Shown here: in pieces, positions 1-64,000 of the stretch | Layout of the letters: each line of letters begins with the position of its first letter | Position numbering within the stretch: position 1 is the first letter of the stretch | NCBI GenBank assembly: GCA_963718875.1 | Contig: OY970378.1 | Span: 754,433 to 818,432 of the forward strand | Reading direction: 5' to 3' | DNA: 64,000 nucleotides | DNA from: Candidatus Parcubacteria bacterium | GTDB taxonomy: Bacteria; Patescibacteriota; Saccharimonadia; UBA4664; JBIOIQ01 | Notes under the pieces: model-generated | What the model saw: only the letters and a program-made list of their open reading frames with translations | Told to the model about the DNA's origin: nothing | Database searches by the model: none | Translations under genes and position numbers: made by a program

Positions 1-905
1 GTGCGATCGTTGACAGTCAGTACTAAGCCGTCGGTGCCGTAAGGAAGCTCTTTGCGCTTATTTTCCCATGTACCTGCAAAAGCCATAATTTTGTCTAGTC
101 CATGCACGACCTTACTATGAGGCTCAACAATAAAACCCAATCTATGCGCCAGAGCGTGCTCGGCAGCATGAGTGGATACCCCTGGCACGTCTGTAATTAG
201 AGCGTAAACATGAAAAGCTAGGTTTCGGGCGGCCACCAAAGCAGGATCTAGTTGGCGAATTGTGCCGGCGGCGGTATTGCGGGGGTTGGCAAACAGCGGT
301 AGGCCCTTGCTCAACCGTTGGTTATTAAGCTCCGCAAATACGTTTTTATACATTAATACTTCACCGCGAACTTCAAAGCGGCCATTATAAACGCTCGGGT
401 GCACCATGCTATCCTGCCGCAGCCGCAAAGGAATTGACTCCACGGTGCGTAGATTCATAGTTACATCCTCGCCCACTCGCCCGTCTCCACGCGTTAAGCC
501 TTGCACGAGAACTCCCTTCTCATACACTAGCGATGCAGCCAGCCCATCCATTTTTATCTCAGCATAAAATTCATTATTAAAGTCGGGGCCAAGAAGTTTT
601 TTGGTCCGATTTATCCATTCCGCTAGTTCTGCCTCATCAAACACATCATTCAAGCTAAGCATGGGGCTGTCGTGAGGAATGGGCAAAAACTTGTCTAGTG
701 GCTTCCCCGCTACCCTCTGTGTAGGAGAATCGGCGGTGATGAGCTCCGGAAATTGGCTTTCCAGCTGAACAAGCTCATGTTTTAAGCTGTCAGCTGCTGC
801 TTCGCTCATGGTTGAACGGTCAAGCACGTTCAGATAGTAGCGGTGCTCGTTTATTTGATCGCGCAGCTTAGCTATTCTGTCGGCAGCTTCGGACTTGTTG
901 GTCAT
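1..905 (-). CDS. ligA: NAD-dependent DNA ligase LigA, N-terminal part (gene continues beyond window start)
   Basis: My own translation of the minus strand from ATG at 903-905 gives MTNKSEAADRIAKLRDQINEHRYYLNVLDRSTMSEAAADSLKHEL...EIKMDGLAASLVYE (KxDG adenylation motif). The ATGA stop/start overlap couples it to the upstream ORF. Not in the ORF track because it is truncated. Confidence 0.8.
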   Translation of the reverse strand, partial: MTNKSEAADRIAKLRDQINEHRYYLNVLDRSTMSEAAADSLKHELVQLESQFPELITADSPTQRVAGKPLDKFLPIPHDSPMLSLNDVFDEAELAEWINRTKKLLGPDFNNEFYAEIKMDGLAASLVYEKGVLVQGLTRGDGRVGEDVTMNLRTVESIPLRLRQDSMVHPSVYNGRFEVRGEVLMYKNVFAELNNQRLSKGLPLFANPRNTAAGTIRQLDPALVAARNLAFHVYALITDVPGVSTHAAEHALAHRLGFIVEPHSKVVHGLDKIMAFAGTWENKRKELPYGTDGLVLTVNDR

Positions 906-1645
906 AGCGAACGATAGAGTTTAAACAGGTAAAAGTTGGCGATTGGCAGAAGGACGAGGATGCTTATGAGTTGGATTAATACTTGTAGAGCCAGAGCAAC
1001 CGGAACAGCAGTTGCTGCAAAAGTTGCACCAAAAGCCAGCACCGACAAAATAAGCACATTGAAAGCAAAGAGCGTAATTAGCCTACCAAATACCTTTAGC
1101 ATTTTTCCTTTGACAAGTCGGTTGGCCGATCTAAGGGCTGCGAAGGGAGTTAGATTTTGGTCAATAAGAGCATAAACGGCTAAGATAAAACGCGTTAATA
1201 ACCAAATTGAAGGTAGCGAAAGAACAGCCCAAACTATACCCAGCAAAAGCTTTTCAGGGTTTGATGGTTCAAGGGTTCCCTGCAAGCCTTGGACATAAAA
1301 TAAGTTTCCCAGCAAGAAAGGTAATGCCATCATAAAAAAAACAAACCCCAGAAGCATAAACTTTACCAGAGAACCTGTGCCCACATAATAGACCTCACCT
1401 ATCGTAGGAGAGTGGTTATTCTTAATCTGAGAAATTAGCCATATAAGACCTGAAATAGTTATGAAGTTTAAAAAAGAATTGTAGGCTTTAAACCCACTAT
1501 CGGCGGCAATGTCTGGGACGATACTAAGAAGCGTCAAGGGTAATGCGATTACAGCTATAGCACCAATAATTTTGCCTCGGTTGAGCCAAAAATCTTTTAT
1601 TGCAGCTTTGATCAAATAGCGCCCTTGGGGAACTTTAGCTGCCAT
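902..1645 (-). CDS. polytopic membrane protein, hypothetical (start probably at internal MAAKVPQ)
   Basis: Track ORF 902..1705; multiple hydrophobic segments. First-Met start would overlap htpX by 70 nt, so an internal start is preferred. Confidence 0.5.
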   Translation of the reverse strand: MAAKVPQGRYLIKAAIKDFWLNRGKIIGAIAVIALPLTLLSIVPDIAADSGFKAYNSFLNFITISGLIWLISQIKNNHSPTIGEVYYVGTGSLVKFMLLGFVFFMMALPFLLGNLFYVQGLQGTLEPSNPEKLLLGIVWAVLSLPSIWLLTRFILAVYALIDQNLTPFAALRSANRLVKGKMLKVFGRLITLFAFNVLILSVLAFGATFAATAVPVALALQVLIQLISILVLLPIANFYLFKLYRSL

Positions 1646-2537
1646 TATTGTGCTCCATTCCGCGTAGTCTTTTAATACGATCTTCAAGTGGTGGGTGCGT
1701 GTCAAATAGTCGTAACAGTTTGCTCCCAGCTTGCTTAAACGGGTTGGAAATATACAGATGCGCCGTGGCAGTATTGGCGTGCGATAAAGGCCGCTTTGAT
1801 TGTCCTATTTTAGTAAGGGCACTGGCTAGCCCCTCTGGGTAGCGCGTCAATAGAACGCCCGATGCATCGGCCAAATACTCACGGTTTCTAGAGATTGCGA
1901 GTTGAATAATGGACGCCGCGATAGGCGCTAAAATCGCCATAATGATTCCCAAAATAAAGAATATAGTGTTTCCCTGATTATTATTGGATTCACCGTCGTC
2001 TCCTCCACCAAAAATGGAGAAACGCACGAAAAGGTTACTCACCAAAGAAAGAACACCAACCAAAACCACCACAACTGTCATCAACCTGATATCATAATTA
2101 CCAACATGACTGAGCTCGTGGGCAATTACGCCCTCAACTTCAGTTTTATCCATAATTTCCAGCAGCCCAGTTGTAACGGCTACAACCGAGTGCTTAGGAT
2201 CACGCCCGGTAGCAAATGCATTTGGAGCGGGGTCATTCATTATATATACACGAGGCATTGGGAGGCCACCGGCGATAGCAAGATTTTCAACGATCCTATA
2301 AAGTTCCGGTGCATCGGATTTGACAATTGGTTTTGCCCCCGATATCGCCAAGGTAATGGCCGCCGATGCATAGTAGCTGAAAATGGCGTACGCAGTAGCA
2401 AAAATGACCAGTGTTATAACCAGTCCTGGACTGCTAAGGGCGCGCGACAGGATCCAGCCAAAAACGGCCATAAACGCTACAAAACCAAACATTAATGCAA
2501 TGGTTCGACGTTTGTTACTATCAATCTGCTGATACAT
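1635..2537 (-). CDS. htpX: zinc metalloprotease HtpX homolog (M48 family)
   Basis: HELSHV (HExxH) motif flanked by TM segments; typical HtpX architecture and length. Confidence 0.8.
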   Translation of the reverse strand: MYQQIDSNKRRTIALMFGFVAFMAVFGWILSRALSSPGLVITLVIFATAYAIFSYYASAAITLAISGAKPIVKSDAPELYRIVENLAIAGGLPMPRVYIMNDPAPNAFATGRDPKHSVVAVTTGLLEIMDKTEVEGVIAHELSHVGNYDIRLMTVVVVLVGVLSLVSNLFVRFSIFGGGDDGESNNNQGNTIFFILGIIMAILAPIAASIIQLAISRNREYLADASGVLLTRYPEGLASALTKIGQSKRPLSHANTATAHLYISNPFKQAGSKLLRLFDTHPPLEDRIKRLRGMEHNNGS

Positions 2538-2552
2538 AACTAGTTACCTTTT

Positions 2553-3002
2553 TTATGAAGATTGTAGGTCAATGCGATTAGCCGCTGAGACATCACGGGA
2601 CGGCTCACCTTCGACTGGTTCGTCGGTCGATTCTACGGGGCTCTCTACCTGCTCCGGCTGGGGTATGATTTGGCGGAACGTGGTGGGGTTTTGAAGACGG
2701 GTCAAAAGTTCGTTTGCTGCTTTGGCGACTTCGCCGGTGTCGAGAGCCGGGTATATGCGGTCTACCAGTTCAATTTGAGTTTGCAGGCTTACAACATCGC
2801 GGATATTGGCTGGTTGTTGCTGGACTAAGTTCAGTGCAACGGTGGTGGGGATATTAACTGCTGCTGAGTTGAGTGAAGCTGCTAAGGCCGATCGTTCGTC
2901 CGCAGGAAGCGCTTCAATGAGTTCGTGCACCTTTTGGCTTAGTACAATCGCTTCTTCCCAGGCACAATAGTCTCGGTATGTTTCGCTCATACGCGTGTCC
3001 AA
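2553..3002 (-). CDS. hypothetical protein
   Basis: 149-aa track ORF between htpX and the LemA-like gene, same strand; no recognisable motif. Confidence 0.4.
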   Translation of the reverse strand: MDTRMSETYRDYCAWEEAIVLSQKVHELIEALPADERSALAASLNSAAVNIPTTVALNLVQQQPANIRDVVSLQTQIELVDRIYPALDTGEVAKAANELLTRLQNPTTFRQIIPQPEQVESPVESTDEPVEGEPSRDVSAANRIDLQSS

Positions 3003-3560
3003 TTAAAATTTTACGTCCACAGGCTTGTCAACTTCGGCTTGGTTTTCAACACTAAAGAACTCGCGGCTAGTAAATCCCAGCGTGCTTGCAAATATATTGG
3101 TGGGGAATACCTGAAGCTTAATATTAAAGTCGCGCACATTGCCATTGTAAAAACGCCTAGCGGCTTGAATTTTGTCTTCGGTATCAACCAGCTCACCTTG
3201 AAGTTGTAAAAAGTTTTCGTTAGCCTTCAGATCTGGATAAGCCTCAGCAACAGCAAATAGACTTTTTAAAGCACCTGCGAGCATGTTTTCATTCTCGGCT
3301 TTTTCGGCCACATTAGTGGCGCTCATAGCGGCAGTCCGCGCCTGGGTAACTTTTTCGAAAACACCTGATTCGTGGGTGGCATATCCCTTGACACTGTTTA
3401 CCAGATTTGGAATGAGATCGTAGCGGCGCTTGAGCTGCACGGTGATATCACTCCAGGCCTCGTCTGTACGGTTACGCAAACGGATTAGTCCATTATACGT
3501 AGCCCACAGAAATACAATTAATAAGCCGATAATAATAAGCAAAATCCATAGACCCAGCAT
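3003..3560 (-). CDS. LemA family protein
   Basis: N-terminal TM plus the conserved LemA core (NGLIRLRNRTDEAWSDI..VQLKRRYDLIPNLV). The LemA-HtpX-like pairing is common. Confidence 0.75.
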   Translation of the reverse strand: MLGLWILLIIIGLLIVFLWATYNGLIRLRNRTDEAWSDITVQLKRRYDLIPNLVNSVKGYATHESGVFEKVTQARTAAMSATNVAEKAENENMLAGALKSLFAVAEAYPDLKANENFLQLQGELVDTEDKIQAARRFYNGNVRDFNIKLQVFPTNIFASTLGFTSREFFSVENQAEVDKPVDVKF

Positions 3561-3877
3561 TGATACAACCTCTTTCGTATTATAGCTCTAGTATAACACG
3601 TACATGCGCTTGCTTGCCACGAGTGAGTATTAGAGAAGCTTTTAAAAACGTGCTTGTACTCTGGTTGATAAAATTAGGCATTTAAGCTACGATTTGGCAG
3701 TTGTAAATGATGGTCGCAGGGGCTATGGTCTGTGTTGATTGGTGCGGCATGAGACGTTCAAATTTAGATGCAGTTTAAGGAGATGTGAGCACAGCAAGCG
3801 AGCCGTACATAAAAGGTACGGCGAGTGCGGAGCGCAGACGTCGACACAGAAATGCGGTAAATTTGAACGTAGAATTA

Positions 3878-3963
3878 GGGCGAGTGGTGAAATGGTATAC
3901 ACGCTAGCATGAGGGGCTAGTGACCGCAAGGTCGTGGAGGTTCAAGTCCTCTCTCGCCCACCA
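3878..3963 (+). tRNA. tRNA-Leu (anticodon GAG), long variable arm
   Basis: Manual fold: acceptor GGGCGAG/CTCGCCC, anticodon stem CTAGC/GCTAG with loop ATGAGGG, long variable arm, T-arm GGAGG-TTCAAGT-CCTCT, CCA encoded. Confidence 0.7.
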
Positions 3964-4048
3964 AAGCAATCTTCGCTTTTTTATCAAACACTTTATTAAA
4001 AATGCTCCCGCACCGGCTAACCGGTACGGGAGAAAATGGTGCAAGAAT

Positions 4049-4816
4049 CTACATGCCGACCGCGTGAAAACCGCCATCGGCGTGGATGATCTCACCAGTT
4101 GTGGCGGGGAGCCAGTCTGACAACAGAGCCACACAGGTTCTAGCGACCGACTTGGGGTCTTTGGCGTCCCAGCCTAGAGGAGCTCGAGCATCCCAGGGTT
4201 CGGCGATAGCGTCGAAGCCGGCAATGGATCTGGCGGCTACTGTCTTGAGCGGTCCTGCCGAAACCAGGTTGACCCTGACGCTGTACTGACCCAAGTCACG
4301 AGCGAGGTAGCGGGCAGTAGATTCCAGCGCTGCCTTTGCCACACCCATCCAGTTGTAGGACGGCCATGCTTGGCTGGCGTCAAAGTCAAGCCCAACAATG
4401 GAGCCGCCACCTTTCATCAACAGCAAAAGAGTTTCGGCTAGCGCTTTGAGAGAGAAAGCTGACGTCTGGACGGCCACGGACACGTCAGGCCATGGCGCAG
4501 CTAGAAAATCGCCTCCGATACAGGATGCCGGGCCATAGGCGATGGCGTGGAGCACTCCGTCTAAGTGGTCCCAGCGATTACCAAGGTCAGTAGCCAATGA
4601 GGCTAAGTGTTCCAAATCATTAACATCCACCTCCAGCACATCGGGGACGGGAAACAATCTACTGGCTGTTCGTCTGGTCACGCTCATGGCTCGACCGAAG
4701 CTGGTCAAGACTATTTCGGCGCCTTCACCCTGAGCCACCTTGGCCACTTCGTACGCAATCGAGTCGGAGTTAAGGACTCCCGTTATCAACAACCGCTTGC
4801 CATCCAGCAGCCCCAT
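4049..4816 (-). CDS. fabI: enoyl-ACP reductase, NADH-dependent (FabI/InhA type); high-GC island gene
   Basis: SDR-fold enoyl reductase signature (GKRLLITGV...SIAY, Y..K catalytic region, DGGFHA C-terminal motif as in InhA). Visibly GC-rich codons. Confidence 0.8.
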   Translation of the reverse strand: MGLLDGKRLLITGVLNSDSIAYEVAKVAQGEGAEIVLTSFGRAMSVTRRTASRLFPVPDVLEVDVNDLEHLASLATDLGNRWDHLDGVLHAIAYGPASCIGGDFLAAPWPDVSVAVQTSAFSLKALAETLLLLMKGGGSIVGLDFDASQAWPSYNWMGVAKAALESTARYLARDLGQYSVRVNLVSAGPLKTVAARSIAGFDAIAEPWDARAPLGWDAKDPKSVARTCVALLSDWLPATTGEIIHADGGFHAVGM

Positions 4817-4965
4817 TGGGGTCTCCTTTGATCGTTCTTAGGGACGGGTCAAGTAATAACACACTTTGATTGAAAATTACAGCATAAGTGGAGCGGTGTT
4901 AGAATTAAAACGCGTGAGCGCCTCCCGTACTGGCAAGATGCTCAGCGCGGAAGGCGCGTCGGGGA

Positions 4966-5637
4966 TTAGGGGTCGGTAGAGTTGGGTACTGCCTGAGCTA
5001 ACTCAGACCAGTGCTCATGCAAAAGCTGTCCTTCTACCCAGGCGAGAGCTAGCATGATGACCTGCCACTGGCGATCTTCCCCCTCACCCCCTGTGTGGCT
5101 CCACGTTTTGCCATCAATAAACACGCACTCGATGGCGTGTACGTAATTTTCAACCGGCTCGAAGATAAGCACCAAACTTCCTGGTTGTTGCCTGCCATCA
5201 TCATCGAACCTCTCCACTATGGCTCGAACATAAACGGTACCATCTGTGCCCTTAAATGGCTTTGCTTCGGTAACTTTTGCCCAGCTATCAAACCACAATT
5301 GTTCGATCTGGATCCTGAGAGCTCGCTCTTCGCCTTGAAGCTGGAACAATCGGTCTTTTTCCTGGCGTCGCAACCTTTCCTTCTTAGTACTTTCAGATCG
5401 GGCGAAGTTTTTGAGGGCTGTATCGACCACAAAAAGCATGAGGACCGAAGTCGCAATGAATATCCATCCAATGACTTTTTTGTGGCGCACAACGAAGCCA
5501 ATTTCCGGGAGCACAACGAAGCCAATTGCAAGACAAACAAAAGCGTCGAATGTCTTTTTGAATGCCCCGTACCGATCCTGCCATTTAGTGGAGCTGTATT
5601 TGTACACGAATTCCTCCCATCGAATGGCCGTCTGCAA
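4966..5637 (-). CDS. hypothetical membrane protein
   Basis: 223-aa track ORF with two TM segments and a charged coiled-coil stretch. Overlapping ORFs 5095..5661(+) and 5217..5861(-) judged spurious. Confidence 0.45.
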   Translation of the reverse strand: MQTAIRWEEFVYKYSSTKWQDRYGAFKKTFDAFVCLAIGFVVLPEIGFVVRHKKVIGWIFIATSVLMLFVVDTALKNFARSESTKKERLRRQEKDRLFQLQGEERALRIQIEQLWFDSWAKVTEAKPFKGTDGTVYVRAIVERFDDDGRQQPGSLVLIFEPVENYVHAIECVFIDGKTWSHTGGEGEDRQWQVIMLALAWVEGQLLHEHWSELAQAVPNSTDP

Positions 5638-6151
5638 GATTGCGCGGCGAGGATGAGCTGATTATAGTCAGCTAGCTTAACTTGTGCAATTAAAGCGATC
5701 AGCTGTGTTTTCATAGCAGCCAACGCAGAGCGGCAAAGAACCTTCTCAGCTTTGGCCGGTACAACTAGATAATGAGACTGAGATTTTCGGGAAAGACTAT
5801 GTTTTGACTTTTTTTTGGGGGGTAAATGTATAGCGTCTATCGGAGCGATTTTCGACTTCACCGATCACGGCGGGCTGAAGGACATGATCATTTTCTGGCA
5901 TTCCCCACAACTCGGACAACTCTTATTAACGGGTTAGCGGGGTATTAGTCATTTATAACCTATGTTTTGGTTATATCCATTTTGTAATTAGACAGTACAT
6001 ATAAACATTGTGGTAGCTAAGCGCAAAAAGTTGTGAGTTTAGCTAGCGCCTGGCCAGACCAAGATGTTTATTCTTATATAATACAGGTCTAAATTTTATT
6101 TTATGTTCTAACTATATTCAGCTTATAAGCTTAGATAACCACCAGAGGAGT

Positions 6152-7360
6152 TTGCTTGCCGTGAGCCAGGCTTCGGATATTGCAAAAAGACAACCTTTTA
6201 GTAGAGACGATAAGCCACTTTCGGGCAATCAGCTTTTAGATACATTAGCCGAGCTAAGCTCCTCTAAGGCAACCCTAGAAGAAGACCGCATTCGCAACCA
6301 GGCTTTACTTAATAGTTTGGGCGAGGGATTAATTGTTATCGACCAGGACGGCATTATTACAACCATCAATCCCAAAGCGGCTGAGATCTTAGGAGTCACG
6401 GAGACTGAATTGTTAGGAGAGTGGTTCCCACGCGCCGTTCAAGCTGTAGACTCTGGAGGTAGGGTGATCCAAACTTTGAAACGTCCTATCATCCAGGCTT
6501 TGTCGCAAGGTCATGCTGTATCTGGAAACTCAAATTATGTCTGCAATGATGGTAGCATAATTCCGGTAGCTTCAAATGTTGCTCCTGTGGTGGTAAACGG
6601 GCGACCCGTGGGTGCTATTGAAGTGTTCCGCGATATTACCGAAGAACAAGCTTTAGAGCGGGCTAAAGACGAGTTTGTTTCGCTGGCGTCACATCAGTTA
6701 CGCACGCCTGCAACTGCAGTTAAGGCAATTTTGGCCATGCTCGTAAGTGGTGATTTTGGCGAAATGACCCCAAGGCAAAAGCATTTTATAACTAAGGCCA
6801 TCTCTACTAATGATCGTCAGCTGGAGATCATTGAAGACATGCTTCATGCTGCTAGAATTGACGCAGGCAAGATGCAACTTTCTTTGGAGACAGTGGAGCT
6901 GGTGGGGATGTGCAATGAAGTAGTGCGAGAGCAGCTGCGAGACATCGAGAGTCGCAAACAAACCATTAATATTCGTCGGCCATCACAGGAGTTGTTTGTT
7001 AAAGCCGATGCTACAAAACTACGTATGGTTTTGGAGAACCTCATTTCCAATGCCCATAAATATACCCCCAACGGCGGTAGAATAGATATCAGGACAGTAG
7101 TGACAACCCCTACAGTCCGGGTTGAGGTAGCCGACACTGGGGTGGGTATTAAAAAATCTGATTTAAATAAACTGTTTGATAAGTTTTCTCGTATCGATAA
7201 CCAGCTATCAGCTAAAGTAGGCGGCAGCGGGTTAGGGTTATACTTAGTCAAACACATAATTAATTTACACGAAGGCAATATACACGTGGAGTCTAAACTT
7301 GGTGAAGGGAGTACGTTTACGGTGGAGCTACCAATGCTTGCTAGGTCTAAGGCTTTGTGA
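6152..7360 (+). CDS. sensor histidine kinase, cytoplasmic, with PAS domain
   Basis: PAS-like region (GLIVIDQDGII), HisKA H-box SHQLRTP, HATPase_c N/G boxes (NAHKYTP, GGSGLGL). Confidence 0.8.
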   Translation: MLAVSQASDIAKRQPFSRDDKPLSGNQLLDTLAELSSSKATLEEDRIRNQALLNSLGEGLIVIDQDGIITTINPKAAEILGVTETELLGEWFPRAVQAVDSGGRVIQTLKRPIIQALSQGHAVSGNSNYVCNDGSIIPVASNVAPVVVNGRPVGAIEVFRDITEEQALERAKDEFVSLASHQLRTPATAVKAILAMLVSGDFGEMTPRQKHFITKAISTNDRQLEIIEDMLHAARIDAGKMQLSLETVELVGMCNEVVREQLRDIESRKQTINIRRPSQELFVKADATKLRMVLENLISNAHKYTPNGGRIDIRTVVTTPTVRVEVADTGVGIKKSDLNKLFDKFSRIDNQLSAKVGGSGLGLYLVKHIINLHEGNIHVESKLGEGSTFTVELPMLARSKAL

Positions 7361-8313
7361 ATAAATTCATAAGCAGAGAATTAGGCCAAAAAAAGAGGGG
7401 TTTATCGAATAAAATTATTTATTTTGCAGTTATTGTTTGTTGGTTAGTATACGCAGGACTAGCGCTACAAAGCCCTTCAAGAGGTGCTGCTAGATTCAAT
7501 TTAAGCTCGTCTCAGACCCAGCTTGTGCAGTTAACGATAATTTTACCTTTGCTTGCCATATGGTTAGTAGCCACATATGGAGCTTTGCGATTTCGGCACT
7601 ACGCAAAGATGATAAAAACAAGCCCAGACGGACAAGCGGCATCTACTCTAGCGAAAGGCCTTATAGCACTGGTAATTTATTTAGTTATTTCCAGCATTGT
7701 CAATAGCGCTGGTCCATATTTTGCTGGTACACCGTGGGTAAAAATTATGGTAATTATAAAAAACTACTTACCCCTGGCCATTGCTTTCATAGCTTTCGCG
7801 CTACTTTACCAAGGATCTCTGAAATTAATGTTTCTTATAAAAGCACCGACCTGGCGCGCCAGCCGACTAATTTTGTTTTTAATCCCTTTTTGTATGTTTG
7901 CGATATTTTTCACTTGGGTTTTTTACCTTAATCCTGACCTTCATGAAACGGCTAGCAACGGCCTGCCCTACTTCGTCGCCCCCCGCGCATTACTACTTTT
8001 TACATATGTTTTGCCTTACTTATTAATGTGGTTTTTGGGGAGCTTAGCAGCCTTGAACATCCGGCTTTACGCACGAGACGTAAACGGCTCTATCTATCGC
8101 TCAGCTTTACTCAATCTTGTCGGTGGCATAGCGACTGTGGTGTTTTTAACTATAGCGCTCCAGCTATTATCTACTGTATCTTCGACGATTAACCATTTAA
8201 ATTTAGCCTCTATTTTATTGTTGGTCTACGTACTAGTGATTTTGTACGCACTCGGATATGCACTGATAGCATTAGGTTCGAAAAAGCTACTCAAGATCGA
8301 AGAGACTCAATGA
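7357..8313 (+). CDS. polytopic membrane protein (about 8 TM) encoded between kinase and regulator
   Basis: 318 aa, highly hydrophobic; start overlaps the kinase stop by 4 nt. Confidence 0.55.
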   Translation: MNKFISRELGQKKRGLSNKIIYFAVIVCWLVYAGLALQSPSRGAARFNLSSSQTQLVQLTIILPLLAIWLVATYGALRFRHYAKMIKTSPDGQAASTLAKGLIALVIYLVISSIVNSAGPYFAGTPWVKIMVIIKNYLPLAIAFIAFALLYQGSLKLMFLIKAPTWRASRLILFLIPFCMFAIFFTWVFYLNPDLHETASNGLPYFVAPRALLLFTYVLPYLLMWFLGSLAALNIRLYARDVNGSIYRSALLNLVGGIATVVFLTIALQLLSTVSSTINHLNLASILLLVYVLVILYALGYALIALGSKKLLKIEETQ

Positions 8314-8573
8314 GCGATGACCTCTTTGAATCCATTGTCAACATTGCTGAAGAGTATATAGGACCTCCCGCCAAGCGATTTATGTCGCGACAAATTATAT
8401 CCCACCTTCAAAAAGACCCCAATGAAATTGTGCTGTCTGATATTCCGTTGCTAGCAGACTGGACACGCATCACGGTAGCTTTACTAACGGAAGATAAAGA
8501 AATGGTAGAAAGTTTTATTCAACGCCTGCTTAAGCTGAGTGAGCCTGATGTGGGGGTAAAAAATGGCAGCTAA
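8310..8573 (+). CDS. small hypothetical protein in the two-component operon
   Basis: 87 aa; overlapping start/stop with both neighbours. Confidence 0.4.
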   Translation: MSDDLFESIVNIAEEYIGPPAKRFMSRQIISHLQKDPNEIVLSDIPLLADWTRITVALLTEDKEMVESFIQRLLKLSEPDVGVKNGS

Positions 8574-8949
8574 GCGAATTCTACTAGTTGAAGATGACGA
8601 CCTGCTACGCGAACTTTACGAAATTAAGTTTTTTGCCGAAGGTTTTGAGGTAGCGGCTACGCGCGACGGACAAGAAGCTTTGGATCGGGTGGAGGAATTC
8701 GAGCCTGGAATAATTTTGCTAGATATGATGATGCCTGTGATGAACGGAATGGAGTTTTTACGTCGCTATAAGCCAACCGACCACCCACAGGTTAAAGTGA
8801 TTGTTTTGAGTAACAAATCGACTCCTAATGACGTTTATGATGCTAAACGTTTAGGCATTACTGACTACCTTATCAAGTCGAAATTTACGCCAGACGATTT
8901 GGTTCAGGAACTACATTATTATGCTTTTGACGAGCCCAAAAAAGAGTAA
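8563..8949 (+). CDS. single-domain response regulator (CheY-like receiver)
   Basis: RILLVEDDD..., phospho-acceptor D in ILLDMMMP, conserved T/S and K (KVIVLSNKS...LIKSK); no output domain. Confidence 0.8.
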   Translation: MAAKRILLVEDDDLLRELYEIKFFAEGFEVAATRDGQEALDRVEEFEPGIILLDMMMPVMNGMEFLRRYKPTDHPQVKVIVLSNKSTPNDVYDAKRLGITDYLIKSKFTPDDLVQELHYYAFDEPKKE

Positions 8950-9038
8950 CATCAGTGTGTTTTCTAGCACGATAACTTCAAGAGTAGCCTTGTTTGAATT
9001 GAATCACCCTTGTATTATTAAGCAGCGCCAAAACGTTA

Positions 9039-9079
9039 GGGCGATTAGCTCTCCGTCGGATGACGGATGACTAGAGCGC
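9039..9079 (+). pseudogene. truncated pseudo-tRNA: 5' part of the tRNA-Val sequence with the D-loop replaced by a 16-nt palindrome
   Basis: GGGCGATTAGCTC and AGAGCGC are identical to the tRNA-Val immediately downstream; between them TCCGTC-GGAT-GACGGA replaces the D-loop. Confidence 0.4.
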
Positions 9080-9092
9080 TTATGTGATATTA

Positions 9093-9169
<77 letters not shown>

Positions 9170-9310
9170 GATTGATTGAAAAATAAGTTCAAAACCGGTA
9201 TGATGCTTCAGTTAGTAACCACCTCAAGTCTCGTATTCTGAGGTAATACTACATCGAGCGCGAACTGGAGGTAATGATGTCGAAGTGCGAGAACTATGAA
9301 GCGTGGTTGC

Positions 9311-9386
9311 GGCGCCTTAGCTCAGTTGGTAGAGCAGTGGCCTGAAGAGCCTCGTGTCGTTGGTTCGAATCCAACAGGCGCCACCA
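9311..9386 (+). tRNA. tRNA-Phe (anticodon GAA)
   Basis: Acceptor GGCGCCT/AGGCGCC, anticodon loop CTGAAGA, T-arm GTTGG-TTCGAAT-CCAAC, CCA encoded. Confidence 0.75.
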
Positions 9387-9510
9387 TTCGACTCCCCCGC
9401 ATCAGATGCGGGGTCGCTCATTGGTAAACCATTTTTTTTGGATCAGGGATTTATAGATAGTATTTAGGGTACTTCCTAGCTACTAACTGCTAGTCCCTAA
9501 TCCATAGTAT

Positions 9511-9586
9511 GCGGGTGTAGCTCAGCTGTTAGAGCGCTTCCTTGCCAAGGAAGAGGCCCAGGGTTAGAGTCCCTGTACCCGCACCA
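9511..9586 (+). tRNA. tRNA-Gly (anticodon GCC)
   Basis: Acceptor GCGGGTG/TACCCGC, anticodon stem CTTCC/GGAAG with loop TTGCCAA, T-arm CAGGG-TTAGAGT-CCCTG, CCA encoded. Confidence 0.75.
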
Positions 9587-9640
9587 TTTTAGCTAAACCG
9601 ACAAATACGCTGTGAAGCGTATTTTTGTTATGATAAGCAT

Positions 9641-10414
9641 ATGGCTAAAATAACATCGCAAGATGGAACAATAATCACTTATGACAAAAAGGGTCTTGGA
9701 CCGTTGCTCATTTTGGTGCTTGGAGCGCTGAATAGACGAAGTCAAGGTAAAAAGCTAACTGAACTATTAGCAGACCGTTTCACGGTAGTCAGTTATGACC
9801 GCCGAGGCAAAGGCGATAGTACTGATACATTGCCATACTCTACCGATAAGGAAGTTGAAGACATTGAGGCGCTCATTGATGAGTCTGGTGGGAATGCATA
9901 TTTGTATGGTCACTCTTCAGGCTGCGTACTCGCCTTAATGGCTGCTAAGAAACTGAGCGATAAAGTAAAAGCGTTGGCTCTCTATGAATTACCTTATAAC
10001 GCAGACCATTCAGCTCAAGAAAAGGCTAAAGCCTACCGAAAAGAGCTTGCGGAATATATAGCCGAAGATAAAAGAGGCGAAGCGGTAGCGTTATTCATTA
10101 AGTCGGTAGGTGTATCCGACAAACAAGTGGCAGCAATGGAGCGCTTGCCAATGTGGAAAGGTCTGACTGCAATGGCTCATACCCTTATCTACGACACTGT
10201 TGAACTTATGGAAGCATATCCAACATTGAACAGTGAGAGTATTCCTGTAAGGACTTTAGTAATGTATGGCGATGCTAGCCCTGCTTTCATGGGTGAAACG
10301 GCACAGAAATTGTCTGAAGCAATGCCTAATGCGGCACTTCGTTCGCTTGAGGGTCAAGTACACGACGTAAAAGCCGATGCACTAGCTCCAGTACTAACCG
10401 AATTCTTAGCCTAA
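9641..10414 (+). CDS. alpha/beta-fold hydrolase
   Basis: Nucleophile elbow GHSSG and typical length and topology. Confidence 0.6.
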   Translation: MAKITSQDGTIITYDKKGLGPLLILVLGALNRRSQGKKLTELLADRFTVVSYDRRGKGDSTDTLPYSTDKEVEDIEALIDESGGNAYLYGHSSGCVLALMAAKKLSDKVKALALYELPYNADHSAQEKAKAYRKELAEYIAEDKRGEAVALFIKSVGVSDKQVAAMERLPMWKGLTAMAHTLIYDTVELMEAYPTLNSESIPVRTLVMYGDASPAFMGETAQKLSEAMPNAALRSLEGQVHDVKADALAPVLTEFLA

Positions 10415-10506
10415 GTACAAGCCCGGTTAAAAAATAATAAGTCCCTGTCTTTTTTTGATACTTCAGGAGTATAGGTCTACTATAGGTTTATCGACGAAGG
10501 AGTACT

Positions 10507-11106
10507 ATGAGAAAAATTATTGTCCAAGAATTCGTAACAATTGATGGCGTCATGCAGGCGCCAGGTGGTCTGGAGGAAGATACTACGGATGGATTTTCAT
10601 TCGGTGGTTGGCAAGCCCCATTTATGGACGATGACGCAGCCGAGGCAGTGACTGTACCAGCGCTAAAAGCCGACGTTGAATATTTATTGGGTGGATATAC
10701 CTTTGAGATATGGTCGGATTACTGGCCGAAACATCGCGATATTTGGCCATACATCAATGACAATATGAAATATGTACTTTCTGCGACAAAGACTGATACA
10801 GACTGGCAAAACACCACGTTCTTGCGAAGCGTTGAAGACATTACAAAGTTGAAGAACTCGGATGGTCCTGAACTCCACGTTTGGGGTAGCAGTAAGTTGG
10901 TGCAATTACTTCTTGCAAACGATCTTGTAGACGAACTCTGTCTTATGACCTATCCGATTATTCTTGGTCAAGGAAAAAAACTTTTTAGTGAGGGCGCAGT
11001 ACCCAGAACATTCCATCTCATCGAAAGTCATATAGGTAATAAAGGCGTAGTTGTGGCTCGTTATGCACGTGCGGGAGCAATTGAAACAGGGAATGTCGGT
11101 GAATAA
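10507..11106 (+). CDS. dihydrofolate reductase-like (RibD C-terminal domain family) protein
   Basis: MRKIIVQEFVTIDGVMQAPGG... opening and about 200 aa length characteristic of the DHFR-like deaminase-reductase family. Confidence 0.6.
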   Translation: MRKIIVQEFVTIDGVMQAPGGLEEDTTDGFSFGGWQAPFMDDDAAEAVTVPALKADVEYLLGGYTFEIWSDYWPKHRDIWPYINDNMKYVLSATKTDTDWQNTTFLRSVEDITKLKNSDGPELHVWGSSKLVQLLLANDLVDELCLMTYPIILGQGKKLFSEGAVPRTFHLIESHIGNKGVVVARYARAGAIETGNVGE

Positions 11107-11196
11107 TATCAATAGATCACTTTGCTCTCACATAAGTTACTGAGCGAAATGCTAGGCGCGCCTAGTAACAGACCATCCACAAGCGCATCAAAAAGT

Positions 11197-11478
11197 TTAA
11201 GTAAATTCTGTAAATCTGCACCAAATATCTGAATTATGAGCCGAAAGGCTCTTTTTCTTTGCCTCAACAATGGTTTTAAAGGGGTCGTTTAGTATATAAG
11301 ACAGCTTTTTGTCCTTTAACTCAATGTTTGAAAGTACGTATTCTAAAAGTTTCTGTCTTAGCCCCTCATCGCTCTCTTTAAACAGCTGGTCAGCCCGTTG
11401 AGCTAAGTCTAACAGGTAAGAAGCGGTTACTTGGAACTGCTTATTGTCGTTTGTTAGCAACTTTAGGCGGTCATTCAA
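11197..11478 (-). CDS. hypothetical coiled-coil protein
   Basis: 93-aa track ORF, divergent from csoR; no motif recognised. Confidence 0.35.
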   Translation of the reverse strand: MNDRLKLLTNDNKQFQVTASYLLDLAQRADQLFKESDEGLRQKLLEYVLSNIELKDKKLSYILNDPFKTIVEAKKKSLSAHNSDIWCRFTEFT

Positions 11479-11561
11479 TTCCTGCTGTTTCTTTTCTAGC
11501 TCAGTTGCAATTTCATCGTGGAATGTCTGTGCAATCCCCCTATCAACACCCTATTTGCATA

Positions 11562-11578
11562 GTACCCCTAGGGGGTAT
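11562..11578. promoter_or_regulatory. GC-palindrome operator candidate (CsoR-type box) upstream of csoR
   Basis: GTACCCCTAGGGGGTAT lies 13 nt upstream of the csoR ATG. CsoR operators in characterised systems are TA-flanked C-tract/G-tract palindromes. Confidence 0.45.
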
Positions 11579-11590
11579 ATAGTAGAGGCT

Positions 11591-11875
11591 ATGATAAGCG
11601 ATATAAAGCAACGAGCATTACACCGAGCCAAGATACTTGAGGGTCAAATGCGTGGCATCCAGAAAATGATTGACCAAGAGGATTACTGTATGGATATTCT
11701 TACTCAAAGCCTGGCAATCCAAAAATCTATTGGTTCGCTCAATAAGCTAATTCTTGAGAACCACGTGCGTACCCACGTCAAGGAAAGCCTCAATTCGGGC
11801 TCGGACAAAGAACAGGAAAAGTCAATTGATGAGCTACTGAAACTATACGAGCTATCTAATATAAGAAGTAAGTAA
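11591..11875 (+). CDS. csoR: CsoR/RcnR family metal-sensing transcriptional repressor
   Basis: Internal start MISDIKQRALHRAKILEGQMRGIQKMIDQEDYCMDILTQSLAIQKSIGSL, the DUF156 signature with the conserved Cys. The track ORF's N-terminal 49 aa are Cys/Phe-rich junk. Confidence 0.75.
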   Translation: MISDIKQRALHRAKILEGQMRGIQKMIDQEDYCMDILTQSLAIQKSIGSLNKLILENHVRTHVKESLNSGSDKEQEKSIDELLKLYELSNIRSK

Positions 11876-11883
11876 GGAGTAAA

Positions 11884-12321
11884 GTGATGAAAAAGGAAAG
11901 CATAATGGGAGGCGTAATCGGGCTACTTGTAGGTGTGATAATTACTGGATTTGCCGCAGGTCAAGCAGTGAATAACGACAATACGAGGATGATGCAGATG
12001 ATGGGTATGGACACGAAAAGAAGCCAGCAGCAAACTGCTACGAGCCACGACACTATGTCGATGGCCGATATGAACAAGGTGCTGGCGGGTAAAACTGACG
12101 ATGACTTTGATAAAGCATTCCTTGAAATGATGATTACACATCATCAGGGTGCAATTGATATGGCTAATCTCGCTCCTACACGTGCCAAACACGAAGAAAT
12201 AAAGACATTGAGCCAAGAAATTATAAAAGCTCAGAATAAAGAAATAACAGATATGCAACAGTGGCAGATGGACTGGGGTTATATGACGAGTGATAACTCA
12301 ATGCCAGGTATGAACCACTAA
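11884..12321 (+). CDS. DUF305 family protein (copper-resistance-associated, secreted or membrane-anchored)
   Basis: Met-rich N-terminal region and a DUF305 helix with HHQGAI motif. Confidence 0.7.
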   Translation: MMKKESIMGGVIGLLVGVIITGFAAGQAVNNDNTRMMQMMGMDTKRSQQQTATSHDTMSMADMNKVLAGKTDDDFDKAFLEMMITHHQGAIDMANLAPTRAKHEEIKTLSQEIIKAQNKEITDMQQWQMDWGYMTSDNSMPGMNH

Positions 12322-12323
12322 AA

Positions 12324-14336
12324 ATGGACCATTCGCACCACGAACATAAAGACACCGAACATCAAGAACACGATAAACACGCTGGTCATTCAGTAGCAAT
12401 GTTCAAAGATAAGTTCTGGTTGTCGTTGCTGCTTACTATACCTGTGCTTGTATATTCTGAGATGATACAGCACTGGTTCAACTTTACACCGCCTAGTTTC
12501 CTTGGCTATCAGTACGTACCATTTGTATTTAGTTCTATCATTTTCTTTTACGGCGGTTTAGTGTTTATAAAGAGTGCGTTAGGAGAACTAAGAGCCAAGC
12601 TACCAGGAATGATGACGCTCATCAGCTTGGCAATTATAACTGCATATGTTTACAGTGTCGCAACACAGTTTTTTATTAAGGGCGATGGTTTCTTCTGGGA
12701 ACTAGCTACCCTAGTAACCATTATGCTACTAGGTCATTGGCTTGAAATGGCATCGGTAGCTAAAGCAGAGAATGCACTTGACGCTATCTCAAAGCTGTTA
12801 CCTGATAAAGCCGAAAGGCTCGTAAAAGGCAAGGCAATACAGGTGTTAGTTAGTGAGCTGAAAGTTGGCGACCTAGTGCTGATACGACCTGGCGCAAGTA
12901 TACCCGTTGATGGCGTGATTGTAGAGGGCAGTTCATCTGTTGATGAAGCTGCTATCACTGGCGAGAGTAAGCCCGTAAGTAAAACCGTCAACGATGAAGT
13001 TGTTGCTGGTACAGGTAACCAAGACGGCTCGTTGACCGCAAAAGTTACAAAGCTAGGTCAAGATACGGCACTAGCTGGCATTATGCGTCTGGTCGCAGAA
13101 GCTCAAAAATCCAAATCTAACGTTCAGGTGCTTGCGGATAAAGCAGCGTTTGCACTTACTATCATCGCAATAGCAACAAGTATTATCACTTTTATCTATT
13201 GGCTCATTGCCAAAGACGCATCGTTCGCATTAGAGCGGTCAGTTACTGTTCTAATTATCGCTTGCCCACACGCACTAGGCTTGGCTATACCGCTGGTTGT
13301 TTCAATATCAACCGCCCTATCTGCTCGTAATGGTTTGTTAGTTCGCAATCGACTTGCTCTTGAAGCGGCTCGTAAGTTGGACTGGGTACTGTTTGATAAG
13401 ACAGGCACACTCACCAAAGGCGAACACGGCGTTACAGATGTGTGGGCTACAAAAGGCTATTCCGAGGAATACATACTACAGCTCACTGCCAGCCTTGAGC
13501 AAAATAGCGAGCATATTGTAGGTAAAGGCATTGTGCGAAAAGCCGAGAAGCAGCACGTCCATCTTGATAAAGTCGCTAACTTCAAAGCGTTGCCTGGCTT
13601 GGGCGTACAAGGCACTTTACACGGCAACGAGGTGTATATAGCAGCCAGCTATCGCTATATTGAAGAAAACAAGCTGACAGTTCCAACCGAAATAGCAAAG
13701 ATGGTCAAGCAAGCTGCCAAAGAAGGTAAGACAGAGGTGTATCTGATTATCAATAAAAAGGTTGTCGGTGCATTGGGCTTAGCTGACATAGTTCGTGAAC
13801 AATCCAAGCAGACAATCGTAACCCTCAAATCAATGGACATAAAGACAGCAATGATAACAGGTGACTCGGATGAGGTTGCAACTTACGTTTCAGAACAGCT
13901 TGGCTTGGACCAGTATTTTGCTGAGGTTAGACCAGAAGACAAAGCAGCAAAAGTCAAAGAATTGCAGAAAAACGGACAGCAGGTTGCGATGGTTGGCGAC
14001 GGCATCAATGATGCACCTGCGCTTACACAAGCCGATATTGGCATAGCTATTGGTGCTGGCACAGATGTAGCAATCAAGTCGGCTGATATTGTCTTGGTAA
14101 AAAGTGACCCTCAAGACGTGGTAAAGGTAATCAATCTTTCAAAAGCTACCTATAAGAAAATGGCTCAGAACCTAGTTTGGGCTACTGGCTATAACGTGTT
14201 TGCAATACCGCTTGCAGCTGGCGTTCTTTACGGGGCTAACATTGTTCTTGCTCCTGCACTCGGAGCTGTGCTTATGTCAGTCTCAACTGTTGTAGTGGCG
14301 TTCAACGCTCAGTTGCTCAGACGAGTAAAGCTGTAA
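12324..14336 (+). CDS. heavy-metal (copper) translocating P1B-type ATPase with His-rich N-terminus
   Basis: CPH transmembrane motif ([11 protein letters not shown]), DKTGTLT phosphorylation motif, GDGINDAP hinge, N-terminal [23 protein letters not shown]. Confidence 0.85.
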
Positions 14337-14463
14337 ATGCAGCTGGAATTGTTCAACGAGATGTTTTAACTTATAATCCTCTTGAGCGGTAATAGCGGAT
14401 GTTTGAAATGCGTCAACTATGCTGCACCGTTAGAGAAGTGTTTTTTTGTAAAGAAGATAAAGT

Positions 14464-15153
14464 ATGACCACAGAGCGTAATTCAACACAGAGCCCCAAAA
14501 GTAATGCCGCCAGTAATTCAGTTCGTACGCAGATACTGGCAACCGAACACTGGAGCCTTCTTGCAACACGTGGAATGACGTGGTCTGAGGTCATGAGTCG
14601 TATCACAATCCATCTCTCAATTATCTCTGCGTCATTGGTGGTACTTGCGTTAATTGCGCAAGTGTCTGGATTTGGCATTCCTTTTCGGATATTAGCTATA
14701 GGTTTAACAGTGGCAATATTAATTCTGGGGACACTAACGGGTGTTAGGGTTAAAAACGCCAGTATTGATGATACTTTTATGTTGCAGGGCATGAATCGAC
14801 TAAGGGCAGCATATATAGAGATGAATCCAGAAATTAAAAAGTATTTAGTTACGGAATACCACGATGACATGGCAGGTATTATGCAGTCATATCTTATGGG
14901 GGCTAGGCGTTCATTGCCCAGCCACATACTTGGTAGCACCAATATGTATATGCATATAGTTAATGCTCTTGTAGCTGGTACCTTAGGCGCTTTAGTTACA
15001 AATACGGCAGGTGAAGGTCCGTTGATTACAACTTTTATAGGATTGCTGACTGGAATTCTTTGTCTGCTTTGCTGGCTAGAAGTAGATCGAAGGTCGTTCC
15101 GTGCTGAGAAAATTACTGCTAACTTTCCAACCTCTAACTCTTCCCACAAATAA
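14464..15153 (+). CDS. hypothetical membrane protein
   Basis: 229 aa with several TM helices, co-directional with the ATPase. The fully overlapping antisense ORF 14430..15179 was judged less plausible. Confidence 0.45.
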   Translation: MTTERNSTQSPKSNAASNSVRTQILATEHWSLLATRGMTWSEVMSRITIHLSIISASLVVLALIAQVSGFGIPFRILAIGLTVAILILGTLTGVRVKNASIDDTFMLQGMNRLRAAYIEMNPEIKKYLVTEYHDDMAGIMQSYLMGARRSLPSHILGSTNMYMHIVNALVAGTLGALVTNTAGEGPLITTFIGLLTGILCLLCWLEVDRRSFRAEKITANFPTSNSSHK

Positions 15154-15271
15154 AAATAACGAACTCCCACAATTACCATAATATTTTAAGCCTGGTTGTT
15201 TTCTTCTTTTATTGAGCGATGACTTTCCGCGACCTGCTGTACTATATCTGGAATACCAGAAGAACAATTTA

Positions 15272-15293
15272 ACCCCCATGGGGGTGTTTTTTG
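15272..15293 (+). terminator. rho-independent terminator
   Basis: ACCCCCATGGGGGT hairpin followed by TTTTTTGTTTG. Confidence 0.6.
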
Positions 15294-15364
15294 TTTGAAA
15301 AATTGATTTTTATGACATTAAATGGTACTATAGTATTCTACCGATACGGAAGGAGGTGGTCCAG

Positions 15365-15718
15365 ATGGCCACCGATGTACAAGAAGAACTCAAGACGTTC
15401 GAGTTCAACTCTCACAACGTCAAGCAGGGCGACCGTTTCCACCTCGACCACGACGGCGGGCAAATAGTTATCGTCATCACTGACACGGAGTACAACGGAC
15501 GCAGCCACAACAGTCGCGACATCATTGGCATCGCCGCCGACCGCCAGGGCGAGTGGTGCGGACCCTGGGGTCGCATCATCTTCTACCACCCGATCGAGCT
15601 CGGAAAGGAGACAGACGCCACGTTCAACCAGCGTGGCGTCCACATTAAGCGACTCGAGGTGGTCCCTACCCAACTGGTCCGCGTACGCGACGGGAAACAC
15701 GAGCAGCTGCTCGGCTAG
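15365..15718 (+). CDS. hypothetical protein encoded in a high-GC island, driven by an AT-rich promoter
   Basis: GGAGGAGG RBS 7 nt before ATG; upstream TTGATT-N17-TATAGT; ORF visibly GC-rich; downstream 13-bp-stem terminator (GAGGCCCGCAGAA...TTCTGCGGGCCTC + TTTCTTG). Confidence 0.5.
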   Translation: MATDVQEELKTFEFNSHNVKQGDRFHLDHDGGQIVIVITDTEYNGRSHNSRDIIGIAADRQGEWCGPWGRIIFYHPIELGKETDATFNQRGVHIKRLEVVPTQLVRVRDGKHEQLLG

Positions 15719-15916
15719 TCGACAACGACAGACCGTTAGCGAGGCCCGCAGAAAGAGACCGCAGGAGTAGCCTCCTGTTTAGGCTCCTTCTGCGGGCCTC
15801 TTTCTTGTAATGTAAGTCCCACTTCCTTCGGCGTCCTTTCTGATTGCCTGTCACCTGCAAGGGATACTTAGGTGTTAAAATTAGTTAAGATAAACTTAAG
15901 GAAAAGGAGTATGAGG

Positions 15917-16297
15917 ATGGCTAAGTATGTTGATGGATTTGTACTTGTAGTGCCCAAAGGAAAAGAAGCCGAATACCAAAAAATGGCAGAAATGGGACGT
16001 GATTCCTGGATCAAGCACGGTGCGCTTCAATACTTTGAGTGCAGAGGGGATGACCTTAAGCAGCAGGAAATGGGTGACGAAAAATCACGAGATTTTGCCG
16101 AAATGGCTAATGCAAGTGGCGATGAAAATGTCTGGTTTTCGTTTATTGTGTTCAACTCCAAAGAACACCGTAATGAAGTAAACAAAAAAGTTATGGATGA
16201 AATGAATGAAAAAGCTGAAGCACAACCTGATTTTTCAATGCCAGTTGATATGAAGAAGATGGCATATGGAGGGTTTGCGGTAGCAGTTGAAGGATAA
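15917..16297 (+). CDS. DUF1428 family protein
   Basis: MAKYVDGFVLVVPKGKEAEYQKMAEM... matches the DUF1428 N-terminus; AAAGGAG RBS upstream of the internal ATG. Confidence 0.6.
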   Translation: MAKYVDGFVLVVPKGKEAEYQKMAEMGRDSWIKHGALQYFECRGDDLKQQEMGDEKSRDFAEMANASGDENVWFSFIVFNSKEHRNEVNKKVMDEMNEKAEAQPDFSMPVDMKKMAYGGFAVAVEG

Positions 16298-16424
16298 GTC
16301 GAAGATTACGTTGCTCACTTGACGAGCAGACCGCAAAAGACAGTCATGCCGCAGAAACCAAGATTCGCAGAATCGAAAAAATTATAAGCCAGGTGTAAGC
16401 TCAATTTCGATTATCCAGCTAAAG

Positions 16425-16697
16425 CTATTTGTTTGGGTGGTCTTTTGCCCAGGCAACAATCTTGTTATCGCCACTAATTGCTGACCCGTCATCCAGGAGC
16501 AAAACCGGAACATAGTATGAGCCTGTTAACGCGAACACTTCTCTTCGGACTTTGAGCTGTAGAAACTTTGGCAGATGCTCTTGTCCCCTGGCTTTTTGTA
16601 TCTCGGGGTCATAGTTGACTTCCTTTAACGCTCGGTAAGCTTTGGTACAAGGATGATGGTCGCTTCCACCATTACTCCAGCAAATATATAATTTCAT
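16425..16697 (-). CDS. thioredoxin-fold protein (glutaredoxin-like / GST N-terminal-like)
   Basis: 90 aa, MKLYICWSNGGSDHHPCTKAYRAL... pattern of a Grx-like fold without a CxxC pair. Confidence 0.45.
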   Translation of the reverse strand: MKLYICWSNGGSDHHPCTKAYRALKEVNYDPEIQKARGQEHLPKFLQLKVRREVFALTGSYYVPVLLLDDGSAISGDNKIVAWAKDHPNK

Positions 16698-16817
16698 AAG
16701 TTGTATTATACAATAGGTCGCTAGGTTTTTACCGTTCTCGCATTAGCTCTAGCGAGATGCGTTTACCTGCTCATAAAAAATGCTACTTTATATAATTACC
16801 TTGACAGTCATAGTAAT

Positions 16818-17162
16818 ATGACATACGTTATAACCATGCTTAAAAAAATATCATCGGATTTACTTCGTGGCCACACAGACAGCATCATCCTTAAACTTTT
16901 GTTGGATGGCGATAAGTATGGTTACGAAATTACAAAACTCGTTCACGAGCATTCGAATAAACTTTATGAGCTAAAAGAAGCAACTATGTATTCGAGTTTG
17001 AAGCGGCTAGAGAATGACGCCCGCATCACGTCTTACTGGGGAAACGAAACGCAAGGCGGTAGGCGCAAGTATTATCGTGTCACTGAAAGGGGCCTGGAAT
17101 TGTACAAAGACAACAAGCAAAACTGGGATTACGCGAAGCAGATCTTAAATGAATTATTATAA
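16818..17162 (+). CDS. PadR family transcriptional regulator
   Basis: PadR winged-helix signature (LLRGHTDSIILKLLLDGDKYGYEITKLV...YSSLKRLE). Confidence 0.75.
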   Translation: MTYVITMLKKISSDLLRGHTDSIILKLLLDGDKYGYEITKLVHEHSNKLYELKEATMYSSLKRLENDARITSYWGNETQGGRRKYYRVTERGLELYKDNKQNWDYAKQILNELL

Positions 17163-17174
17163 GAAGGGGAAATA

Positions 17175-17954
17175 ATGGAAAAAAAATTACAGACATTCAT
17201 CAGCGAGGCTTTTGCTCCATATGGAGAGTTTCCGGCGCGAGCTGACGTTTCACAAGAGTTGCTCGCTAATTTGCAGGAAAAATTTAATGATCTAAAAAAG
17301 CAAGGCAAGACTGATGAAGCGGCATACCAGGCCACCATTGATTCGTTTGGCGATATTGCCGAAATCATGGAGCATATCCCGCACAACGAGCCAGCCAGCG
17401 AGGCAAAGGCGAATACCAAGTTGAGGGGCTCAGCTCTCAAGCAGGCTGATCTTGCTGGAGCAAACCTCTCTGCAACCGATCTGAGCGCAAGTGATATGTC
17501 GGGAGCTAACTTTGATGGGGCGAACTTAGCCAAAACCCAGCTTAGAGCTTCGGCGCTACAAGGTTCGAGCTTTATTGATGCAACCCTAACAGGAGCTATT
17601 TTTAACAGTAGCGATCTGCGTAATGTGTGCTTCGACAGAGCTGACCTTACTGGAGCTGTTCTCAAAGCCTCGGGCTTAAGGGGTGCAACATTTGAGGGCG
17701 CAACTTTAGTGCGAACAGATTTTAGCCGCTCAGACTTAACCGAAGTTTCTTTTGACGGTCAGGTTCTTGAAGAGGTACTGTTTGATAGTGCTTCACTCAA
17801 GAAAACATCGTTTAAAGGTGCAACTCTTCGCAATGTATCATTCCATCACACAGCTGTTAAACATGCAATATTCGATGGGACAGCGATGGACAAAGTGACC
17901 TTTGCCATTTTGAAGGGAGCTAAAGCTGTGCTGGACAATGTTGTTGTTTCATAA
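17175..17954 (+). CDS. pentapeptide-repeat protein with N-terminal PadR-associated helical domain
   Basis: Long run of A(D/N)LxG-type pentapeptide repeats (ADLAGANLSATDLSASDMSGANFDGANLAKTQL...). Confidence 0.7.
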   Translation: MEKKLQTFISEAFAPYGEFPARADVSQELLANLQEKFNDLKKQGKTDEAAYQATIDSFGDIAEIMEHIPHNEPASEAKANTKLRGSALKQADLAGANLSATDLSASDMSGANFDGANLAKTQLRASALQGSSFIDATLTGAIFNSSDLRNVCFDRADLTGAVLKASGLRGATFEGATLVRTDFSRSDLTEVSFDGQVLEEVLFDSASLKKTSFKGATLRNVSFHHTAVKHAIFDGTAMDKVTFAILKGAKAVLDNVVVS

Positions 17955-18180
17955 GGTACTCTCACATATTTTTTTGAAGAATAGGTTTTCTTTGTAAGGT
18001 GTTATAAATATTGACCTCCAACGAGCTAAGCTGCCTGCTGATGAGGTGAAGTGGGATTTGAGGGACTTTGTTACCATCGGATTTTCCTGATAGCCAGTGT
18101 TGCAAAGAACTTGATGCCCCCTCCTCTAGACCCGGCGGTCTGAAAGAGGGGGCATCTTAGGTTGTAAGCTACTGTTAGAG

Positions 18181-19119
18181 CTACCCCTGGTCAAGGCCTC
18201 CGTCAAAGCGGCTTCTATCGACTGACGGATCGTTGGCGGATACCACCGCTTGAACGCCCGTATCCGGTGTGCCGCCGGGAGGCGGTGGAGCATCGAGGGC
18301 GAACTCTGCCGGCGTCGGTATAGGAGGCCTTGGGTGTCGACCGATGCCTTCAATTGCCTTTTCGACCGTCCTATTGGCAGCCTCCGTGAACCTTGCAAGC
18401 TGACGCTCAAGCGCACCGTACCGCGCCTCACTCAGATCGAGTTGCTCACGCAGATCGGCGTTGATTCGCTCCTGCGCCGACAGGTCTTCCAGTGCTTGGC
18501 CATGAGTCTGCACCAGCTCCCGGACCCTTGCCAAGAGAATTTGCAACTGACCTTCTCGAGCCGCCAGGTCAGACGCGATCGACTCGACCATCTCTAGGAG
18601 ATCGGCGACGGTGGGCTGGGGGTTGGGTACATCTACGTCTTCCCGTCCCTGTTCTACGATCGCTGGCGAGTGGGCACGAACTTCCTGGAGGACTGCTCTC
18701 CTGATGTCCGCAAGCTCTACCCCTAGCTTGACCAGAACTTGGCATCCTACTGCATCTTCGTCTCTGAGTAGGCCGAGCAGGATGTGCGCTGGGGTTATGA
18801 CCTCACTCTCGCTCGGCCCTTGAGGCGGCACTAGAAGAGCTTCACGTACCGACAGCTCGAGAACCTTTTTGGCTCGAGGAGTAAAAGGAATGCGGCCGCT
18901 AGGCGATGATTCTCCCAGACCAATGTCCTCCTCTACTTGCTTTCGGACGCATCCGAGAGTAACCCCGAGTCCGTCGAGGACACTGGCCGCGTCTCCTCCT
19001 TCTCGGATCAAGCCGAGCAGGATGTGCTCGGAACCGATGTAGCTGTGGTGGAGCTGGCGCGCCTCCTCCTGAGCCAAGACGACGACACGTCGGGCACGTT
19101 CGGTGAATCGTTCGTACAT
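18181..19119 (-). CDS. Clp N-terminal (Clp_N repeat) domain protein with coiled-coil and Pro-rich C-terminus; high-GC island gene
   Basis: Two Clp_N repeats (FTERARRVVVLAQEEARQLHHSYIGSEHILLGLIRE... and ...ITPAHILLGLLRDED), no AAA+ domain; strongly GC-rich codons. Confidence 0.65.
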   Translation of the reverse strand: MYERFTERARRVVVLAQEEARQLHHSYIGSEHILLGLIREGGDAASVLDGLGVTLGCVRKQVEEDIGLGESSPSGRIPFTPRAKKVLELSVREALLVPPQGPSESEVITPAHILLGLLRDEDAVGCQVLVKLGVELADIRRAVLQEVRAHSPAIVEQGREDVDVPNPQPTVADLLEMVESIASDLAAREGQLQILLARVRELVQTHGQALEDLSAQERINADLREQLDLSEARYGALERQLARFTEAANRTVEKAIEGIGRHPRPPIPTPAEFALDAPPPPGGTPDTGVQAVVSANDPSVDRSRFDGGLDQG

Positions 19120-19498
19120 TTTCGGTCCCCCTTAGGGATCGGTGCTACTCGGTTGGGATGGTACTCGCAAAAGCTGTATGAGGCTGGTTTGACCTCACAA
19201 AAAACGCCAATATATTTTACTGCTTTTGGGCGTTTGTGTCAAAAATAATTGTTTGTGAATCTTGAAACCCCTTAAACTTTTTGTCATCCTCCGACTTGAT
19301 CGGAGGATCTCGGCTAGATTCCCTACCCGGAGCGCCAAGCCAGGTAATAGTTGGGCTTGGCTTTCCGATAGGGAATGACACAAAATGGTGTGTTGATAAT
19401 TGCATTTGCCCTGTCTGCCGAGCCACTTTGAGAGTGACCCGGCAGACAGCATTGGACGATGGACTTCACTACTTGGTTTGCTTGGACTGATGAGGGGG

Positions 19499-20494
19499 CT
19501 AGCGAGGAGTAACCGCCCGGCGGATGTTACCCACCAAGTCTCCGGCCACCATCTCCGCCGCTAGGCCAACGGCGTTGAAGATAGCACGGCTCGATGCAGA
19601 GCCGTGGCTGATGATGCAGACCCCGTCGACGCCCAACAGAGCGGCGCCGCCGTAGGTGTCGGGGTCAAGCTCAGCTTGCAGAGGCAGGAGAGCCGGCAAC
19701 AGGACCTTGGTGGCCTCGCGAGCCTCCTCAGTTGATGTCATCGCTCGGAGAAGGGCGTCAACAACCACCCGAACGGACCCTTCGAGGGTCTTGAGGACGA
19801 CGTTGCCGGTGAATCCGTCGGTAACCACCACATCGGCCGCGTCAGTCAGGACGTCACGGCCTTCCACGTTGCCTATGAAGCGGCCTACCGATAGGGCGCC
19901 TGCCTCAGCCAGCAGGGCATGCGCCCCTTTGACCAGTTCGTTGCCCTTGCTTTTCTCCTCTCCGATGGAAAGGAGCCCAACGGTCGGCTCGTCCTTGCCC
20001 AGACGCAAAACGGCGTAGGCCGCCCCCATCTGAGCAAACTGCAACAGCCAGGGCGGCGTGCACTCGGCGTTGGCTCCACTGTCGAGGAGGACAGTGGGAC
20101 TGGAGCCGGGTACGGGGAGCATTGTAGCGATAGCCGGACGGGCAACGCCGGCGATGCGACCCATGCGAAGCAAGGCACTAGCCATAGCCGCACCGGTATT
20201 TCCGGCACTCACCATGGCACTGGCTCGCCCGTCGCGTACCGCTTCGGCTGCTCGCACCATACTGGCGTCCTTCTTGCGTCGGACTCCCTGCATGGCATCG
20301 TCACCCATTTCGATGACCTCGCTCGCGGGCCAACATTCGAGATCACCGGTGTGGAGTTCTTGCAATACTTCGGCTTGACCAACCAGAACCACGGGGACGC
20401 CGAACCGCTCTGCGGCCTCGCGGGCACCTGCCACAATCTCTCCGGGGCCTTTGTCACCCCCCATCACGTCTACTGCAATCGGTAGCTCTGGCAT
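19499..20494 (-). CDS. plsX: phosphate acyltransferase PlsX; high-GC island gene
   Basis: PlsX signatures (IAVDVMGGD..., GNTGA, DGFTGNVVLK, ISHGSAS); GC-rich codon usage. Confidence 0.85.
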   Translation of the reverse strand: MPELPIAVDVMGGDKGPGEIVAGAREAAERFGVPVVLVGQAEVLQELHTGDLECWPASEVIEMGDDAMQGVRRKKDASMVRAAEAVRDGRASAMVSAGNTGAAMASALLRMGRIAGVARPAIATMLPVPGSSPTVLLDSGANAECTPPWLLQFAQMGAAYAVLRLGKDEPTVGLLSIGEEKSKGNELVKGAHALLAEAGALSVGRFIGNVEGRDVLTDAADVVVTDGFTGNVVLKTLEGSVRVVVDALLRAMTSTEEAREATKVLLPALLPLQAELDPDTYGGAALLGVDGVCIISHGSASSRAIFNAVGLAAEMVAGDLVGNIRRAVTPR

Positions 20495-20610
20495 TTTCTG
20501 CTCCTTCCGTAGAGCATCGTCGGGACAACAAAAAGGCGCTCACTTTTGATGTGCGCTCACCTTGCGCACAATAATAGCATATGTAAAGGGAAAAACGAAC
20601 TTGATTAAGC

Positions 20611-20650
20611 GATCCTGAAACGACCGTCAGTTGACGGTTCAGGATGACAA
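20611..20650. repeat. 40-bp palindromic repeat element, copy A (GATCCTGAAACGACCGTCAGTTGACGGTTCAGGATGACAA)
   Basis: 39/40 identical to the copy at 39647-39686. Internal palindrome ACCGTCA-GT-TGACGGT. Ends in GGATGACAA, the reverse complement of TTGTCATCC at 19281-19289. Confidence 0.6.
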
Positions 20651-20725
20651 GCAGAATGAAGGGTTGGGAATCTGATGCGCTCAAGGTATAATCATAAACA
20701 GTTTTCTCTTCGTATTTCTAAGTGC

Positions 20726-20799
20726 GGCACCGTGGCGGAGTGGCTACGCAGAGGTCTGCAAAACCTTTTACACCGGTTCAATTCCGGTCGGTGCCTCCA
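20726..20799 (+). tRNA. tRNA-Cys (anticodon GCA)
   Basis: Acceptor GGCACCG/CGGTGCC, anticodon stem GAGGT/ACCTT with loop CTGCAAA, T-arm ACCGG-TTCAATT-CCGGT, CCA encoded. Confidence 0.7.
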
Positions 20800-20855
20800 T
20801 ATTTTTACAAAGTAAAAATATGTCCTGAGCGTAGTCGAAGGACAGAAATTTTCAA

Positions 20856-21104
20856 ATGCGCAAGAACATAGTGGATAAAAGAATTGGTTTTGTAGCTCTT
20901 GTCATGCTACTGACGGGATTAGTCGTTTATTTTGTGGCGCTTTTTCAGGCATACGGCCTAGTAAGTCAGAGCCGAGACAGAGTGATTGCGATTCGTTCAC
21001 TACAAATAATAGAGCTAGTACAGGCCGCGTCCAAAGCCTTAATATTGTTTAGTATCGTGTTGGCTTTTTTTCTATTGATCAAAAATTTAATTTCAAAAAA
21101 ATAA
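20856..21104 (+). CDS. small hypothetical membrane protein
   Basis: 82 aa with two hydrophobic helices. Confidence 0.35.
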   Translation: MRKNIVDKRIGFVALVMLLTGLVVYFVALFQAYGLVSQSRDRVIAIRSLQIIELVQAASKALILFSIVLAFFLLIKNLISKK

Positions 21105-21123
21105 TGGTCTCCGGGGTGGGATT
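21105..21123 (-). other. partial copy of the tRNA-Leu(TAA) 3' end (possible integration scar)
   Basis: Reverse complement AATCCCACCCCGGAGACCA vs the true 3' end AATCCCACCCCGGGCACCA located 147 bp away, same orientation. Confidence 0.4.
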
Positions 21124-21269
21124 GTGGCTAGCGCCACCTTCCTGTGGTGCTCGGCTCAACCTACACTCCTCGCCTGCCTTCCGGCAGGCAGGTCCACCGA
21201 ACCTAAGGTTCTCATCCATCTTTCACGCACCAATGATATTTCCTTAGCTAAAAGCTACGGGAATATCAT

Positions 21270-21354
21270 TGGTGCCCGGGGTGGGATTCGAACCCACAAG
21301 CCAATATGGCAACGGATTTTAAGTCCGTCGTGTATACCGTTCCACCACCCGGGC
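21270..21354 (-). tRNA. tRNA-Leu (anticodon TAA), long variable arm
   Basis: Reverse-complement fold: acceptor GCCCGGG/CCCGGGC, anticodon stem ACGGA/TCCGT with loop CTTAAAA, T-arm GTGGG-TTCGAAT-CCCAC, CCA encoded; 85 nt. Confidence 0.7.
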
Positions 21355-21420
21355 TTGTCAACTTGAAAGCAACTTTGCAATTATACATTATTGCAGCAAG
21401 CGAATCAGGTTTAGTTCGCT

Positions 21421-23046
21421 TTAATTGTGCGGCACGTGGTCGTACAAATGCTTGAGTGAGTATTCTTTGCGTAATAAGCTTTTGAGCCGCTTGGGATCAA
21501 CATCTGTTTTTTTGCCTGGGTTAAAAATGTTGTGAGGGTCGAACAATTGTTTTACCTGGCGAAACAGCTCATACATTTCCTTGCCATACTGCTGCGTTAA
21601 GTAGGGCGAGCGCAAGAGGCCGTCATTATGCTCACCGCTAATACTGCCCCCCATACTTATAACCATGTTGTAAAATTCGTCAGCTAGCTTAAATAGCGCA
21701 GCTTGATCTTTGTCTTTACTAAGGTCCATGAACGGCTGGATGTGGAAATTGGCGTTACCGGCATGTCCCCAGATGGCTATACTTAAACCATGTTTCTTTA
21801 GCAAAGCATAGGTTTTATTTAAAAACAGCTCCAGATGCACTACAGGTACGGTGGCGTCTTCTATAACTGGCAGGGCTTTTTGCTTCCCTTCGGCCATCCA
21901 GATAACAGCAGCCGCGTTGCGACGAATTTTCCACAATTCTTGTTGTTCTGCCGGCTTAACTGCCAATTTTTGGCTTGAGGCGAATTTTTTCATGATTGCC
22001 AGTGCTTGACGGCTTTTTAAGTTTTGTTTGAGGTGGGAGGTGTCGTCAAATTCTACTAGCAGCACGAGACGAGGCAATTGGGCCGGGAGGAGTCCGTCTA
22101 GCCATCCTGGATGATGCTTGCGTAAGTAGTTAAGCAAATGGTAGTCGACCACCTCAACCGCACTGGGACCAAGCTTGCTTAGCCTTAGAACTGCATGGCT
22201 GGCCTTGGCAAGGTCATCAAAAAAACCGACCACAAGCACTGTTTTGGGCAAAAAAGGCAAAGTCTTAAGGCTTACTTCAGTTACTATCCCCAAAGTCCCT
22301 TGCGACCCCGTAATAAGCTGGCTTAAGTCAAACGACCCGTCTTTACGTTTAACTTCGGATAGTGCGTAGCCAGAAGAGTTCTTGCTGGTTTTGGGCATTG
22401 CAGAATGGATGGTGCTTGCATGCTCGACGATGAGCGTATCAAGTTTGCGGTAAATTTCCCCCTCCAAAGTTTTTAAAGATTTTTTTTTGGATAAGGCGCG
22501 CGAAGTAAGCCGCTTGGTTTCTATAGTGCTACCATCGGATAAAACTACCTTCAGCTGTTCTACATATTGCCGAGTAGCCCCATATTTGATGGTCTTTTCC
22601 CCGGCAGCGTTATTGGCTACAGCTCCACCAATAGTAGAAAACTCCAAACTGGCTGGGTAGGGGGGTAAAAAACGGCCGTGACTGTGTAATATTTTTTGCA
22701 ATGATCCATAAGTCATCCCCGGTTGTACCGTAACTGATTTTTTATCATTTTTTAACAATCGGTTCATGTGCGAAGTAAAGGCCATGATAAGACCATCATT
22801 TATAGCCGCCCCGCCTTGGTCTGTACCCTTGCCCCGAGCAGTTATGCTGAGCTTTTTCCCTGAAGCTGCCCGCTCCGCCACAAAACGAACTGTAGCTTGG
22901 ACATCTTGAGTATTCTGAGGATATACCACCCCAGAGGGAGTAATTGTAAAAACACTACCGTCGGTTGAAAAATAGTCTAGAGCGTCTTGGCTATCCGTAA
23001 CTGTTCCTATCAAGTCGTGTTGTAGTTCTTGTAAATAGCTCTTCAT
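21421..23046 (-). CDS. FAD-linked oxidase (D-lactate dehydrogenase / GlcD-like, FAD_binding_4 + C-terminal domain)
   Basis: 541 aa; FAD-binding PCMH-type N-terminal region and GlcD-like C-terminal region. Confidence 0.75.
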   Translation of the reverse strand: MKSYLQELQHDLIGTVTDSQDALDYFSTDGSVFTITPSGVVYPQNTQDVQATVRFVAERAASGKKLSITARGKGTDQGGAAINDGLIMAFTSHMNRLLKNDKKSVTVQPGMTYGSLQKILHSHGRFLPPYPASLEFSTIGGAVANNAAGEKTIKYGATRQYVEQLKVVLSDGSTIETKRLTSRALSKKKSLKTLEGEIYRKLDTLIVEHASTIHSAMPKTSKNSSGYALSEVKRKDGSFDLSQLITGSQGTLGIVTEVSLKTLPFLPKTVLVVGFFDDLAKASHAVLRLSKLGPSAVEVVDYHLLNYLRKHHPGWLDGLLPAQLPRLVLLVEFDDTSHLKQNLKSRQALAIMKKFASSQKLAVKPAEQQELWKIRRNAAAVIWMAEGKQKALPVIEDATVPVVHLELFLNKTYALLKKHGLSIAIWGHAGNANFHIQPFMDLSKDKDQAALFKLADEFYNMVISMGGSISGEHNDGLLRSPYLTQQYGKEMYELFRQVKQLFDPHNIFNPGKKTDVDPKRLKSLLRKEYSLKHLYDHVPHN

Positions 23047-23150
23047 TTTACATTAATCTTAACAATTTTGACCGCGCTAAGCTAGCAAGCGCTCACGAAT
23101 AACGAATTAAGAATAAAGAATAATGTATTTAGTCACTGAGGCGATGTGCC

Positions 23151-23180
23151 CATAATTCATAATTCATAATTCATAATTCG
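23151..23180. repeat. tandem heptanucleotide repeat (CATAATT)x4
   Basis: CATAATTCATAATTCATAATTCATAATTCG read directly, 20 bp upstream of a -35 element. Confidence 0.8.
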
Positions 23181-23202
23181 CAAGAGTTCCCCTATTGACA
23201 GT

Positions 23203-23238
23203 TCGGTTTATGTTCGGTTATAATTTGTCCTAAGGACC
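23203..23238 (+). promoter_or_regulatory. sigma70-like promoter (TTGACA-N17-TATAAT)
   Basis: TTGACAGTTCGGTTTATGTTCGGTTATAATTTG upstream of the 23289 ORF. Confidence 0.5.
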
Positions 23239-23288
23239 AGATTTTAAATTTAAACTGGCCAAATTAATAAAATTATCAGGACCTAATC

Positions 23289-23549
23289 TTGATAAAAGGA
23301 GGTGTCATGAACAAACCCTTAGACATGTTGGTAGAGTTTGATATGAATGGTAATGCCAAGCCGCTGGTAATGCAGTGGCAAGGACGGGGCATTCGCTTCC
23401 GCGAAATTGCCTGGTGCCGCAAAGAATGGCAAGGTAATATTTTGCATCACCTGTTTGGGGTAAGGGACGAGACCAGCCTGTATACTTTAGACTTTAATAC
23501 TGGCACCTGTGATTGGAGCGTCGCCAAAGTCCAACGAGCGGTTGCCTGA
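23289..23549 (+). CDS. hypothetical protein
   Basis: 86-aa track ORF with AAAGGAGG RBS before an internal Met (MNKPLDM). Confidence 0.4.
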   Translation: MIKGGVMNKPLDMLVEFDMNGNAKPLVMQWQGRGIRFREIAWCRKEWQGNILHHLFGVRDETSLYTLDFNTGTCDWSVAKVQRAVA

Positions 23550-23564
23550 CAAGCTTACTTACAT

Positions 23565-23733
23565 ATGTATACTGTTTATGCTCTCCGAAGCCAAGTAAGA
23601 GACTACATATATGTGGGTTTTTCGAATAAATTTAGCCACAGAGTCCATCAACACAACTCTGGCCAATCCAAAGCTACTAGACCTTTTCGTCCTTACACTG
23701 TAATTTATAGCAAGGACTTCCGTCTCGAATAAA
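23565..23733 (+). pseudogene. GIY-YIG nuclease family (UPF0213-like) gene fragment, apparently truncated or frameshifted
   Basis: My translation: MYTVYALRSQVRDYIYVGFSNKFSHRVHQHNSGQSKATRPFRPYTVIYSKDFRLE-stop. GIY...YIG core present, but the C-terminal half continues in another frame (NAREFEKYLKSGVGRQYLRSFET). Confidence 0.4.
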
Positions 23734-23802
23734 TGCTCGGGAGTTTGAAAAATATCTCAAGTCTGGAGTAGGTAGGCAATACTTAAGAAGCTTTGAGACT
23801 TA

Positions 23803-23888
23803 GGGCGAGTGGTGAAATGGTATACACGCTAGATTCAGGTTCTAGTGAGCGCAAGCTCGTGGAGGTTCGACTCCTCTCTCGCCCACCA
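23803..23888 (+). tRNA. tRNA-Leu (anticodon CAG), long variable arm
   Basis: Same acceptor/D-arm as the tRNA at 3878; anticodon stem CTAGA/TCTAG with loop TTCAGGT; T-arm GGAGG-TTCGACT-CCTCT; CCA encoded. Confidence 0.7.
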
Positions 23889-23910
23889 ATTACCACTCAA
23901 ATGTGCTGAA

Positions 23911-23959
23911 AAACGCTAGACCTGCCTGCCGGCAGGTTCGACTCCTCTCCGCGGCACCA
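23911..23959 (+). pseudogene. degenerate pseudo-tRNA-Leu copy immediately downstream of tRNA-Leu(CAG)
   Basis: ACGCTAGA (D-arm end) + CCTGCCTGCCGGCA + GGTTCGACTCCTCTC (T-arm identical to the tRNA) + CGCGGCACCA; anticodon and variable regions deleted. Confidence 0.45.
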
Positions 23960-24045
23960 TAAAAGCTAGTAATATTTTAGAACTTGAGCATGCTAGTCAG
24001 CTAAAACCTGAAATAATTTATAGTTAAAATTAAGATTCAATTAAT

Positions 24046-24942
24046 ATGAGCGTCGAAGAACAGCTAAAAGTTTACTTTGGTCTCAGCAATGTAGTTTGCA
24101 GAGATCTAAACACTTTGGCCAACTATGCCGCTGAAGTAACGACTCCAAGCGGCCACTTTGCCCTTAAACTGTATAATCCAGCCTCTCGAACTGGCAGCGA
24201 AGTCCAATGGGAACTGGATTTAACCCTGCACCTGATAGAAAACAATGTTCCCGTAGCGAAACCCGTTGCCGGAAAAGACGGATATTTGGCGACTTTTATC
24301 GTAGATGGCCAGGAGCGTCCAGCGGTTTTGTTCGAATGGGCGGCAGGCGAAAAACCTAAGCCGAACTTAAGTACCTATAGTTTAATCGGGGGAGCCGCTG
24401 CGCAAATACATAACGCTGCCGATACTTTTACGTCAAAGATATTCCGCGAGAAATACGATGCACACGAACTTATAGACGATCAACTTAAGCGAATTAAAGC
24501 ACCGCTTGAGGAAAGCGGTCAGTGGCAGCGAGTTTTTGAGTTAACAGAACGGATGCGGAAAATTATAATAAACCCTAGCCTCGACTACGGAATTATTCAC
24601 AATGATTTAACACTTGATAATGTCCACCTCAACGGTAATGCAATAACTGTCTTTGACCTGGACAGCGCAGGTGAGTCTTGGCGAGCAGTGGAGCCATGGG
24701 GTGTTCTTAGAGCTTCGGAGGATCGCTTCAGAGCTTGGCTCGAGGGCTACCGCACAATTAGAGAGTTTGGTCAAGACGATGAAAGGGCGGTAGCGGCTTT
24801 TGGAATTGTCGAGGACATTAGAAATGTTGTCTGGAAGCTTGGCTTTGCGAAATCATCGCGCGGGAAACCTTTGATGCAAACAACCGACCTACCGAAGGTA
24901 GTTGATGAATGGATAGAGTGGGAGCTAGAAAAGTCACTTTAG
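24046..24942 (+). CDS. phosphotransferase family protein (APH/ChoK/homoserine-kinase-II-like kinase fold)
   Basis: Brenner motif HNDLTLDNVHL and a DLD metal-binding motif. Confidence 0.65.
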   Translation: MSVEEQLKVYFGLSNVVCRDLNTLANYAAEVTTPSGHFALKLYNPASRTGSEVQWELDLTLHLIENNVPVAKPVAGKDGYLATFIVDGQERPAVLFEWAAGEKPKPNLSTYSLIGGAAAQIHNAADTFTSKIFREKYDAHELIDDQLKRIKAPLEESGQWQRVFELTERMRKIIINPSLDYGIIHNDLTLDNVHLNGNAITVFDLDSAGESWRAVEPWGVLRASEDRFRAWLEGYRTIREFGQDDERAVAAFGIVEDIRNVVWKLGFAKSSRGKPLMQTTDLPKVVDEWIEWELEKSL

Positions 24943-24962
24943 TTTAAGGGATTTTGAAGCAA

Positions 24963-24990
24963 TTGTCAGCTGACTGTTTTAGGATGACAA
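24963..24990. repeat. degenerate third copy of the 40-bp palindromic element
   Basis: TTGTCAGCTGACTGTTTTAGGATGACAA vs consensus CGTCAGTTGACGGTTCAGGATGACAA. It keeps the GTCAG..CTGAC palindrome and the GGATGACAA terminus. Confidence 0.3.
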
Positions 24991-24999
24991 TAAAACTAG

Positions 25000-25806
25000 T
25001 TAAATATCTAGTGTCACGCTGACCGGGGCGTGATCAGAGCCCATAACATCAGGATGGATCTTGGCCTCGACAACCTTTGATTTGAGGGAGGCTGAAACCA
25101 TAACATAATCAATCCGCCAGCCAACATTATTGGCACGGGCATTAGCCCATTGAGTCCACCAGCTGTAATGGCCGGAACCTTGGGTAAATATACGGAAGCT
25201 ATCTACGAAGCCAGCCTTGAGAAAGTTCTCAAATCCTTTACGCTCTTCCATCGTAAAGCCTTTTTTTCCTTCGTTGGGTTTGGGCCGAGCTAGGTCGTCT
25301 GACGTGTGGGCAACATTAAGATCGCCGCAAAAGATTACAGGCTTGGTTTTTTCTAGCTCTTTGCAATAAGCCAAAAAGGCTGGGTCCCAGTGGTCGTGCC
25401 GTAGCGGTATACGGCTTAAATCGTCTTTGGAATTTGGCGTGTAAACCGTAATCAAATAAAATTTATCAAATTCAGCAGTTAAAACTCTCCCCTCCCGGGC
25501 TGCGTCGCGAGTTTGGCCATCAACAAAACTGTATTTATTGGCAAAGCTATCAGGAAAGCCTTTTATAACTTTGAGAGGCTTGGTTTTACTCAAAATGCCT
25601 GTACCGGAGTAGCCGGCTTTGTCGGCCGAGTTCCAGTACTGACTATACCCGGGTAGGTTAAGTACTGATTGCTCCTCTGTGGCCTTAGTCTCTTGTAGAC
25701 AAACTATGTCGGGCTGCTCGCCTTCAATGAATGGTTTCCACAGCTCTTTGCGTACCACAGCCCGAATACCATTAACGTTCCATGAATAAAGTTTAATTTT
25801 TGCCAT
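25000..25806 (-). CDS. xth: exodeoxyribonuclease III
   Basis: MAKIKLYSWNVNGIRA... and the full EEP-fold ExoIII motif set (..QETK.., ..GDLNVAH.., ..SDHAPV..). Confidence 0.85.
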   Translation of the reverse strand: MAKIKLYSWNVNGIRAVVRKELWKPFIEGEQPDIVCLQETKATEEQSVLNLPGYSQYWNSADKAGYSGTGILSKTKPLKVIKGFPDSFANKYSFVDGQTRDAAREGRVLTAEFDKFYLITVYTPNSKDDLSRIPLRHDHWDPAFLAYCKELEKTKPVIFCGDLNVAHTSDDLARPKPNEGKKGFTMEERKGFENFLKAGFVDSFRIFTQGSGHYSWWTQWANARANNVGWRIDYVMVSASLKSKVVEAKIHPDVMGSDHAPVSVTLDI

Positions 25807-25873
25807 TGGCTTGTATTATAGGGCAAGACACTAGATACAAGAAGCAAGACCAGCTAAAAATCTGGTTAGTTTT

Positions 25874-25907
25874 CGGATCCGGAGTGGCTAAAGCCTTTTG
25901 GTCCTGG
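25874..25907. repeat. 34-bp junction motif shared (inverted, 30/34 identical) with 39596-39629
   Basis: CGGATCCGGAGTGGCTAAAGCCTTTTGGTCCTGG vs the reverse complement of the 39.6 kb copy CGGATCCGGAGCGGCTAAAGCCTTCCGGTCCGGG. Confidence 0.5.
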
Positions 25908-25970
25908 ACGACAAAGTGATGAAGGGCGGTCGCTTGCGAGCGACCGCCCTTCCGGAGCAGATCCGACAGG

Positions 25971-26312
25971 TCAGCCCACCGGAACAAAGACACAGCTGAA
26001 ACCATTCAGGAGCGCGCTGCTGACGATCACCGTCCCGTTCTGGATCCTGACAGCCGGGTCGTCAAACATTTCGGTACCTTCAGAGGTTTCGACGCTGAGG
26101 CGGACGCAGTTTGGCGTCCTGATGACAGTCACTTCTACAACCGTCGCGAACGAGATTCTTGATCCGGCGGCAGCACCCGCAACAGTGGCGACGATCGTAA
26201 CCTCTTCTTGAAGGAGAGCCGACTTGATCGCCCTGATGACTTCTTTGTGCTCTCGGTCCGAGCCTTGTAGCCGTAATTCCTCCAAGTAGGGCTCAGTGGC
26301 TTGGGTGGGCAT
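25971..26312 (-). CDS. hypothetical protein, high-GC island gene
   Basis: 113-aa GC-rich ORF. It is followed on its 3' side by a perfect 13-bp-stem hairpin (GAAGGGCGGTCGC-TTGC-GAGCGACCGCCCTTC, 25921-25953). Confidence 0.45.
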   Translation of the reverse strand: MPTQATEPYLEELRLQGSDREHKEVIRAIKSALLQEEVTIVATVAGAAAGSRISFATVVEVTVIRTPNCVRLSVETSEGTEMFDDPAVRIQNGTVIVSSALLNGFSCVFVPVG

Positions 26313-26652
26313 TGGGTTCTCCTTCGAAGGTAGGGCGGTTATCGCCGGTCGTGACAGTCAATCTCCGCATTAGGCTTTGGTTAGCCTGCAGTTGTTATAT
26401 TCTGGCATTTGCGCTTTAAAAAGTCAAAAATCGAATCAAAGTCTTTTATTGTGTGATTTGTGACGACTGATATTATTTATAGGATTTATTGGCTTGCCTA
26501 CCTTACCCCGCTTTTTTGTATAAGGCGAAAGTCGACTTAAATTAAGCGTTTTGAATAGGTCGACTATCGCCTTATAGTACATAAATGAACAAGTATGACT
26601 ATCTTAAATTAAAAGAGTTTTTCTTCAATAAATCTAACTAGTTATGAGCCGG

Positions 26653-28404
26653 TTAGTGCCGCCGCTGGACGGGCTGAGTATTGATAGTCCAGTTTTCCAC
26701 TCCGTAGAATCGATCCGAGGGGTCACCCAATCGACGGCTTTTGACTCCTTTTACATCGGCGTGTGTAACATACAGGTAATTAGGCTGATACAACATTACA
26801 GCAGGAAAATCAGCCACCCAGTTGGCTAAAAACTTTTTATAACGGGCTGCGCGAATAGCTAAATCCGATGTTAGCCTGGCAGATTCTAGTTCCTTATCGG
26901 CAGCGGCAGAACTGTACTCCGACAAATTTAAACCCGGATCAACGGCCTGAGCCGATTGCCAAAAGGCAAACACGTCTGGATCTGGCCCGATAGATATGCC
27001 ATATAACAACAAGTCGTATTTACGCGGTCTGATGTAGCTCTGTTGTAAGGTTGTCACGTCTACTTTAATAACATCGATTGCTATGCCGACTTGTTTTAGG
27101 TTGGACTTAATAAGCTCTGCAAGTTTAGGGTAAGAGCCTGTATTGGATGTCACTAAGGTCAACTTTAATGGCTTATCGCCCTGACGGCGCACTCCGCTTT
27201 TACCCGCGGTCCATTTAGCATCATCAAGCAACTGTTTAGCTTTTACCAAGTCTAACTGGGGTGGTCGGGAAGAGGTCGTATAACCTAACCCACCCGGTAA
27301 TATAGGCAAGGCCACAGGAGCTGCCACCACCGATTTTAATTGTTTCGCTATTTCTGGTCGATCTATGGATTGCGCGATTGCTTGACGTACAGATTTGTCT
27401 GCCAAAATAGGATGGCGCATGCGCATAAATAACCCTACTTCACTCAGAAGCGTCATTTCGTGCACACGTGCCAGAGCTAGCTTGGGAATTTCCGATGCGT
27501 CGACTTGGCTGATAGAGTTAACCTGATGTTGTGCATATGCTTGGCGCAACTGAGAGTCTGATTCGTACAATTTAAATTCGAACTGTTCTAGTTTGGGCGC
27601 TCCATTGTGGTATTCCGAATAAGCTTCGAGCAAGACGCTTTTGGCTTCAATATTAAGCTGCGTAAACTTAAACGGTCCTGTCCCAATGGGGCGTTGGTTA
27701 AAGGCGGCCACTCTTAGGCCAGACGGGTCAAGTCCGGCTAATAAATGTCGCGGTAAGATGCCAAAATTGGTTGAATAAATAAATGGGGCAAAAGCGTTCG
27801 GCAGTGAAAAAATAACTGTATGGTTATTTTTAGCTTTTACAGTAACACCTTGCCAACTGCTCGCAAGGGGCGAACGGGTATCGGGGTTTTGTATAAGCTG
27901 CAACGTAAACACTACATCGTGCGCCGTGAAGGGTACTTTGTCATGCCACTTTACTCCTGGCTGAAGGTGAAAGGTATAGGTTTTGCCATCGTCAGACACT
28001 TCCCAGTTTTTAGCCAGATCGAGTTCAAGCGCCCCTTTGTGGTTTAAGCGGGTTAACCCATTAAAAATTAGCCGCCCAACATCGGTTGAAGCTTGGTTGT
28101 CGGGCAAAATGGGATTAATAGATTTTACAGCTCCAATCAAGCCTTCGCGATAAATGCCCCCGGAGGCTGGTCCAGCCGTCAAATAAGCCTTTTTTAAATT
28201 AGCTGTTTGATTCCCGAGACCAATAAGCCCTATAGCCAGTACCATCCACCACACTATGACAAAGCGCCTAACGCTCCCTAGTCTTTGCCATTTACCCCAA
28301 ACGTGGCGATCAAAATAATTGATTGACCAGATTCTCCACAAACGGGCGTCGCGCTGAAACCGGCGCAACGTTCGTTGAAGCCGAAATTTAACATAAGGCA
28401 GCAT
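26653..28404 (-). CDS. ABC transporter substrate-binding protein, family 5 (peptide/nickel type), N-terminally membrane-anchored
   Basis: 583 aa with N-terminal TM and SBP_bac_5-like core. Confidence 0.7.
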   Translation of the reverse strand: MLPYVKFRLQRTLRRFQRDARLWRIWSINYFDRHVWGKWQRLGSVRRFVIVWWMVLAIGLIGLGNQTANLKKAYLTAGPASGGIYREGLIGAVKSINPILPDNQASTDVGRLIFNGLTRLNHKGALELDLAKNWEVSDDGKTYTFHLQPGVKWHDKVPFTAHDVVFTLQLIQNPDTRSPLASSWQGVTVKAKNNHTVIFSLPNAFAPFIYSTNFGILPRHLLAGLDPSGLRVAAFNQRPIGTGPFKFTQLNIEAKSVLLEAYSEYHNGAPKLEQFEFKLYESDSQLRQAYAQHQVNSISQVDASEIPKLALARVHEMTLLSEVGLFMRMRHPILADKSVRQAIAQSIDRPEIAKQLKSVVAAPVALPILPGGLGYTTSSRPPQLDLVKAKQLLDDAKWTAGKSGVRRQGDKPLKLTLVTSNTGSYPKLAELIKSNLKQVGIAIDVIKVDVTTLQQSYIRPRKYDLLLYGISIGPDPDVFAFWQSAQAVDPGLNLSEYSSAAADKELESARLTSDLAIRAARYKKFLANWVADFPAVMLYQPNYLYVTHADVKGVKSRRLGDPSDRFYGVENWTINTQPVQRRH

Positions 28405-28625
28405 TAAGGCTTAGAAAGAATGCCCAAAATTATAGAAATCACAAAAACAACCGCTGTCACGATGGTAGTGTTGAAAATTATTTTTTCGGCTCCACGCTTA
28501 CTCCTATATGAATTACCCTCTCCGCCAAACGACGCGCTCAAACCCGTACCTTGGGATTGCAGCAAGATTGTCAGTGTCATAATGACCGCGGATATGATGG
28601 TTAAAAAATCAAATAGTGTTTTCAT
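28404..28625 (-). CDS. secG: preprotein translocase subunit SecG
   Basis: 73 aa, two TM helices flanking LLQSQGTGLSASFGGEG (SecG signature). Confidence 0.7.
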   Translation of the reverse strand: MKTLFDFLTIISAVIMTLTILLQSQGTGLSASFGGEGNSYRSKRGAEKIIFNTTIVTAVVFVISIILGILSKP

Positions 28626-28636
28626 GTAAATTTCGC

Positions 28637-29011
28637 TTAAGAATGCTCTGGTTTGCGCTCAATTATATCATTTAATAAGTAGTTTACTATCCAAATTATA
28701 ATTACTGCCAATATGGCTGAACCAAAGGAACGTACTTCAAAGCGGTGGTAAAAGAACGTTACAAGATAGAGCATGAGCGTGTTAATAACGAGCGTAAATA
28801 CTCCTAGCGTCAAAACAATGGCTGGCAAGGTTAGGATGACCACCAAAGGACGAATAAGAGCGTTTACAATCGAGAAAATTAAAGCTGCCCAAACCAGAAC
28901 GCGGTAATGATCTTGATAACTTATGCCAGTAAGCAGGGTGGCGGCGGTCCATAAGCCAAAAAAATTTACTAACCACCGGAGCAGAAACGATTTTATCATA
29001 GCGCCCCTCAT
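28637..29011 (-). CDS. 4-TM small membrane protein (phage-holin-4-like family)
   Basis: 124 aa, four hydrophobic helices, short charged C-terminus. Confidence 0.4.
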   Translation of the reverse strand: MRGAMIKSFLLRWLVNFFGLWTAATLLTGISYQDHYRVLVWAALIFSIVNALIRPLVVILTLPAIVLTLGVFTLVINTLMLYLVTFFYHRFEVRSFGSAILAVIIIWIVNYLLNDIIERKPEHS

Positions 29012-29418
29012 TGTAGCACGCTAAGGCGGGAGATTGAAGTCAGACTTTAGTATTGGTGGGGTGTTGTGCTAGATTTGAAGTCTGACTTCCTGATAACCTC
29101 GAGGGTTGACAGTTGATGGATCCCCTATCCGGAGCATCCAATTTGTCAAAACTGGTGACTACAATGGCCTTCCGATATGGGATAACGGGATTTTTCTGCG
29201 ATGGATTGGATCGACTCAGTGTTAAACGTCAGCAGCTAAAAGTTAAGCGTTTCTCGTGTGTCAAATGTCAGACATTAGCGGTCAAAAGTTGCTTTAGCGT
29301 TTGTGTATCAGACGGCTGAGACTAAAAACGCTCTTTCCACTCACCCGCATCCGCTTCTTGCGTTTACGGTCGCGCGTTTCAGCACGTCTTAACGCGCGTA
29401 AAACTTGTTGACGACTGC

Positions 29419-30891
29419 TCATCTGAGGTGCTCCTTAACGACTTGGGCTTTGGCGGGTCCAACTACATCAACCAGGGCGTTAAAATCAGCCGTCTTCAGC
29501 CCTTGGACACTGCCAAAGACTTTGATTAGTTTTTTGCGGGTAGCTGGACCTACCCCTGGAACTGAGTCCAGAATAGAACTAGTTTGACGGTGACCTTTTA
29601 AAAGGCTATGGTACGTTACAGCAAAACGATGAGCTTCGTCGCGTACTCGCTGCAAGAGCTGTAAAACATGTGAAGACTTAGGGAGTAAAATGACTTCGAA
29701 GTCATTATTTGACATAATCCAAGCTTCGTTATCCCAATGACCGCTTGATGCTTGACTTGTACTTTCAGAGCGCCGAATAATTTCCTCTTCGCGCTTGGCA
29801 AGCCCGATAGTGGGAATGTTAATTCCCCGCTCTTCCAAAACCCCCAAAGCAGCAGCCAACTGACCTTTGCCCCCGTCAATCAAGATGAGGTCTGGCTTGG
29901 CCCATTGCTCGAGGTTTTTACTACTGAAGCGCCGCTCTATAACTTCACGCATATGGGCAAAATCATCATTACCGACCAGCCGCATTTTGAAACGGCGATA
30001 CTCATCTCGGTTGGGTACACCGTCATTAAATACCACCATACTGGCCACGTTATCAGTCCCTTGCATGTGCGAAATGTCGTAGGCCTCAATTCGACGCGGA
30101 AGGCCTTTTAACTGCAATCTTTCGCTTAAGCCCACTAAGGCCTGATCTAACGTGAGGTCAAATAGCTCTTTGTCGCCAAAAATCATTTGCTTAGATAGGG
30201 ATTGTAAATCGCGCAACTGGTCGCGAGATTTACTGGCAGCTTCAAAGTCTTGGCGCTTAGCAGCCCGCTCCATATCGCGCTGTATTTGTTGTAAAAGCTT
30301 GTTTTTGTCGCCACGGATGTACATTTCCAGCTGTTTTATTTGCCTCCGGTAGTCGACTGGTGTAATGGCATTTTCTTCGGGGTTAGGGCATAGCCCTAGA
30401 TGAGCCTGTAAACAAGCTCGCTGTGGCAGTGGGTCGTGTGTGACATAAGGGAAAATGCGCCGCAAGTACTTCATGGCCCGCTTCATGGCATCAGCCGAGG
30501 TAAAGGGGCCAAAATAAGTCGCTTTGTCGTCTAGTGGGCGGCGAACATACGAAACCACCGGATAGACTTGAGTGCCAACCTTTATATAATTCCAGTGCTT
30601 GTCGTCCTTGAGGTCTACATTGTATTTGGGCCGGTAGCGCTTAATCATTTCGCTTTCAAGAAACAAGGCTTCAACCTCGCTCCCCACTACCATCCAGTCG
30701 GTGTCGGCAATCTCCTGGATCAAAAGAACGGTTTTGAGATCACGGTTTTTGGTGTTTTGAAAGTATGAGCCAACTCGATTTTTAAGTATTGCAGCTTTAC
30801 CTACGTAAATGATTTTTCCCACCGTGTCCTTATGGAAGTATACGCCCGGTTCAGAAGGGAGGTTTTTTAATTTTTCTTTAAGCGTGGTCAT
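29419..30891 (-). CDS. uvrC: excinuclease ABC subunit C
   Basis: N-terminal GIY-YIG (PGVYFHKD...IYVGKA), UvrBC-interaction region, RNaseH-like endonuclease and C-terminal HhH (VPGVGPATRKKL). Start placed at MTTLKEKL rather than the upstream alternative start. Confidence 0.85.
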   Translation of the reverse strand: MTTLKEKLKNLPSEPGVYFHKDTVGKIIYVGKAAILKNRVGSYFQNTKNRDLKTVLLIQEIADTDWMVVGSEVEALFLESEMIKRYRPKYNVDLKDDKHWNYIKVGTQVYPVVSYVRRPLDDKATYFGPFTSADAMKRAMKYLRRIFPYVTHDPLPQRACLQAHLGLCPNPEENAITPVDYRRQIKQLEMYIRGDKNKLLQQIQRDMERAAKRQDFEAASKSRDQLRDLQSLSKQMIFGDKELFDLTLDQALVGLSERLQLKGLPRRIEAYDISHMQGTDNVASMVVFNDGVPNRDEYRRFKMRLVGNDDFAHMREVIERRFSSKNLEQWAKPDLILIDGGKGQLAAALGVLEERGINIPTIGLAKREEEIIRRSESTSQASSGHWDNEAWIMSNNDFEVILLPKSSHVLQLLQRVRDEAHRFAVTYHSLLKGHRQTSSILDSVPGVGPATRKKLIKVFGSVQGLKTADFNALVDVVGPAKAQVVKEHLR

Positions 30892-31172
30892 GTTTCTATT
30901 ATAGCAAGCTGGCAATAACCCTTTATTGGCTGAGCCTTGCCAGCCATGAGCGCAGTCGAATGGTCGAAGCCTCTCGCTAGTATTAAAAAACAACTTCTAC
31001 GAGCCACTCCTGGCCTTCGATTACACTCAGGCAGTAAGAATGTAGCCTTTTTCCGAGTTGTCTTGATCTAGCCCCAGCGGCCGCCATTATGGTGGTCGCA
31101 TTTTTTATAATAAACAAACAGCGCCCTGGCAGGGAACTGCTTGCGCTAGTTCTCGACCACGGACGCTTGAGA

Positions 31173-31685
31173 TCAGGTCATGCCTCCCCAAGGAGATGCG
31201 AGAAGCCATGATGGAACGAAATGATCCGGGAGTGGTTCATCTTGCTCCTGATACGGCAGGAAGCCGATGCGATGGCAGTACCACTCCAACACCGCCACAA
31301 GCAGGCCGAGAGATACCAAGATCTGTGCGACAAGCAGCCACGCTACGTACGGTCGACCGTGGCCTGTTGTATCGATGAAGACTTGACCTGATCGGCCCAG
31401 CCACACTCGAGTCGTCTTCTGGTCGCCAAACTCAGTGGAAAGGTTGGCTGGGCGGGTTACCGGCAACCCATCACGCCCGATGTAGGTGACACCGAACAGG
31501 GTTGTCGAGGTGGTTTTTGACCCAACTTGGGAACTGATATTGGTACTCACAACGCCAACAATTGGACTTCCCCACTCTTGCTGGTTGCGCGCATCGAGGC
31601 GGGCAGCGAGCACCAGAAGCTGGATACTGGCAACCACCACTAGGACCATGACCACAACCTTACTCGGTACTAACTTCTTCGACAT
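31173..31685 (-). CDS. membrane protein (DUF3592-like: TM - beta-rich domain - TM), high-GC island gene
   Basis: 170-aa GC-rich ORF with N- and C-terminal hydrophobic helices. Confidence 0.45.
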   Translation of the reverse strand: MSKKLVPSKVVVMVLVVVASIQLLVLAARLDARNQQEWGSPIVGVVSTNISSQVGSKTTSTTLFGVTYIGRDGLPVTRPANLSTEFGDQKTTRVWLGRSGQVFIDTTGHGRPYVAWLLVAQILVSLGLLVAVLEWYCHRIGFLPYQEQDEPLPDHFVPSWLLASPWGGMT

Positions 31686-31975
31686 CTGTAAAACCTCCGG
31701 AACGGGCGGCTTACTAGCTCCGCTTACGATTGGGTGATTAAAATTATATCACTGAGTTTCTTATCGGTTAAGCAGTTTAAGAGCAGACCAGACACCCAGG
31801 CCACCGCCAATACCACTAAAAAGAATACTCCAGGGAGACAACAAGCCAGCGTGCCACAGCCCTGGCACAAGACTACCTGCTACGCCTCCGGCTGCCATTC
31901 CAAAATAAACAATTTTTTTGTCAGACATATGGGTTCACTGTATCATGATTAGGCTATGACTGAGAACTGCTCACA

Positions 31976-32488
31976 ATGAAGTTAGGCTTACTTTTTGGCT
32001 CGTTTGACCCAATTCATAATGGGCATTTATCAGTAGTTCAACAAGCCTTTAAAGACGCCTCATGTAATCAAGTTTTGCTAATAGTCCAGCCATCAAATAA
32101 CTATAAAAAAACTTTTCCGCAAGCCACCCTAGATCAACGGATACAGATGGCCAAGTTGGCAGTGAGCGATATTCCAAATGTCGAGGTTAATAAGTTGAGT
32201 TCAACGGTACCGCCGGAACACAGCATCGCCTCTACACTGAACCAATTAAAACAGCTGGATCATAAGCAAGAGTTAGTTCTACTCCTTGGAGATGACTTAG
32301 CTCAAACTATGCCTTACTGGCCCGATTATGATCAAATTATGAAATTCTGCCAGATATTTGTAGCTAAGCGTAGGGTCAGTGATGTCTCTTCCCGACAGAT
32401 TCGTAGTGCGGTCGAGGCTAAGGAACCTCTAGGCAGGCTTTTGCCTCAAAATGTGGCCAATTACATCAATGAACATAATTTATATTGA
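31976..32488 (+). CDS. nadD: nicotinate-nucleotide adenylyltransferase
   Basis: GLLFGSFDPIHNGHL (HxGH nucleotidyltransferase motif) and a late SxxxxR motif region. Confidence 0.75.
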   Translation: MKLGLLFGSFDPIHNGHLSVVQQAFKDASCNQVLLIVQPSNNYKKTFPQATLDQRIQMAKLAVSDIPNVEVNKLSSTVPPEHSIASTLNQLKQLDHKQELVLLLGDDLAQTMPYWPDYDQIMKFCQIFVAKRRVSDVSSRQIRSAVEAKEPLGRLLPQNVANYINEHNLY

Positions 32489-32514
32489 CAAATGTAAGCG
32501 TAAGTGCTATAATG

Positions 32515-33560
32515 CTGCAATCCTGAGTTTCCTGAATTCACCCCTCAATCAGGACAGTCTCTCGTAAAACTCCTTTCTCTTTAGCCATTTCAATAGCGGA
32601 CATATATCCCAGGATCTTCCTGGGTTTGTTGTTTATGATCGTAATGATACGCTGCAATTCTTTGTTCGTCACGGTGGCTAGATCCATGCCTTTGGGCAAG
32701 TAGTGCCGAATCATTCGGTTGGCGTTTTCCACCCCTCCTTTTTGCCAGCTAGAATAGGGGTCACAGAAAAAAACGAGCATATCGAGCAATCTGTGCCAAC
32801 GGTTCTCGATACCGTTGTCGAGAGTCAGACTGCTGATGAGAGCAAGACCAGTTTGGAAGAGCTGATGGCTCCATTAAAGCTCACCGGACACAAGTCTGGG
32901 ATGGGTCTAGCAGCAATCAGTCTGGTGACTCGTTCCTGAATCACTACGATTGCTGCTTTTGATCCAGTCCGCTTGCCGCTAACGATGGTATCCCCCTCAT
33001 AGTGGCCCACTTCGCTCCGGACGGTAGCTTCATGGGGGCGCTCTGTAATACTCACCCGATCTGGAATCATCACCCGATCGGTCTTTGGTTTGCGCTTCTT
33101 TGGTCTGTACCTACGGGAGGGCAGGTAGTCACAGTACTTCTGCCCTCTGGCGCTGTCGAGCCATTCGTAGATGGCTGTCTTAGAGGCATAGTAACCGTGC
33201 TGATCTTTTTTTAGTCGTCCCGCTATCTCATCGGGATTCCAGCCATCCATGAGGCGCACAATGATGTACCAGCGCAAATCATCATTCTCCTGGATCTTCT
33301 TGCCCTGGTACTTGGCATACTTGCGTTTGACGTAGGCTTTTTGTTTGGCGATGCGGGCATTGTAGCCTTCCGGGGTCTTATTACGCTTCACCTCATCACT
33401 GATGGTATTGGGGCTCCGGCCCAAAGCCCGACCAATGGCCCTAAGAGTGTGACCTTTATTTAAAAGAATTTCTATTTCCGAACGCTCTGCCGATGTTAGT
33501 TTAGTAGCTTTTACCATGATGACACTCTACGGGTTGACTGTCCTGATTCAAAACGGAATG
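32515..33560 (-). mobile_element. IS30-family insertion sequence (transposase frameshifted)
   Basis: Terminal inverted repeats: CTCAATCAGGACAGTCTC at the left end vs the reverse complement of the right end TGAATCAGGACAGTCAAC. Element about 1.05 kb, within the IS30 size range. Confidence 0.65.
32538..33517 (-). pseudogene. IS30-family DDE transposase split into two ORFs (32825..33517 N-terminal HTH/DDE part; 32538..32789 C-terminal part)
   Basis: N-terminal ORF MVKATKLTSAERSEIEILLNKGHTLRAIGRALGRSPNTISDEVKRN (IS30 HTH). C-terminal ORF ...YSSWQKGGVENANRMIRHYLPKG (IS30 DDE C-terminal signature). The two ORFs are out of frame. Confidence 0.7.
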
Positions 33561-33635
33561 GAGGTATATAGCTCAGCGCCCCTCGACATTTTGCTACTTT
33601 CATCTATCCGTCCTGCCAACCCAAGGAGCATTTCC

Positions 33636-34184
33636 GTGACTGTGACCCAGACCCGCCCTGCCCCCCTCACCGAGGACGAGGAGCGGCTCATTGCAAAGCT
33701 CATCACCAACCCGCGAGTGCCCAGCCGAGACGTGGCTCGCCTCCAATTGGACGACCTCGAGGTTGTCCGCCGTACCCTGTTCTTCGTCACCCGCGACCTG
33801 GCTACCCAGCCCCCCACGCTGCATCCCGTCATCGTGGTACAGCCGAAGCAGGTGCAGACGCTCCCCGCCAACCTGGAAGAGCTTGAGAGGCTGGTCCACG
33901 ACCTCTACTCGAAGCTGGAAGAGTTGAAGGCCATCGTGCCGCAGATTCTCGCCGGCCGGATCGACACCTGCCTCTCGAACGCCGTTGAGGCCTACGGAGA
34001 CACGCAGCGTTTGTTGAGGTGGATCGACAGGGCCAAGGACCTGATCAAGCTGATCGAGTCCAACCCGATGTTCCGATCGACCACGCCTCCGGCTGTCGAT
34101 CTCGACGCACTCAAGGCTCGCGACGCCAAGCTGAGTACCACCCCCAAGAAGCCCCGTTTCAAGAAGGGCAAGAAGCAGAAGTAG
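33636..34184 (+). CDS. hypothetical protein, high-GC island gene abutting the IS30
   Basis: AAGGAG RBS + GTG start at 33636; GC-rich; C-terminal Lys-rich tail. Many spurious antisense ORFs overlap it. Confidence 0.4.
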   Translation: MTVTQTRPAPLTEDEERLIAKLITNPRVPSRDVARLQLDDLEVVRRTLFFVTRDLATQPPTLHPVIVVQPKQVQTLPANLEELERLVHDLYSKLEELKAIVPQILAGRIDTCLSNAVEAYGDTQRLLRWIDRAKDLIKLIESNPMFRSTTPPAVDLDALKARDAKLSTTPKKPRFKKGKKQK

Positions 34185-34188
34185 CAAC

Positions 34189-34713
34189 ATGTTCGAGCGT
34201 CCCGGCCGGTGCCCCACGTGGGTGCCGGTCGGGCCTCCGACCCAACGTCTGAAGTCACTTGAGGCTTTAGGTCGAGGTTCAATTGACAGCTGCAAATATC
34301 AGCGATATGGTTTGAGACGTCCACCGCACATCCCACAAGGAGGTAGTACATACGATAACCAGCTGCTAATAAGTCCGGAGGATGTAATCGGCTGGAGCAA
34401 CGAGTTTGAATATCGCTCGCTTCAGCTGTTCGTCTCCGTCCAAGGTGTCACGCATTTCATTGGTAGTGTCGGCCCATGCGCCCAGCGTTGCGGCATTTGC
34501 CGAGACACCCACTACTACGCCAAGAATTGCAACGGGTTGCCAGTTAAACCCGATAACGGCTACGGCTTCAATTCGGGAAGAAGTGCCGTCGTGGCTCTGC
34601 TCGAACAAAGCCGGTTCTACGCCCACAAAGGCAGATGGCTAAACCAAAGCCAATGGGATCGGCTGCAGCGCAAGCTACCTCACCAGCAGCCTAAGCGTTG
34701 GTACTCGCTGTAA
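34189..34713 (+). CDS. hypothetical Cys-containing protein (coding status uncertain)
   Basis: 174-aa track ORF of mixed composition; no convincing start/RBS identified. Confidence 0.25.
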   Translation: MFERPGRCPTWVPVGPPTQRLKSLEALGRGSIDSCKYQRYGLRRPPHIPQGGSTYDNQLLISPEDVIGWSNEFEYRSLQLFVSVQGVTHFIGSVGPCAQRCGICRDTHYYAKNCNGLPVKPDNGYGFNSGRSAVVALLEQSRFYAHKGRWLNQSQWDRLQRKLPHQQPKRWYSL

Positions 34714-35003
34714 TCGGGTCGAGTCGGGGTTTAAACTCCCCGGCTCGGCTCATTCTTTTATGTGCGCACAAAAGGTTTTTTAGTTTGCGTTTTGACTGAT
34801 TTTTTGGGGCTTTCCTACTCTATGCAGGTTCTTGTGTTTTTTTAGTAAACTTGGAATTGTAATAGATTGCATTACAATCCATTACAATCTTGATGATGCA
34901 AAAAAGTTATAGGAGCGTAGAGGTATTGAAAGCGATTTCGCGTCAAATTTAGATGATGTTTCCTGCTCCGATCGAGAATGACAGTTTAAAGACGGTTGGG
35001 CCA

Positions 35004-37874
35004 CTAGGCCGTTTGCTTGGACTTGCTTTTGGCAGTTGCAGCGTTTTTAGCAAAAATACGTGCTAAGTACTGGCCAGTATACGACTGTGCCACCTTAGCA
35101 ACTGCCTCTGGCGTACCTTCGGCAATAATTTTACCGCCGCCAGTTCCACCCTCTGGACCGAGATCAATCAACCAGTCGGAAGACTTAATAACATCAAGAT
35201 TGTGCTCAATTATTAGGACCGAGTTGCCCATGTCTACAAGTGCATTAAGTACGCTTAGGAGACGCTTAACGTCCTCAAAATGAAGCCCAGTGGTCGGCTC
35301 GTCAAGGATATACAGTGTCTGCCCTGTACTACGCCGACTTAGCTCCGAAGCTAATTTTATTCGCTGAGCCTCTCCTCCACTGAAAGTGGTGGCAGACTGC
35401 CCAAGATGGATATACCCTAGTCCAACGTTATTAAGGGTTTCAAATTTACGTTTTATGGAGGGAATGTTTTCAAAAAACGTTACTGCCTCTTCCACGGTCA
35501 TATCTAAAACATCGGAAATGTTTTTGCCTTTATAATGAATCTCCAGTGCTTCGCGGTTATAACGCTTACCTTTGCACTCCTCGCAAGTAATGTAAACGTC
35601 AGGTAAAAAATGCATTTCTATTTTAATAATACCGTCGCCACGACAGAGCTCACAGCGGCCACCTTTAACATTAAAACTAAAGCGGCCGGCTTTATAGCCG
35701 CGAATTTTGGCCTCGGGGGTGGACGCAAATAGCTCTCTTATGAGTCCAAACACACCAGTATAGGTGGCTGGATTGCTCCTTGGCGTACGCCCAATAGGCG
35801 ATTGGTCGACGGTAATAACCTTGTCCAGGGCTTTGACGTTTAAGATCTCATCATGTTTACCAGGCACGTCACCAGCACGATGTAGTACTTGGGCTAGTTT
35901 CTTGGCCAAAATGTCATTTATCAAACTTGACTTACCAGATCCTGATACGCCAGTGACTGTTGCCAACAATCCTAGGGGAATCTTGACGTCAATGTTTTTT
36001 AGGTTGTGCTCGCGAGCATTTTTAACTTCAATTGTCTGCTTATTCCCTGGTCGGCGCTTGAACGGAACTTCTATTTTGCGTCTGCCTGACAAGTACATTC
36101 CAGTCAGGCTTTCGGGAGTAGCAGCCACCTCTTCGGGAGTACCCGCTCCAACAACATTCCCACCATGTTCACCCGCTAATGGGCCAATGTCTATGACATA
36201 GTCGGCGGCCCGAATAGTGTCTTCGTCATGCTCTACAACGATGACTGTATTACCAAGGCTTTTTAAACGTAACAAGGTGGTAATCAGCCGATCGTTATCC
36301 CTCTGGTGGAGGCCTATAGAGGGCTCGTCCAGAATATATAAGACACCCATGAGACTTGAGCCAATTTGGGTAGCTAAACGAATTCGTTGGGCTTCGCCAC
36401 CAGCTAAGGTGTTGGCTGAACGGTCGAGGGTTAAGTATTCTAAACCAACATCACCCAAAAACTGCAGTCTTGCGCAAATTTCTTTCAATATTTGGTGAGC
36501 AATTTGCGTGTCCCGCTCGCTTAGCTTAAGTCCGTTAAAAAACTTAATGGCATCGCCAATTGATAAAGTCGTAATTTCGACAATCGACTTGTCGTTAACG
36601 GTGACGGCCAGAACTTCGGGTTTAAGACGCTGCCCGTGACACACAGGGCATTCGTGTTCCGCCATGTATTTTTCAATTTCTTTACGGACAAAGTCAGAGT
36701 CAGTTTCATGATAACGCCGCTCCATGTTTGGGATAACACCCTCAAAACTGGAGTGGTATGTGCGGCCACCTGGGCCCTTAATGTTGATAGTTTCATCGCC
36801 CGCCCCGTAAAGAATGATTTTAAGATCGTTGGGTTTCATTTTTACAATTGGTGTATCAAGCGAAAAATTATACTTATTAGCAACTCCTTCGAGTAGCTTG
36901 GTGTACCAGTTCATTCGTGCAGTGGTACGGCTCCAAGGTCGGATTGCACCCTCATTGACGGTAAGTCGACGATTAGGAATAACCAGCTCGGGGTCAACTT
37001 CAAGTCTAGTACCTAAACCGGTACAGTGCGGGCAGGCACCATGAGGCGAATTGAAGGAAAAATTGCGAGGCGCAACTTCCGGCAAGCTAACCTCGCGGTG
37101 TACAGGGCAAGCGAAATGCTCGCTTAATGCTTGCTCATTAATAATCGTGCCTTCTTCATTGATAGTCAGGATTTTGACAATGCCCTCCCCCAAGGCAAGG
37201 GCATGCTCGACAGACTCGGTTAGGCGCTGCTGAACATCCTCCTCAACTACCAAGCGGTCAACCACGGCCTCGATGGTGTGTTTTTTTTGTTTATCAAGGT
37301 TGGGAAACTCATCAACATCGTACATGACGCCGTTTATGCGTAAACGCGAGTAGCCGGCTTTTTTAAGCAATGGAGAAATTTGGCGGTGCTCGCCTTTTTT
37401 GTCATCTATAACGGGTGCTAAAACCATAATACGGCTTTCGCCTGGCATAGCCATAATTTGGTCAACGATTTGACCGGCTGTTTGACGAGTAACTTCACGG
37501 CCGCATACCGGACAATGTGGTATGCCGATGCGAGCATACAAAAGACGCAAGTAATCATAAATTTCGGTGACTGTACCGACCGTAGAGCGCGGGTTGCGGG
37601 AGCTGGATTTTTGATCAATTGAAATTGCCGGACTAAGTCCGTCAATTTGGTCGACATCGGGCTTCTCCATCAATCCCAAAAACTGGCGAGCATAGGCTGA
37701 TAGGCTCTCGACATAACGACGTTGACCTTCGGCATAAAGCGTGTCAAAAGCTAGCGACGACTTTCCAGAGCCTGACAAGCCGGTAATTACTACCAGTTTG
37801 TCGCGCGGAATTTGAACATCAATATTCTTTAAGTTGTGCTCGCGCGCGCCCCGAATAACGATGTGATCTTGCAT
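35004..37874 (-). CDS. uvrA: excinuclease ABC subunit A
   Basis: Two ABC ATPase modules ([10 protein letters not shown] / [10 protein letters not shown] Walker A; LSGGEAQR signatures) and zinc-finger Cys clusters. Start placed at [20 protein letters not shown]. Confidence 0.9.
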
Positions 37875-37965
37875 TTTCCTCCTATTTCTCACCAACGTAA
37901 CAGAAAAAAATTATACGCTGTTTTGAGACGCGTGGCAATGCGCTAGAAGGCTTAAAGACACTACA

Positions 37966-38005
37966 GGAAGTCCGACTTCCCTACCCGAGAGGAAGTCGGA
38001 CTTCC
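37966..38005. promoter_or_regulatory. two copies of the 15-bp palindrome GGAAGTCCGACTTCC, 10 bp apart, about 90-130 bp upstream of uvrA
   Basis: Read directly: GGAAGTCCGACTTCC-CTACCCGAGA-GGAAGTCCGACTTCC. Confidence 0.35.
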
Positions 38006-38112
38006 TGGGGGTATAAAACGAAATGCCCCTCCCAGGCATCTCGAGGTGAGTGCCTGAAGACTAAGGCCCGGTTCGACAACGATGTCGAACCGGGCCTTTT
38101 TATCCCCATGCT

Positions 38113-38625
38113 TCAGCCGAGCAGCTTGTGGATCACCCGGGCCGCTTCTTGACGCTTGACCACTAGAACGATCGCGAAGACTGCAACGACAAGGACGAGG
38201 ATAAAGATGGTCACTCTAGCTGGAGTATGCGAGATCAACCCCCAGGCGATAGTGCTGTAAATGATGGGCCACCAGACGGCACGCATCAGCTCAAAAGATC
38301 CAGAGAGGGCGTCGGCGACCCAGACACCTAGAATCAGCACCACGCCGAACCAAATCCAGAGGTCACCGGCGACCATCATGCCGATGAGCGGGCTGACAAG
38401 GAGTACGCGGTCAGACTGACCGTCAAGGTGGTAGCCAAACTCAGTTGCAACTCCCCACCTTTTGGCCAGGAAGCCATCGAGAAGATCACTTCCGAATCCG
38501 CCCACAACGAGCCAGATGGCGGCGGAGGTCCAGTGGTTTTCGATAATGAGAGTGTAGACATAAACCGCCATCAACAGCCGAAGCGCGCTAATGACATTGA
38601 CCGTGATGAGCTTGAAAGTTCTCAT
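38113..38625 (-). CDS. CDP-alcohol phosphatidyltransferase family protein; high-GC island gene
   Basis: D-G-x2-A-R...G-x3-D-x3-D motif (DGFLAKRWGVATEFGYHLDGQSDRV) in a multi-TM protein; GC-rich. Confidence 0.7.
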   Translation of the reverse strand: MRTFKLITVNVISALRLLMAVYVYTLIIENHWTSAAIWLVVGGFGSDLLDGFLAKRWGVATEFGYHLDGQSDRVLLVSPLIGMMVAGDLWIWFGVVLILGVWVADALSGSFELMRAVWWPIIYSTIAWGLISHTPARVTIFILVLVVAVFAIVLVVKRQEAARVIHKLLG

Positions 38626-38777
38626 GTCTTTTCTCCTGCTCGAGCTTTGGGATGTGCGAAGGGTGTTTATAATAACATACTTTCACGTAAAATACAATGT
38701 TTTACTGTCTGAAGAGGCAAAGAGCCCGGGTCGACGTCATTGTCGACTTGCGGGCTCTGTTGTTTTTCGCCTGTTCC

Positions 38778-39500
38778 CTACTTGGATCGGACCTTGCTCT
38801 TACCAGTCCGGTAGTTGTACTCGATATGGTCTCCAGTCTTGGTCATGGGGGCGATGGTGTCGAGGACTACCATCGAGACGAAGCCGGCGAAGCCGATGGC
38901 GAAGGTCAACGTGACCAACGTACTTCGTTGCGTGACCAGAAGCGGCACAAGTGCCGAGAGCATCCAGTAGGCCACAATGGCGAAGATGAAGGTGTGCCAG
39001 AGCTTGGAGGGGCTGAGCTCCTGCGCCATGGTGTAGTAGCCGCACTTGACCGGGGACAGCTCCATGAGCAGCGATAGGCCGAAGCCGAACGCTAGGAGGG
39101 TAAGGTGCCACCAGCGCTGGGTGTACCACCCGTTGGAGGGTGTCCAGGCCCGCAGAGCGTACCCCATCCCAATGAGGATCATTGGGATGAAGAGGGTGTC
39201 GTTGAAGCGGAAGGTCCAGTAGCGCGGAATCGTGGGGTCTCCCTCGACGAGGCGCCTGATCACGAGGATGGCCACGAAGTCGGCCAAGATCATGATGGCC
39301 GCGGCGGCGAATGGTCCCCACGGACGGGCGACCCAGCGGTAGATGTCGAGTGCTGGCAGAATGCCGGCGGAACGTGACTTGCCAGTGGCGGGCTTGGAGG
39401 CGGCGAGGAGCATCAGCTCCAGCGCTACAAACACGAAGAGCAGATAGATAGCAGTCCGACGGGGCATGACTCCTCCAGAGGGAGTAGTAGGGATATTCAA
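38778..39500 (-). CDS. polytopic membrane protein, hypothetical; high-GC island gene
   Basis: 240-aa hydrophobic ORF. The alternative frame 38800..39564 is Arg-rich and typical of an off-frame in GC-rich DNA. Confidence 0.5.
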   Translation of the reverse strand: MNIPTTPSGGVMPRRTAIYLLFVFVALELMLLAASKPATGKSRSAGILPALDIYRWVARPWGPFAAAAIMILADFVAILVIRRLVEGDPTIPRYWTFRFNDTLFIPMILIGMGYALRAWTPSNGWYTQRWWHLTLLAFGFGLSLLMELSPVKCGYYTMAQELSPSKLWHTFIFAIVAYWMLSALVPLLVTQRSTLVTLTFAIGFAGFVSMVVLDTIAPMTKTGDHIEYNYRTGKSKVRSK

Positions 39501-39586
39501 CTGTCAACAAAGTGCGAGAAACTATATTATAATAGCATACTTTCACGATAAATGCAAGGTCCAACGCTTGAACTCAATAACCTAAC

Positions 39587-39686
39587 TTGTCATCCCGGAC
39601 CGGAAGGCTTTAGCCGCTCCGGATCCGGGATCCACCAACTGTCGTGGATCCTGAAACGACCGTCAGTTGACGGTTCAGTATGACAA
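39587..39686. repeat. composite repeat element B: TTGTCATCC - 34-bp motif (inverted copy of 25874-25907) - 40-bp palindromic element - GTATGACAA
   Basis: Starts with CTTGTCATCC and ends with TATGACAA (inverted termini). Contains GATCCTGAAACGACCGTCAGTTGACGGTTCAGTATGACAA, 39/40 identical to copy A at 20611. Confidence 0.55.
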
Positions 39687-39694
39687 TTGACAAA

Positions 39695-40156
39695 TTAGCG
39701 AGTTATAGGCGATGTCGAGGAAGGTTTCTCGTGGATGCTTGGACTTGGGTTGCCGTAGTCGTCATATATGGAATAAACCTGGTTCTCAAAACACTGATAG
39801 CCCTTTTTGTGATACTGAGCACTCTGCCTAGAGTATGAAGAACGATAGCTCGGTGCGCCTTTGCTGGCATCTGTCACAAAAACGGCACATAATTTGTATT
39901 TGGTTGTGGATAAAGTGTTGTAGTCATACTTTTGAGCACGTTTAACGACGTCATTACTAAGACCGTCCAGACTACTAATGGCGACGGGAAGTCGGCGGTT
40001 GGTTCTGGCATAGTCTTCAATCTTATTTTGAATGTCGGAAAGGTCGTTGACTGTTTTTCGATCGGCCACCGGCCCGCGCGATCTAATTACCTGGTTCACT
40101 ATTGCTACGGAGCAAAAAATGATTAGAGCTGCAATGAATAGATAGTATTTTTTCAC
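39695..40156 (-). CDS. hypothetical secreted/anchored protein
   Basis: 153 aa, N-terminal hydrophobic helix. Confidence 0.4.
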   Translation of the reverse strand: MKKYYLFIAALIIFCSVAIVNQVIRSRGPVADRKTVNDLSDIQNKIEDYARTNRRLPVAISSLDGLSNDVVKRAQKYDYNTLSTTKYKLCAVFVTDASKGAPSYRSSYSRQSAQYHKKGYQCFENQVYSIYDDYGNPSPSIHEKPSSTSPITR

Positions 40157-40159
40157 GAG

Positions 40160-40924
40160 TTATGCCTTGTGATGTTGGTCGTTCCAATAGTACAAAAAGA
40201 TACCGCCGGCAATCGCAAAGGTAATGAGTGTGTGCACTAAGTTGGCAACTGCCGAGTTTGCGGCTATGCCGCTGCCTTCTAAAAATCCAAAAATGGAAAA
40301 GATTGAATATGATCGCTCACCATCGCCGTTTAGAAGGCTGAAAAAGTAACCAATTAGCTTAAATATACCGATTAAGAAAGTGATTACTAGGGTAAGGTGA
40401 ACAGCTTTGCGGCGCGAGGGGTCGCGTTTGAGTGTGGGGTCGGCTAGCTCGGCTTTTTTTAGACGAAGGAATAACCAACAGAATACCGGAAGAGCCACGA
40501 TTAGGGCTGAGGATGCATAAGAAACCAATGTATCACCGTTGGAGTAGCTAGAGTAATAGTTATTTGATGAGCTTGTATCGGCAAAAACGCTGTTTACAAA
40601 ATTGTGTAGCAAATTACCGATGGCGGAGGCAGAAATGTAGAGCGAAATAAACATAATTATGTACTCAAACCCGCGTGTAGACATACTTTGAACTACAGCT
40701 ACTGGAGCGGGGCTAACTGGATGACCTGGTGAGGCGGGTGGAGTTGGAGCGGCCTCAGTGGGTGGTGGTGGAGGTGGGGGTAGAGGCATGTCAAGGTTGG
40801 TAGTTAAGGCGGCATCGACTTGTTCTTCCGGCCAGCCTGATGCTAAGAGCATGGATTTGATATCTTCGTTTGAGGCCTTTAACTTTCGAGCCTGTTTAAC
40901 ATATTCGATGATTTCTGATTTCAA
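40160..40924 (-). CDS. hypothetical membrane protein with cytoplasmic N-domain, poly-Pro linker and 4-5 TM
   Basis: PLPPPPPPPTEAAPTPPASPGHPVSPAPV linker; hydrophobic C-terminal half. Confidence 0.45.
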   Translation of the reverse strand: MKSEIIEYVKQARKLKASNEDIKSMLLASGWPEEQVDAALTTNLDMPLPPPPPPPTEAAPTPPASPGHPVSPAPVAVVQSMSTRGFEYIIMFISLYISASAIGNLLHNFVNSVFADTSSSNNYYSSYSNGDTLVSYASSALIVALPVFCWLFLRLKKAELADPTLKRDPSRRKAVHLTLVITFLIGIFKLIGYFFSLLNGDGERSYSIFSIFGFLEGSGIAANSAVANLVHTLITFAIAGGIFLYYWNDQHHKA

Positions 40925-40977
40925 CTTTTTGCCTTGTTATAGAAAAAACTATAGTAAAGTTGCTTGTGCTTGTCAAC

Positions 40978-41982
40978 TTATACACGTCCCTCCAGCCGTT
41001 CCTGCCATGGAACTTGCTCAAGATGTGATGACAGATCAAATATATTTTGGATTTGATCAGGATCATACGGTTCCACATACCCAAGGACATTTATTGTTAC
41101 ACGGCCAAAATCTTGAGGGGCAGCATTAAGTTCCTCGTACATTTTTGTTAAAGATTGTGGATCGTCGCTAGTCGCATGACGAGCCACAATCTCTTTCGCT
41201 ATTTCAGCTCTGCGTAATCGAGACTCTGGCACCATGGTCTCTCTTAGCTTGCGAGCATTATCAGGCTCAACCCCTTGAGACAACGCAAACCTTTCTACCA
41301 TCATTTGCCCAAATCCTTCTGCAAAGCGTTCACTTTCCACGGTATGATCAATGTCCAAACCCCCGCCGGCCATTAAAGGCCTACTGATACCCCAAGCTAG
41401 TGCGTCGTTTGATAAGTCCGCTTTAAACTCCCTCACCCATTCAGTAGGGGGCTTAGGGCTTGCAGCATCAGCATAAGCCGCTTGAAATCCATGCCCGATC
41501 TCATGCCAAACAATCCAGCCAGTGGCCAGCTGTGAAGCTAACTCAGGAGCTATTTGGACGCCCGATTTTTGAATTGCCTCCTGCATCCAATTTGCAGATA
41601 GATCTATCATTATAGGAGCCATCTCAACTTCTGGCTCGCCGTCCTGTCCGGCAATTCTACCGCCCTGCCATTCCTCATAGCGGATAAAGCGGGCTTGGTC
41701 AGTTGCATATATACTTACTCCTTCAGGTTCAGCTATCTTATCCAGAATGGATTCAAAAGCAGTTCTTGTCTTCTCTCCTATCCTCAGTTTTGGCAGTAAT
41801 TCACGCCGAAATACCTCAACAGCCTGTAGTGTTGCGTCATGGACCTCTCTACCTTTTATTACGTCTACGGGCCTCTCCATCGGTCCTAGCTCGAGACTTA
41901 AACTTCTAGGGAAATTTTTAAGTTGGTTAGCAAAGCTGAGTGTTTGTTCGCTAGTTGGCTCTAAATGATCATTCTCGTTCAT
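40978..41982 (-). CDS. hypothetical protein with HExxH motif (putative zinc-dependent hydrolase)
   Basis: WIVWHEIGHGFQ in a 334-aa soluble protein; no family assignment possible by eye. Confidence 0.4.
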   Translation of the reverse strand: MNENDHLEPTSEQTLSFANQLKNFPRSLSLELGPMERPVDVIKGREVHDATLQAVEVFRRELLPKLRIGEKTRTAFESILDKIAEPEGVSIYATDQARFIRYEEWQGGRIAGQDGEPEVEMAPIMIDLSANWMQEAIQKSGVQIAPELASQLATGWIVWHEIGHGFQAAYADAASPKPPTEWVREFKADLSNDALAWGISRPLMAGGGLDIDHTVESERFAEGFGQMMVERFALSQGVEPDNARKLRETMVPESRLRRAEIAKEIVARHATSDDPQSLTKMYEELNAAPQDFGRVTINVLGYVEPYDPDQIQNIFDLSSHLEQVPWQERLEGRV

Positions 41983-41998
41983 TTATTGTTTCCATTAC

Positions 41999-43348
41999 TT
42001 AAGTGATGTTTGCAGGCACAAACCGCCGGCCGAGTAACTTTAAGGCGGCTGTGCGGTGCTGCCCTAGGCCAACGGTGTAAACAATTTTTCCATTTGGCAG
42101 ATTATAGCGATTAAGATTGATATTATTTGTCCCTTGACTGCCCCGGTAGACATACTCACCCGTAAGCATGGTGGCCGCTAATTCAACAATATAGTCGCGG
42201 CTATCCATTAACCCTTTTCCATGAGCTTGCTTCATAACTCCAGGGAGCGAGCTGCCATCCCAACTCAAAAAATCATTTGATTTAATTACTCTGTCCAGGT
42301 CAACTTCTTGAGTTAATTCTTCATCCGGAGTTTTTGGATTTGGAATTAAAGGCTTCGAGTCAGACTCTTCTGGCAAGTGGATCAGCGCGGCCGCCTCCTT
42401 CTGCCTCTCAAGCAATATTGGCTTTACTTCTAGTCTTAGCCAAGCTCTAAGCTCTGCTTCTAGTCGAGCACGAGACTCCTCCAGCACAGACAGATGACCC
42501 AATTCCTCTTCATAAACTGGGTCATGAATTGTACTTTCATCTTGAGCTAACCTATAAATGGTGACTTTTACTATCCGATTACTGAGATCACTTAAGCCAC
42601 AAGAAATTTCTTTCGCCTTTAACTCCGCTGCTATGTTTTTATACTGCTGATCGTCCTCAATACGGCTCAACTGCAAATTACCAGGCAAGTCAGGCTGAGT
42701 CTGCCGCTCTTTACTCTCCCAATCAAGATTGAGCTGCTCGGTGCTAGTTCGAGCCACTGAAGCTACCAGCTCATACACCCCTTGGGTTCCAAGTTGGTCA
42801 TAAGTAGTAGACAAAAGCAGCGCTTCGCCCTCATCCTCAAAAGAGGCAAGCCCACTGTACCGACTGTAAATTAAATCACTGTCTCTAGATCCTGGATGCC
42901 ACCGCCGTTGTAGCTGGCGACCGATAAGTTCACCATACTTACGAGCGGATGCTCCAGGCTCCGCGGCTTCAAGCTGCTTTAGTTCTGCCCTCAAAGCTGT
43001 CCTGTATACGTGAAGGCGACGCCTATAGCCATCGATAAGCTCGGAACGCACAATACTGTCTGGCGCAGAAGTTTCTGCTTTATAGTGGTCTATTTGTTCC
43101 TGACTCACCAATAGGCAAATTTGGTCGAAGCGGTCTACACCTTCTTCGGATGGCAGCTCTTGTAGCTTACGCTCAACTTTATGCCGGGCTAAATCTGAAA
43201 GTCTTTGATCTTTTTCGTCCTCGCGCCTAGCTACCTCAATTCTTATTTCTTCGGCACTTAACTCAGCTTGAATCGGCATAGGATTGGAGTCTCCCAGAAT
43301 TGGCGTAATGCTGTTTTCGCCTGGCTCGCCGTTTTGCTCAATGCTCAC
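41999..43348 (-). CDS. hypothetical protein (449 aa), charged/coiled-coil rich
   Basis: Track ORF; stop overlaps the uvrB start (43345-43348). Confidence 0.45.
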
Positions 43349-45342
43349 TTGAGACGCTTCGCCAAGGCCTTGTCGCCCATAGCCTCCTTGATTTCGGCAA
43401 TTTGATCACGCAGGGCTGCCGCTTTTTCGAACTGCAGGTTTTGAGAGGCCAAATCCATTTGGGCAGTCAAGCCTTTGATAAGATTCTTGCGCTCTTCTTT
43501 GGGAATAGCCTCGATATCAAATTTTTTGACATCAGCCGTCTCGGCTGCTTCCTCTTTTTGCATGCGTTCATGCATAGCTGATTGAATGCCGGCGGGCGTA
43601 ATGCCATGTTCAAGATTGTAAGCCTCTTGGATTTTGCGCCGTGCGGCCGTGGTATCTAGGGCGTATTTCATGGACTTAGTTATTTTGTCGGCATACATCA
43701 CGACCCGACCTTCCACATGCCTAGCGGCCCGGCCAATTGTTTGGACCAGTGCAGCCTCCCCCCGCAAAAAACCTTCTTTATCGGCATCCAAAATGGCCAC
43801 TAACGACACCTCCGGCAAGTCTAGCCCTTCCCGTAGTAGGTTAATGCCTACAACTACGTCATAGACACCTAGGCGTAAGTCCCTCAAAATATCACTACGG
43901 TCAAGGGTGTGGACCTCAGAGTGCAAATATTGGACTTTTATGCCGAGTTCTTTAAGATATTCAGTTAAATCTTCCGACATACGCTTGGTCAAAGTCGTAA
44001 CTAGAACCCGCTGGCCTTTGGCAATAGTAGCCCGAACTTCTGCCAGTAAATCATCTACCTGATGTTCTATTGGGCGCACCTCAATAATTGGGTCAATCAA
44101 ACCCGTGGGGCGAATAACCTGCTCAACCACCTGGGTGCTGCGGGATAGTTCATACTCCGATGGTGTAGCCGAGACATACACCACTTGGTTGAGGTGCCGA
44201 TCAAACTCGGCAAACTTGAGCGGCCGATTATCAAGCGCGCTGGGCAAACGAAAGCCGTATTCTACCAAGGTTTCTTTACGAGCACGGTCGCCGTTGAACA
44301 TACCTCGCACCTGCGGCACGCTCATGTGGCTTTCGTCAATAAACATTAAAAAATCGTCGGGGAAATAGTCCAGTAATGTGGCTGGCTGTTCGCCGGGCTC
44401 TCGGTTGCTTAAATAACGGGAATAATTTTCAATACCACTAACAAAACCAGTTTGCTCAATCATTTCCAAATCATATTTGGTACGTTGGCTTAGACGTTGG
44501 GCCTCTATCAGTCTGTCATTGCCCTTTAATTCTACCACTCGTTGGTCGAGGTCTTGTTTGATTTGGCTAACTGCAAGTTGCAGTTTTTCTTGAGGAGTAA
44601 CAAAGTGCTTACCGGGAAAAATCTTAATCTCGGCTGGCTGACTTAAAACTTCGCCCGTCAGCGGTTCAATTTGCTTGATTTTTTCTATAGTATCGCCAAA
44701 AAACTCCAGGCGATAAGCTGTTTCGCTGCCAATTGGAAAAATGTCGACGGTGTCCCCTCGCACTCTAAAGTTACCACGGGTAAAATCCATGTCGTTGCGA
44801 TGGTACTGGACGTCAGTTAGTTGACGTAAAAGTTTATCCCGCTTGCGAATTGACCCAGTTTCAACGTCAATCGTCATGGCTGTATAATCTTCGACATTTC
44901 CAAGGCCGTATATACAGCTAACTGACGCCACGATCAATACGTCCCGCCGAGTCAAAAGACTCATGGTGGCTGCATGCCGTAAACGATCGATTTCTTCATT
45001 GATAGAACTGTCTTTTTCAATAAAAGTATCGCTGCGCGGAATATAAGCTTCGGGTTGGTAGTAGTCATAGTAGCTTACAAAATATTGCACGGCATTGTCC
45101 GGAAAAAACTGGCGGAACTCACCATAGAGTTGCGCAGCTAAGGTTTTGTTGTGGGATAACACCAGAGTTGGGCGCTGTTGCTGCGCCACAATGTTGGCCA
45201 TGGTAAAAGTTTTACCAGAGCCAGTTACGCCCAACAAAGTCTGTTCGCGATCGCCACGATTTAGGCCTTCGACAAGCTTTTCGATGGCCTTAGGCTGGTC
45301 ACCGGTGGGTTTGTATTCGCTCTTCAGCTTAAAATCGGTCAT
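43345..45342 (-). CDS. uvrB: excinuclease ABC subunit B
   Basis: Helicase motifs (GVTGSGKT Walker A, DESH), beta-hairpin region, C-terminal UVR domain ([15 protein letters not shown]). Confidence 0.9.
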
Positions 45343-45512
45343 ACTCTCAAGTATACCTCATCGATGTCTGACATCTCTGACCTAGACACATGTCAGACAT
45401 CCTCAACTGAGCTGATGCTTGCTTTGCCGAACAAAGCAGGGTTGGCTCAAGCCTTTTGGCCGGAAGCTGAACATTTGGTCTGGATGGGACGTTCGCTTCC
45501 TGTTTGCTAAGA

Positions 45513-46094
45513 TTAGCTTATAGGTTCAAATTTAACAGCTTTCAAAGCGTTGACTGTGTCGAGGTGACGCTGAGAAACTGCCGGATCATCCGAACAGGAA
45601 TTCTGCGGTCCAGATATTACGTAGTAGTACAATCCGACCTTTTGGACCTTAGGGTACTGTTCTATGGGAGTTTCATAAAGTTTTTCTCCGGCTTTTATCT
45701 GCATTAAGACTCCAGCAGACGTTACATCTGCTCCACATTGGGGCGAGGCCTGAGTTAATTTTAAGGTTGAGAAATAAATTGATGGAACACCTAAGGCGTA
45801 TCTATAAAGATAGGTTAGGCCATCTAACTGGGTGTTGACTTTGAACCGTACGCCAAGCTCAGGGATCACAAAGTAGCCGGCGTTTGGATCGGTTGCGGAG
45901 CTTGTTGATTTGGCAGCTGTGGGGGCTTTGTCAGGAAATGATAATTCGGCGGATGTGTTTGCTCCAATATAACGCTGCATAAATAACCACGTGCCAAAAA
46001 TTCCTATTCCTAGTCCCACGACGAATAGCATCACGAACCAAAAAGGTGTTGATGATCTTTTGCTTGGTGTTGGGGGAGACGATGCGTGGTCCAT
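45513..46094 (-). CDS. hypothetical secreted/anchored protein (193 aa)
   Basis: N-terminal TM/signal anchor, Cys pairs; first of three tandem genes of similar architecture. Confidence 0.45.
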   Translation of the reverse strand: MDHASSPPTPSKRSSTPFWFVMLFVVGLGIGIFGTWLFMQRYIGANTSAELSFPDKAPTAAKSTSSATDPNAGYFVIPELGVRFKVNTQLDGLTYLYRYALGVPSIYFSTLKLTQASPQCGADVTSAGVLMQIKAGEKLYETPIEQYPKVQKVGLYYYVISGPQNSCSDDPAVSQRHLDTVNALKAVKFEPIS

Positions 46095-46109
46095 GTATAT
46101 GCCCCTTAT

Positions 46110-46745
46110 TTAACTAGTAAACGTTAATGTCTTTTGAACCATCAAATCGAAATCACCTAAAACGTCTTGGGTGCCTGAAAATTGTTCATAAGTGCAGACA
46201 TAGGTTCGTCCTCTGACAAAAATGATATAACGAACTAATTTTGTACCTACAGCATAACCGGCTCCGGTAGTTGATTCTTTTGTAATGACAGCTGATTGCC
46301 GTTTCCCGACCGCGCCATCTAATACTACGTCTGATGACGTGTCTTTATCTGGATAACTGAGGCTCCTGTCGTATTGAGCGCGCAAATCGCCAACAAACGA
46401 AATTACAGATATCTGCCCGGTTACACCGCTATTGCATACCCCCATCCCTTGTTCGTCCGGACTGAGGGTAACATAGCCGTTCTCGCACCCATTGACTTTC
46501 CATGAAGCCGGATGTCTGAGAGAAAACTTGCTAATAGCATTATTGTACTTCGTCCATGAACCTGTTGGGTCTATAGATACGGGCGAGTTTTTCGCAGGCG
46601 TGAACGTGGATTCATTTGAGCTTTCATGCTTGATAGTATTATTCAAATAAGCCCATGTGGATAGAGCCCCAACACCAAATCCGGTAACAAAAATTAATAT
46701 TAGCCAAGCAGTATTTTTTTTAGTCGGCTCTCTTTGCTCTTCCAT
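46110..46745 (-). CDS. hypothetical secreted/anchored protein (211 aa)
   Basis: N-terminal TM/signal anchor, Cys residues. Confidence 0.45.
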   Translation of the reverse strand: MEEQREPTKKNTAWLILIFVTGFGVGALSTWAYLNNTIKHESSNESTFTPAKNSPVSIDPTGSWTKYNNAISKFSLRHPASWKVNGCENGYVTLSPDEQGMGVCNSGVTGQISVISFVGDLRAQYDRSLSYPDKDTSSDVVLDGAVGKRQSAVITKESTTGAGYAVGTKLVRYIIFVRGRTYVCTYEQFSGTQDVLGDFDLMVQKTLTFTS

Positions 46746-46822
46746 ATTGTCTTATTTTTATCCTTGCTTTCAAATGCGGGGCTATGTATACATACGATAT
46801 ACTATTTTCCTTACGCCAACAA

Positions 46823-47434
46823 TCAGAATGACTCAGTTGATGCTTCCTTGCAGACGCTCCCCACGGACTCATCCACTGTCTCAAACTCGATAGGCTTGTT
46901 TACTTTGGCAAACTTAATTATGTGGTATGGGCTTATAGGTGACGGCGGCATAACGCAGTTTTTGGGTGGCAGGCCATGGCGAATCCTAACTATCACTCTA
47001 TCTCCGTAATCGGAGGCTTCACTCATTTTGACCGCATAGCCTTTGGTTGGCTTAGCTCCAATTACGACTGCTACCACAATATTTTTAGTAAAATCCACTT
47101 GGATGATATTTGGAAAGGGAGTTATGTGAGCATGAGTACGTTTCCAAAAAGTCTGCCACTCCGATTGACTGGTAATAACGGTTCGCTCTGGGTTACTTGG
47201 CCCTTTGAGCGAAATTACTAGCGTATCGAAAGCTACGTTAATGAGGGCCTTTGAGGATGGCTCTGTCTGTTCAACCTGGCTACAGTCTCCGGGGCTGGTA
47301 GTGCTGGGTAAATACCCGTCGGGACATTCTTTTGTCTTAACAACAGGCGGTATAAAACTTATTATGATTATGACCGCATTTATAATAACTGCCATCAAAA
47401 CCCCATAGATAACTAGACGTTTTCTTATACTCAT
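46823..47434 (-). CDS. hypothetical secreted/anchored protein (203 aa)
   Basis: N-terminal TM/signal anchor, several Cys. Confidence 0.45.
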   Translation of the reverse strand: MSIRKRLVIYGVLMAVIINAVIIIISFIPPVVKTKECPDGYLPSTTSPGDCSQVEQTEPSSKALINVAFDTLVISLKGPSNPERTVITSQSEWQTFWKRTHAHITPFPNIIQVDFTKNIVVAVVIGAKPTKGYAVKMSEASDYGDRVIVRIRHGLPPKNCVMPPSPISPYHIIKFAKVNKPIEFETVDESVGSVCKEASTESF

Positions 47435-47441
47435 AGCTAAA

Positions 47442-48011
47442 TTAACTTTTTAATTTGCGATAACGGTGATCCGCCATAGCCACAACGTCTTGGACAAGCT
47501 TAGCTGGGTCAGTCCCAAAAATTATTCCGCTGCGGGAGCGTTTGGCGGCGGTTAAGACCGCTGCGACTTCATTGGTCATGCCTCCCGAGCCGAGGAGCAC
47601 ACCAACTGGCCGATGGTCTTCGAGCGCGATAGAGAGTTCGTTGAGTGTTCCAATGCGGCCTCCGACCATTATCATGGCGTCGCACATCCGTACCAGCAAA
47701 AGATCGCGGCCAGTGTAGTCAAACCCCGTGAACATTATAAGATCATATGCGTCTATGGGTAGGCGGTATTTATTAACATGGGCCATGCGACTGGCAGCTG
47801 GTGAAACGCCAATTGAAGTAACTTGATTTTTTTCGATTGCCTTGGCAGCAGCGGCGGCGGCATAAGGCAGGCCAGTCGTTGCACCGGTCAGAACAACGTG
47901 GCCCTGATTTACAATTTGTACTCCAACGATTTTGGCAAGGCCATAACCGATACGAACGCTTTCACCTTTGGCGGCGCCGGAAACGGCAATCTGATAACGT
48001 ATTTTAGTCAT
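47442..48011 (-). CDS. LOG-family / TIGR00725-like Rossmann-fold nucleotide-binding protein (putative nucleotide phosphoribohydrolase)
   Basis: GxGxxG-like N-terminus (IAVSGAAKGE) and the PGGxGTxxE-type motif MVGGRIGTLNELS. Confidence 0.6.
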   Translation of the reverse strand: MTKIRYQIAVSGAAKGESVRIGYGLAKIVGVQIVNQGHVVLTGATTGLPYAAAAAAKAIEKNQVTSIGVSPAASRMAHVNKYRLPIDAYDLIMFTGFDYTGRDLLLVRMCDAMIMVGGRIGTLNELSIALEDHRPVGVLLGSGGMTNEVAAVLTAAKRSRSGIIFGTDPAKLVQDVVAMADHRYRKLKS

Positions 48012-49240
48012 GGTATGAGGGTTTCTGGCTTTATGACGTCGTTGTTCAGCTTAATCAATACTTGATCTTGAAGCGCATTTTGCCCTAGATAGCGGGCAAA
48101 GATTTCGTTCCAGAGTGACTCGCGAAAATGATATAAATAGCGGTCAGTAAAGTTTAACTCATTGGAATAACTAAGACTGACGTCCATAAGATTAAAGGTA
48201 ACCGCGTGACCGTGTTTCATGGCCGCCACATAGTCCATGTCACGCCAAAAGCCTAACTCTGGGTCCACTTCGTACAAGAGATGCTCGGCATGACGCCAGT
48301 GCAGGTCTTCGGGCTGAACATGAGGTTCAAAAATTTCCGGATGGTGCTCGTGCTTTAACTTACCAAAATAGCGCTGGATCACACGCCAGTGAACATTTTT
48401 GGTTCCGGCAATACGCACATTCGGGGGATCGGCAATCAAAGTTGTGGCAACAATTCTCCCGAAATCCTTCTTAACCTTGATAAGCTTAAAAAATGCGCTG
48501 TAGAGGCGAATTTCGTTGTAGTAGTGCAGAATTAGAGGAAAAGCCTTGAGGGTTATGCCTTTCATGCGCTTGATTGGCATTGGCATGAGTGCAATAGCAC
48601 CCATTTCCTTGGAGTTGGTAATATTGTGTAGCTTTTTCTCAATAAAATGTATGGCGACATCGCCCCACTTGTCTGGGTCAAAAGGCACCAGACGAATCGG
48701 GCGCTCCACGAAATCATCGGGTTTTAAAATGTGATATAGAGAGTCGAAACGGTTCAACCAGTCCGCATTTTCACCAAAGCGAATAGACAAGAATAGTTCA
48801 TAGATATTTTCATTTGCTAATAAGCTTTTGACGTTGTCATAACCCAATCGCTCCATCACAGACATGGGTGGAGTTTTAGTAATCATTTGCTCTGCAACTT
48901 CCTCTTTTATGAAAAAGCCATTGCGGGGCATATCTATCTGTTCAACACGCTTAACCACTAAGGGTAGCATTTGAGCAACGTCATCCGGATCTGTACCTCC
49001 TATGGACCGGGCAAGATGTGTATCATGCTGAGCAATTTTGTGCATTAGCGCATCGTACGCCTGAGATGCTGTGCAGTCGTTATCAAGACCGAGCGATGAC
49101 AAAGCCTGTATTGATTTCCCTAAAATTTCGGCTATTAGAGATACATCTATGCCTCGCTCCCCCGTACGTAGTTCAAGCTCGCGCAAGGTGCGATCTAGCA
49201 AAGGTTCTTTGGCTAGTAAAAAGTCGGCTAATTTACTCAT
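48008..49240 (-). CDS. hypothetical protein (410 aa), His-rich C-terminal half
   Basis: Track ORF translationally coupled to both neighbours (4-nt overlaps); no family recognised. Confidence 0.5.
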   Translation of the reverse strand: MSKLADFLLAKEPLLDRTLRELELRTGERGIDVSLIAEILGKSIQALSSLGLDNDCTASQAYDALMHKIAQHDTHLARSIGGTDPDDVAQMLPLVVKRVEQIDMPRNGFFIKEEVAEQMITKTPPMSVMERLGYDNVKSLLANENIYELFLSIRFGENADWLNRFDSLYHILKPDDFVERPIRLVPFDPDKWGDVAIHFIEKKLHNITNSKEMGAIALMPMPIKRMKGITLKAFPLILHYYNEIRLYSAFFKLIKVKKDFGRIVATTLIADPPNVRIAGTKNVHWRVIQRYFGKLKHEHHPEIFEPHVQPEDLHWRHAEHLLYEVDPELGFWRDMDYVAAMKHGHAVTFNLMDVSLSYSNELNFTDRYLYHFRESLWNEIFARYLGQNALQDQVLIKLNNDVIKPETLIP

Positions 49241-50214
49241 AAAGACAGGGTTTGAATTTTCATTCGCTTGAGACGAGTGGTTTTTAAAATACCAGGCTTA
49301 GCGCCAATTTTTGTTACAACCGAAGTAGCATTGGCACTACCTAAGGTTAAGGCGTCAGCCAAACTTAGGCCTTTAGCAAGAGCGCTAACAAACCCGGACC
49401 CAAAAGCATCACCTGCCCCTAGTCGGTCAACTACTTTGACTTTTTGATACAAGCCGGCGTAATACAATTTATCGCTGTCACTAGCATAAACACCGCCTTG
49501 ACCGTCGGTCATAACAACATAGGGACAAACGCCAAAGCTGCGGATCATAACTTGCTTGGACGAGTCCCCGCCAAAAAGTACTCGCATCTCATCGCTGTTA
49601 CCATAGATAACTTCTAGATAAGGTAGTAGGGCGCGTAGTTTTTTAACTTTTGCGAGCTCCATCTCACCAGCGTTTAGTAACACCTTAATGCCGTGGTTTT
49701 TGGCGTGTTTTAATAATTTCTTCAGTAAGTCAAAATTGCCAGCTAGCGAAGATATGTAGAACCAGTCAGCTTCAAATGTCGCAATATTATAGTCACGAGC
49801 GCTTAGCTCATGCGAGGCGCCACGATAACTTAGTATCGTTCGTTCGCCGTTAGGGGATAATAATATGGTGGAATACCCGGTACCAAGCTTAGGGTCATAG
49901 GCCACATGATCAGCCGTAACGCCTTCGCGCTTTAAGACCCGTAGTACCTCTGCGCCAGAAGCGTCATGACCGATTTTACCAACATACTCGCTTTGGAGCC
50001 CCTGCCGAGCAAAGGTTACGGCGGCGTTAGTACCACCGCCTCCGGTTTCAATTCGAACATCCTCAATATTAATCTTGGCACCAAGAGGAAACTGCTCTAC
50101 ATAATCCTTAGTGCGCACATCCCGTCTGGCCGTTAAAGCTTTTCCCATGACAAAAACATCTTGGGTGGCTGCGCCGATAGAAAGGATTTTGATTACTCCA
50201 TCTGATTCTGACAT
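49237..50214 (-). CDS. PfkB-family carbohydrate/nucleoside kinase (ribokinase superfamily)
   Basis: N-terminal GG sugar-binding region and C-terminal GAGDAF anion-hole/ATP motif. Confidence 0.75.
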   Translation of the reverse strand: MSESDGVIKILSIGAATQDVFVMGKALTARRDVRTKDYVEQFPLGAKINIEDVRIETGGGGTNAAVTFARQGLQSEYVGKIGHDASGAEVLRVLKREGVTADHVAYDPKLGTGYSTILLSPNGERTILSYRGASHELSARDYNIATFEADWFYISSLAGNFDLLKKLLKHAKNHGIKVLLNAGEMELAKVKKLRALLPYLEVIYGNSDEMRVLFGGDSSKQVMIRSFGVCPYVVMTDGQGGVYASDSDKLYYAGLYQKVKVVDRLGAGDAFGSGFVSALAKGLSLADALTLGSANATSVVTKIGAKPGILKTTRLKRMKIQTLSL

Positions 50215-50370
50215 CTGTTACATGATACCAGTTATGGTTGTAGAAATAAATGTTGGAAGTTTTTGAGGTTCTAGGATTCTTTTTAATGGTCTTTGACTGG
50301 AGGACTTTTATCACGATACCAATATCCTTCTGCTCGACCAACCACCTAATACATTTTCAAAATTAAGTAA

Positions 50371-50410
50371 CGAAAAAATATAAAAATAGGCTTTTTTTTA
50401 TATTTTTTCG
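50371..50410. repeat. perfect 16-bp-arm AT-rich palindrome (CGAAAAAATATAAAAA-TAGGCTTT-TTTTTATATTTTTTCG)
   Basis: Read directly in the 400-bp intergenic region upstream of the pfkB-family operon. Confidence 0.7.
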
Positions 50411-50485
50411 TAGTATAAAATTGTAAATTAGCGTACCTACTCATTGAATTACGGCCACCAGGAGGAGGTCGATGCATTTGAAATA

Positions 50486-50531
50486 TTAGGTCACCAAAAG
50501 TACTAATATATTATTACTTTTGGTGACCTAA
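50486..50531. repeat. perfect 17-bp-arm palindrome (TTAGGTCACCAAAAGTA-N12-TACTTTTGGTGACCTAA)
   Basis: Read directly. AT-rich 12-nt loop. Lies 3' of the fba operon and 5' of the kinase operon. Confidence 0.7.
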
Positions 50532-50620
50532 TCTGATAATAGATATAACCCCCTGCAAGCCAGGACTGAAAAGGAGGAGTGACCACATACACATTATTAA
50601 AAGAGTTCTTTCGAGCAGGT

Positions 50621-50815
50621 TTATTGTTTGAAGTTAGACACCACAAATACTGCAGCAGCAATTATAAAGGCAATCAACCCCACCGCACCAACTATTAGCA
50701 ATCTGGCGACTGAGCCGACGGCTTGAACTGGGGTTGGAGCGCCCGAAGGTTTGAGATCATCTATCCCAGTATCTAAAGTCTCGCTTGATGGTGTAGTTGG
50801 CTTTTCTTCATTCAT
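50621..50815 (-). CDS. small membrane protein (64 aa)
   Basis: C-terminal TM helix; start overlaps the fba stop. Confidence 0.35.
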   Translation of the reverse strand: MNEEKPTTPSSETLDTGIDDLKPSGAPTPVQAVGSVARLLIVGAVGLIAFIIAAAVFVVSNFKQ

Positions 50816-51711
50816 GGCTGGGCCTTACCGGCTGAGTTAAACATATCGATGTGGGCCTCCACTACCGCCTGTACATCATCTTCAATGGGCTTCATAAGCT
50901 TTACTACAGCATATTCGTCGGGATGCTCTTTTAACTGTTTTTCCAGTTGAGTCCGATATGCATAACGCATGTCTGAGTTAATATTGACTTTACTTACCCC
51001 TACTTTCACGGCCTCTTGAAAATAGTGGGCTGCAGTGTCTGACCCGCCGTGCAAGCTGATGGCACAATCTAGCACCGGTCGAATCTGCTTGAGCAGTTCT
51101 ATATCTAGCTGCTTGGGTACCGAGTATTTGCCGTGTAAATTACCGACGGCAACAGCAAAGGTGTCAATCCCTGTGGCATCAACAAAAGCTTTGGAGCCTT
51201 CGGGAGTAGAAAAGGTTTTTTTAATTTCTTCGTAATCGATTGTTTCTTTGTGCACGTTCGAGCTGCCGCCAAAATAATGTGGCTCAGACTCCACCAGCGC
51301 TCCGGTGGTTTTGGCGTACTCAACTACCTCACGAGTAGCAGCAATAATCTCATGGTCGGTGGCCTCATGGTTAGCTTGCGACACATCAATGTGTATAAAC
51401 TCAAAGCCCGCATCAATTCCGGCTTTGGCAGCCTCGACGGTTGGCGAGTGATCTAGGTTAAGATAGGCCTCTATGCCGTATTCGACCTTGTAATTATCAA
51501 GCAGGTCGCGAGCGTTTGCCAGGCCAATGGCATCGACTTCCCCTTGACTGAGTTCAATCAGTACTGGTGAATTCTTGGCTTTGGCCGCTCGACAAACAGC
51601 TACCAACGTTTCTTGGTTATCGATATTGAACGAACCTACAGCAAATTTTTGATCCTTGGTGCGCTGCCACAACTCCCGGGCTTTTTCTTGATTCGTCATA
51701 GTCCCATCCAA
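50812..51711 (-). CDS. fba: fructose-bisphosphate aldolase, class II
   Basis: Class II FBA signatures (..NLDHSP.., ..HGGS.., ..KVNINSD..). Confidence 0.85.
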   Translation of the reverse strand: MDGTMTNQEKARELWQRTKDQKFAVGSFNIDNQETLVAVCRAAKAKNSPVLIELSQGEVDAIGLANARDLLDNYKVEYGIEAYLNLDHSPTVEAAKAGIDAGFEFIHIDVSQANHEATDHEIIAATREVVEYAKTTGALVESEPHYFGGSSNVHKETIDYEEIKKTFSTPEGSKAFVDATGIDTFAVAVGNLHGKYSVPKQLDIELLKQIRPVLDCAISLHGGSDTAAHYFQEAVKVGVSKVNINSDMRYAYRTQLEKQLKEHPDEYAVVKLMKPIEDDVQAVVEAHIDMFNSAGKAQP

Positions 51712-51738
51712 TTTTCATTTAACAATTTTCAATTTTCA

Positions 51739-52308
51739 CTACTTCTTAAGTTTATTATACATCAATCGTGCCCCCACCAGTGCTCCAGTAGAAATGGCTA
51801 GCCAAAACCCAAAATTTAAAGCAGCTCCAGTGTAGTTAGGGGTCCATTCCCAAGCTGCTACATCTGGGCTTTTTTGAAAAATGGGCGCTGGCCACCCGGC
51901 ATATGACCTTGTAAAACCTTCGGAACAAGCCAGAGAGCTAGAAGTTGACTGGCAAGATTCATACGGGACAGATCGTCCGTAATCCAACGATTTTATCATC
52001 AAGATAACAGACAGAAGTAACGCCGCCACAAGTAGGCCAAGGTAGGATTTTTCCTTCAAGAATTTGTATACGCCGAAAATAAGGTCGAATGCTAACAAAA
52101 ATATCACGTACCCCATTGCAGATGCAGCTAAAACAGCTGCTGCGATATTATAATTAACCTTAGAGGATCCGCTATATTCCATTCCCTGAATAGACACAGA
52201 AATTAGTATGAAAGGGACCACGAGAATAAGCACGTGTGACGTAATCCACAAAGCTCTTGAATGTTCTTTAATTTTTGAGCCTAACTGTTTTTTGCTTGGA
52301 TTAGTCAC
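51739..52308 (-). CDS. hypothetical polytopic membrane protein
   Basis: 189 aa, 4-5 TM helices. Confidence 0.4.
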   Translation of the reverse strand: MTNPSKKQLGSKIKEHSRALWITSHVLILVVPFILISVSIQGMEYSGSSKVNYNIAAAVLAASAMGYVIFLLAFDLIFGVYKFLKEKSYLGLLVAALLLSVILMIKSLDYGRSVPYESCQSTSSSLACSEGFTRSYAGWPAPIFQKSPDVAAWEWTPNYTGAALNFGFWLAISTGALVGARLMYNKLKK

Positions 52309-52311
52309 AGC

Positions 52312-53292
52312 TTAAGATTTTCGCTTCAACAAGTCTTGGGTACGTTTAGTAATGTGTGGTGCGGTTAGCCCAAACTTTTGTAATAACTCTTCTGGCTTAC
52401 CCGACTCGCCAAAATGGTCGTTCATCCCGATCCGAGTCATCGGTAAAGGCTCGTTCTCGGCCAACAATTCAGCAATCAGGCCGCCTAGACCTCCGTTAAT
52501 TTGGGCTTCTTCAACCGTAACGACAGCACGGGTCTTGCGAACGCTCTTAAGAATGGTGACGCTGTCGAGCGGCTTAATGACGGCGCAATTAATAACTTCG
52601 GCTGAAATATAGTGCTTACTCAATTGCTCGGCCGCTACAAGTGCCTGATAAACCATGAGTCCACAAGCAATAATTGTAACGTCTTCCCCTTCTCGAAACA
52701 CTTGGGCTTTGCCTAAGCTAAAGGGCGTATCCGGCGTAGTTACAGTTGGGGTCTTTTCGCGGGCTAGCCTAAGATATGCTGGTCCGTCCATCCCCGCCAG
52801 CACCAAAGTGGCTTTTTGGGCCTCAATAGCGTCGCAAGGAACAACTACAGTCATGTGCGGCAACACCCGCATGAGCGCAATATCTTCTAGCATTTGGTGA
52901 GTGGCCCCATCAGACCCAACGGACACTCCGGCATGCGAGCCAACCACTTTTACGTTGGTTTGATTAAGACAAATAGTGGTGCGAATTTGTTCCCAGTTTC
53001 GGCCGGGCGAAAACGCCGCATAGCTAGAAACGAAGGGTATTTTGCCAGCCAGGGCCATACCCGCTGCTACCGTCACTAGGTTCTGCTCACCGATACCAAT
53101 TTCTACAAAGCGGTCAGGAAATTCTTTTTTAAAGTCACTCATTTTGGTGGATTCGGTTAGGTCGGCACATAGTGCCACAACTTTGTTGTCGCGTTTACCG
53201 GCTTCAACTAGCCCACGGCCAAAACCATTGCGATTTGGCTCTTGTTCAACATCGCTGCGATAAAGCTTGGGATTAAGGTTTATGTCTTTCAT
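52312..53292 (-). CDS. tkt: transketolase, C-terminal subunit (pyrimidine-binding and C-terminal domains)
   Basis: Pyr-domain motifs (..GIGEQNLV.., ..FSPGRNWEQIR..) with the TK C-terminal domain; 326 aa as in split transketolases. Confidence 0.85.
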   Translation of the reverse strand: MKDINLNPKLYRSDVEQEPNRNGFGRGLVEAGKRDNKVVALCADLTESTKMSDFKKEFPDRFVEIGIGEQNLVTVAAGMALAGKIPFVSSYAAFSPGRNWEQIRTTICLNQTNVKVVGSHAGVSVGSDGATHQMLEDIALMRVLPHMTVVVPCDAIEAQKATLVLAGMDGPAYLRLAREKTPTVTTPDTPFSLGKAQVFREGEDVTIIACGLMVYQALVAAEQLSKHYISAEVINCAVIKPLDSVTILKSVRKTRAVVTVEEAQINGGLGGLIAELLAENEPLPMTRIGMNDHFGESGKPEELLQKFGLTAPHITKRTQDLLKRKS

Positions 53293-53759
53293 TATAGAGC
53301 CTCTATTCGAATTAAGATTTTTTGGGGTGGGGTAGCTTTGAACAAGTTAAAATTAGCGATTGGATGCAAACTAGGATGGGGCTCTATTGAAACGCTTAAA
53401 AAGGCTTTTTTAGAAAGGTTTCTGGCGTCTAAATATTCTAAACCTTGATCGTCATTATCAATCTTAAACCCCGCTTGAGGAAGAGCGCTTTTTATAGAAT
53501 TGTAAAAGGCTTGGCGCGATTGGGTTGTGCTATATTCGTATTCCCAGTGCCATGAGTCGTCAAGTGGGTCGCGTCGTAACCATTTTTGGCTGACGAGCTT
53601 CATTTTGGGATCCCATCTAATGCTACCGTGGACTTTTTGAAGCGCCGCCTTAGATCCTGCGTAATAAACTTTCCATATAACGAGACCGGACAACACCAGT
53701 GGTAATGCCAGCACCAAAAAGCGCCTTGAAGATTTCTTTTTAAGCTTACTGGTGCTCAC
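53292..53759 (-). CDS. hypothetical membrane-anchored protein inserted between the two transketolase subunit genes
   Basis: 155 aa, N-terminal TM; overlaps the tkt-N stop by 14 nt and its stop abuts the tkt-C start. Confidence 0.4.
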   Translation of the reverse strand: MSTSKLKKKSSRRFLVLALPLVLSGLVIWKVYYAGSKAALQKVHGSIRWDPKMKLVSQKWLRRDPLDDSWHWEYEYSTTQSRQAFYNSIKSALPQAGFKIDNDDQGLEYLDARNLSKKAFLSVSIEPHPSLHPIANFNLFKATPPQKILIRIEAL

Positions 53760-54612
53760 TGCGGATCCTTCCTCCTAATGTACGTAAATCGTGTAAGGCA
53801 ATCTTGGCTTGTTCTTCACTAGCCGGAGCTCCGGGAACATCGGCAAAGTAGCCGTGAAAATGAAAGTCGTATTCCATATACCCTACGCCCCTACCCGGAA
53901 TAGTGTGGGCGATAATCATAACTGGCTTGTTTTCAATAGCTTTGGCTTCACTTATGGTTTTTAAAATATCGGGAAAATCGTGGCCGTTCATCTCCATAAC
54001 ATGCCATCCAAAGGCTTCCCATTTTGCGCGCAAGTTTTCTAACGGCATCACCTCTTCGGTAGGGCCGTCGATTTGGATGTTGTTGCGATCGGTAATGGCA
54101 ACGAGGTTGGATAACTTATATTTGGCTGCAAACATGGCTGCTTCCCAAACATTGCCTTCATTTTGCTCGCCATCGCCCATAAGACAATAAATAAAGCGGT
54201 GCCGGTTACCCTCCATCTGCAGGGCTAAAGCTAACCCCGCTGCTTGGCTAAGACCAGAACCAAGTGGTCCGCTGGTAGTTTCTAGCCCCGGTAATTTCGT
54301 CCGTTCTGGGTGACCTTGAAGCCGACTACCAAGCTGGCGCAAGGTGCCTAGTTCTTTAACGGGGAAGTAACCAGACCGAGCCATGGTAGCATAACGCACT
54401 GGTACAATGTGCCCGTTGGAAAGTATCAGCACGTCGCGCTCAGCCCAATCCGGTTGCTTGGGCCGGTGGTTCATCACGTCAAAATAAAGGGCTGTAAAAA
54501 TGTCGGCCATCCCAAGAGGGCCGGCGGAATGCCCACTCCCCGCCTCCACCAACATTTTAATTATATCTTGGCGGATGGTATTAGCCATGAGTTCGAGTTC
54601 TTGGGTAGTCAC
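53746..54612 (-). CDS. tkt: transketolase, N-terminal subunit (TPP-binding)
   Basis: TPP-binding motifs (GSGHSAGPLGMADI, GDGEQNEG). Confidence 0.85.
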   Translation of the reverse strand: MTTQELELMANTIRQDIIKMLVEAGSGHSAGPLGMADIFTALYFDVMNHRPKQPDWAERDVLILSNGHIVPVRYATMARSGYFPVKELGTLRQLGSRLQGHPERTKLPGLETTSGPLGSGLSQAAGLALALQMEGNRHRFIYCLMGDGEQNEGNVWEAAMFAAKYKLSNLVAITDRNNIQIDGPTEEVMPLENLRAKWEAFGWHVMEMNGHDFPDILKTISEAKAIENKPVMIIAHTIPGRGVGYMEYDFHFHGYFADVPGAPASEEQAKIALHDLRTLGGRIRSEHQ

Positions 54613-54613
54613 G

Positions 54614-54961
54614 CTACACGCTCCCCTTTATTCTGCCTACATATATTTTGAACCCCATCACTATCAAAATCCCCATCAAAACGTTAATCGCTAGACCGTC
54701 ATATCGATATGATCGCACTAAGGTATATTCGCAGCCGATCCGTGTATGCTCGCCGAGATTTGGATCGCCCCCTTTACAATCAAAGCTCGTTGTAGTAAAT
54801 GTTACAGGCCAGCCAAAGGTCGAATTAAATGAGCTTTTGTCGCATCCCAGACAAATGGAAGGTGGAAATGATACACGAGAATTTAATACGTTAAGAGTTA
54901 CGAGACCAATTATAAGTAGCCCTATTAGCAAAGGTATCTTTGTCGACTTTACTATCTTCAT
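54614..54961 (-). CDS. hypothetical membrane protein
   Basis: 115 aa, N-terminal TM, Cys-containing ectodomain. Confidence 0.4.
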   Translation of the reverse strand: MKIVKSTKIPLLIGLLIIGLVTLNVLNSRVSFPPSICLGCDKSSFNSTFGWPVTFTTTSFDCKGGDPNLGEHTRIGCEYTLVRSYRYDGLAINVLMGILIVMGFKIYVGRIKGSV

Positions 54962-55584
54962 AACATGCTCTCCAATGTTAGGTAAGCTGTTCTAGGATCA
55001 GCTGCTTCGTGAACATAACTCCCCGTATCTAGGACATCAGCGCCGGCTGATAGTGCTAGTTGAGCAGTTTCTAGGTTTACTCCTCCATCGACCGCAACTT
55101 CCAAGTTAGGGTTTATGGCCTTGGCTTGAGCGATCTTGACTAAAGCCGTTTGATCCATTTCTCCACCGTTATGGCCGAGATGACCAGTAAACACTAATAA
55201 GTGGTCGACTAGTGTAAGCAGTTCCTCAACTTGGTCGACGGTTGTTTCCTGCTTGATTGCCAGGCCAGCTTTAATACCAACGGCTTTAATTTGATTAAAT
55301 AGTCCCACCAAATCGCCATTTGATTCAAAATGTAGAATTATAAGGTGGGGCTTGAGTGCCAACATATTTTCTATTTGGTCCGACGGACCCGCAACCATCA
55401 TATGAAGCTCAAGTTCGGCTCCATCAACTCCATATGCCTGGCTCAATCCAATAGTCCGTTGAGGAGCAAACACCCCGTCGGAAATGTCTACATGGATGCG
55501 CTTAGCGAACGGTTTGATACGGTCAATCCGCACGGCAAACTCTTGCGGGGTTGTAGCCAGTATTGTTACGGCGATTTTAGCCAT
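54958..55584 (-). CDS. rpe: ribulose-phosphate 3-epimerase
   Basis: TIM-barrel RPE motifs (HVDISDG, HMMV, DGG). Confidence 0.85.
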   Translation of the reverse strand: MAKIAVTILATTPQEFAVRIDRIKPFAKRIHVDISDGVFAPQRTIGLSQAYGVDGAELELHMMVAGPSDQIENMLALKPHLIILHFESNGDLVGLFNQIKAVGIKAGLAIKQETTVDQVEELLTLVDHLLVFTGHLGHNGGEMDQTALVKIAQAKAINPNLEVAVDGGVNLETAQLALSAGADVLDTGSYVHEAADPRTAYLTLESML

Positions 55585-55726
55585 TCTGGCACCAACCTGT
55601 CATCTCGACCCCCACACGTCATTCCCCGGCTTGACCGGGGAATCTATCTGAATAGATGTTTCGCCCAGTTTACCCTGAGAGAAGTCGAAGGGCTCAACAT
55701 GACAGGATAAAGTTAAGAAACAGTTT

Positions 55727-56173
55727 TTAGCCATATAATTCGTCTATTTGCTTGTTACGGCGGATATAACGCTCTTTGGCGGCGAATTTTGTTATTAGCC
55801 ATGTATCCACGATGTCAAAGGCGCTTTCTTGATCGAGCATAGCGCTAGGAACTGCCAGCACATTGGCATCATTGTCTTGTCGACTTTCTGCTGCTGATTC
55901 TAAATCCCATGCTATAGCTGCTCTAATACCTCCGACTCGATTGGCTGCCATTGCCATGCCGTTTGCTCTAGTGCAGAACAATATTCCTCGGGCTTCATCA
56001 TTTTCTCCCAATATTTTTGTTGCAACAGCGTATGCATATTGAGGGAAGTCGTCTTCTGGGTCAAGAGTCTTTGCGCCAAGGTCATCTACATCATGCCCTT
56101 TGTGAATTAGGTGCTCGTACACTGCATTTTTCAACTCGTACCCGCCATGATCGGCACCAAGAAAAATTTTCAT
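55727..56173 (-). CDS. rpiB: ribose-5-phosphate isomerase B
   Basis: MKIFLGADHGGYELK... RpiB/LacAB signature, 148 aa. Confidence 0.8.
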   Translation of the reverse strand: MKIFLGADHGGYELKNAVYEHLIHKGHDVDDLGAKTLDPEDDFPQYAYAVATKILGENDEARGILFCTRANGMAMAANRVGGIRAAIAWDLESAAESRQDNDANVLAVPSAMLDQESAFDIVDTWLITKFAAKERYIRRNKQIDELYG

Positions 56174-57183
56174 GCTACTGACTTTCCAGCTAGCTCTACC
56201 ATCTCAACTAGGCGATTGGAGTAGCCCCATTCGTTGTCGTACCATGCTACAACTTTTACCAGGTTACCGCCAACTACCTTTGTCAGGTTTAAGTCTACGA
56301 TGGCAGAGTGACTGTCTCCAATAAGGTCGCTCGAAACGAGTTGCTCGCTAGTAACTGCAAGTATACCTTTGTATTCTGGGGCGTTGGCGGCTTTGCTTAA
56401 AATATCATTAACTTCTTCGACAGTGGTATCGCGCTTAGCCAATAATGTAATATCGCTAAGACTAACTACGGGGGTGGGGACTCGGATGGACAGCCCATCA
56501 AATAGCCCTTTTAGCTCTGGTACGGTTAAGGCGGCTGCGATAGCAGCACCAGTTGTGGTAGGCACTATGTTTTCGGCAGCATTACGGCCTTCGCGTAAGT
56601 CTTTATTAGGAGCATCTTGGAGAGCTTGGCTAGCAGTATAGGAGTGGATGGTGGTCATGAGCGATTTTTCAATGCCTAAGTCGCGACTTAACACCGCCAT
56701 TAAAGGAGCAATGCAGTTGGTCGTACAGGAGGCATTTGAAATAATTTGATGGTCCGGGCTAAGGCTAGCCTGGTTAGCGCCAAACACAAATGTGTCGCCG
56801 TGATCTTCGCCCTTTTCTGGCGCGCTAAGTACTACTTTCTTAGCTCCAGCTTTGATGTGCAGTTGCAAATCTTCATTTTTTGTAAATCTGCCAGTTGATT
56901 CAATTACTACGTCGACGTCTAGATCTTTCCACGGCAATAGAGACGGGTCTTTCTCGGCTAAGACTTTCACTGGCTTACCGTCTACTATAATGTTGGATTC
57001 ATCAAAACCGACTTCATGGTGATATGTCCCGTAGTTGGAATCATGTCGCAGCAAATATGCTAACGTCTTAGTATCAGTTAAATCATTTATAGCCACGACC
57101 TCAAGCTCGGAATGCTCAAAAGCTATTTTAAAGGCATTTCGCCCAATCCTACCGAACCCGTTAATACCGATCTTGATGCTCAT
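56170..57183 (-). CDS. gap: glyceraldehyde-3-phosphate dehydrogenase
   Basis: INGFGRIGR Rossmann motif, active-site ASCTTNC. Confidence 0.9.
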   Translation of the reverse strand: MSIKIGINGFGRIGRNAFKIAFEHSELEVVAINDLTDTKTLAYLLRHDSNYGTYHHEVGFDESNIIVDGKPVKVLAEKDPSLLPWKDLDVDVVIESTGRFTKNEDLQLHIKAGAKKVVLSAPEKGEDHGDTFVFGANQASLSPDHQIISNASCTTNCIAPLMAVLSRDLGIEKSLMTTIHSYTASQALQDAPNKDLREGRNAAENIVPTTTGAAIAAALTVPELKGLFDGLSIRVPTPVVSLSDITLLAKRDTTVEEVNDILSKAANAPEYKGILAVTSEQLVSSDLIGDSHSAIVDLNLTKVVGGNLVKVVAWYDNEWGYSNRLVEMVELAGKSVA

Positions 57184-57283
57184 ATTTTGTTTTACCCTGT
57201 TATTTAAGCTTAATTATATAACCTTAAGCATTTATGAGCAAATTGCTGGTATTTTTTATCATGCTTATGCTACAATCGTACCT

Positions 57284-57625
57284 ATGGTATCAACAAAAAA
57301 AAAGAAATCAGGACTATCGGCTTTTTTTACGACTAGTCCACTAAAAACTGGCGCGAGCATTTTGCTGATTGTTTCAGTTTTATTAAACTTAGGGGTCTTA
57401 GTATTCATAGTTTTGCTAAAACATACAGCAAAATTTGATTTAGCCTTGGTGCATTACACACTCAACAAGACTTGCCAGGAGGATTACCAGGAGGTCTTGC
57501 AAATAGTGGCCGATAAAAGCGTAGACCCGGAAGCTCAAAAAAAGTTTTTTGCCGCGGGCGTTTGTTTCCGTGATTACAAAACCGGCAAACCGATAGATAT
57601 CAAGTCGATTAAACCGCTACAGTAG
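57284..57625 (+). CDS. small hypothetical membrane protein
   Basis: Internal start MVSTKKKK of track ORF 57035..57625, whose 5' part overlaps gap antisense; TACAAT -10 element just upstream. Confidence 0.35.
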   Translation: MVSTKKKKSGLSAFFTTSPLKTGASILLIVSVLLNLGVLVFIVLLKHTAKFDLALVHYTLNKTCQEDYQEVLQIVADKSVDPEAQKKFFAAGVCFRDYKTGKPIDIKSIKPLQ

Positions 57626-57699
57626 TTTCTGCTTATGCTTTTATGGCTTTGCTAAGTTATTATCGGTGAATATCTTTTATTCAGGTTGTAACGCGGACT

Positions 57700-58593
57700 T
57701 CAATCGCTACTTTCTAAAGCGCCGCGAAAAAACTTTAATGTTTTTTCCCAGGACTTTTCACTTGCCACTCTATTACCTTCAAGAGTACCTCCTAAGCTTA
57801 GCAGCTCATGAGTAACCGTATCTTCACTTACTGGCACATAGCTGCTTTCATCTAGGCCGGGTACTTTTATTCGATGCCCCGCATTTTCATAAGAGATGTG
57901 ATTATAAGCCTGTTCATATTGATGCTTTTCCAATCGCCGAGTAATCATTGCAGCCATTCTTTCTGATGGCCACAGCTGATCATCCTTACCCGAAATGAGC
58001 AAAATTGGACACTGTGCTTTCTCTATCTCAATTTCTGCGTTAACGTAGCTAGCAGAGTTATCTAATACCTTGTTGTACATATCAACCTTTGCTACAGAAC
58101 CATCCTGATTGAAGTGCGCGTATTGAGTCAGCCGGTCAACGAAGGGTAGGGGGTTACCCTTATAAGTCCAAGGAGGGAGACCATCAACACCATTCCACCT
58201 CACTCCGCTAGGAACATACACGGCCACGGCACCAACTTTGTGGTTAAGAGTAGCCAGCTCAAGCGCTGCTTCAGACCCTCTCGAGCTACCAATTACCCCA
58301 ATTCTCTGTCCTTTCACCGAAGAATGGTTTGTTAACCAGCTAACGGCATCAATAAAATATTCCATTGGAATATTAGCCAGACTACTGGGTAGACCGGCGG
58401 CTCCAAAATACCCTAGAGAAAACGCCGCAAATCCCGCTTGGGCCAGTCTATCCGCCACGCTATTCCCAACACCCCCAGACGAACCCCCGATACATAGAAC
58501 GGCTGGAACCTGCCTCTGATGGGATGGAACAACCAACTCACCTACAAGCCCATCACTTTTTAAGAGTTGGCGAGTAATATTTTGATCGTTCAT
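57700..58593 (-). CDS. alpha/beta hydrolase (BAAT/acyl-CoA thioesterase C-terminal or dienelactone-hydrolase-like)
   Basis: GSSRGSE nucleophile elbow and overall fold pattern. Confidence 0.55.
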   Translation of the reverse strand: MNDQNITRQLLKSDGLVGELVVPSHQRQVPAVLCIGGSSGGVGNSVADRLAQAGFAAFSLGYFGAAGLPSSLANIPMEYFIDAVSWLTNHSSVKGQRIGVIGSSRGSEAALELATLNHKVGAVAVYVPSGVRWNGVDGLPPWTYKGNPLPFVDRLTQYAHFNQDGSVAKVDMYNKVLDNSASYVNAEIEIEKAQCPILLISGKDDQLWPSERMAAMITRRLEKHQYEQAYNHISYENAGHRIKVPGLDESSYVPVSEDTVTHELLSLGGTLEGNRVASEKSWEKTLKFFRGALESSD

Positions 58594-58676
58594 TATTATA
58601 GTCTATCAGAAGTTCTATTGCCTCCCGAATGAAGCTCTAACTTCCTCCACGATGGGGAGCCATACAAGAGTTTTTG

Positions 58677-59195
58677 CTAGGCAGCGGCGATAGATTTTTG
58701 AATGACTTCTCGAGCAGCAGCGGCATCACCCCAACCATTGAAATGAACGTCTACGCCTTTCCAGTCTTTTTTCCAATCTTTGTAGTGAGAGTAGAAGTGC
58801 TCAACTATTTTGGTAAAATTTTCACCTAAATCGTCAAGCTCTTTAATATGATCCTTGGTGATGTCGTCAGCCGCTATGCAAATAAGCTTTTCGTCAGCCT
58901 CGCCATCATCAACCATATATAAAACCCCAATGGCTCGAGCAGGTACAACCACACCATGAGGCACTGACTCATCAATAACAATAAGCGCATCAAGCGGATC
59001 ACCGTCTTCGCAAAGGGTTTGGGGAACGTATCCATAGTCGGCAGGGTACTTAAGCATGGTAGCATTAACGCGGTCCAAGGTTAGCCGCCCAGTGGCTTTG
59101 TCAACTTCATACTTGTTTTGCCCTTCACCGCGACGAATTTCAATTATTACATTCACAACATTGGGGGCGTCTTTGCCTACAGAAAGTTCTTGCAT
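58677..59195 (-). CDS. ppa: inorganic pyrophosphatase (family I)
   Basis: Internal start MQELSVGKDAPNVVNVIIEIRRGEGQNKYEVD..., DGDPLDAL and DDGEADEK motifs. Confidence 0.8.
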   Translation of the reverse strand: MQELSVGKDAPNVVNVIIEIRRGEGQNKYEVDKATGRLTLDRVNATMLKYPADYGYVPQTLCEDGDPLDALIVIDESVPHGVVVPARAIGVLYMVDDGEADEKLICIAADDITKDHIKELDDLGENFTKIVEHFYSHYKDWKKDWKGVDVHFNGWGDAAAAREVIQKSIAAA

Positions 59196-59389
59196 AAAAA
59201 TCCTTGTTTGATTTAATTTGAGGCTAATATAAGTAAAAGTATACCATGTTAAACTACTCTCGAGTAGTTTGTGCAAAATGCCTAAGCGAGCACTTTAAGG
59301 TCACTTTCTATTGTAACAATGTCTATTACTGTGAGTGTGTAGGGATGGCTATAATCGCCACAGAATATTAATTAATAAGGAACAATATT

Positions 59390-59650
59390 ATGGACATTAT
59401 TTTATGGGTGGTTCTCGGGGCATTGGCCGGGTGGCTTGCATCAATCATTACCGGAAACGACGCGCGTCAAGGCTGGCTAGGTAACATTGTGGTGGGTATA
59501 ATTGGCGCCTTCATTGGTGGCTTCCTGCTGCGATTGTTTGGCACAGATGCTGGAGTAAGTGGATTTAATATATCCAGTTTACTTACGGCTATCTTGGGAG
59601 CCGTCATATTACTGGCGCTTACCAAAGGCTTCCGTCGCAAAAGCATTTAA
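59390..59650 (+). CDS. GlsB/YeaQ/YmgE family (transglycosylase-associated) small membrane protein
   Basis: MDIILWVVLGALAGWLASIITG...IVVGIIGAFIGGFLL, the family signature. Confidence 0.65.
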   Translation: MDIILWVVLGALAGWLASIITGNDARQGWLGNIVVGIIGAFIGGFLLRLFGTDAGVSGFNISSLLTAILGAVILLALTKGFRRKSI

Positions 59651-59662
59651 GCGCTTTTTTTT

Positions 59663-59693
59663 AAAAAACCGGCCCCTAGCGGCCGGTTTTTTT
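59663..59693. terminator. bidirectional rho-independent terminator
   Basis: AAAAAACCGGCCCCTAGCGGCCGGTTTTTTT: A-tract, GC hairpin, T-tract. Confidence 0.65.
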
Positions 59694-59721
59694 AGTGGGT
59701 TTAGTGATGAATAAAAAAACA

Positions 59722-59759
59722 CCGGCGGCAGCCCGAAGGCCGCCACCGGCTGATTTTTT
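59722..59759. terminator. second bidirectional terminator (also serves the minus-strand gene ending at 59767)
   Basis: AAAAAAAC-CCGGCGGCAGCCCGAAGGCCGCCACCGG-CTGATTTTTTG. Confidence 0.6.
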
Positions 59760-59766
59760 GCAAACC

Positions 59767-60438
59767 CTATATATCAGCTCCGCATTCCTGCATCCACTTC
59801 CAGTCTAGGCAGTACAGTGCCTCATCTATGAGCTCACTCAGCTCCTCACGGGTTAGCGCAAAATGCTCAGCGGTTGCGTCGAGAGTCTCAGGCTGACCCG
59901 TTACGAATCCGTAGCGGAACCTAATAATTCTTCGTCCGGCTTCAGTAAGTCGTTCCTGCCCCAAGAGCTTGTTCACATCCAGATTGAGGGCAGCTCGATA
60001 GAAATCGCTAGGAGTATAAGGAGAATAGAGTCGATAGGCGTAACGACCCCTAAGCAGGGCTCGGAGCAAAGCGACTCTTGGAGGTGCAATAATGGCCCTA
60101 ATTGCCCTGCGCGCAGCTTCTCGTGCTTCGGGAGAAGTATTTACCACCTCCATTTCTTCGTAGGTGATATCAAGCATAGACAAAAGCTTCTCTAGGACAT
60201 CGGCGTTTATGGCCTTGCTAATCTTTACGGAGCCCATCCCCATACGTGTGTCCCTTTTAAGATTGCTGAAGGCATATTTGGGCGAGACAACAATTGCCTT
60301 AATGGCTTTTGTGGCAGTTTGGCTGGCTTCTGGGAAATCAGTTAGCACCATTATGTCTTCATCGCTAATCCGCAAAGCAGCCACGAACCGCTTAAAAAGC
60401 TTACGCTTTGCTTCGGCAGACCTCGATCGAGCCGGCAT
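59767..60438 (-). CDS. hypothetical protein with C-terminal HTH-like (sigma-70 region-4-like) segment
   Basis: C-terminal TLDATAEHFALTREELSELIDEAL resembles a region-4 HTH. Weak. Confidence 0.35.
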   Translation of the reverse strand: MPARSRSAEAKRKLFKRFVAALRISDEDIMVLTDFPEASQTATKAIKAIVVSPKYAFSNLKRDTRMGMGSVKISKAINADVLEKLLSMLDITYEEMEVVNTSPEAREAARRAIRAIIAPPRVALLRALLRGRYAYRLYSPYTPSDFYRAALNLDVNKLLGQERLTEAGRRIIRFRYGFVTGQPETLDATAEHFALTREELSELIDEALYCLDWKWMQECGADI

Positions 60439-60528
60439 TGGACTACCCCAATCTGTAGGTAATATACGGGTAAGAGTAGTTTAGAATTTATAATTATTTA
60501 AACAAGAGTAAAATGCTTTTTGGCTCTT

Positions 60529-61320
60529 TTATTCTTTTGTCAGTAATTCGATCAATAGGTCGGTTTGACTGAAAGGCAAATTGTGACCGGCATTAGCGCG
60601 ATGAAGCTTTATATTAGCCATTTTATCCATTTGGGCAATAGAGGCCGGCTCCATCGAGGGGTCATTAATGCCAACTACAACCTCAACGTTATTCTTCAAT
60701 TCAGCCAAGTCAGCCAAAGCATGTTGATTAACAATCAGTTGGTCGCGCATGCCGACGTAGGACTTCCAAGTATGTGACGTTACGTCGTTGGTAGCAGATG
60801 CCGGAAGGTGGCTAAACGTCATTCGGGCGATCAAGCGCGGGATCACCTTGGTGCGGCAAAAAACAGTACAAACAAACCAAGCTGATGGCCCAAACAAAAC
60901 CCAGTTGGGAACAGCGACAGCCTTACCAAACAGGCGTTTGGCGCTTTTTGAGCTAGTATAAAAAACCGGCGCCGACAGGACTAGGCGCTTTACCCGACTA
61001 CCAGACTTCTTAGCCAAAGCGACTCCCACGATGGCTCCGACCGAGTGTGCTAACACGCTATAATTTCCCGTTACGCCGGCGCGAGTGAGAGCTTTTTCCA
61101 AGGTAAATACGTAGTCAGATAAAGCATAATCGGAGTCAGATGGCTTGGGTGAATCCCCCATTCCTAATAGGTCTGGCATAATGACCCGATAATTACGAGC
61201 CAATATCGGCGCTAATGTCTGCCAATAACGGTGCGAGCTGGCGCCGCCATGAATAAGAACTATGGGTTCCCCTTTGCCGAGAGTTTCGACAAATAATTCC
61301 GGTGTAACAACTTGAGTCAT
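60529..61320 (-). CDS. alpha/beta-fold hydrolase
   Basis: HGGASSHRYW... and AHSVGA nucleophile elbow. Confidence 0.6.
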   Translation of the reverse strand: MTQVVTPELFVETLGKGEPIVLIHGGASSHRYWQTLAPILARNYRVIMPDLLGMGDSPKPSDSDYALSDYVFTLEKALTRAGVTGNYSVLAHSVGAIVGVALAKKSGSRVKRLVLSAPVFYTSSKSAKRLFGKAVAVPNWVLFGPSAWFVCTVFCRTKVIPRLIARMTFSHLPASATNDVTSHTWKSYVGMRDQLIVNQHALADLAELKNNVEVVVGINDPSMEPASIAQMDKMANIKLHRANAGHNLPFSQTDLLIELLTKE

Positions 61321-61404
61321 GCTATTGGGTTAGTTATGAAAGAATAAACCAAATTGTGGTCTGGGGAGGTGCCAAACATAGGCTGTGTCATTAAAACTCC
61401 TTTT

Positions 61405-61779
61405 TTATTTACTGGGATCGTAAACCACTACTTTCACCTGGATTTTTGGGTGTAGCACGTCAAATAGGTCGTAGTTGCCGGCGAGCTCAAATTTTATCTG
61501 ATATTTGTCTTTTGGGCTTAGTTCGCCTGAGTCAAATATGGTCGGCGACGATGCAGTGCTTTTTATATGGTGAGCAATCCCATCCTGAGGAACAAACCCC
61601 ACAGTCTCACCGGTTTTAATAATGATTAAGGCCGGTTCAGCCTTATCGGCTTTTAATACAATCATGTGGTCCGGGTTAAAAGTTTTGGTAGCACTTACCC
61701 GCTCATAGCTAGTACTCACAGCCAGCGCTAACAAAAAAAATGCCGCCAGAACTAAGAATGCCGGGGTAAGTCTACGCAT
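61405..61779 (-). CDS. hypothetical secreted protein
   Basis: 124 aa with signal-peptide-like N-terminus. Confidence 0.4.
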   Translation of the reverse strand: MRRLTPAFLVLAAFFLLALAVSTSYERVSATKTFNPDHMIVLKADKAEPALIIIKTGETVGFVPQDGIAHHIKSTASSPTIFDSGELSPKDKYQIKFELAGNYDLFDVLHPKIQVKVVVYDPSK

Positions 61780-61782
61780 ACA

Positions 61783-62226
61783 TTAAGGGGTTACCACTAC
61801 TGTACCGCGCATATTTGGATGAGGCGAACAATGATAGTTGAAAGTCCCTACGTTGTTAAAGGTAAAGCTGTATTTTTGGCCTTTTCCGATCAGTGGTCCA
61901 TTAGGACCTCCGGCCGGGCTACTATCGTCACTCACTACGTTATGGCTTGCTGAATCCTGATTTGTCCAGGTTACTGTAGTACCTTTTTTTACCCTCAGTT
62001 CATTAGGCTGAAAGTCGAAGTTTTGAATTGTTGCATCAACAGCCGTTACTTCATTGGACGTGACTTGATCTGTTTCTTGGGGAGTTGGGGGCGCGGTGGG
62101 TGTGGGGTTCGACGTTGTTGCTGTTGGAGCTGGAGATGTTTTGGGGCTAAAAAGCACTAACCCTACTACCACAATGGCGGCTGCAACAATAATTGTTAAA
62201 ATTAACCAAGTGCGCTTAGATTGCAT
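61783..62226 (-). CDS. cupredoxin (plastocyanin/azurin-like) blue copper protein, membrane-anchored
   Basis: Type-1 copper ligand pattern ...H...C.PH.NM (SHNVVSDD; HCSPHPNMRG); N-terminal TM and Thr/Pro-rich linker. Confidence 0.6.
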   Translation of the reverse strand: MQSKRTWLILTIIVAAAIVVVGLVLFSPKTSPAPTATTSNPTPTAPPTPQETDQVTSNEVTAVDATIQNFDFQPNELRVKKGTTVTWTNQDSASHNVVSDDSSPAGGPNGPLIGKGQKYSFTFNNVGTFNYHCSPHPNMRGTVVVTP

Positions 62227-62362
62227 TTTTACTACCCCTTATTCAACGTTAATTCGATTATATACCACTTGATTGCCTATATTCAAAGCTAAGCAATCAC
62301 TAGCGAAGTTCGTCACATTTTTTACAGGTGACCATTCAGCTTAGTTGGGCGTGTGAATTTAT

Positions 62363-63565
62363 TTAATGATTTGCTTCTAGCCAGCGTTCCGCTTCAATTG
62401 CGGCCATACATCCAGTCCCAGCGGCGGTAATGGCTTGGCGGTAAACATGATCGGCTACATCCCCAGCAGCATAAACCCCTTCAATTTCGGTTCTTACACC
62501 ATCTGTAATGATATATCCTTGCTCGTTTAACTTAAGTGAGTTTTTAAAAATATCGGTGTTCGGCAAGTGGCCGATTGATTCGAACAACCCGCCTATCTCT
62601 AATGACGAGTTAGTTCCGGTCTTAGTGTTTTTAAGATTTAGAGACTCGAGCTTCTTTTCACCCACCAAGCCGACAACTTCGGTATTCCACATAACTTTAA
62701 TTTTTGGATGAGCGAGGGCTCGATCCTGCATAATTTTACTGGCTCTAAAACTATCACGGCGATGGATTATGGTAACGGACTTAGCAAAGCGGGTCAAGAA
62801 CAAAGCTTCTTCCATAGCAGAATCCCCTCCACCTACCACGGCGACATCGTTATCGGAAAAGAAAAAACCATCGCAGGTTGCACAGGTGGATAATCCGTGT
62901 CCAAGCAGTCTTTGCTCATCATCAAGCCCGAGCATAATTGACCGTGCACCCGTAGCTACAACCACGGCTCGCGCCTGAAGCAGTTTATCCCCCACCCAAA
63001 TCTTGAACGGCCGTTGGGAAAAGTCTACCTTTGTAACCTCTTCGGTCAAAAAATCCGTGCCGAACCGCTTGGCTTGATCCCGGAACGATTTCATTAGCTC
63101 TGGGCCCATAATGCCGTTCACAAATCCGGGAAAGTTTTCGACTTCAGTAGTTAGCATCAATTGACCGCCAGGTAGATTACCGCCAGGCGCTATGCCTCCA
63201 CCTTCAATAACTAGTGGCTTTAAATTGGCTCGGGCACTGTAAATAGCAGCTGTTAAGCCGGCTGGGCCGGAACCAATGACAAGAATATCGCGAATTTTTT
63301 GCTCTTTCTCCTCTTCTTGATACCCGAGCTTGTTGGCAAGTTCTGAGTCGCTAGGCTCAAGCATTACACTGCCGTCTGGCAAAGCCACTACAGGTATAGT
63401 CTGTAAGCCTCCGGCCAATGCAACTGCGGTTTTAGCGGCTTCTTTATCTTTTTCGATATCAAAATAAATAAACTTGGTGTTATGACGCGTTAGCATTTGT
63501 TTTGTACTTGCGCAGTCTCCGCACCAGCTGGCGCCATAAAGTGTTACCACAGAAGGATTTGCCAT
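62363..63565 (-). CDS. trxB: thioredoxin-disulfide reductase with N-terminal glutaredoxin/thioredoxin-like domain (fusion)
   Basis: N-terminal WCGDC redox motif, then TrxB core (GSGPAGLTAAIY FAD motif, CATCDG redox-active disulfide, GGGDSAMEEA NADPH motif). Confidence 0.8.
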   Translation of the reverse strand: MANPSVVTLYGASWCGDCASTKQMLTRHNTKFIYFDIEKDKEAAKTAVALAGGLQTIPVVALPDGSVMLEPSDSELANKLGYQEEEKEQKIRDILVIGSGPAGLTAAIYSARANLKPLVIEGGGIAPGGNLPGGQLMLTTEVENFPGFVNGIMGPELMKSFRDQAKRFGTDFLTEEVTKVDFSQRPFKIWVGDKLLQARAVVVATGARSIMLGLDDEQRLLGHGLSTCATCDGFFFSDNDVAVVGGGDSAMEEALFLTRFAKSVTIIHRRDSFRASKIMQDRALAHPKIKVMWNTEVVGLVGEKKLESLNLKNTKTGTNSSLEIGGLFESIGHLPNTDIFKNSLKLNEQGYIITDGVRTEIEGVYAAGDVADHVYRQAITAAGTGCMAAIEAERWLEANH

Positions 63566-63823
63566 TTATGCCGTTACAAGCCCAAGTGCCGCATCAATTT
63601 TGGGGCGGTCAAAGCCTAAAATGTGTTCCTCGGTGCCATCATCTTTTGTGATAACGGTGAAGGGCACCCCCATTTGACCAGAAATTTCGATCATTTGTTT
63701 GGCTTCCTCAGGGTGGAGGTCAACCAAAACATGATCATAGGCTATATTTTTTTCATCCAAGTACGCCATCTCTTGTTTACAGTATGCGCACCATGTAGTT
63801 GAGTAGATTTTAATTTTTGACAT
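63566..63823 (-). CDS. glutaredoxin-like protein (NrdH/Grx family)
   Basis: MSKIKIYSTTWCAYCK, a CxxC thioredoxin-fold opening; 85 aa. Confidence 0.7.
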   Translation of the reverse strand: MSKIKIYSTTWCAYCKQEMAYLDEKNIAYDHVLVDLHPEEAKQMIEISGQMGVPFTVITKDDGTEEHILGFDRPKIDAALGLVTA

Positions 63824-63878
63824 CGAGCCTCCTTACTCCAACCCCACCTCTATGCGGGTGGTGTTTAATCTTACTTAT

Positions 63879-63902
63879 AGTGTATCAAATAGTGTATCAA
63901 AC
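63879..63902. repeat. 12-bp direct tandem repeat (AGTGTATCAAAT / AGTGTATCAAAC) upstream of the glutaredoxin-trxB-cupredoxin operon
   Basis: Read directly. Confidence 0.6.
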
Positions 63903-64000
63903 TCGTCAATGATTAGTGATTAGACAAGGAAGCTAGGATTGCTCCCATTGCCATCAATGCCAAGGAATGGTAGCCCACAGTGATAAGGAGCCATTTTAAC

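Follow-up and report, generated by a model that had tools for sequence, protein, structure and literature searches.

The window, which is the whole 64-kb stretch of DNA that was analysed, carries ten ORFs of high G+C content (island ORFs) in a backbone that, judging from its genes, is a Saccharimonadia (CPR) chromosome. UvrA of the window is 80-81% identical to UvrA of Saccharimonadia MAG contigs and the gene order uvrA-uvrC-holin-SBP is kept in these contigs, in agreement with the Saccharibacteria-like backbone supposed in the first-pass annotation. The window is an accessory, probably terminus-proximal part of a ~1.19 Mb chromosome.

Segmentation of the window by a two-state HMM gave seven high-GC segments (4004-5105, 15424-15798, 18116-19168, 19408-20524, 25924-26368, 33608-34749 and 37972-39482) that comprise 6.7 kb in total with a mean GC content of 59.1%, compared with 45.3% in the remainder. 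The ten island ORFs lie in 7-8 segments between 4.0 and 39.5 kb and have GC 55-63% and GC3 0.60-0.81, while in the 53 backbone ORFs GC is 0.454 (sd 0.029) and GC3 is 0.439 (sd 0.045, maximum 0.56); the corresponding per-gene z-scores are 3.4-6.2 for GC and 3.6-8.3 for GC3. A weaker island at 31173-31685 (55.8% GC) was not called by the HMM, yet it is an outlier per gene. All ten island ORFs are in the first 40 kb (10/36 ORFs vs 0/27; Fisher p = 0.003), and no ORFs of island-like composition were detected between 40 and 64 kb. Moreover, codon usage is non-uniform, as that of the island ORFs did not correlate with backbone usage (r -0.37 to 0.05), while control backbone genes gave values of 0.43-0.84. 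The GC step changes described in the first-pass annotation are therefore present at essentially the same positions, both in the segmentation and in per-gene GC; however, the islands had been described as 60-68% GC with GC-saturated third codon positions, while segment means are 57-63%, 0.65 is reached only in peak 300-nt windows, and true donor-type genes have GC3 values of 0.91-0.96, well above those of the islands.

The plsX gene (19499..20494, minus strand; GC 63.4%, GC3 0.69) encodes an acyl-ACP:phosphate acyltransferase that scores 324 bits against TIGR00182 (cut-off 243). The protein falls in a 90%-identity cluster with PlsX proteins of Acidimicrobiales and Actinomycetota MAGs and is 89-93% identical to a tight Acidimicrobiales clade, while the DNA identity is merely 79-81%; the identity among cluster members is 89-100%, and the window protein has five private substitutions at columns that are invariant in the other 14 members. 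Homology at the DNA level is restricted to 19506-20485, i.e. it stops at the ends of the CDS. Three donor-type plsX genes lie on contigs of 70-73% GC in the canonical order YceD-L32-PlsX-ACP-RNase III and have GC3 0.92-0.96. Relative to these genes, plsX of the window has dS 1.05-1.30 and dN/dS 0.046-0.059, and its synonymous changes are 71-87 S>W vs 6-16 W>S, while S>S changes (45-55) are near the donor-donor value of 55-56. No Saccharimonadia copy of this type of plsX was found, and the three nearest readable genes are all in Acidimicrobiales-type operons. In total, these comparisons indicate that plsX is an import from a narrow Acidimicrobiales clade that was captured as coding sequence only, is under selection and is partly ameliorated, with the protein nearly unchanged after capture and the synonymous sites drifting to the A+T-rich composition of the recipient. 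The actinobacterial affinity proposed for PlsX thus holds and can be placed in Acidimicrobiia.

The fabI gene (4049..4816, minus strand; GC 57.7%, GC3 0.625) is intact and encodes an enoyl-ACP reductase of the PRK07889 type (396 bits against the NCBIfam model, cut-off 299). The protein had been called InhA-type; however, the InhA model gave 304 bits, below its cut-off of 430, and the extended substrate loop of InhA is absent. In an alignment to InhA, FabI retains the Tyr and Lys of the YNWMxVAK motif, and at ~4004-4040 the fabI locus has a terminator composed of a GC-rich hairpin and a T-run. The best FabI matches are 67-72% identical and, among the best 120, all with an organism name are from Acidimicrobiales, Acidimicrobiia or Actinomycetota. 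The nearest donor-type fabI closes a FabH-FabG-ACP-FabF-AccD-FabI operon on a contig of 70% GC; GC3 is 0.62 in the window vs 0.91 in the donor-type L169, and the synonymous changes relative to the donor-type gene have an S>W:W>S ratio of 77:10. The nearest related MAG, the Saccharimonadia MAG JTS-RE368, has its own fabI, between the genes for ValRS and Sua5/TsaD, and the two FabI proteins were sisters in a NJ tree (bootstrap 90/100). Their terminal branches are 0.19-0.21 vs a median of 0.04, and they have only two rare residues in common and 12-13 private ones; the sister pairing is probable on this tree, but it may reflect long-branch attraction. The two genes are alike in composition (GC 0.58/0.58, GC3 0.62/0.60) with symmetric synonymous changes (47 against 49), and simple vertical descent from a shared ancestor does not easily explain a GC3 of 0.62, which is distant from the backbone equilibrium. 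Altogether, the named matches indicate that FabI is of Acidimicrobiia type and much more diverged than PlsX. This supports an Acidimicrobiia origin, but not a private recent gift from a host, because JTS-RE368 carries a probable sister copy.

The window comes from a metagenome contig of 1.19 Mb and the islands are short and foreign in composition, as would be expected if Acidimicrobiales reads had been chimerically joined into a Saccharibacteria contig. By contrast, plsX has a much lower GC3 than real Acidimicrobiales copies, with a strongly directional synonymous shift, and fabI follows the same pattern; plsX homology stops precisely at the CDS ends; AT-rich spacers contain repeats found elsewhere in the backbone; and relatives hold fabI and the transferase pair described below in a Saccharimonadia context. 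Finally, in Logan assemblies of run ERR12037361, which were used as an independent assembly check, island-backbone junctions recurred at three places, i.e. fabI joined to its neighbour, plsX end-Clp_N-pentapeptide-PadR, and an 8,063 bp contig with 170-aa ORF-uvrC-holin-secG-SBP. An artefact of this kind is hardly credible, and we conclude that mis-assembly, a concern raised in the first-pass annotation, is effectively excluded.

The gene at 18181..19119 (minus strand; GC 59.9%) encodes a protein with two Clp_N repeats (Pfam Clp_N 1.3e-27) and a unique, coiled-coil-like, Pro-rich C-terminal half, and a promoter scan detected a near-consensus sigma-70 promoter-like site upstream of it at 19242-19214. 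Homologues are 55-63% identical over residues 1-145 only (N-terminal 46%). The protein had been regarded as typically actinobacterial, and the named matches are mostly from Actinomycetota; however, they also come from Chloroflexota and mycobacteriophages, cover the N-domain only and include no close donor. It matches phrog_35667 (2.6e-47), and the Mycobacterium phages Myrna and Phabba have relatives at 46-53%.

Five small island ORFs have no detectable relatives. The 120-aa ORFan (15356..15718, plus strand; GC 59.5%, GC3 0.79) has a weak, sub-threshold resemblance to an OB-fold (BOF) and no match in PHROGs, PADLOC or viral contigs. The 113-aa ORFan (25971..26312, minus strand; GC 56.7%, GC3 0.66) has no family or viral matches and is missing from the syntenic interval of the relative L001, as is the 170-aa membrane protein of the weakest island (31173..31685, minus strand; GC 55.8%, GC3 0.61) from the uvrA-uvrC interval of L001. 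While the first-pass calls of FabI, Clp_N, PlsX and CDP-alcohol phosphatidyltransferase were reproduced with Pfam and NCBIfam, the 170-aa protein, called DUF3592-like, had no Pfam match at E <= 0.01. The 222-aa ORFan (33516..34184, plus strand; GC 59.9%, GC3 0.80) has clear codon-position GC periodicity and no family or viral matches; the 174-aa ORF in the same island (34189..34713, plus strand; GC3 0.60) has no family matches and a weak coding signal, and could be non-coding or the remnant of a decayed gene. This 33.6-34.7 kb island is bordered by a truncated IS30-family transposase of 230 aa (32825..33517, minus strand; Pfam HTH_38 8.9e-17), which stops 49 residues past the GHYEGDTI motif and has no detectable rve/integrase-core domain. 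The insertions could not be attributed to any integrase, att duplication or intact mobile element in the window.

The last island contains a small CDP-alcohol phosphatidyltransferase of a rare subfamily (38113..38625, minus strand; PF01066 54 bits, cut-off 22; GC 55.4%, GC3 0.68) and its partner, a multi-pass membrane protein (38778..39500, minus strand; GC 60.4%, GC3 0.81) that likely starts at the ATG at 39467. The catalytic motif DG-x2-AK-x8-G-x3-D-x3-D of the transferase is intact; the protein is under all NCBIfam equivalog cut-offs, and its family is tiny, as a search of 1.84 billion proteins gave 16 cluster representatives at E < 1e-10. An AT-rich, promoter-like repeat of 34 nt is present upstream of each gene (38667..38700 and 39527..39560); a 21-nt core of the first copy is identical to 39527-39547 of the second (0 matches expected by chance). 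The sole relative with readable context is the Saccharimonadia contig L086, in which a 50%-identical transferase lies beside uvrA with the same membrane-protein partner; this 202-aa protein at the equivalent position is 33-37% identical to the window protein and shares its WYTQRW.HLT and QELSPSKL.HT motifs. A single-sequence AF2 model of the membrane protein (pLDDT 54.6) was unusable. These comparisons indicate that the pair belongs to a small family that, in another Saccharimonadia as well, lies at this position beside uvrA. The actinobacterial origin suggested for this island was not borne out, as no close actinobacterial relative of the pair was found.

Repeats and tRNAs lie at several island edges. 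tRNA-Leu(GAG) (3878..3963, plus strand; ARAGORN, Rfam) bounds the first island, with 85 nt between its 3' end and the stop codon of fabI, and tRNA-Cys(GCA) (20726..20799, plus strand; ARAGORN, Rfam) is separated from the start codon of plsX by 232 nt. A structured intergenic repeat of ~105 nt (19281..19385; ends TTGTCATCC ... GGAATGACA; fold z-score -5.1 to -7.1) lies between the Clp_N and plsX islands; no Rfam family reached or approached the threshold, and the only two matches (E 0.29, 0.84) are at chance level. A full copy (39587..39688; TTGTCATCC ... GTATGACAA; fold z-score -5.6 to -6.9; no Rfam match) is at the outer edge of the transferase island, and a partial copy in reverse orientation (25874..25914) borders the 113-aa island. 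At the upstream edge of plsX is a half copy (20611..20650) with a 31-nt exact match to 39648-39678 (chance expectation, 0).

GC3 of the membrane-protein gene is ~0.8 in the window as well as in L086 despite the low protein identity, and therefore the signal there is not simply a fading donor signature. This would fit native genes in which G+C is kept high by codon or amino-acid selection or by biased gene conversion; however, such a reading is very improbable for the islands, as it leaves unexplained the 91% PlsX identity to Acidimicrobiales, the position of FabI within the Acidimicrobiia sequences, and the lack of homologues of the ORFs at 25971-26312 and 31173-31685 in the matching L001 intervals.

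Transfer could have been recent and second-hand, with most or all islands coming from higher-GC Saccharimonadia in which fabI and plsX had earlier been captured and ameliorated. The closest relatives have 54-56% GC, and the GC3 range of their genes (0.47-0.86) spans every island; fabI equals the JTS-RE368 copy in composition; and L086 has the transferase pair in synteny at 37-50% protein identity, while the flanking UvrA is 81% identical. Moreover, in L086 the orthologous transferase is under the background GC3 and its neighbours are over it, suggesting allele exchange between lineages differing in GC. On the other hand, plsX has its nearest readable genes in Acidimicrobiales-type operons, and the fetched Saccharimonadia loci, which cover a few kb of the relatives, contain no homologue of any island except fabI and the transferase pair. 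We regard this route as a possible, though less likely, account. Codon usage of the islands correlates equally well with Acidimicrobiales genes (r 0.38-0.84) and with JTS-RE368 genes (RSCU, 0.39-0.76) and does not separate the routes of entry.

The first-pass annotation read all islands as direct transfers from an actinobacterial host that jointly graft a lipid-synthesis pathway. The Acidimicrobiia origin of PlsX and FabI, the codon usage and the Clp_N matches speak for host-derived transfer, and the hosts of cultivated Saccharibacteria are actinobacterial (PMC8764695). However, the transferase pair, the Clp_N protein and the five ORFans have no established donor, FabI is also in JTS-RE368, and a single FabI is incapable of making fatty acids, making this reading unlikely. 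Island origins are mixed and not all actinobacterial. Most probably, in our view, a Saccharimonadia chromosome took up at least seven gene-sized, higher-GC foreign pieces from more than one source, which are now resident, expressed-looking genes. The pieces would have arrived at different times, some probably directly from Acidimicrobiia as plausible hosts or neighbours, and recombination with higher-GC Saccharimonadia (54-56% GC) in a variable region probably brought in others, or the same genes at second hand.

Saccharibacteria are without fatty-acid synthesis (PMC11659515), and the CPR genomes examined have PlsY and PlsC but neither PlsX nor ACP-dependent enzymes, with lysolipids enriched in the CPR examined (PMC7242380). 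The three lipid enzymes had been described as catalysing consecutive steps; however, PlsY, PlsC and CdsA intervene among enoyl-ACP reduction, acyl-ACP:phosphate transfer and head-group transfer. Moreover, the ACP and FabH/G/F genes flanking the genes on donor contigs were not co-transferred, and therefore a grafted pathway is unproven; the islands do not demonstrate a complete lipid pathway in the window. PlsX most likely interconverts acyl-phosphate and acyl-ACP, which would let scavenged fatty acids supply PlsY (acyl-phosphate) and PlsC (acyl-ACP). FabI, with catalytic Tyr and Lys kept but on a long branch, may have a modified role, and the transferase pair would make some head group; if the genome, of which these 64 kb were read, has no ACP, PlsX and FabI are both without their canonical substrate. 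The proposed net effect would be that lipid salvage is tuned and de novo synthesis is not installed. The PlsX and FabI imports hint at the partner organisms and lipid handling of this small, parasitic-type member of the Saccharimonadia, and foreign lipid genes in this chromosome are an interesting case of a known phenomenon. The role proposed for PlsX of the window corresponds to its interconverting function in the Firmicutes Fak-PlsX route; PlsX acts with fatty-acid kinase in the use of exogenous fatty acids (PMC10146087).

The window has an overall GC content of 46.7%, and a 400-nt profile, a 300-nt scan and a two-state HMM concordantly detected discrete high-GC segments in it. The HMM placed these segments at 4004-5105, 15424-15798, 18116-19168, 19408-20524, 25924-26368, 33608-34749 and 37972-39482, with a mean GC of 59.1% vs 45.3% elsewhere; a weaker high-GC patch is present at 31173-31685. 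All three methods agree with the island positions proposed in a first-pass annotation of this DNA, whose estimate of 60-68% GC describes the peak windows but is overstated for the segments. Per gene, GC at third codon positions (GC3) was 0.439 in the 53 backbone ORFs (sd 0.045, maximum 0.56) and 0.60-0.81 in the ten island ORFs (z 3.6-8.3). These third positions are not "GC-saturated", as they had been described, because true donor-type genes reach GC3 0.91-0.96. Moreover, the relative synonymous codon usage of the islands was uncorrelated with that of the backbone (r -0.37 to 0.05), and none of the ten island ORFs lies beyond 40 kb (Fisher p = 0.003). Three sets of island-backbone junctions were reproduced in independent Logan contigs (run ERR12037361), i.e. 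fabI with its neighbour, the plsX end-Clp_N-pentapeptide protein-PadR stretch, and the stretch from the 170-aa ORF over uvrC, holin and secG to SBP.

The proteins encoded in the window belong to a single contig of 1,189,924 bp. UvrA encoded by the backbone is 80% identical to that of the Candidatus Saccharimonadia MAG JTS-RE368 and 61-68% identical to those of other Saccharibacteria, and the gene order uvrA-uvrC-holin-SBP-FAD oxidase is retained in JTS-RE368. Similarly, UvrB and UvrA from a Logan contig (L086) are 72% and 81% identical, respectively, to those of the window. Based on these identities and the conserved gene order, we conclude that the backbone is Saccharibacteria-like, as had been guessed conditionally. 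The nearest Saccharimonadia relatives (JTS-RE368 and the loci L084, L085 and L086) have 54-56% GC vs 45% for the window backbone, which is a large compositional shift inside the group despite UvrA proteins that are still 80-83% identical; therefore, within its group, it is the window lineage that is rich in A+T. The cumulative GC skew is maximal at ~40400-40800 and gene orientation converges at this peak, with all genes from 41-64 kb on the minus strand and those from 6-18 kb mostly on the plus strand. Given these two features, ~40400-40800 may be the replication terminus and the island-rich stretch may be terminus-proximal. Seven tRNA genes are present in the first 24 kb (Leu-GAG, Val, Phe, Gly, Cys, Leu-TAA and Leu-CAG, including those at 9093-9586 and 20726-23888). 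Finally, accessory genes of backbone GC are found among the islands at 11884-14336 (DUF305 and a P-type ATPase), 16818-17954 (PadR and a pentapeptide-repeat protein), 24046-24942 (an APH-family kinase) and 28637-29011 (a "mycobacterial 4-TMS holin"); all of them may stem from earlier acquisitions whose amelioration is complete.

The clearest import is plsX (19499-20494, minus strand). PlsX matches the TIGR00182 equivalog over its full length (323.7 bits vs a cut-off of 243.4) and Pfam FA_synthesis over residues 6-318 (317 bits). In its 90%-identity cluster, all members that carry a name are MAG proteins of "Acidimicrobiales bacterium" and "Actinomycetota bacterium", and PlsX is 89-93% identical to the 14 other listed members, which are 89-100% identical among themselves. 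It carries five private substitutions at columns that are invariant in the other 14, and one ordinary member also has five. We read three donor-type plsX loci as DNA (L081, L167 and L168). Their contigs have 70-73% GC and the genes a GC3 of 0.92-0.96, and the canonical YceD-(L32)-PlsX-ACP-RNase III context was present in two of the three, L167 (1,067 bp) being too short to show it. The window gene is 79-81% identical to the three donor-type genes at the DNA level (dS 1.05-1.30, dN/dS 0.046-0.059). Its synonymous differences are strongly directional, with 71-87 from G/C to A/T and 6-16 in the reverse direction, while G/C-to-G/C differences numbered 45-55 between plsX and the donors and 55-56 between donors. 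By contrast, the donor genes differ symmetrically from one another with dS ~0.5. Nucleotide homology is limited to 19506-20485, i.e. the coding sequence alone. Thus, PlsX is nested in the donor clade, the composition of its gene lies between those of donor and recipient, and the gene originates from Acidimicrobiia. In total, we conclude that a stray fragment of Acidimicrobiales DNA is ruled out and that plsX is a textbook case of a partly ameliorated import under strong purifying selection. The cluster membership, the donor-type GC3 and the directional synonymous drift together bear out the actinobacterial source suggested for PlsX in the first-pass annotation.

The second lipid gene, fabI (4049-4816, minus strand), encodes a protein of 255 aa that matches the NCBIfam equivalog for actinobacterial FabI, PRK07889, over residues 1-254 (396.4 bits vs a cut-off of 299) and keeps the catalytic Tyr and Lys of SDR enoyl reductases (Y-x6-K), with PSYNWMGVAKAALES in the window aligned to PAYNWMTVAKSALES in InhA. 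Like mycobacterial InhA, its best solved-structure match (254 bits), FabI ends in ADGGFHA, and it had been described as InhA-type. However, it scored 303.9 bits against the InhA model NF040631, under the cut-off of 430, and both alignments have a gap of ~10 residues opposite InhA ~205-215, the extended substrate-binding loop. In InhA, this loop serves long meromycolate chains. FabI is therefore of the PRK07889 type, and we rejected its assignment as a mycolate-type InhA.

The best 120 database matches to FabI are 66-72% identical, and all those named are from Acidimicrobiales, Acidimicrobiia or Actinomycetota. One of the closest donor-type homologues (P0029, 71% identical) is encoded by a locus of 70% GC (L169) in which the fabI gene, with GC3 0.91, is the last of an operon FabH-FabG-ACP-FabF-AccD-FabI; synonymous differences between this gene and the window gene are again directional (77 against 10). 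Thus, fabI has its closest relatives in the donor taxon and an intermediate composition, and originates from Acidimicrobiia, the tree being NJ only; the actinobacterial origin that had been suggested for this gene agrees with the named matches and with the drift. Another of the top matches (P0026, 69% identical) is encoded on a 149.5-kb contig of JTS-RE368, between the genes for ValRS and Sua5/TsaD, by a gene whose GC of 58% fits that genome. In the NJ tree, the two Saccharimonadia proteins were sisters in 90/100 bootstraps, and vertical orthologues of the two genomes span identities (45-80%) that include their 69%. One capture that predates the split of the window and JTS-RE368 lineages is likely. 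It is not secure, because both proteins are on long branches (0.19-0.21 vs a median of 0.04) and have only two rare residues at conserved columns in common vs 12-13 private to each. Moreover, GC3 of the window gene (0.62) matches that of the JTS-RE368 copy (0.60) and not that of the window backbone (0.44), which suggests that fabI arrived later from a higher-GC relative or was captured independently. Beside fabI, a 223-aa ORFan (4966-5637, minus strand, GC3 0.54) has its GC-rich 3' end inside the HMM segment 4004-5105 and may have arrived together with fabI; a homologue was not found beside fabI in the Saccharimonadia locus L084.

The CDP-alcohol transferase island (38113-39500) has a different history. 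The transferase matches PF01066 (54 bits vs a gathering score of 22) and contains the complete catalytic motif D-G-x2-A-R/K-x8-G-x3-D-x3-D (DGFLAKRWGVATEFGYHLDGQSD), and D47, D50, G51, A54, G64, D68 and D72 are invariant in a family alignment. It scored far below all substrate-defining equivalog cut-offs, i.e. those for ClsA (the best, 42.9 vs 240), PgsA (37.8 vs 109.1), PIP synthase (21 vs 170) and PssA. The protein resembles PgsA, ClsA and PIP synthase in its PF01066 domain, its complete Asp motif and its length of ~170-180 aa, but differs from them in that its family is very small and that it is paired with a conserved membrane protein, for which a single-sequence structure model had a pLDDT of 54.6. 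HMMER, run exhaustively against 1.84 billion cluster representatives, returned only 16 homologues at E < 1e-10, and a scan of JGI metagenomes with the family alignment returned only distant relatives of at most 35% identity. The two best homologues are 61% and 50% identical. Like the window gene, the gene for the former is downstream of a small gene. The top relatives are on short contigs, and the only one with a readable context is the 50% relative in L086 (53.7% GC), where the order is uvrB, followed further on by the genes for a 202-aa membrane protein, the transferase, a second transferase, a glycoside hydrolase and UvrA. The 202-aa protein is 33-37% identical to the window partner and has conserved motifs in common with it. 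In L086 (2986-5188), the transferase gene is followed by that of a second CDP-alcohol transferase paralogue (GC3 0.86) and that of an MGH1-like glycoside hydrolase, both of which are absent from the window.

Because of the syntenic, paired homologues in L086, the transferase pair is, judged by sequence comparison, a Saccharimonadia-resident, uvrA-adjacent module. The actinobacterial origin previously proposed for this island was not supported, as its only relative with readable context is Saccharimonadia-like and its best JGI match is 35% identical. The pair is only 37-50% identical beside an 81% identical UvrA, and its GC3 is discordant in both genomes, which suggests that Saccharimonadia differing in GC have exchanged alleles. 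An AT-rich 34-nt repeat with a 21-nt identical core (TTATAATARCATACTTTCACG) is present at 38667-38700 and 39527-39560, one copy upstream of each of the two genes, and looks like a duplicated promoter or operator (predicted). The spacer between uvrA and the transferase gene contains two perfect hairpins (37958-38100), one at 37964-38007 with arms of 17 nt and one at 38063-38098 with arms of 16 nt. The latter is followed by a T-run and looks like the transferase terminator.

The remaining islands have less specific sources. The Clp_N protein (18181-19119, minus strand) has two Clp_N repeats in front of a C-terminal half that is unique to it; its homologues match only residues 1-145 with 55-63% identity. 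Named matches are from Actinomycetota, which fits the origin assigned initially, but also from Ktedonobacteraceae, and mycobacteriophages have homologues as well. One homologue is encoded on a contig of 70% GC. The phage matches (phrog_35667, 2.6e-47; Mycobacterium phages Myrna and Phabba, 46-53%) are less identical than the cellular proteins, and we rejected a phage origin of the gene. Its source would be a high-GC terrabacterial gene pool, with no specific donor that can be named. Between it and plsX lie 240 nt of AT-rich spacer, in which a near-consensus promoter is predicted (19242-19214), and the two genes are therefore separate units.

Five further island ORFs, at 15356-15718, 25971-26312 (113 aa), 31173-31685 (170 aa), 33516-34184 (222 aa) and 34189-34713 (174 aa), had no match in Pfam, NCBIfam, PHROGs, PADLOC or four scans of viral contigs. 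Phage or defence cargo was not detected either: PHROGs matched the Clp_N protein alone, PADLOC gave no hits and the viral-contig scans were empty. Homologues of 25971-26312 and 31173-31685 were not found in the corresponding intervals of JTS-RE368. Coding periodicity is strong in the 222-aa ORF and not strong in the 174-aa ORF. The island containing these two ORFs (33.6-34.7 kb) abuts a truncated IS30-family transposase gene (32825-33517, minus strand) that encodes HTH_38 and ends 49 residues past GHYEGDTI; an rve/integrase-core domain was not detected in it. No other "backbone" ORF reaches the GC3 of this one (0.56).

An intergenic structured repeat of ~105 nt, with the ends TTGTCATCC...GGATGACAA, is present in two full copies (19281-19385 and 39587-39688) and five partial copies (20611-20650, 24950-24990, 25874-25914, 29108-29135 and ~34950-34985); 20612-20642 and 39648-39678 are a 31-nt exact repeat. 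The full copies are predicted to form three hairpins closed by a terminal stem (fold z -5 to -7). The copies all fall in the stretch from 19 to 40 kb, and spacers that border islands hold five of the seven, an association that was seen post hoc and is only marginally significant by a rough count. The repeat was not found in any of 166 fetched loci. It is similar to MITE and REP elements in its length, terminal inverted ends, strong multi-hairpin folds and occurrence as partial and full intergenic copies; unlike these, it has no identified transposase, its two full copies have different interiors, and it matches no Rfam family.

We considered two routes of insertion. Of the features of classical integrase-mediated islands, tRNA genes adjoining two islands were found; however, the window contains no integrase gene and only the truncated IS30 transposase, and when the island flanks were searched for direct repeats resembling att sites or for pieces of tRNA genes, only short, chance-level matches came up, without att duplication. 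Similarly, integron cassettes were rejected: the islands lie scattered over both strands in the midst of core genes, and neither an integron integrase nor an attC-like core in the repeat ends was found. In contrast to classical multi-gene islands with an integrase and att repeats, the units here are single coding sequences surrounded by AT-rich spacers with promoters of the recipient type.

Saccharibacteria and other CPR are thought to draw membrane lipids from their hosts. The CPR genomes studied by Probst et al. encode PlsY and PlsC without PlsX or ACP-dependent enzymes, and CPR-enriched fractions are rich in lysolipids (PMC7242380). Fatty-acid synthesis is reportedly missing from Saccharibacteria (PMC11659515), and we found no mention of Saccharibacteria together with PlsX in the literature searched. 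PlsX in Firmicutes joins acyl-phosphate derived from fatty-acid kinase to acyl-ACP, and exactly this interconversion is required by fatty-acid scavengers (PMC10146087, PMC12594616). The window PlsX is similar to that of the Firmicutes FakAB-PlsX-PlsY/PlsC route in being an orthodox, strongly constrained TIGR00182 protein; the difference is that genes for FakAB, ACP, PlsY and PlsC are absent from the 64 kb read. A part in the handling of scavenged acyl chains would agree with how tightly the imported PlsX is constrained; for this, it would need ACP. A lone FabI cannot suffice for fatty-acid synthesis, and its long branch allows that its role has changed. The three lipid enzymes are not the consecutive steps they were first taken for.

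A PlsX/ACP gap is reported in CPR genomes; PlsX would fill it and let scavenged fatty acids yield diacyl rather than lyso-lipids, and single-gene imports might be inserted or mobilised via the ~105-nt structured repeats at several island edges. The full scenario, in which a Saccharimonadia lineage of soil or water lives on Acidimicrobiia, rebuilds acyl-ACP-dependent phospholipid assembly from single host genes, makes diacyl instead of lyso-lipids by means of PlsX, and receives or moves such genes via the TTGTCATCC...GGATGACAA repeats, is a speculation to which we give little credence; Acidimicrobiia have not yet been shown as hosts in culture. A complete lipid pathway is not demonstrated by the islands, and HGT islands are themselves ordinary. 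Nevertheless, the retained PlsX and intact FabI would be a concrete lead, open to testing, to Acidimicrobiia as the donor for an uncultured environmental clade and perhaps also its host, and suggest that some epibionts process acyl chains instead of only importing finished lipids.

Amelioration of horizontally acquired genes is a concept of Lawrence and Ochman. Like such genes, the islands have a foreign base composition and codon usage, a GC3 between donor and recipient, directional synonymous change and purifying selection on the protein. With its donor clade sampled and its synonymous drift separable from protein change, plsX would be an unusually clear-cut case in nature. Neither HGT with amelioration nor gene gain by HGT in Saccharibacteria is new, the latter including the arginine deiminase system, nrdD, ldh and CRISPR (PMC8764695, PMC7427843); for TM7x and Actinomyces, the pair studied best, no strong evidence of host-derived genes was reported (PMC7427843). 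What appears new here is the Acidimicrobiia donor, the acyl-ACP enzyme genes and the clarity of the PlsX case. As in the known gains, a reduced epibiont has acquired single metabolic functions by HGT; unlike in those gains, which had Firmicutes or mixed donors, the donor here is Acidimicrobiia and the genes act on acyl-ACP.

Follow-up and report, generated by a model that had tools for sequence, protein, structure and literature searches.

The STAC domain is characterized as a four-helix bundle of two alpha-hairpins with a central loop of about nine residues (PMC4834066, PMC5715377), with an LGPx(x)A motif joining helix 1 and helix 2 (PMC4834066). In CbrA and CrbS, the connection between the membrane domain and the PAS kinase is made by STAC. 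A cryo-EM preprint on CbrA finds STAC docked below the membrane domain, with the tips of helices 3 and 4 inserted, and proposes that it is an allosteric coupler (PMC13022988). In P. fluorescens, however, strains with STAC deleted from either CbrA or CrbS showed no growth phenotype (PMC5715377), and coupling by STAC is so far a hypothesis. Stand-alone STAC proteins measure about 60-90 residues (PMC4834066, PMC5715377).

We analysed a four-gene locus in a 64-kb window, the whole stretch of DNA under study. It encodes a soluble histidine kinase (HK), an integral membrane protein (MP), a small four-helix protein (S) and a response regulator (RR). With CbrA, CrbS and RpuS it has in common the parts, namely a membrane module, a STAC-type bundle, a PAS domain, a DHp (HisKA) domain and a catalytic domain. 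The SLC5-STAC-PAS-HK order of CbrA (PMC5715377, PMC7918813) is matched at the gene level by the MP-S-HK order of many relatives, whereas it is permuted in the window, where HK comes first. MP, S and HK are three polypeptides with separate starts and stops, where CbrA, CrbS and RpuS are each one. In place of the 13-TM SLC5 domain, MP has eight TM helices arising from a 4+4 duplication, and the SSF/SLC5 Pfam model matches neither MP nor any of 44 aligned relatives. The regulator is receiver-only, in contrast to the NtrC- or LuxR-type regulators of the SLC5/STAC kinases.

A second likeness is to the Af1503/Af1502 pair of Archaeoglobus fulgidus, where a small four-helix protein is likewise encoded directly after, and translationally coupled to, an output-less membrane protein (PMC4834066). 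Af1502 and S both carry the LGPx(x)A motif. Unlike Af1503, MP has eight TM helices and lacks both a HAMP domain and a large extracytoplasmic domain. Our operon also contains a PAS kinase and a receiver, whereas a downstream partner of Af1503/Af1502 is not reported in that source (PMC4834066). By analogy, and with moderate confidence, we read the module as a CbrA/CrbS-type membrane domain-STAC-PAS-kinase sensor that has been split, with a new 8-TM protein replacing the SLC5 domain.

A conserved module of four overlapping genes

The four genes do overlap as predicted, and the module that they make up is conserved across Saccharibacteria. The original prediction of four same-strand genes overlapping by 4-11 nt agrees with the ORFs and junctions (Table 1), which give overlaps of 4, 4 and 11 nt. 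Read from the sequence, the HK/MP junction is GTGA at 7357-7360, the MP/S junction is ATGA at 8310-8313 with the S start codon on the MP stop codon, and the S/RR overlap spans 8563-8573. HK more likely starts at GTG 6161 (399 aa) than at TTG 6152 (402 aa); the public gene call has 399 aa, and an RBS-like AGAGGAG at 6145-6151 lies about 9 nt ahead of GTG 6161 but abuts TTG 6152. Consensus scans of 5600-9700 for promoters and terminators found no excess of sites over shuffled sequence and placed no terminator on the + strand within the four genes, and an Rfam search returned tRNAs only. HK and RR are the sole two-component system within the window.

Table 1 Features of the four-gene module, in window positions
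Feature	Positions	Strand	Basis
HK, soluble histidine kinase	6152..7360	+	ORF of 402 aa, TTG start
PAS domain of HK, residues 49-166	6296..6649	+	Pfam PAS_9 2.8e-12, PAS_4 4.3e-12, PAS 1.6e-10
Kinase core of HK (HisKA + HATPase_c)	6662..7336	+	Pfam and motif positions
MP, integral membrane protein	7357..8313	+	ORF of 318 aa, GTG start
MP repeat 1, residues 19-165, TM1-TM4	7411..7851	+	hhalign of repeat profiles
MP repeat 2, residues 166-318, TM5-TM8	7852..8310	+	hhalign of repeat profiles
S, four-helix cytoplasmic protein	8310..8573	+	ORF of 87 aa
IGPPA of S (residues 17-21), the [LI]GPx(x)A signature between helices 1 and 2	8358..8372	+	Alignments
RR, receiver-only response regulator	8563..8949	+	ORF of 128 aa

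The comparison, which included a metagenome scan with the S alignment, covers 39 non-redundant loci, window counted, almost all of them from Saccharibacteria. In 33 of these the gene directly upstream of S is MP, and a PAS kinase belongs to the cluster in 27. Among the loci not cut by a contig end (n=30), MP-S is present in 25, and 23 of these 25 also have the kinase. MP, S and HK stay linked even where MP identity falls to about 30%, and dozens of loci carry the trio. Two gene orders occur, HK-MP-S as in the window (also L001, L008, L010-12, L027 and L029; HK-MP-S-RR type) and MP-S-HK(-RR) (for example L002, L005, L013-15, L020, L024, L031, L034 and L035), indicating that the linkage survived a rearrangement. 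The same four genes are found in L001 and L008, with overlaps of 4/4/11 nt and 8/4/11 nt, and about half of the related loci have a REC-only gene following the module. Thus the gene-neighbourhood comparison proposed with the original prediction shows a tight link between the MP family and a soluble PAS kinase, and shows it in both gene orders. The contrary outcome named there, an unrelated transporter family with no kinase co-occurrence, does not describe MP, to which no transporter family is assigned and whose co-occurrence with kinases is strong.

Exceptions to the linkage are of two kinds. S-HK occurs without MP in L016, L018 and L019 (L016 and L018 counted once), where the pair adjoins ABC transporter genes, an FtsX-like permease and ATPase in L016 and L018 and an ABC ATPase and permease in L019. 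MP-S occurs without a nearby kinase in two non-redundant loci, L009 and L032. One protein of 397 aa (P0232) is an MP-S fusion whose tail carries YLGPTAERF; it is a singleton on a contig of 1,855 bp, a search for fused relatives found none, and it lends weak support to the MP-S partnership. A literature search, with the original STAC paper (J Mol Biol 2015) outside its range, found nothing linking Saccharibacteria with STAC or describing this module.

Domain content and structure of the four proteins

HK fits its first description as a PAS kinase without a TM segment, by its Pfam domains and by hydropathy (maximum Kyte-Doolittle value 1.29 in 19-residue windows; HK, S and RR all <=1.29). Any membrane-derived signal to HK would therefore need a partner. 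HisKA covers residues 171-239, with the phospho-acceptor His181 at codon 6692-6694, and HATPase_c, at residues 286-395, has the N, G1, F and G2 boxes. The motifs, in 402-aa numbering, are SHQLRTP with H181, NLISNAHKYT at 296, DTGVGI at 328, FDKFSR at 342 and GGSGLGL at 357. The best NCBIfam matches are PnpS, WalK and PhoR, every one below its cut-off. Across 20 module kinases the PAS motifs GEGLIxxD and GAIEVFRD are kept, and the N-terminal leader ahead of PAS is variable. RR, proposed from the outset to be receiver-only, matches Pfam Response_reg (2.9e-24, residues 6-117) and has no second domain; its phospho-acceptor Asp54 lies at codon 8722-8724, accompanied by the acidic pocket D11-D13, S83 and K105. 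Pfam and motif positions show complete two-component catalytic residues in both proteins, and from these intact motifs HK-RR is predicted to be a working phosphorelay. It is a reasonable inference from domain content that RR would act by protein-protein contact.

The expectation that MP has about eight TM helices holds in both analyses that we applied, with eight Kyte-Doolittle peaks of 1.85-2.74 (19-residue windows) and eight long helices in an AlphaFold2 model (pLDDT 81.7, pTM 0.80). K+R are concentrated in the two tails (N and C) and in loops 2, 4 and 6, and both termini are predicted to be cytoplasmic. MP is a tandem 4TM+4TM duplication with a pseudo-dimeric 2x4-TM build: its two repeat profiles align in hhalign with a probability of 98.1% and an E value of 6.7e-14 over 135 columns, compared with 0.035 for the reversed control and 0.12-0.49 for five column shuffles. 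Repeat 2 terminates in a conserved cytoplasmic tail with the consensus GAKKLxKIEEV. Conservation peaks in cytoplasmic loop 6 (0.67), the C-tail (0.66) and loop 2 (0.54), and is lowest in the outward loops (0.26-0.43). TM positions conserved at >=80% are mainly G, P, W, Y, L, I, A and F, together with one Asn (N136), and the alignment of relatives has no conserved charged residue in the membrane part. Nothing was identified in MP as a ligand or ligand-binding site.

MP has 809 representative homologues at E <= 0.001, about 300 aa long among the best 150 of the 809. Searches of Pfam and NCBIfam and a PDB sequence search with the profile gave no match for MP, and 45 family members have no match in Pfam, including its transporter families, at E <= 0.01. 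By sequence, the MP family, which counts hundreds of members, is undescribed and absent from Pfam and NCBIfam. The suggested HMM check against known sensor domains came out negative: no Pfam model of 5TMR-LYT, MASE1-9, 7TMR-DISM or MHYT matches MP at E <= 1, or any of the 45 family members at E <= 0.01. The original prediction of MP as the detached sensory input of the kinase is thus partly supported: the linkage to the kinase speaks for it, and no known sensor domain is matched. MP resembles MASE1/8TMR-UT, 5TMR-LYT, 7TMR-DISM and 7TM receptors as a polytopic helical bundle proposed to feed a cytoplasmic signalling module, but MASE1/8TMR-UT, 5TMR-LYT and 7TMR-DISM are fused to their own output, whereas MP is a separate protein. 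Its sequence identity to GPCRs is only about 10%, and the origin of its eight helices as two homologous 4-TM repeats argues against common descent with 7TM receptors. A retinal-binding, rhodopsin-like reading was rejected, as no conserved lysine lies within a TM helix.

The 87-aa protein S, listed in the original prediction and left there uninterpreted, is the most informative part of the module. The AlphaFold2 model of S (pLDDT 90.7) has helices at 3-17, 21-33, 42-59 and 63-75, which form two alpha-hairpins around an 8-residue central loop (34-41). The S family has YLGPAA as its consensus at the helix 1/helix 2 turn, where the window has IGPPA. Per-position conservation is 0.97 at this turn, 0.83 at the helix 3/helix 4 turn (LLTxD) and 0.42 in helix 4, making the two hairpin tips the best-conserved parts of S. 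The closest solved structure is Af1502 (PDB 5A1Q), which takes both rank 1 and rank 2 in Foldseek. The length of S is inside the stand-alone STAC range, and the position of its gene, directly after MP and translationally coupled (ATGA), matches the gene context of stand-alone STAC. The S family numbers 578 matches at E <= 0.001; among the 120 matches listed, lengths are 76-97 aa and all relatives with names are Saccharibacteria or Patescibacteria. The S profile also finds more distant members, small proteins directly behind HAMP-only receptors, in L021 (dCache_1+HAMP) and L023 (2TM+HAMP), which is the Af1503/Af1502 context; in the window, the partner of S is not such an Af1503-like receptor.

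Sequence searches gave no link between S and SLC5-type STAC. Pfam and NCBIfam have no match for S or 40 of its relatives, and PDB sequence searches with the S profile and with the S-like protein of L023 returned nothing meaningful. Screening plasmids with S by tblastn gave no match at E <= 10. We found the RpuS gene on pNGR234b, in an unannotated record, and aligned RpuS with eleven plasmid-borne homologues over the STAC region of RpuS/CrbS type (12 sequences). RpuS is not matched by the S HMM, and hhalign gave the S alignments probabilities <1% both with RpuS by itself and with the 12-sequence alignment, a comparison of low power because the profiles are shallow (Neff 2.6 and 3.8). From its modelled fold, motif and gene context, S is probably a free-standing STAC domain.

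Proposed signalling and its alternatives

We consider it reasonably probable that the module is a three-protein transmembrane sensor in which MP provides the membrane input, S is the coupler and HK phosphorylates RR. MP would lie in the cytoplasmic membrane with both ends inside, its variable loops facing outward and its conserved face toward the cytoplasm. S is probably made in step with MP, since its start codon lies on the MP stop codon, and by analogy with the CbrA cryo-EM it may dock on the cytoplasmic face of MP via its two conserved hairpin tips (YLGPAA and LLTxD). It would then pass the conformational state of MP to the soluble PAS-HisKA-HATPase kinase, which would autophosphorylate on His181 and transfer the phosphate to Asp54 of RR, and RR would act on its partner by protein-protein contact. 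We infer the MP-S contact, the S-HK contact and the direction of signalling. The best-conserved tips of S and the best-conserved parts of MP are both cytoplasmic, a geometry that we count for MP-S docking.

The PhoR-PhoU-PstSCAB system follows the same logic, in which a small helical adaptor stands between a membrane complex and a kinase sensing by a cytoplasmic PAS domain. However, PhoR is membrane-anchored, PhoU is an unrelated and larger helical protein, and the membrane partner is an ABC transporter; we draw a likeness of logic and claim no homology.

Transport is the likeliest alternative. MP could be a small solute transporter or channel from a family not yet recognized. STAC would then either signal the state of the transport cycle to the kinase, the role put forward for CbrA, or regulate flux, the role first suggested for STAC by Korycinski et al. 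STAC is usually fused to an SLC5 transporter, and transport systems are over-represented around the genes of Af1503-like receptors (PMC4834066, PMC5715377). In our set, the S-HK pairs without MP adjoin ABC transporter genes (L016, L018 and L019). Tandem parallel repeats, such as those of MP, are also known in some transporter families. Yet MP and 45 relatives have no sequence match to any transporter family, and the membrane part of MP has no conserved charged residue; we regard a transport role as unlikely, though a serious competitor. Still less probable is that the PAS domain of HK reads a cytoplasmic signal by itself, while MP and S tether or localize the kinase or modulate it weakly. The good conservation of PAS across module kinases fits this idea, as do the S-HK pairs that lack MP and the finding that soluble CbrA without its membrane domain still signals if over-expressed, with PAS required (PMC7918813). 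A simple anchor, however, would have no need of eight TM helices with so strongly conserved a cytoplasmic face, nor of a dedicated adaptor held in translational coupling, and MP-S pairs are also found without an adjacent kinase.

The genes might, finally, be no functional unit at all, MP and S being unrelated to the two-component pair and merely packed beside it because the genome is small and dense in genes. Compact genomes often contain overlapping genes, and the promoter and terminator signals here are not above shuffled sequence. Against this stands the presence of HK in 23 of the 25 MP-S loci that no contig end cuts, a linkage that extends to MP proteins of about 30% identity and across a change of gene order, so that packing is close to refuted by the neighbourhood data and we give it very little probability. 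Within the favoured three-protein sensor, a further and more tentative suggestion, to which we give somewhat less than even credence, is that MP represents a new class of polytopic receptors in bacteria, pseudo-dimeric 2x4-TM bundles without their own output domain that reach a soluble PAS kinase through a free-standing STAC adaptor.

Known STAC partners are SLC5 transporters and HAMP-only receptors, and MP adds a third, unrelated membrane family. If MP does represent a new receptor class, STAC would serve as a general and portable coupler, connecting membrane modules of unrelated kinds (SLC5 transporters, HAMP-only receptors and the 8-TM family) with cytoplasmic kinases. Saccharibacteria are genome-reduced bacteria, and the relay could then be among the few channels by which these reduced, host-dependent organisms read the envelope or the host. 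As the sole two-component system in the window, and widely conserved in Saccharibacteria, it is a candidate for an important environmental or host-related input. The domains of SLC5/STAC kinases must be excised from a membrane protein of about 1,000 residues; by contrast, MP, S and HK are separate proteins, so that STAC coupling can be tested by mixing, omitting and titrating the parts.

Gene structure of the module

The module encodes a soluble PAS histidine kinase (HK), a membrane protein (MP), a small protein (S) and a response regulator (RR). ORF coordinates and the junctions read directly (GTGA at HK/MP, ATGA at MP/S and an 11-nt overlap at S/RR) bear out the original prediction that the four genes overlap by 4-11 nt. 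Its description of a membrane protein with about 8 TM segments, a kinase with none and a receiver-only regulator also holds, as hydropathy analysis gives eight peaks in MP and stays below the TM threshold in HK, S and RR, and RR contains a single Response_reg domain. HK is 399 aa in the public gene call, which fits a start at GTG 6161, with AGAGGAG lying about 9 nt upstream, and would correct the 402-aa ORF, whose TTG 6152 abuts this motif. The catalytic motifs of HK are complete (H181 and the N, G1, F and G2 boxes), and RR carries D11-13, D54, S83 and K105. The top NCBIfam models for HK are PnpS, WalK and PhoR, each below its cut-off. The 64-kb window contains no other two-component system.

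An AT-rich spacer of about 290 bp lies upstream of the module, and three tRNA genes follow it on the same strand. Around the module, consensus scans for promoters and terminators yielded no enrichment over shuffled sequence. Only after the tRNAs does a first + strand terminator-like hairpin appear, and the module and the three tRNAs might be co-transcribed.

Coordinates of features in the window and in comparison loci
Feature	Location	Position	Strand	Basis
HK ORF, 402 aa	window	6152-7360	+	ORF call
MP ORF, 318 aa	window	7357-8313	+	ORF call
S ORF, 87 aa	window	8310-8573	+	ORF call
RR ORF, 128 aa	window	8563-8949	+	ORF call
PAS; HisKA; HATPase_c	HK	residues 49-166; 171-239; 286-395		Pfam
Response_reg	RR	residues 6-117		Pfam
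AGAGGAG	window	6145-6151		
tRNA-Val, tRNA-Phe, tRNA-Gly (region with hairpin, 9093-9624)	window	9093-9586	+	
Terminator-like hairpin	window	9603-9624	+	
tRNA-Leu	window	3878-3963		
FabI/InhA-like enoyl-ACP reductase	window	4049-4816	-	Pfam adh_short_C2, 1e-64
Metal-handling cluster	window	11444-14336		
Clp_N-domain protein	window	18181-19119		
PlsX	window	19499-20494		
tRNA-Cys; tRNA-Leu	window	20726; 21270		
FtsX-like permease and ATPase	L016	3356-5643		
FtsX-like permease and ATPase	L018	16-690		
ABC ATPase and 7-TM permease	L019	3370-4931		
Crp-family regulator	L002	1141-1824		Pfam cNMP_binding, HTH_Crp_2
Crp-family regulator	L005	4793-5458		Pfam cNMP_binding, HTH_Crp_2
Crp-family regulator	L019	7823-8524		N-terminal sequence alone
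Receptor, S-like and che genes	L021	4761-10105		
S-like gene	L021	5992-6219		
RpuS candidate, 1,187 aa	L044 (pNGR234b)	23129-26692	-	Pfam PAS_7, HisKA, HATPase_c, REC

A duplicated membrane protein and a STAC-like small protein

Neither MP nor S matches Pfam or NCBIfam, and MP has no sequence relative in the PDB. The AlphaFold2 model of MP (pLDDT 81.7, pTM 0.80) contains eight long helices. The N-tail, loops 2, 4 and 6 and the C-tail are enriched in Lys and Arg, which predicts a cytoplasmic location for both termini. Profile alignment shows homology between residues 19-165 and 166-318 (hhalign probability 98.1%, E 6.7e-14, 135 columns; reversed control E 0.035, column shuffles E 0.12-0.49), and the two segments share a P-x4-W...Y-A-x-x-[IV]-K pattern, indicating that MP is a tandem 4TM+4TM duplication. 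With an even helix count in each repeat, the two are oriented alike, so that MP resembles a covalently joined homodimer. Sequence conservation peaks in the cytoplasmic parts (loop 6, 0.67; C-tail GAKKLxKIEEV, 0.66; loop 2, 0.54) and is lowest in the outward loops (0.26-0.43). Given the eight helices and the 4+4 repeat, we read the likeness of MP to its structural neighbours as generic bundle similarity rather than homology.

The AlphaFold2 model of S (40 sequences, pLDDT 90.7) is a four-helix bundle of two hairpins with an 8-residue loop between them, and a Foldseek search with it placed the two Af1502 chains at ranks 1 and 2 (probability 0.97, E 0.63). Af1502 is the founding structure of the STAC domain; stand-alone STAC proteins are four-helix bundles of 60-90 residues with LGPx(x)A between helices 1 and 2, encoded downstream of and translationally coupled to HAMP-only receptors such as Af1503, and the domain is also embedded between the 13-TM SLC5 domain and the PAS-kinase modules of CbrA and CrbS (PMC4834066; PMC5715377). 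In S, the helix 1/2 turn IGPPA (family consensus YLGPAA) is the most conserved segment (0.97), followed by the helix 3/4 turn LLTxD (0.83). Small proteins encoded directly after a dCache_1+HAMP protein (locus L021) and a 2TM+HAMP protein (locus L023) are likewise picked up by the S profile; this is the gene context of Af1503/Af1502.

On pNGR234b we identified a candidate for the characterised SLC5/STAC kinase RpuS (PMC9100948), and we added eleven plasmid-borne sequences homologous to its STAC region. Comparison with the S profile gave no link by HMMER or hhalign, the alignments being shallow and low-powered, and for this reason we regard S as probably, rather than certainly, a stand-alone STAC domain; Af1502 itself is a singleton in sequence searches, according to its authors. 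The N-terminal 13-TM region of the RpuS candidate, SLC5-like per the literature, had no SSF match at E <= 0.01.

In L021, the S-like gene lies between a dCache_1+HAMP receptor without an output domain and cheW, cheY, cheB and cheA, with an MCP gene just upstream, which hints that stand-alone STAC may also feed chemotaxis-type kinases.

Conserved linkage across Saccharibacteria

A word-indexed search recovered only nine MP relatives. An exhaustive profile search gave 809 representative clusters (527 below 1e-30); the best 150 of these are single-domain proteins of ~300 aa, except the 397-aa MP-S fusion P0232. The S family has 578 matches, 76-97 aa long among the 120 listed. All named relatives of MP and S among the matches listed are Saccharibacteria or Patescibacteria. 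Saccharibacteria, Patescibacteria or unclassified MAGs account for 14 of 15 genome loci, and one is labelled Ignavibacteria. A Saccharibacteria genome is therefore the most likely source of the window.

We gathered loci via MP, via S in species-representative genomes and via S in metagenomes, annotated them with custom HMMs, and counted over a non-redundant set of 39 that includes the window. The gene immediately upstream of S encodes MP in 33/39, and a PAS-HisKA-HATPase kinase is part of the cluster in 27/39; among the 30 loci without a contig-end cut, MP-S is present in 25, 23 of them with the kinase. Gene order is HK-MP-S-RR in the window, L001, L008, L010-12, L027 and L029, and MP-S-HK(-RR) in L002, L005, L013-15, L017, L020, L024, L031, L034 and L035; a REC-only gene follows in about half of loci. 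These linkage data speak against the four genes being unrelated neighbours, a reading that is practically excluded. MP-S occurs with no kinase nearby in L009, L032 and L033, and S-HK without MP in L016, L018 and L019. ABC transporter genes, divergently oriented in L016 and L018, adjoin S-HK in each of the latter three and are possible alternative membrane partners. A Crp-family regulator adjoins the module in L002, L005 and L019, which are not near-duplicates of one another; no such gene was noticed in the vicinity of the window's module.

Precedents exist for two-component systems, soluble PAS kinases, REC-only regulators and stand-alone STAC proteins. New, as far as can be checked, are the partner family of 2x4-TM architecture, the complete separation of the membrane, STAC and kinase parts, and the broad conservation of this arrangement in Saccharibacteria; no paper linking Saccharibacteria with STAC was found in the literature searched, whose reach did not include the original STAC paper.

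Proposed signal path, alternatives and other features of the window

The best-supported reading, by analogy, is a split version of CbrA logic. MP would serve as membrane input, with S docking on its conserved cytoplasmic face; the soluble PAS kinase would be controlled through S and would phosphorylate the REC-only regulator. We infer the contacts, the signal and the regulator target. In the cryo-EM structure of CbrA, a pocket receives the tips of helices 3 and 4 of STAC, which lies beneath the membrane domain, and the authors of the structure propose that STAC passes movements of the transporter on to the kinase (PMC13022988). Both hairpin tips of a two-hairpin bundle lie at one end and in S are the two most conserved segments, suggesting a CbrA-type docking. 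The lone fusion P0232, a singleton on a 1.9-kb contig, points the same way.

The usual partners of STAC make it plausible that MP is instead a transporter and the module a transceptor or transport regulator. Alternatively, MP-S may only anchor a kinase that senses via its own PAS domain; across 20 module kinases the PAS domain is well conserved, and the leader before it varies in length and sequence.

Elsewhere in the window, the enoyl-ACP reductase gene adjoins tRNA-Leu. The 4001-6000 block has a GC content of 0.517 versus about 0.43-0.47 on either side, and the gene may have been horizontally acquired by this reduced genome. The most GC-rich block (18001-20800, 0.575) may be a second foreign island; it holds the Clp_N-domain protein and PlsX, with tRNA-Cys and tRNA-Leu given as just downstream. 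The third GC-rich block (38001-40000, 0.54) has overlapping ORFs on both strands. The metal-handling cluster comprises a CsoR-type metal-sensitive repressor, a DUF305 protein and a P-type ATPase.

Follow-up and report, generated by a model that had tools for sequence, protein, structure and literature searches.

The small palindromic repeats in the 64-kb stretch of DNA analysed here (hereafter the window; GC 0.47), part of the 1.19-Mb genome of a Saccharibacteria-like (CPR) bacterium, are most probably ordinary REPs of the CGTC/TGTC-tagged super-family, and plsX most probably lies between a dimer and a solo unit of these repeats by chance. Their recurrent 9-mer, TTGTCATCC, is the unpaired (T)TGTC tag together with the first four stem bases, ATCC, and not the terminus of a gene cassette. 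An earlier note on this DNA had recognized a small palindromic element that is indeed real and present in multiple copies.

Exact copies of TTGTCATCC number four in the window against 0.35 expected, and none of 100 shuffles reached four. Two are on the forward strand (19281-19289 and 39587-39595), two appear as the reverse complement (20642-20650 and 24982-24990), and a version with one mismatch, TTGTCATAC, is found on the reverse strand at 39678-39686; all coordinates previously given for the 9-mer were found in the sequence. A hairpin adjoins every exact copy. The one beginning after 19281 had been described as following the 9-mer; the hairpin is real, but its stem takes in the 9-mer's final four bases. 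The full inventory of the window comprises two dimers (19281-19381, units A and A'; 39587-39686, units E and F), one intact solo unit (20611-20650, unit B), two decayed units (C and D), one fragment (G) and one doubtful unit (H).

In all window units, TGTC stands directly 5' of the stem, as TTGTC in A, B, C, E and F, as GTGTC in A', and as TTGTC followed by GTCC in D. The stem ends are ATCC...GGAT in units A, B and E and ATTCC...GGAAT in A', while unit F retains the first two pairs and has a mismatch at the third. Only unit A has a 9-bp stem with a 5-nt loop; B/F, E/D and A' form at least 14 pairs, with bulges and with loops of 2-12 nt. The 3' tail is CCA only in units E and F, and CTC, CGC and CTA in A, B and A', respectively.

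The dimer next to plsX consists of unit A (19281-19311, plus strand), with its tag at 19281-19285 and its hairpin at 19286-19308, and of its inverted partner A' (19315-19381, minus strand). A hairpin scan gave nine consecutive pairs and a 5-nt loop for unit A, ATCCTCCGA-CTTGA-TCGGAGGAT; it is of the GACTTGATC-loop type that also occurs in four metagenomic dimers (L087, L185, L128 and L153). On the minus strand, A' is a long bulged hairpin, ATTCCCTA...TAGGGAAT, at 19318-19376. As single-stranded DNA, A and A' together (19281-19381) form three hairpins that are enclosed by a TGTCAT/ATGACA pairing (z = -6.9 and -6.4). The second dimer is a 100-bp tags-outward heterodimer of unit E (39587-39634, plus strand; ATCCCGGACCGGA-GGC-TTTA-GCC-TCCGG-TCCGGGAT) and unit F (39647-39686, minus strand; first stem bases ATAC), separated by a spacer with a hairpin of its own, GGATCCAC-N8-GTGGATCC. 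The region 39583-39690 also folds (z = -5.6 and -5.8), and homologues of unit E are present in the metagenomic loci L086, L088 and L185.

Unit B (20611-20650, minus strand) forms a hairpin with a 4-nt bulge, ATCCTGAACCGTCA-AC-TGACGG(TCGT)TTCAGGAT. It is the 40-bp element of the earlier note, and it recurs as unit F: the two are identical at 39 of 40 positions, the identity stops exactly at the unit boundaries, and the flanks are unrelated on both sides, which indicates that the 40-bp unit itself gets copied. Folded as single strands, B and F have z values of -3.5 and -4.2. The remaining copies, all on the minus strand, are less well preserved. Unit C (24946-24990), between the convergent genes APH and Exo_endo_phos, is a decayed B/F-type copy with chiefly G-to-A changes, and its fold is lost (z = -0.75). 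Unit D (25874-25914; tag TTGTCGTCC) is a decayed E-type copy that closely follows the 3' end of a GC-rich ORF, 25971-26312. It is 88% identical to E, was detected both as an inverted repeat and by blastn, and has lost its fold as well (z = +0.43). Fragment G (29108-29135) aligns with the E-F dimer at positions 30-57, covering the spacer together with the 3' half of unit E (89% identity over 28 nt, blastn-short, E = 0.001). Unit H (55650-55704; TGTCAT-GTTGAGC...GCGAAACAT-C), which has rpe on one side and rpiB on the other as assigned with Pfam, is a weak and uncertain candidate, with a 5-bp base stem in the hairpin scan and a fold z of only -0.33. The earlier note had listed neither D, G and H nor the inverted partner of unit A, which ends in GGGAATGACA at 19371-19380.

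These features can be compared with the CGTC-tagged REPs, described as families CGTC-1 to CGTC-4 (Di Nocera, De Gregorio & Rocco 2013, BMC Genomics 14:522, PMC3733652). In those repeats the tag is CGTC, often TGTC and also CCTC, the stem opens with A-T pairs and measures 8-9 bp, the loop has 4-5 nt, and a 3-nt unpaired tail approximates CCA; dimers are predominantly head-to-head, many of them heterodimers, and their spacers measure 20-100 bp and in some cases contain stem-loops; the repeats are mostly intergenic, and no transposase is associated with them (PMC3733652). The window repeats share the 4-nt unpaired tag, the A-T/T-A start of the stem, the tags-outward heterodimers, the mostly intergenic location and, as far as the window shows, the lack of a dedicated transposase. 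In unit A, stem (9 bp) and loop (5 nt) have the sizes of families 3 and 4, and units E and F have the CCA tail. Unlike the described repeats, most units here and in the metagenomes have longer stems, a 3x3 internal loop (GAA/TGA) or bulges of 1-4 nt, and variable apical parts; most also have a T ahead of the tag, and the host is a Saccharibacteria-like (CPR) bacterium. Bulged variants were possibly missed by the 2013 search itself, which recorded CGTC repeats in microorganisms of five phyla, mostly Alphaproteobacteria (PMC3733652). In the literature searched, we found no report of CGTC/TGTC-tagged REPs in Saccharibacteria or other CPR. The 2013 catalogue is older than CPR genomics.

The gene between the two sets of units, plsX (phosphate acyltransferase; 19499-20494, minus strand; Pfam FA_synthesis, E = 1e-94), is foreign, and GC-rich as the earlier note had pointed out. 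Its GC content is 0.63, compared with 0.47 for the window and 0.71-0.74 for plsX of the donor lineage. The protein shares 85-91% amino-acid identity with proteins of Acidimicrobiia/Acidimicrobiales MAGs. Nucleotide identity to the donor lineage is about 79% and is confined to 19499-20487, ending at the ORF boundaries. Judged by its sequence, plsX is a separate, horizontal acquisition of Acidimicrobiia-like actinobacterial origin with partly ameliorated GC content, and a value some 10 points below those of the donor points to long residence. Several GC-rich foreign genes are found in the window, three of them for lipid synthesis (plsX, a fabI-like reductase and a CDP-alcohol phosphatidyltransferase). 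On one side of plsX lies a further foreign gene, encoding a Clp_N-domain protein (18181-19119, minus strand; GC 0.60; promoter-like TTGACA-17-TAAAAT at 19242-19214), with best matches to Actinomycetota and Chloroflexota proteins at about 60% identity across half the length. On the other side is tRNA-Cys (GCA; 20726-20799, plus strand), preceded by a promoter-like TTGGGA-17-TATAAT at 20664-20692 and starting 76 bp past position 20650, as had been noted. Integration at this tRNA gene was rejected: the foreign block is located 5' of it, the 3' end of the tRNA is not repeated, and there is no integrase. The best relatives were 55-67% identical in their native genes. One syntenic locus (L081) has neither the GC-rich genes nor the motif and is too distant for an empty-site comparison; another (L082) shares the FAD oxidase only and also lacks the motif. 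A search for encoding contigs gave only a Logan contig of 3.6 kb, from the same species.

The earlier note had interpreted TTGTCATCC at 19281 and its reverse complement at 20650 as inverted termini bounding a mobilisable plsX cassette. In such a composite cassette, units A and B would have been moved together with plsX by an enzyme encoded elsewhere, either a transposase or a site-specific recombinase. [quoted passage not shown] Unit A is nevertheless not the mate of the unit ending at 20650, because it already pairs with an inverted unit at a distance of about 100 bp, the usual size of a dimer. The units nearest plsX are thus A' (19315-19381) and B (20611-20650), which are both on the minus strand and therefore direct, not inverted. 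Target-site duplication, another expectation, was not observed at A and B, where the flanks AAACTTT and GCAGAAT differ, or at the 30 listed metagenomic dimers. Distances between outward-pointing tags cluster at 50-250 bp, and beyond this range there are scattered singletons and no gene-sized class. The long residence suggested by the GC content of plsX also speaks against a cassette. Nor did Pfam reveal a cognate recombinase or transposase: none of the 73 of 78 listed window ORFs of at least 80 aa that were analysed contained a Y1_Tnp, DDE transposase or integrase domain. Among these ORFs, 32825-33517 has an HTH_38 domain only. Taken together, a composite cassette bounded by A and B is very unlikely. 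We also rejected a DDE-type MITE, or a composite transposon enclosing plsX, on similar grounds, namely the direct orientation of A' and B, the lack of duplications at A, B or the 30 listed dimers, and the lack of IS-sized pairs.

Information about other genomes came from a pattern scan for the tagged hairpin, with at least 120 metagenome contigs and three stretches from two viral contigs. Among the matches listed, the contigs range from 29 to 71% GC, and the repeats are found across lineages. Across 747 kb of hit loci there are 206 units. Thirty pairs with their tags outward span 50-250 bp; their partners are different unit types, and there is no IS-sized class. In acidobacteria-like contigs, the unit is nested in a longer repeat, itself bounded by a long inverted repeat. 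The tails of metagenomic units are mostly CTG or CTC. The search pattern fixed the 5' half of these units and GGAT on the 3' side; the pairing at position 10 (C-G in 43, T-A in 30 and T-G in 3 of 95 units) and TGA before RGGATC (51 of 95) were not imposed by it. In an alignment of 30 sequences, 88% of cells are paired, compared with 35-51% in slid controls, and 24 cells are changed on both sides, compared with 10.8 in shuffles (0 of 500), a covariation that rests on few free positions because the 5' half was fixed by the search pattern. The A-U and U-A first pairs are present in 30 of 30 sequences, with the 5' letters and the 3' GGAT set by the pattern.

No gene family accompanies the repeats. 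An all-against-all BLAST of 744 ORFs from hit loci gave no recurrent neighbour family and no cluster larger than five, and the neighbours that recur are housekeeping genes, among them those for D-Tyr-tRNA deacylase, an ABC ATPase and a sigma-54 activator. Rfam identified only tRNAs in the window and, in 17 hit loci, gave no match at the motif even at E-values up to 10. Literature searches with DNA words, and with the peptides that such repeats would encode, returned nothing relevant; such hairpins may give rise to spurious peptides like CHPERSEGS or VILSEAKDL.

The earlier note had offered a second reading, in which the repeat is a shared operator of a regulon of the donor genome, imported together with the foreign genes. 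The units are relatively GC-rich and several adjoin GC-rich genes, as this would predict. In 80 plsX loci that we fetched, mostly from Acidimicrobiia, TTGTCATCC is nevertheless at background (6 hits), the hairpin core is absent, and tagged hairpins number 9 in 910 kb, the control value for the density in hit loci given above. Homology to the donor stops at the plsX ORF, and elsewhere the units lie beside unrelated housekeeping genes, on contigs of widely differing GC content among the matches listed. An imported operator is therefore extremely unlikely.

Among previously described repeats, Neisseria dRS3 is one of the closest. It is classed as a CGTC-1 REP (PMC3733652), and its ATTCCC-N8-GGGAAT resembles unit A', which starts with ATTCCC and ends with GGGAAT beside a GTC-containing tag. 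dRS3/NIME units flank variable segments and act as phage integration sites: exchange of adjacent genes has been hypothesised, and a filamentous phage integrates into dRS3 by means of a phage transposase (PMC1797815). Unlike the repeats studied here, which are 30-65 nt long and occur singly or as dimers without arrays, dRS3 is a 20-bp unit that usually alternates with RS in long arrays. Neither an Nf-type phage nor a Piv/IS110-like gene was seen in the window.

By analogy with dRS3, tagged REPs might serve as binding or crossover sites, used by a recombinase or in homologous recombination, that ease the integration of exogenous DNA beside them, including the capture of plsX and the other GC-rich genes. 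The A-A' dimer, B, D and the E-F dimer all adjoin GC-rich genes; four of five clear REP-bearing spacers flank such genes (P about 0.03-0.05 on this strict set), and neither the GC-rich genes nor the motif is present at the syntenic locus of the relative. With all units counted, however, the association of REPs with GC-rich genes in the window is not significant (4 of 7 REP spacers versus 17 of 53 spacers; P = 0.14, and 0.19 when calculated by length). Core pentose-phosphate genes flank candidate unit H, metagenomic copies are found among ordinary housekeeping genes, plsX loci of the donor lineage have no such units to supply homology, and the window yielded no recombinase. We consider integration at the repeats unlikely. 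It is quite unlikely that the REPs would be portable recombination sites through which a common recombinase captures and retains DNA acquired from actinobacterial hosts or neighbours (plsX, the fabI-like reductase and the CDP-alcohol phosphatidyltransferase). If true, this would be a CPR counterpart of the dRS3/NIME hypothesis, and the tag shared across phyla and phage contigs would reflect one recombinase.

Other systems resemble the repeats in part. GTAG REPs, BIMEs and REPINs are likewise imperfect palindromes that bear a conserved, unpaired tag; they are intergenic and multi-copy, lack target-site duplications, and also form inverted doublets (for example REPINs, or BIMEs that are Y/Z heterodimers). 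In the REP/REPIN-RAYT system the tag is GTAG or GTGG and a single-copy RAYT gene is flanked by REPs; here the tag is TGTC, and no RAYT (Y1_Tnp) was found in 73 of the 78 window ORFs or beside metagenomic copies among the matches listed. REPIN families are lineage-specific, whereas the tag and stem base studied here are common to contigs of very different GC content among those matches. The dimers are similar to MITEs in being 70-250 bp long and non-coding, with terminal inverted TGTCAT...ATGACA, and differ from them in that there are no target-site duplications and no parent IS sharing their ends, and that single 40-bp units (B and F) are copied alone.

Further candidates were also rejected. 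Integron attC sites have R''/R' boxes (RYYYAAC, GTTRRRY), follow each cassette in the same orientation and come with an intI integrase; the CCCGAAC and GTGAGGG of our units do not fit these boxes and are not mutually complementary, the units occur in either orientation, and no integrase domain was found. The ends of IS200/IS605 elements and PATEs carry left- and right-end hairpins on one strand and come with the Y1 transposase TnpA; the dimer partners here are inverted, and no Y1_Tnp was found in the window ORFs analysed or beside the metagenomic copies. On reading the sequence, the defining boxes or the topology of a hammerhead-like core, a tRNA T-arm and dif/pdif sites did not fit either.

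A role at the RNA level would be compatible with membership in the REP family. The units might be transcribed and retained for their function as 3'-end hairpins that stabilize mRNA, or that terminate or insulate between close genes, instead of persisting as selfish DNA. The stem covaries while its sequence varies, and the GAA/TGA loop could, as read from the sequence, form tandem G-A pairs on the tag-first strand and not on its complement. The A-A' dimer follows plsX and D follows ORF 25971-26312, each on the strand of the gene, and many REPs have been argued to be transcribed and to lie downstream of ORFs (PMC3733652). Against this, metagenomic copies show no bias in orientation relative to neighbouring genes (17/16/12/10), no U-tract follows the hairpins, a terminator scan was negative at the units, B lies upstream of both its neighbours, and C and D have decayed with loss of the fold. 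Retention for such a function is possible, if rather doubtful.

Small palindromic repeats of the REP kind are generally regarded as mobile. The units follow one plan, with a tag, an imperfect hairpin that opens with A-T and then T-A, in many cases a bulge or internal loop, and a short tail. Some are solitary and others form tags-outward heterodimers of about 70-250 bp, with a short spacer that is sometimes itself a hairpin. They may spread as non-autonomous single-strand hairpin elements, with the enzyme supplied in trans. Most copies are probably neutral or of slight use, for instance as hairpins at transcript 3' ends, and would decay if not maintained, as exemplified by units C and D.

Recognition of the 9-mer as an ordinary REP tag removes the false lead of a mobile plsX cassette, which by itself matters little. 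The repeats appear to be new for this phylum, and the family appears to be far more widely spread and structurally varied than in the 2013 catalogue. A 1.19-Mb genome with few candidate genes would be a convenient place to seek the enzyme that mobilises the CGTC-tagged super-family. The foreign lipid-synthesis genes in this Saccharibacteria-like genome bear on how epibionts obtain their membrane lipids.

The 9-mer TTGTCATCC is a real and non-random feature of the window, with four exact copies at 19281 (+), 20650 (-), 24990 (-) and 39587 (+) versus 0.35 expected, a count reached in 0/100 shuffles. At 39686 (-) and 25914 (-) the 9-mer recurs with a single mismatch. A hairpin adjoins each real copy, and the 40-bp element at 20611-20650 is repeated at 39647-39686 (identity 39/40). 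The plsX gene occupies 19499-20494 (- strand), and tRNA-Cys starts 76 bp past 20650. The earlier note had thus described the 9-mer, hairpin, 40-bp element, plsX and tRNA-Cys distance correctly in every detail, and the 9-mer is indeed not at background in the window.

The 9-mers represent the tags of repetitive extragenic palindrome (REP) units of an ordinary TGTC-tagged kind, which populate intergenic spacers in this genome and in many others. Read tag-first, every copy consists of TTGTC, a stem opening with ATCC, a variable interior, GGAT and C, and three interior types were distinguished in the window. Unit A (19281, +) is a short perfect hairpin whose 9-bp stem encloses a 5-nt loop. Units B (20650, -) and F (39686, -) are of the 40-bp type, of which unit C (24990, -) is a decayed copy, and unit E (39587, +) is of the GGC-TTTA-GCC type, represented in decayed form by unit D (25914, -). 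The E-F spacer region is additionally represented by a 28-nt fragment at 29108-29135. About 30 nt to the right of A starts an inverted partner, A' (hairpin 19318-19376, ATTCCCTA...TAGGGAAT, followed by GACAC on the + strand), so that 19281-19381 is a tags-outward dimer, matching the E-F dimer (39587-39686) in size and layout. As single strands, both dimers fold into three hairpins closed by TGTCAT/ATGACA (z -5.6 to -6.9). In the same test, unit B folds on its own (z -3.5 and -4.2), and units C and D have lost the fold.

The proposal that A and B are the inverted ends of a mobile plsX unit is not supported by this arrangement. Because A is already paired with A' in a dimer, plsX is flanked directly by A' and B, both on the - strand and hence in direct orientation. 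Target-site duplications were absent, the donor homology ends with the ORF, and plsX is ameliorated. The 64-kb window contains no cognate recombinase and no Y1/HUH or DDE transposase, only an ORF for 230 amino acids (32825-33517) with HTH_38/HTH_23 N-terminal domains and no catalytic core. Such domains are typical of IS30-family transposases. The ORF adjoins two GC-rich ORFs (33600-34295 and 34366-34626) without Pfam match.

The foreign origin of plsX stands. The window covers about 5% of a 1,189,924-bp genome, and its native genes (among them FAD-linked oxidase, UvrABC, pentose-phosphate and glycolysis enzymes and a DUF5671 protein) have their closest relatives in Saccharibacteria/Saccharimonadia, at only 55-67% identity. 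The best related locus, L081 from another genome, shares a backbone of UvrA, UvrC, holin, SBP_bac_5, FAD oxidase and PadR-pentapeptide; both the GC-rich genes and the motif are missing there. The full-length FA_synthesis protein PlsX (gene GC 0.63 versus 0.47 for the window) shares 85-91% identity with its counterparts in Acidimicrobiia/Acidimicrobiales MAGs, whose plsX loci have 69-74% GC. Nucleotide similarity to these loci (~79%) is restricted to 19499-20487, the ORF, and none of the genes neighboring plsX there is present in the window. On these grounds plsX is a single-gene horizontal acquisition, and its GC of 0.63 versus 0.71-0.74 in the donor lineage suggests residence for some time. 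It lies between two independent REP insertions, is of actinobacterial origin, was acquired separately and has undergone partial amelioration. A reading of the repeat as the operator of a donor regulon was ruled out, as the plsX loci retrieved from the donor lineage and elsewhere lack the motif.

Next to plsX, the Clp_N-domain gene (18181-19119, GC 0.60) best matches Actinomycetota and Chloroflexota proteins (~60% identity over half the protein) and is likewise foreign, from a source other than that of plsX. Single GC-rich genes (GC 0.55-0.63) are dotted through the Saccharibacteria-like backbone of ~46% GC, further ones being 4049-4816, 25971-26312, 31173-31685, 38113-38625 and 38800-39564. 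Judged by sequence, plsX is clearly Acidimicrobiia-like and the Clp_N protein Actinomycetota- or Chloroflexota-like. Three of the GC-rich genes concern lipid synthesis: plsX, an enoyl-ACP-reductase-like adh_short_C2 protein and a CDP-alcohol phosphatidyltransferase. A 34-nt AT-rich segment (38667-38700 and 39527-39560, - strand, 85% identical, ...GTGAAAGTATG(C/T)TATTATAA) precedes 38113-38625 and 38800-39564, and TATGCTATTAT lies upstream of plsX (~20560-20590, - strand); these segments resemble a common extended -10 promoter of native style placed before foreign genes. Separately, two tRNA-Leu genes (3871-3964, anticodon GAG; 23796-23889, CAG) share 89% identity across 94 nt, with differences clustering in the anticodon and variable arms.

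Scanning metagenome and viral collections with TTGTCATCCYGRACCG-N(12-30)-GGATC yielded matches in at least 120 metagenome contigs and in 3 stretches from 2 viral contigs. Among the matches listed, contig GC was 29-71%, and 51/95 distinct units had TGA ahead of RGGATC, which the pattern does not impose. Nor does it impose the pairing of position 10 with its partner (C-G in 43/95, T-A in 30/95 and T-G in 3/95). When 30 sequences were aligned, 88% of the cells were paired versus 35-51% with partners slid, and both sides had changed in 24 cells versus 10.8 in shuffles (0/500), the 5' half of the units being fixed by the pattern. Under this constraint, covariation maintains the stem in different lineages. 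Tagged hairpins were ~28-fold denser in matched loci (206 per 747 kb) than in control plsX loci (9 per 910 kb). The matched loci contained 30 tags-outward pairs spanning 50-250 bp and no IS-sized class of such pairs. Their dimers are heterodimers, often with a hairpin as spacer, joining a GAGC...GCGA or GACTTGATC-loop partner (like unit A) to a GAACCG partner (like units B and E). No target-site duplication was seen at any dimer examined, and no Rfam family matched the motif in the window and a subset of matched loci. Copies in the listed matches are mostly intergenic. The genes beside them are unrelated housekeeping genes, among which neither a recurrent protein family nor a transposase was seen. 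The copies show no orientation bias relative to neighboring genes; an RNA-level role, compatible with REP membership, is therefore not supported by orientation statistics, nor is it by terminator features.

Several loci showed more elaborate arrangements. Acidobacterial-looking contigs of ~58% GC (L084, L092, L095, L097, L102, L119, L140, L152, L155-L158, L179, L184, L195) carry the tagged hairpin inside a longer repeat of ~150-190 nt (e.g., L102 ~6400-6650) without Rfam match. Its outer inverted repeat (up to ~32 bp, …AGGCCGCTGAAAAAGTCG / CGACTTTTTCAGCGGCCT…, covarying between copies) encloses an upstream GC hairpin (GGGGCGCAGC-TTTA-GCTGCGCC, covarying), a T-rich linker and the TTGTC unit. 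An arrangement reminiscent of this composite occurs in the window, where a strong GC hairpin (25915-25970, - strand, AAGGGCGGTCGC-TCGCAA-GCGACCGCCCTT) lies directly upstream of decayed D, just after the stop of ORF 25971-26312, and is preceded by CGGATCTGC, which resembles a REP unit 3' end. In L195, an Acido-Lenti-1 RNA (RF01687, 39.6 bits, 3472-3526) sits between two identical tagged units at 3382 and 3627. Eight other loci (L091, L101, L134, L153, L154, L163, L169, L175) show a tandem duplication, 2-3 times over, of the unit's 5' half (tag plus half-stem, TTGTCATCCYGRAC plus 7-20 nt) ahead of one complete hairpin, a pattern suggestive of slippage or of recurrent partial insertions at the tag. 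Two tagged units also occur in each viral contig (L203-L205; IMG/VR 3300025154_000214 and 3300025010_000320), apparently co-oriented within each, as seen directly for L205, where they lie ~1 kb apart; the family therefore extends to predicted phage genomes.

By sequence and layout, the window elements have the features of the CGTC-tagged REP super-family of Di Nocera, De Gregorio and Rocco. Its members, which include Neisseria dRS3 (ATTCCC-N8-GGGAAT) and Rickettsia RPE-4 and RPE-6, carry a CGTC (often TGTC) tag, have stems that open with A-T pairs and a 3-nt tail (~CCA), form predominantly head-to-head dimers, often heterodimers, with spacers of 20-100 bp that contain stem-loops in some cases, and have no associated transposase (PMC3733652). 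Unit A falls within the published dimensions and units E and F have the CCA tail, whereas the stems of the remaining units are longer and bulged, a kind of variant that the authors say their search would miss (PMC3733652). We therefore file the elements as CGTC-tagged REPs with structural variants. Our literature search found no report of CGTC/TGTC-tagged REPs in this phylum.

REPs of this super-family might also promote capture of exogenous DNA, as proposed for dRS3/NIME arrays, dRS3 being a known phage integration site (PMC1797815). The link of the 9-mer with GC-rich segments raised in the earlier note is suggestive at best: in the window, 4/7 REP-bearing spacers flank GC-rich genes versus 17/53 spacers overall (P = 0.14, or 0.19 by length), and P is ~0.03-0.05 for the five clear REP loci only.

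What is copied is the tagged hairpin on its own, since the near-identity of B and F ends precisely at the limits of the unit. Units are joined into dimers, and old copies decay, mostly through G-to-A changes. We infer that the units would be non-autonomous elements spreading as single-strand hairpins through a putative enzyme acting in trans. Most copies would be neutral, and some may act as transcript 3'-end hairpins. The analysis is chiefly of value for its side observations: that a CPR genome contains REPs, that the family is broad, and that lipid-synthesis genes of foreign origin are present.
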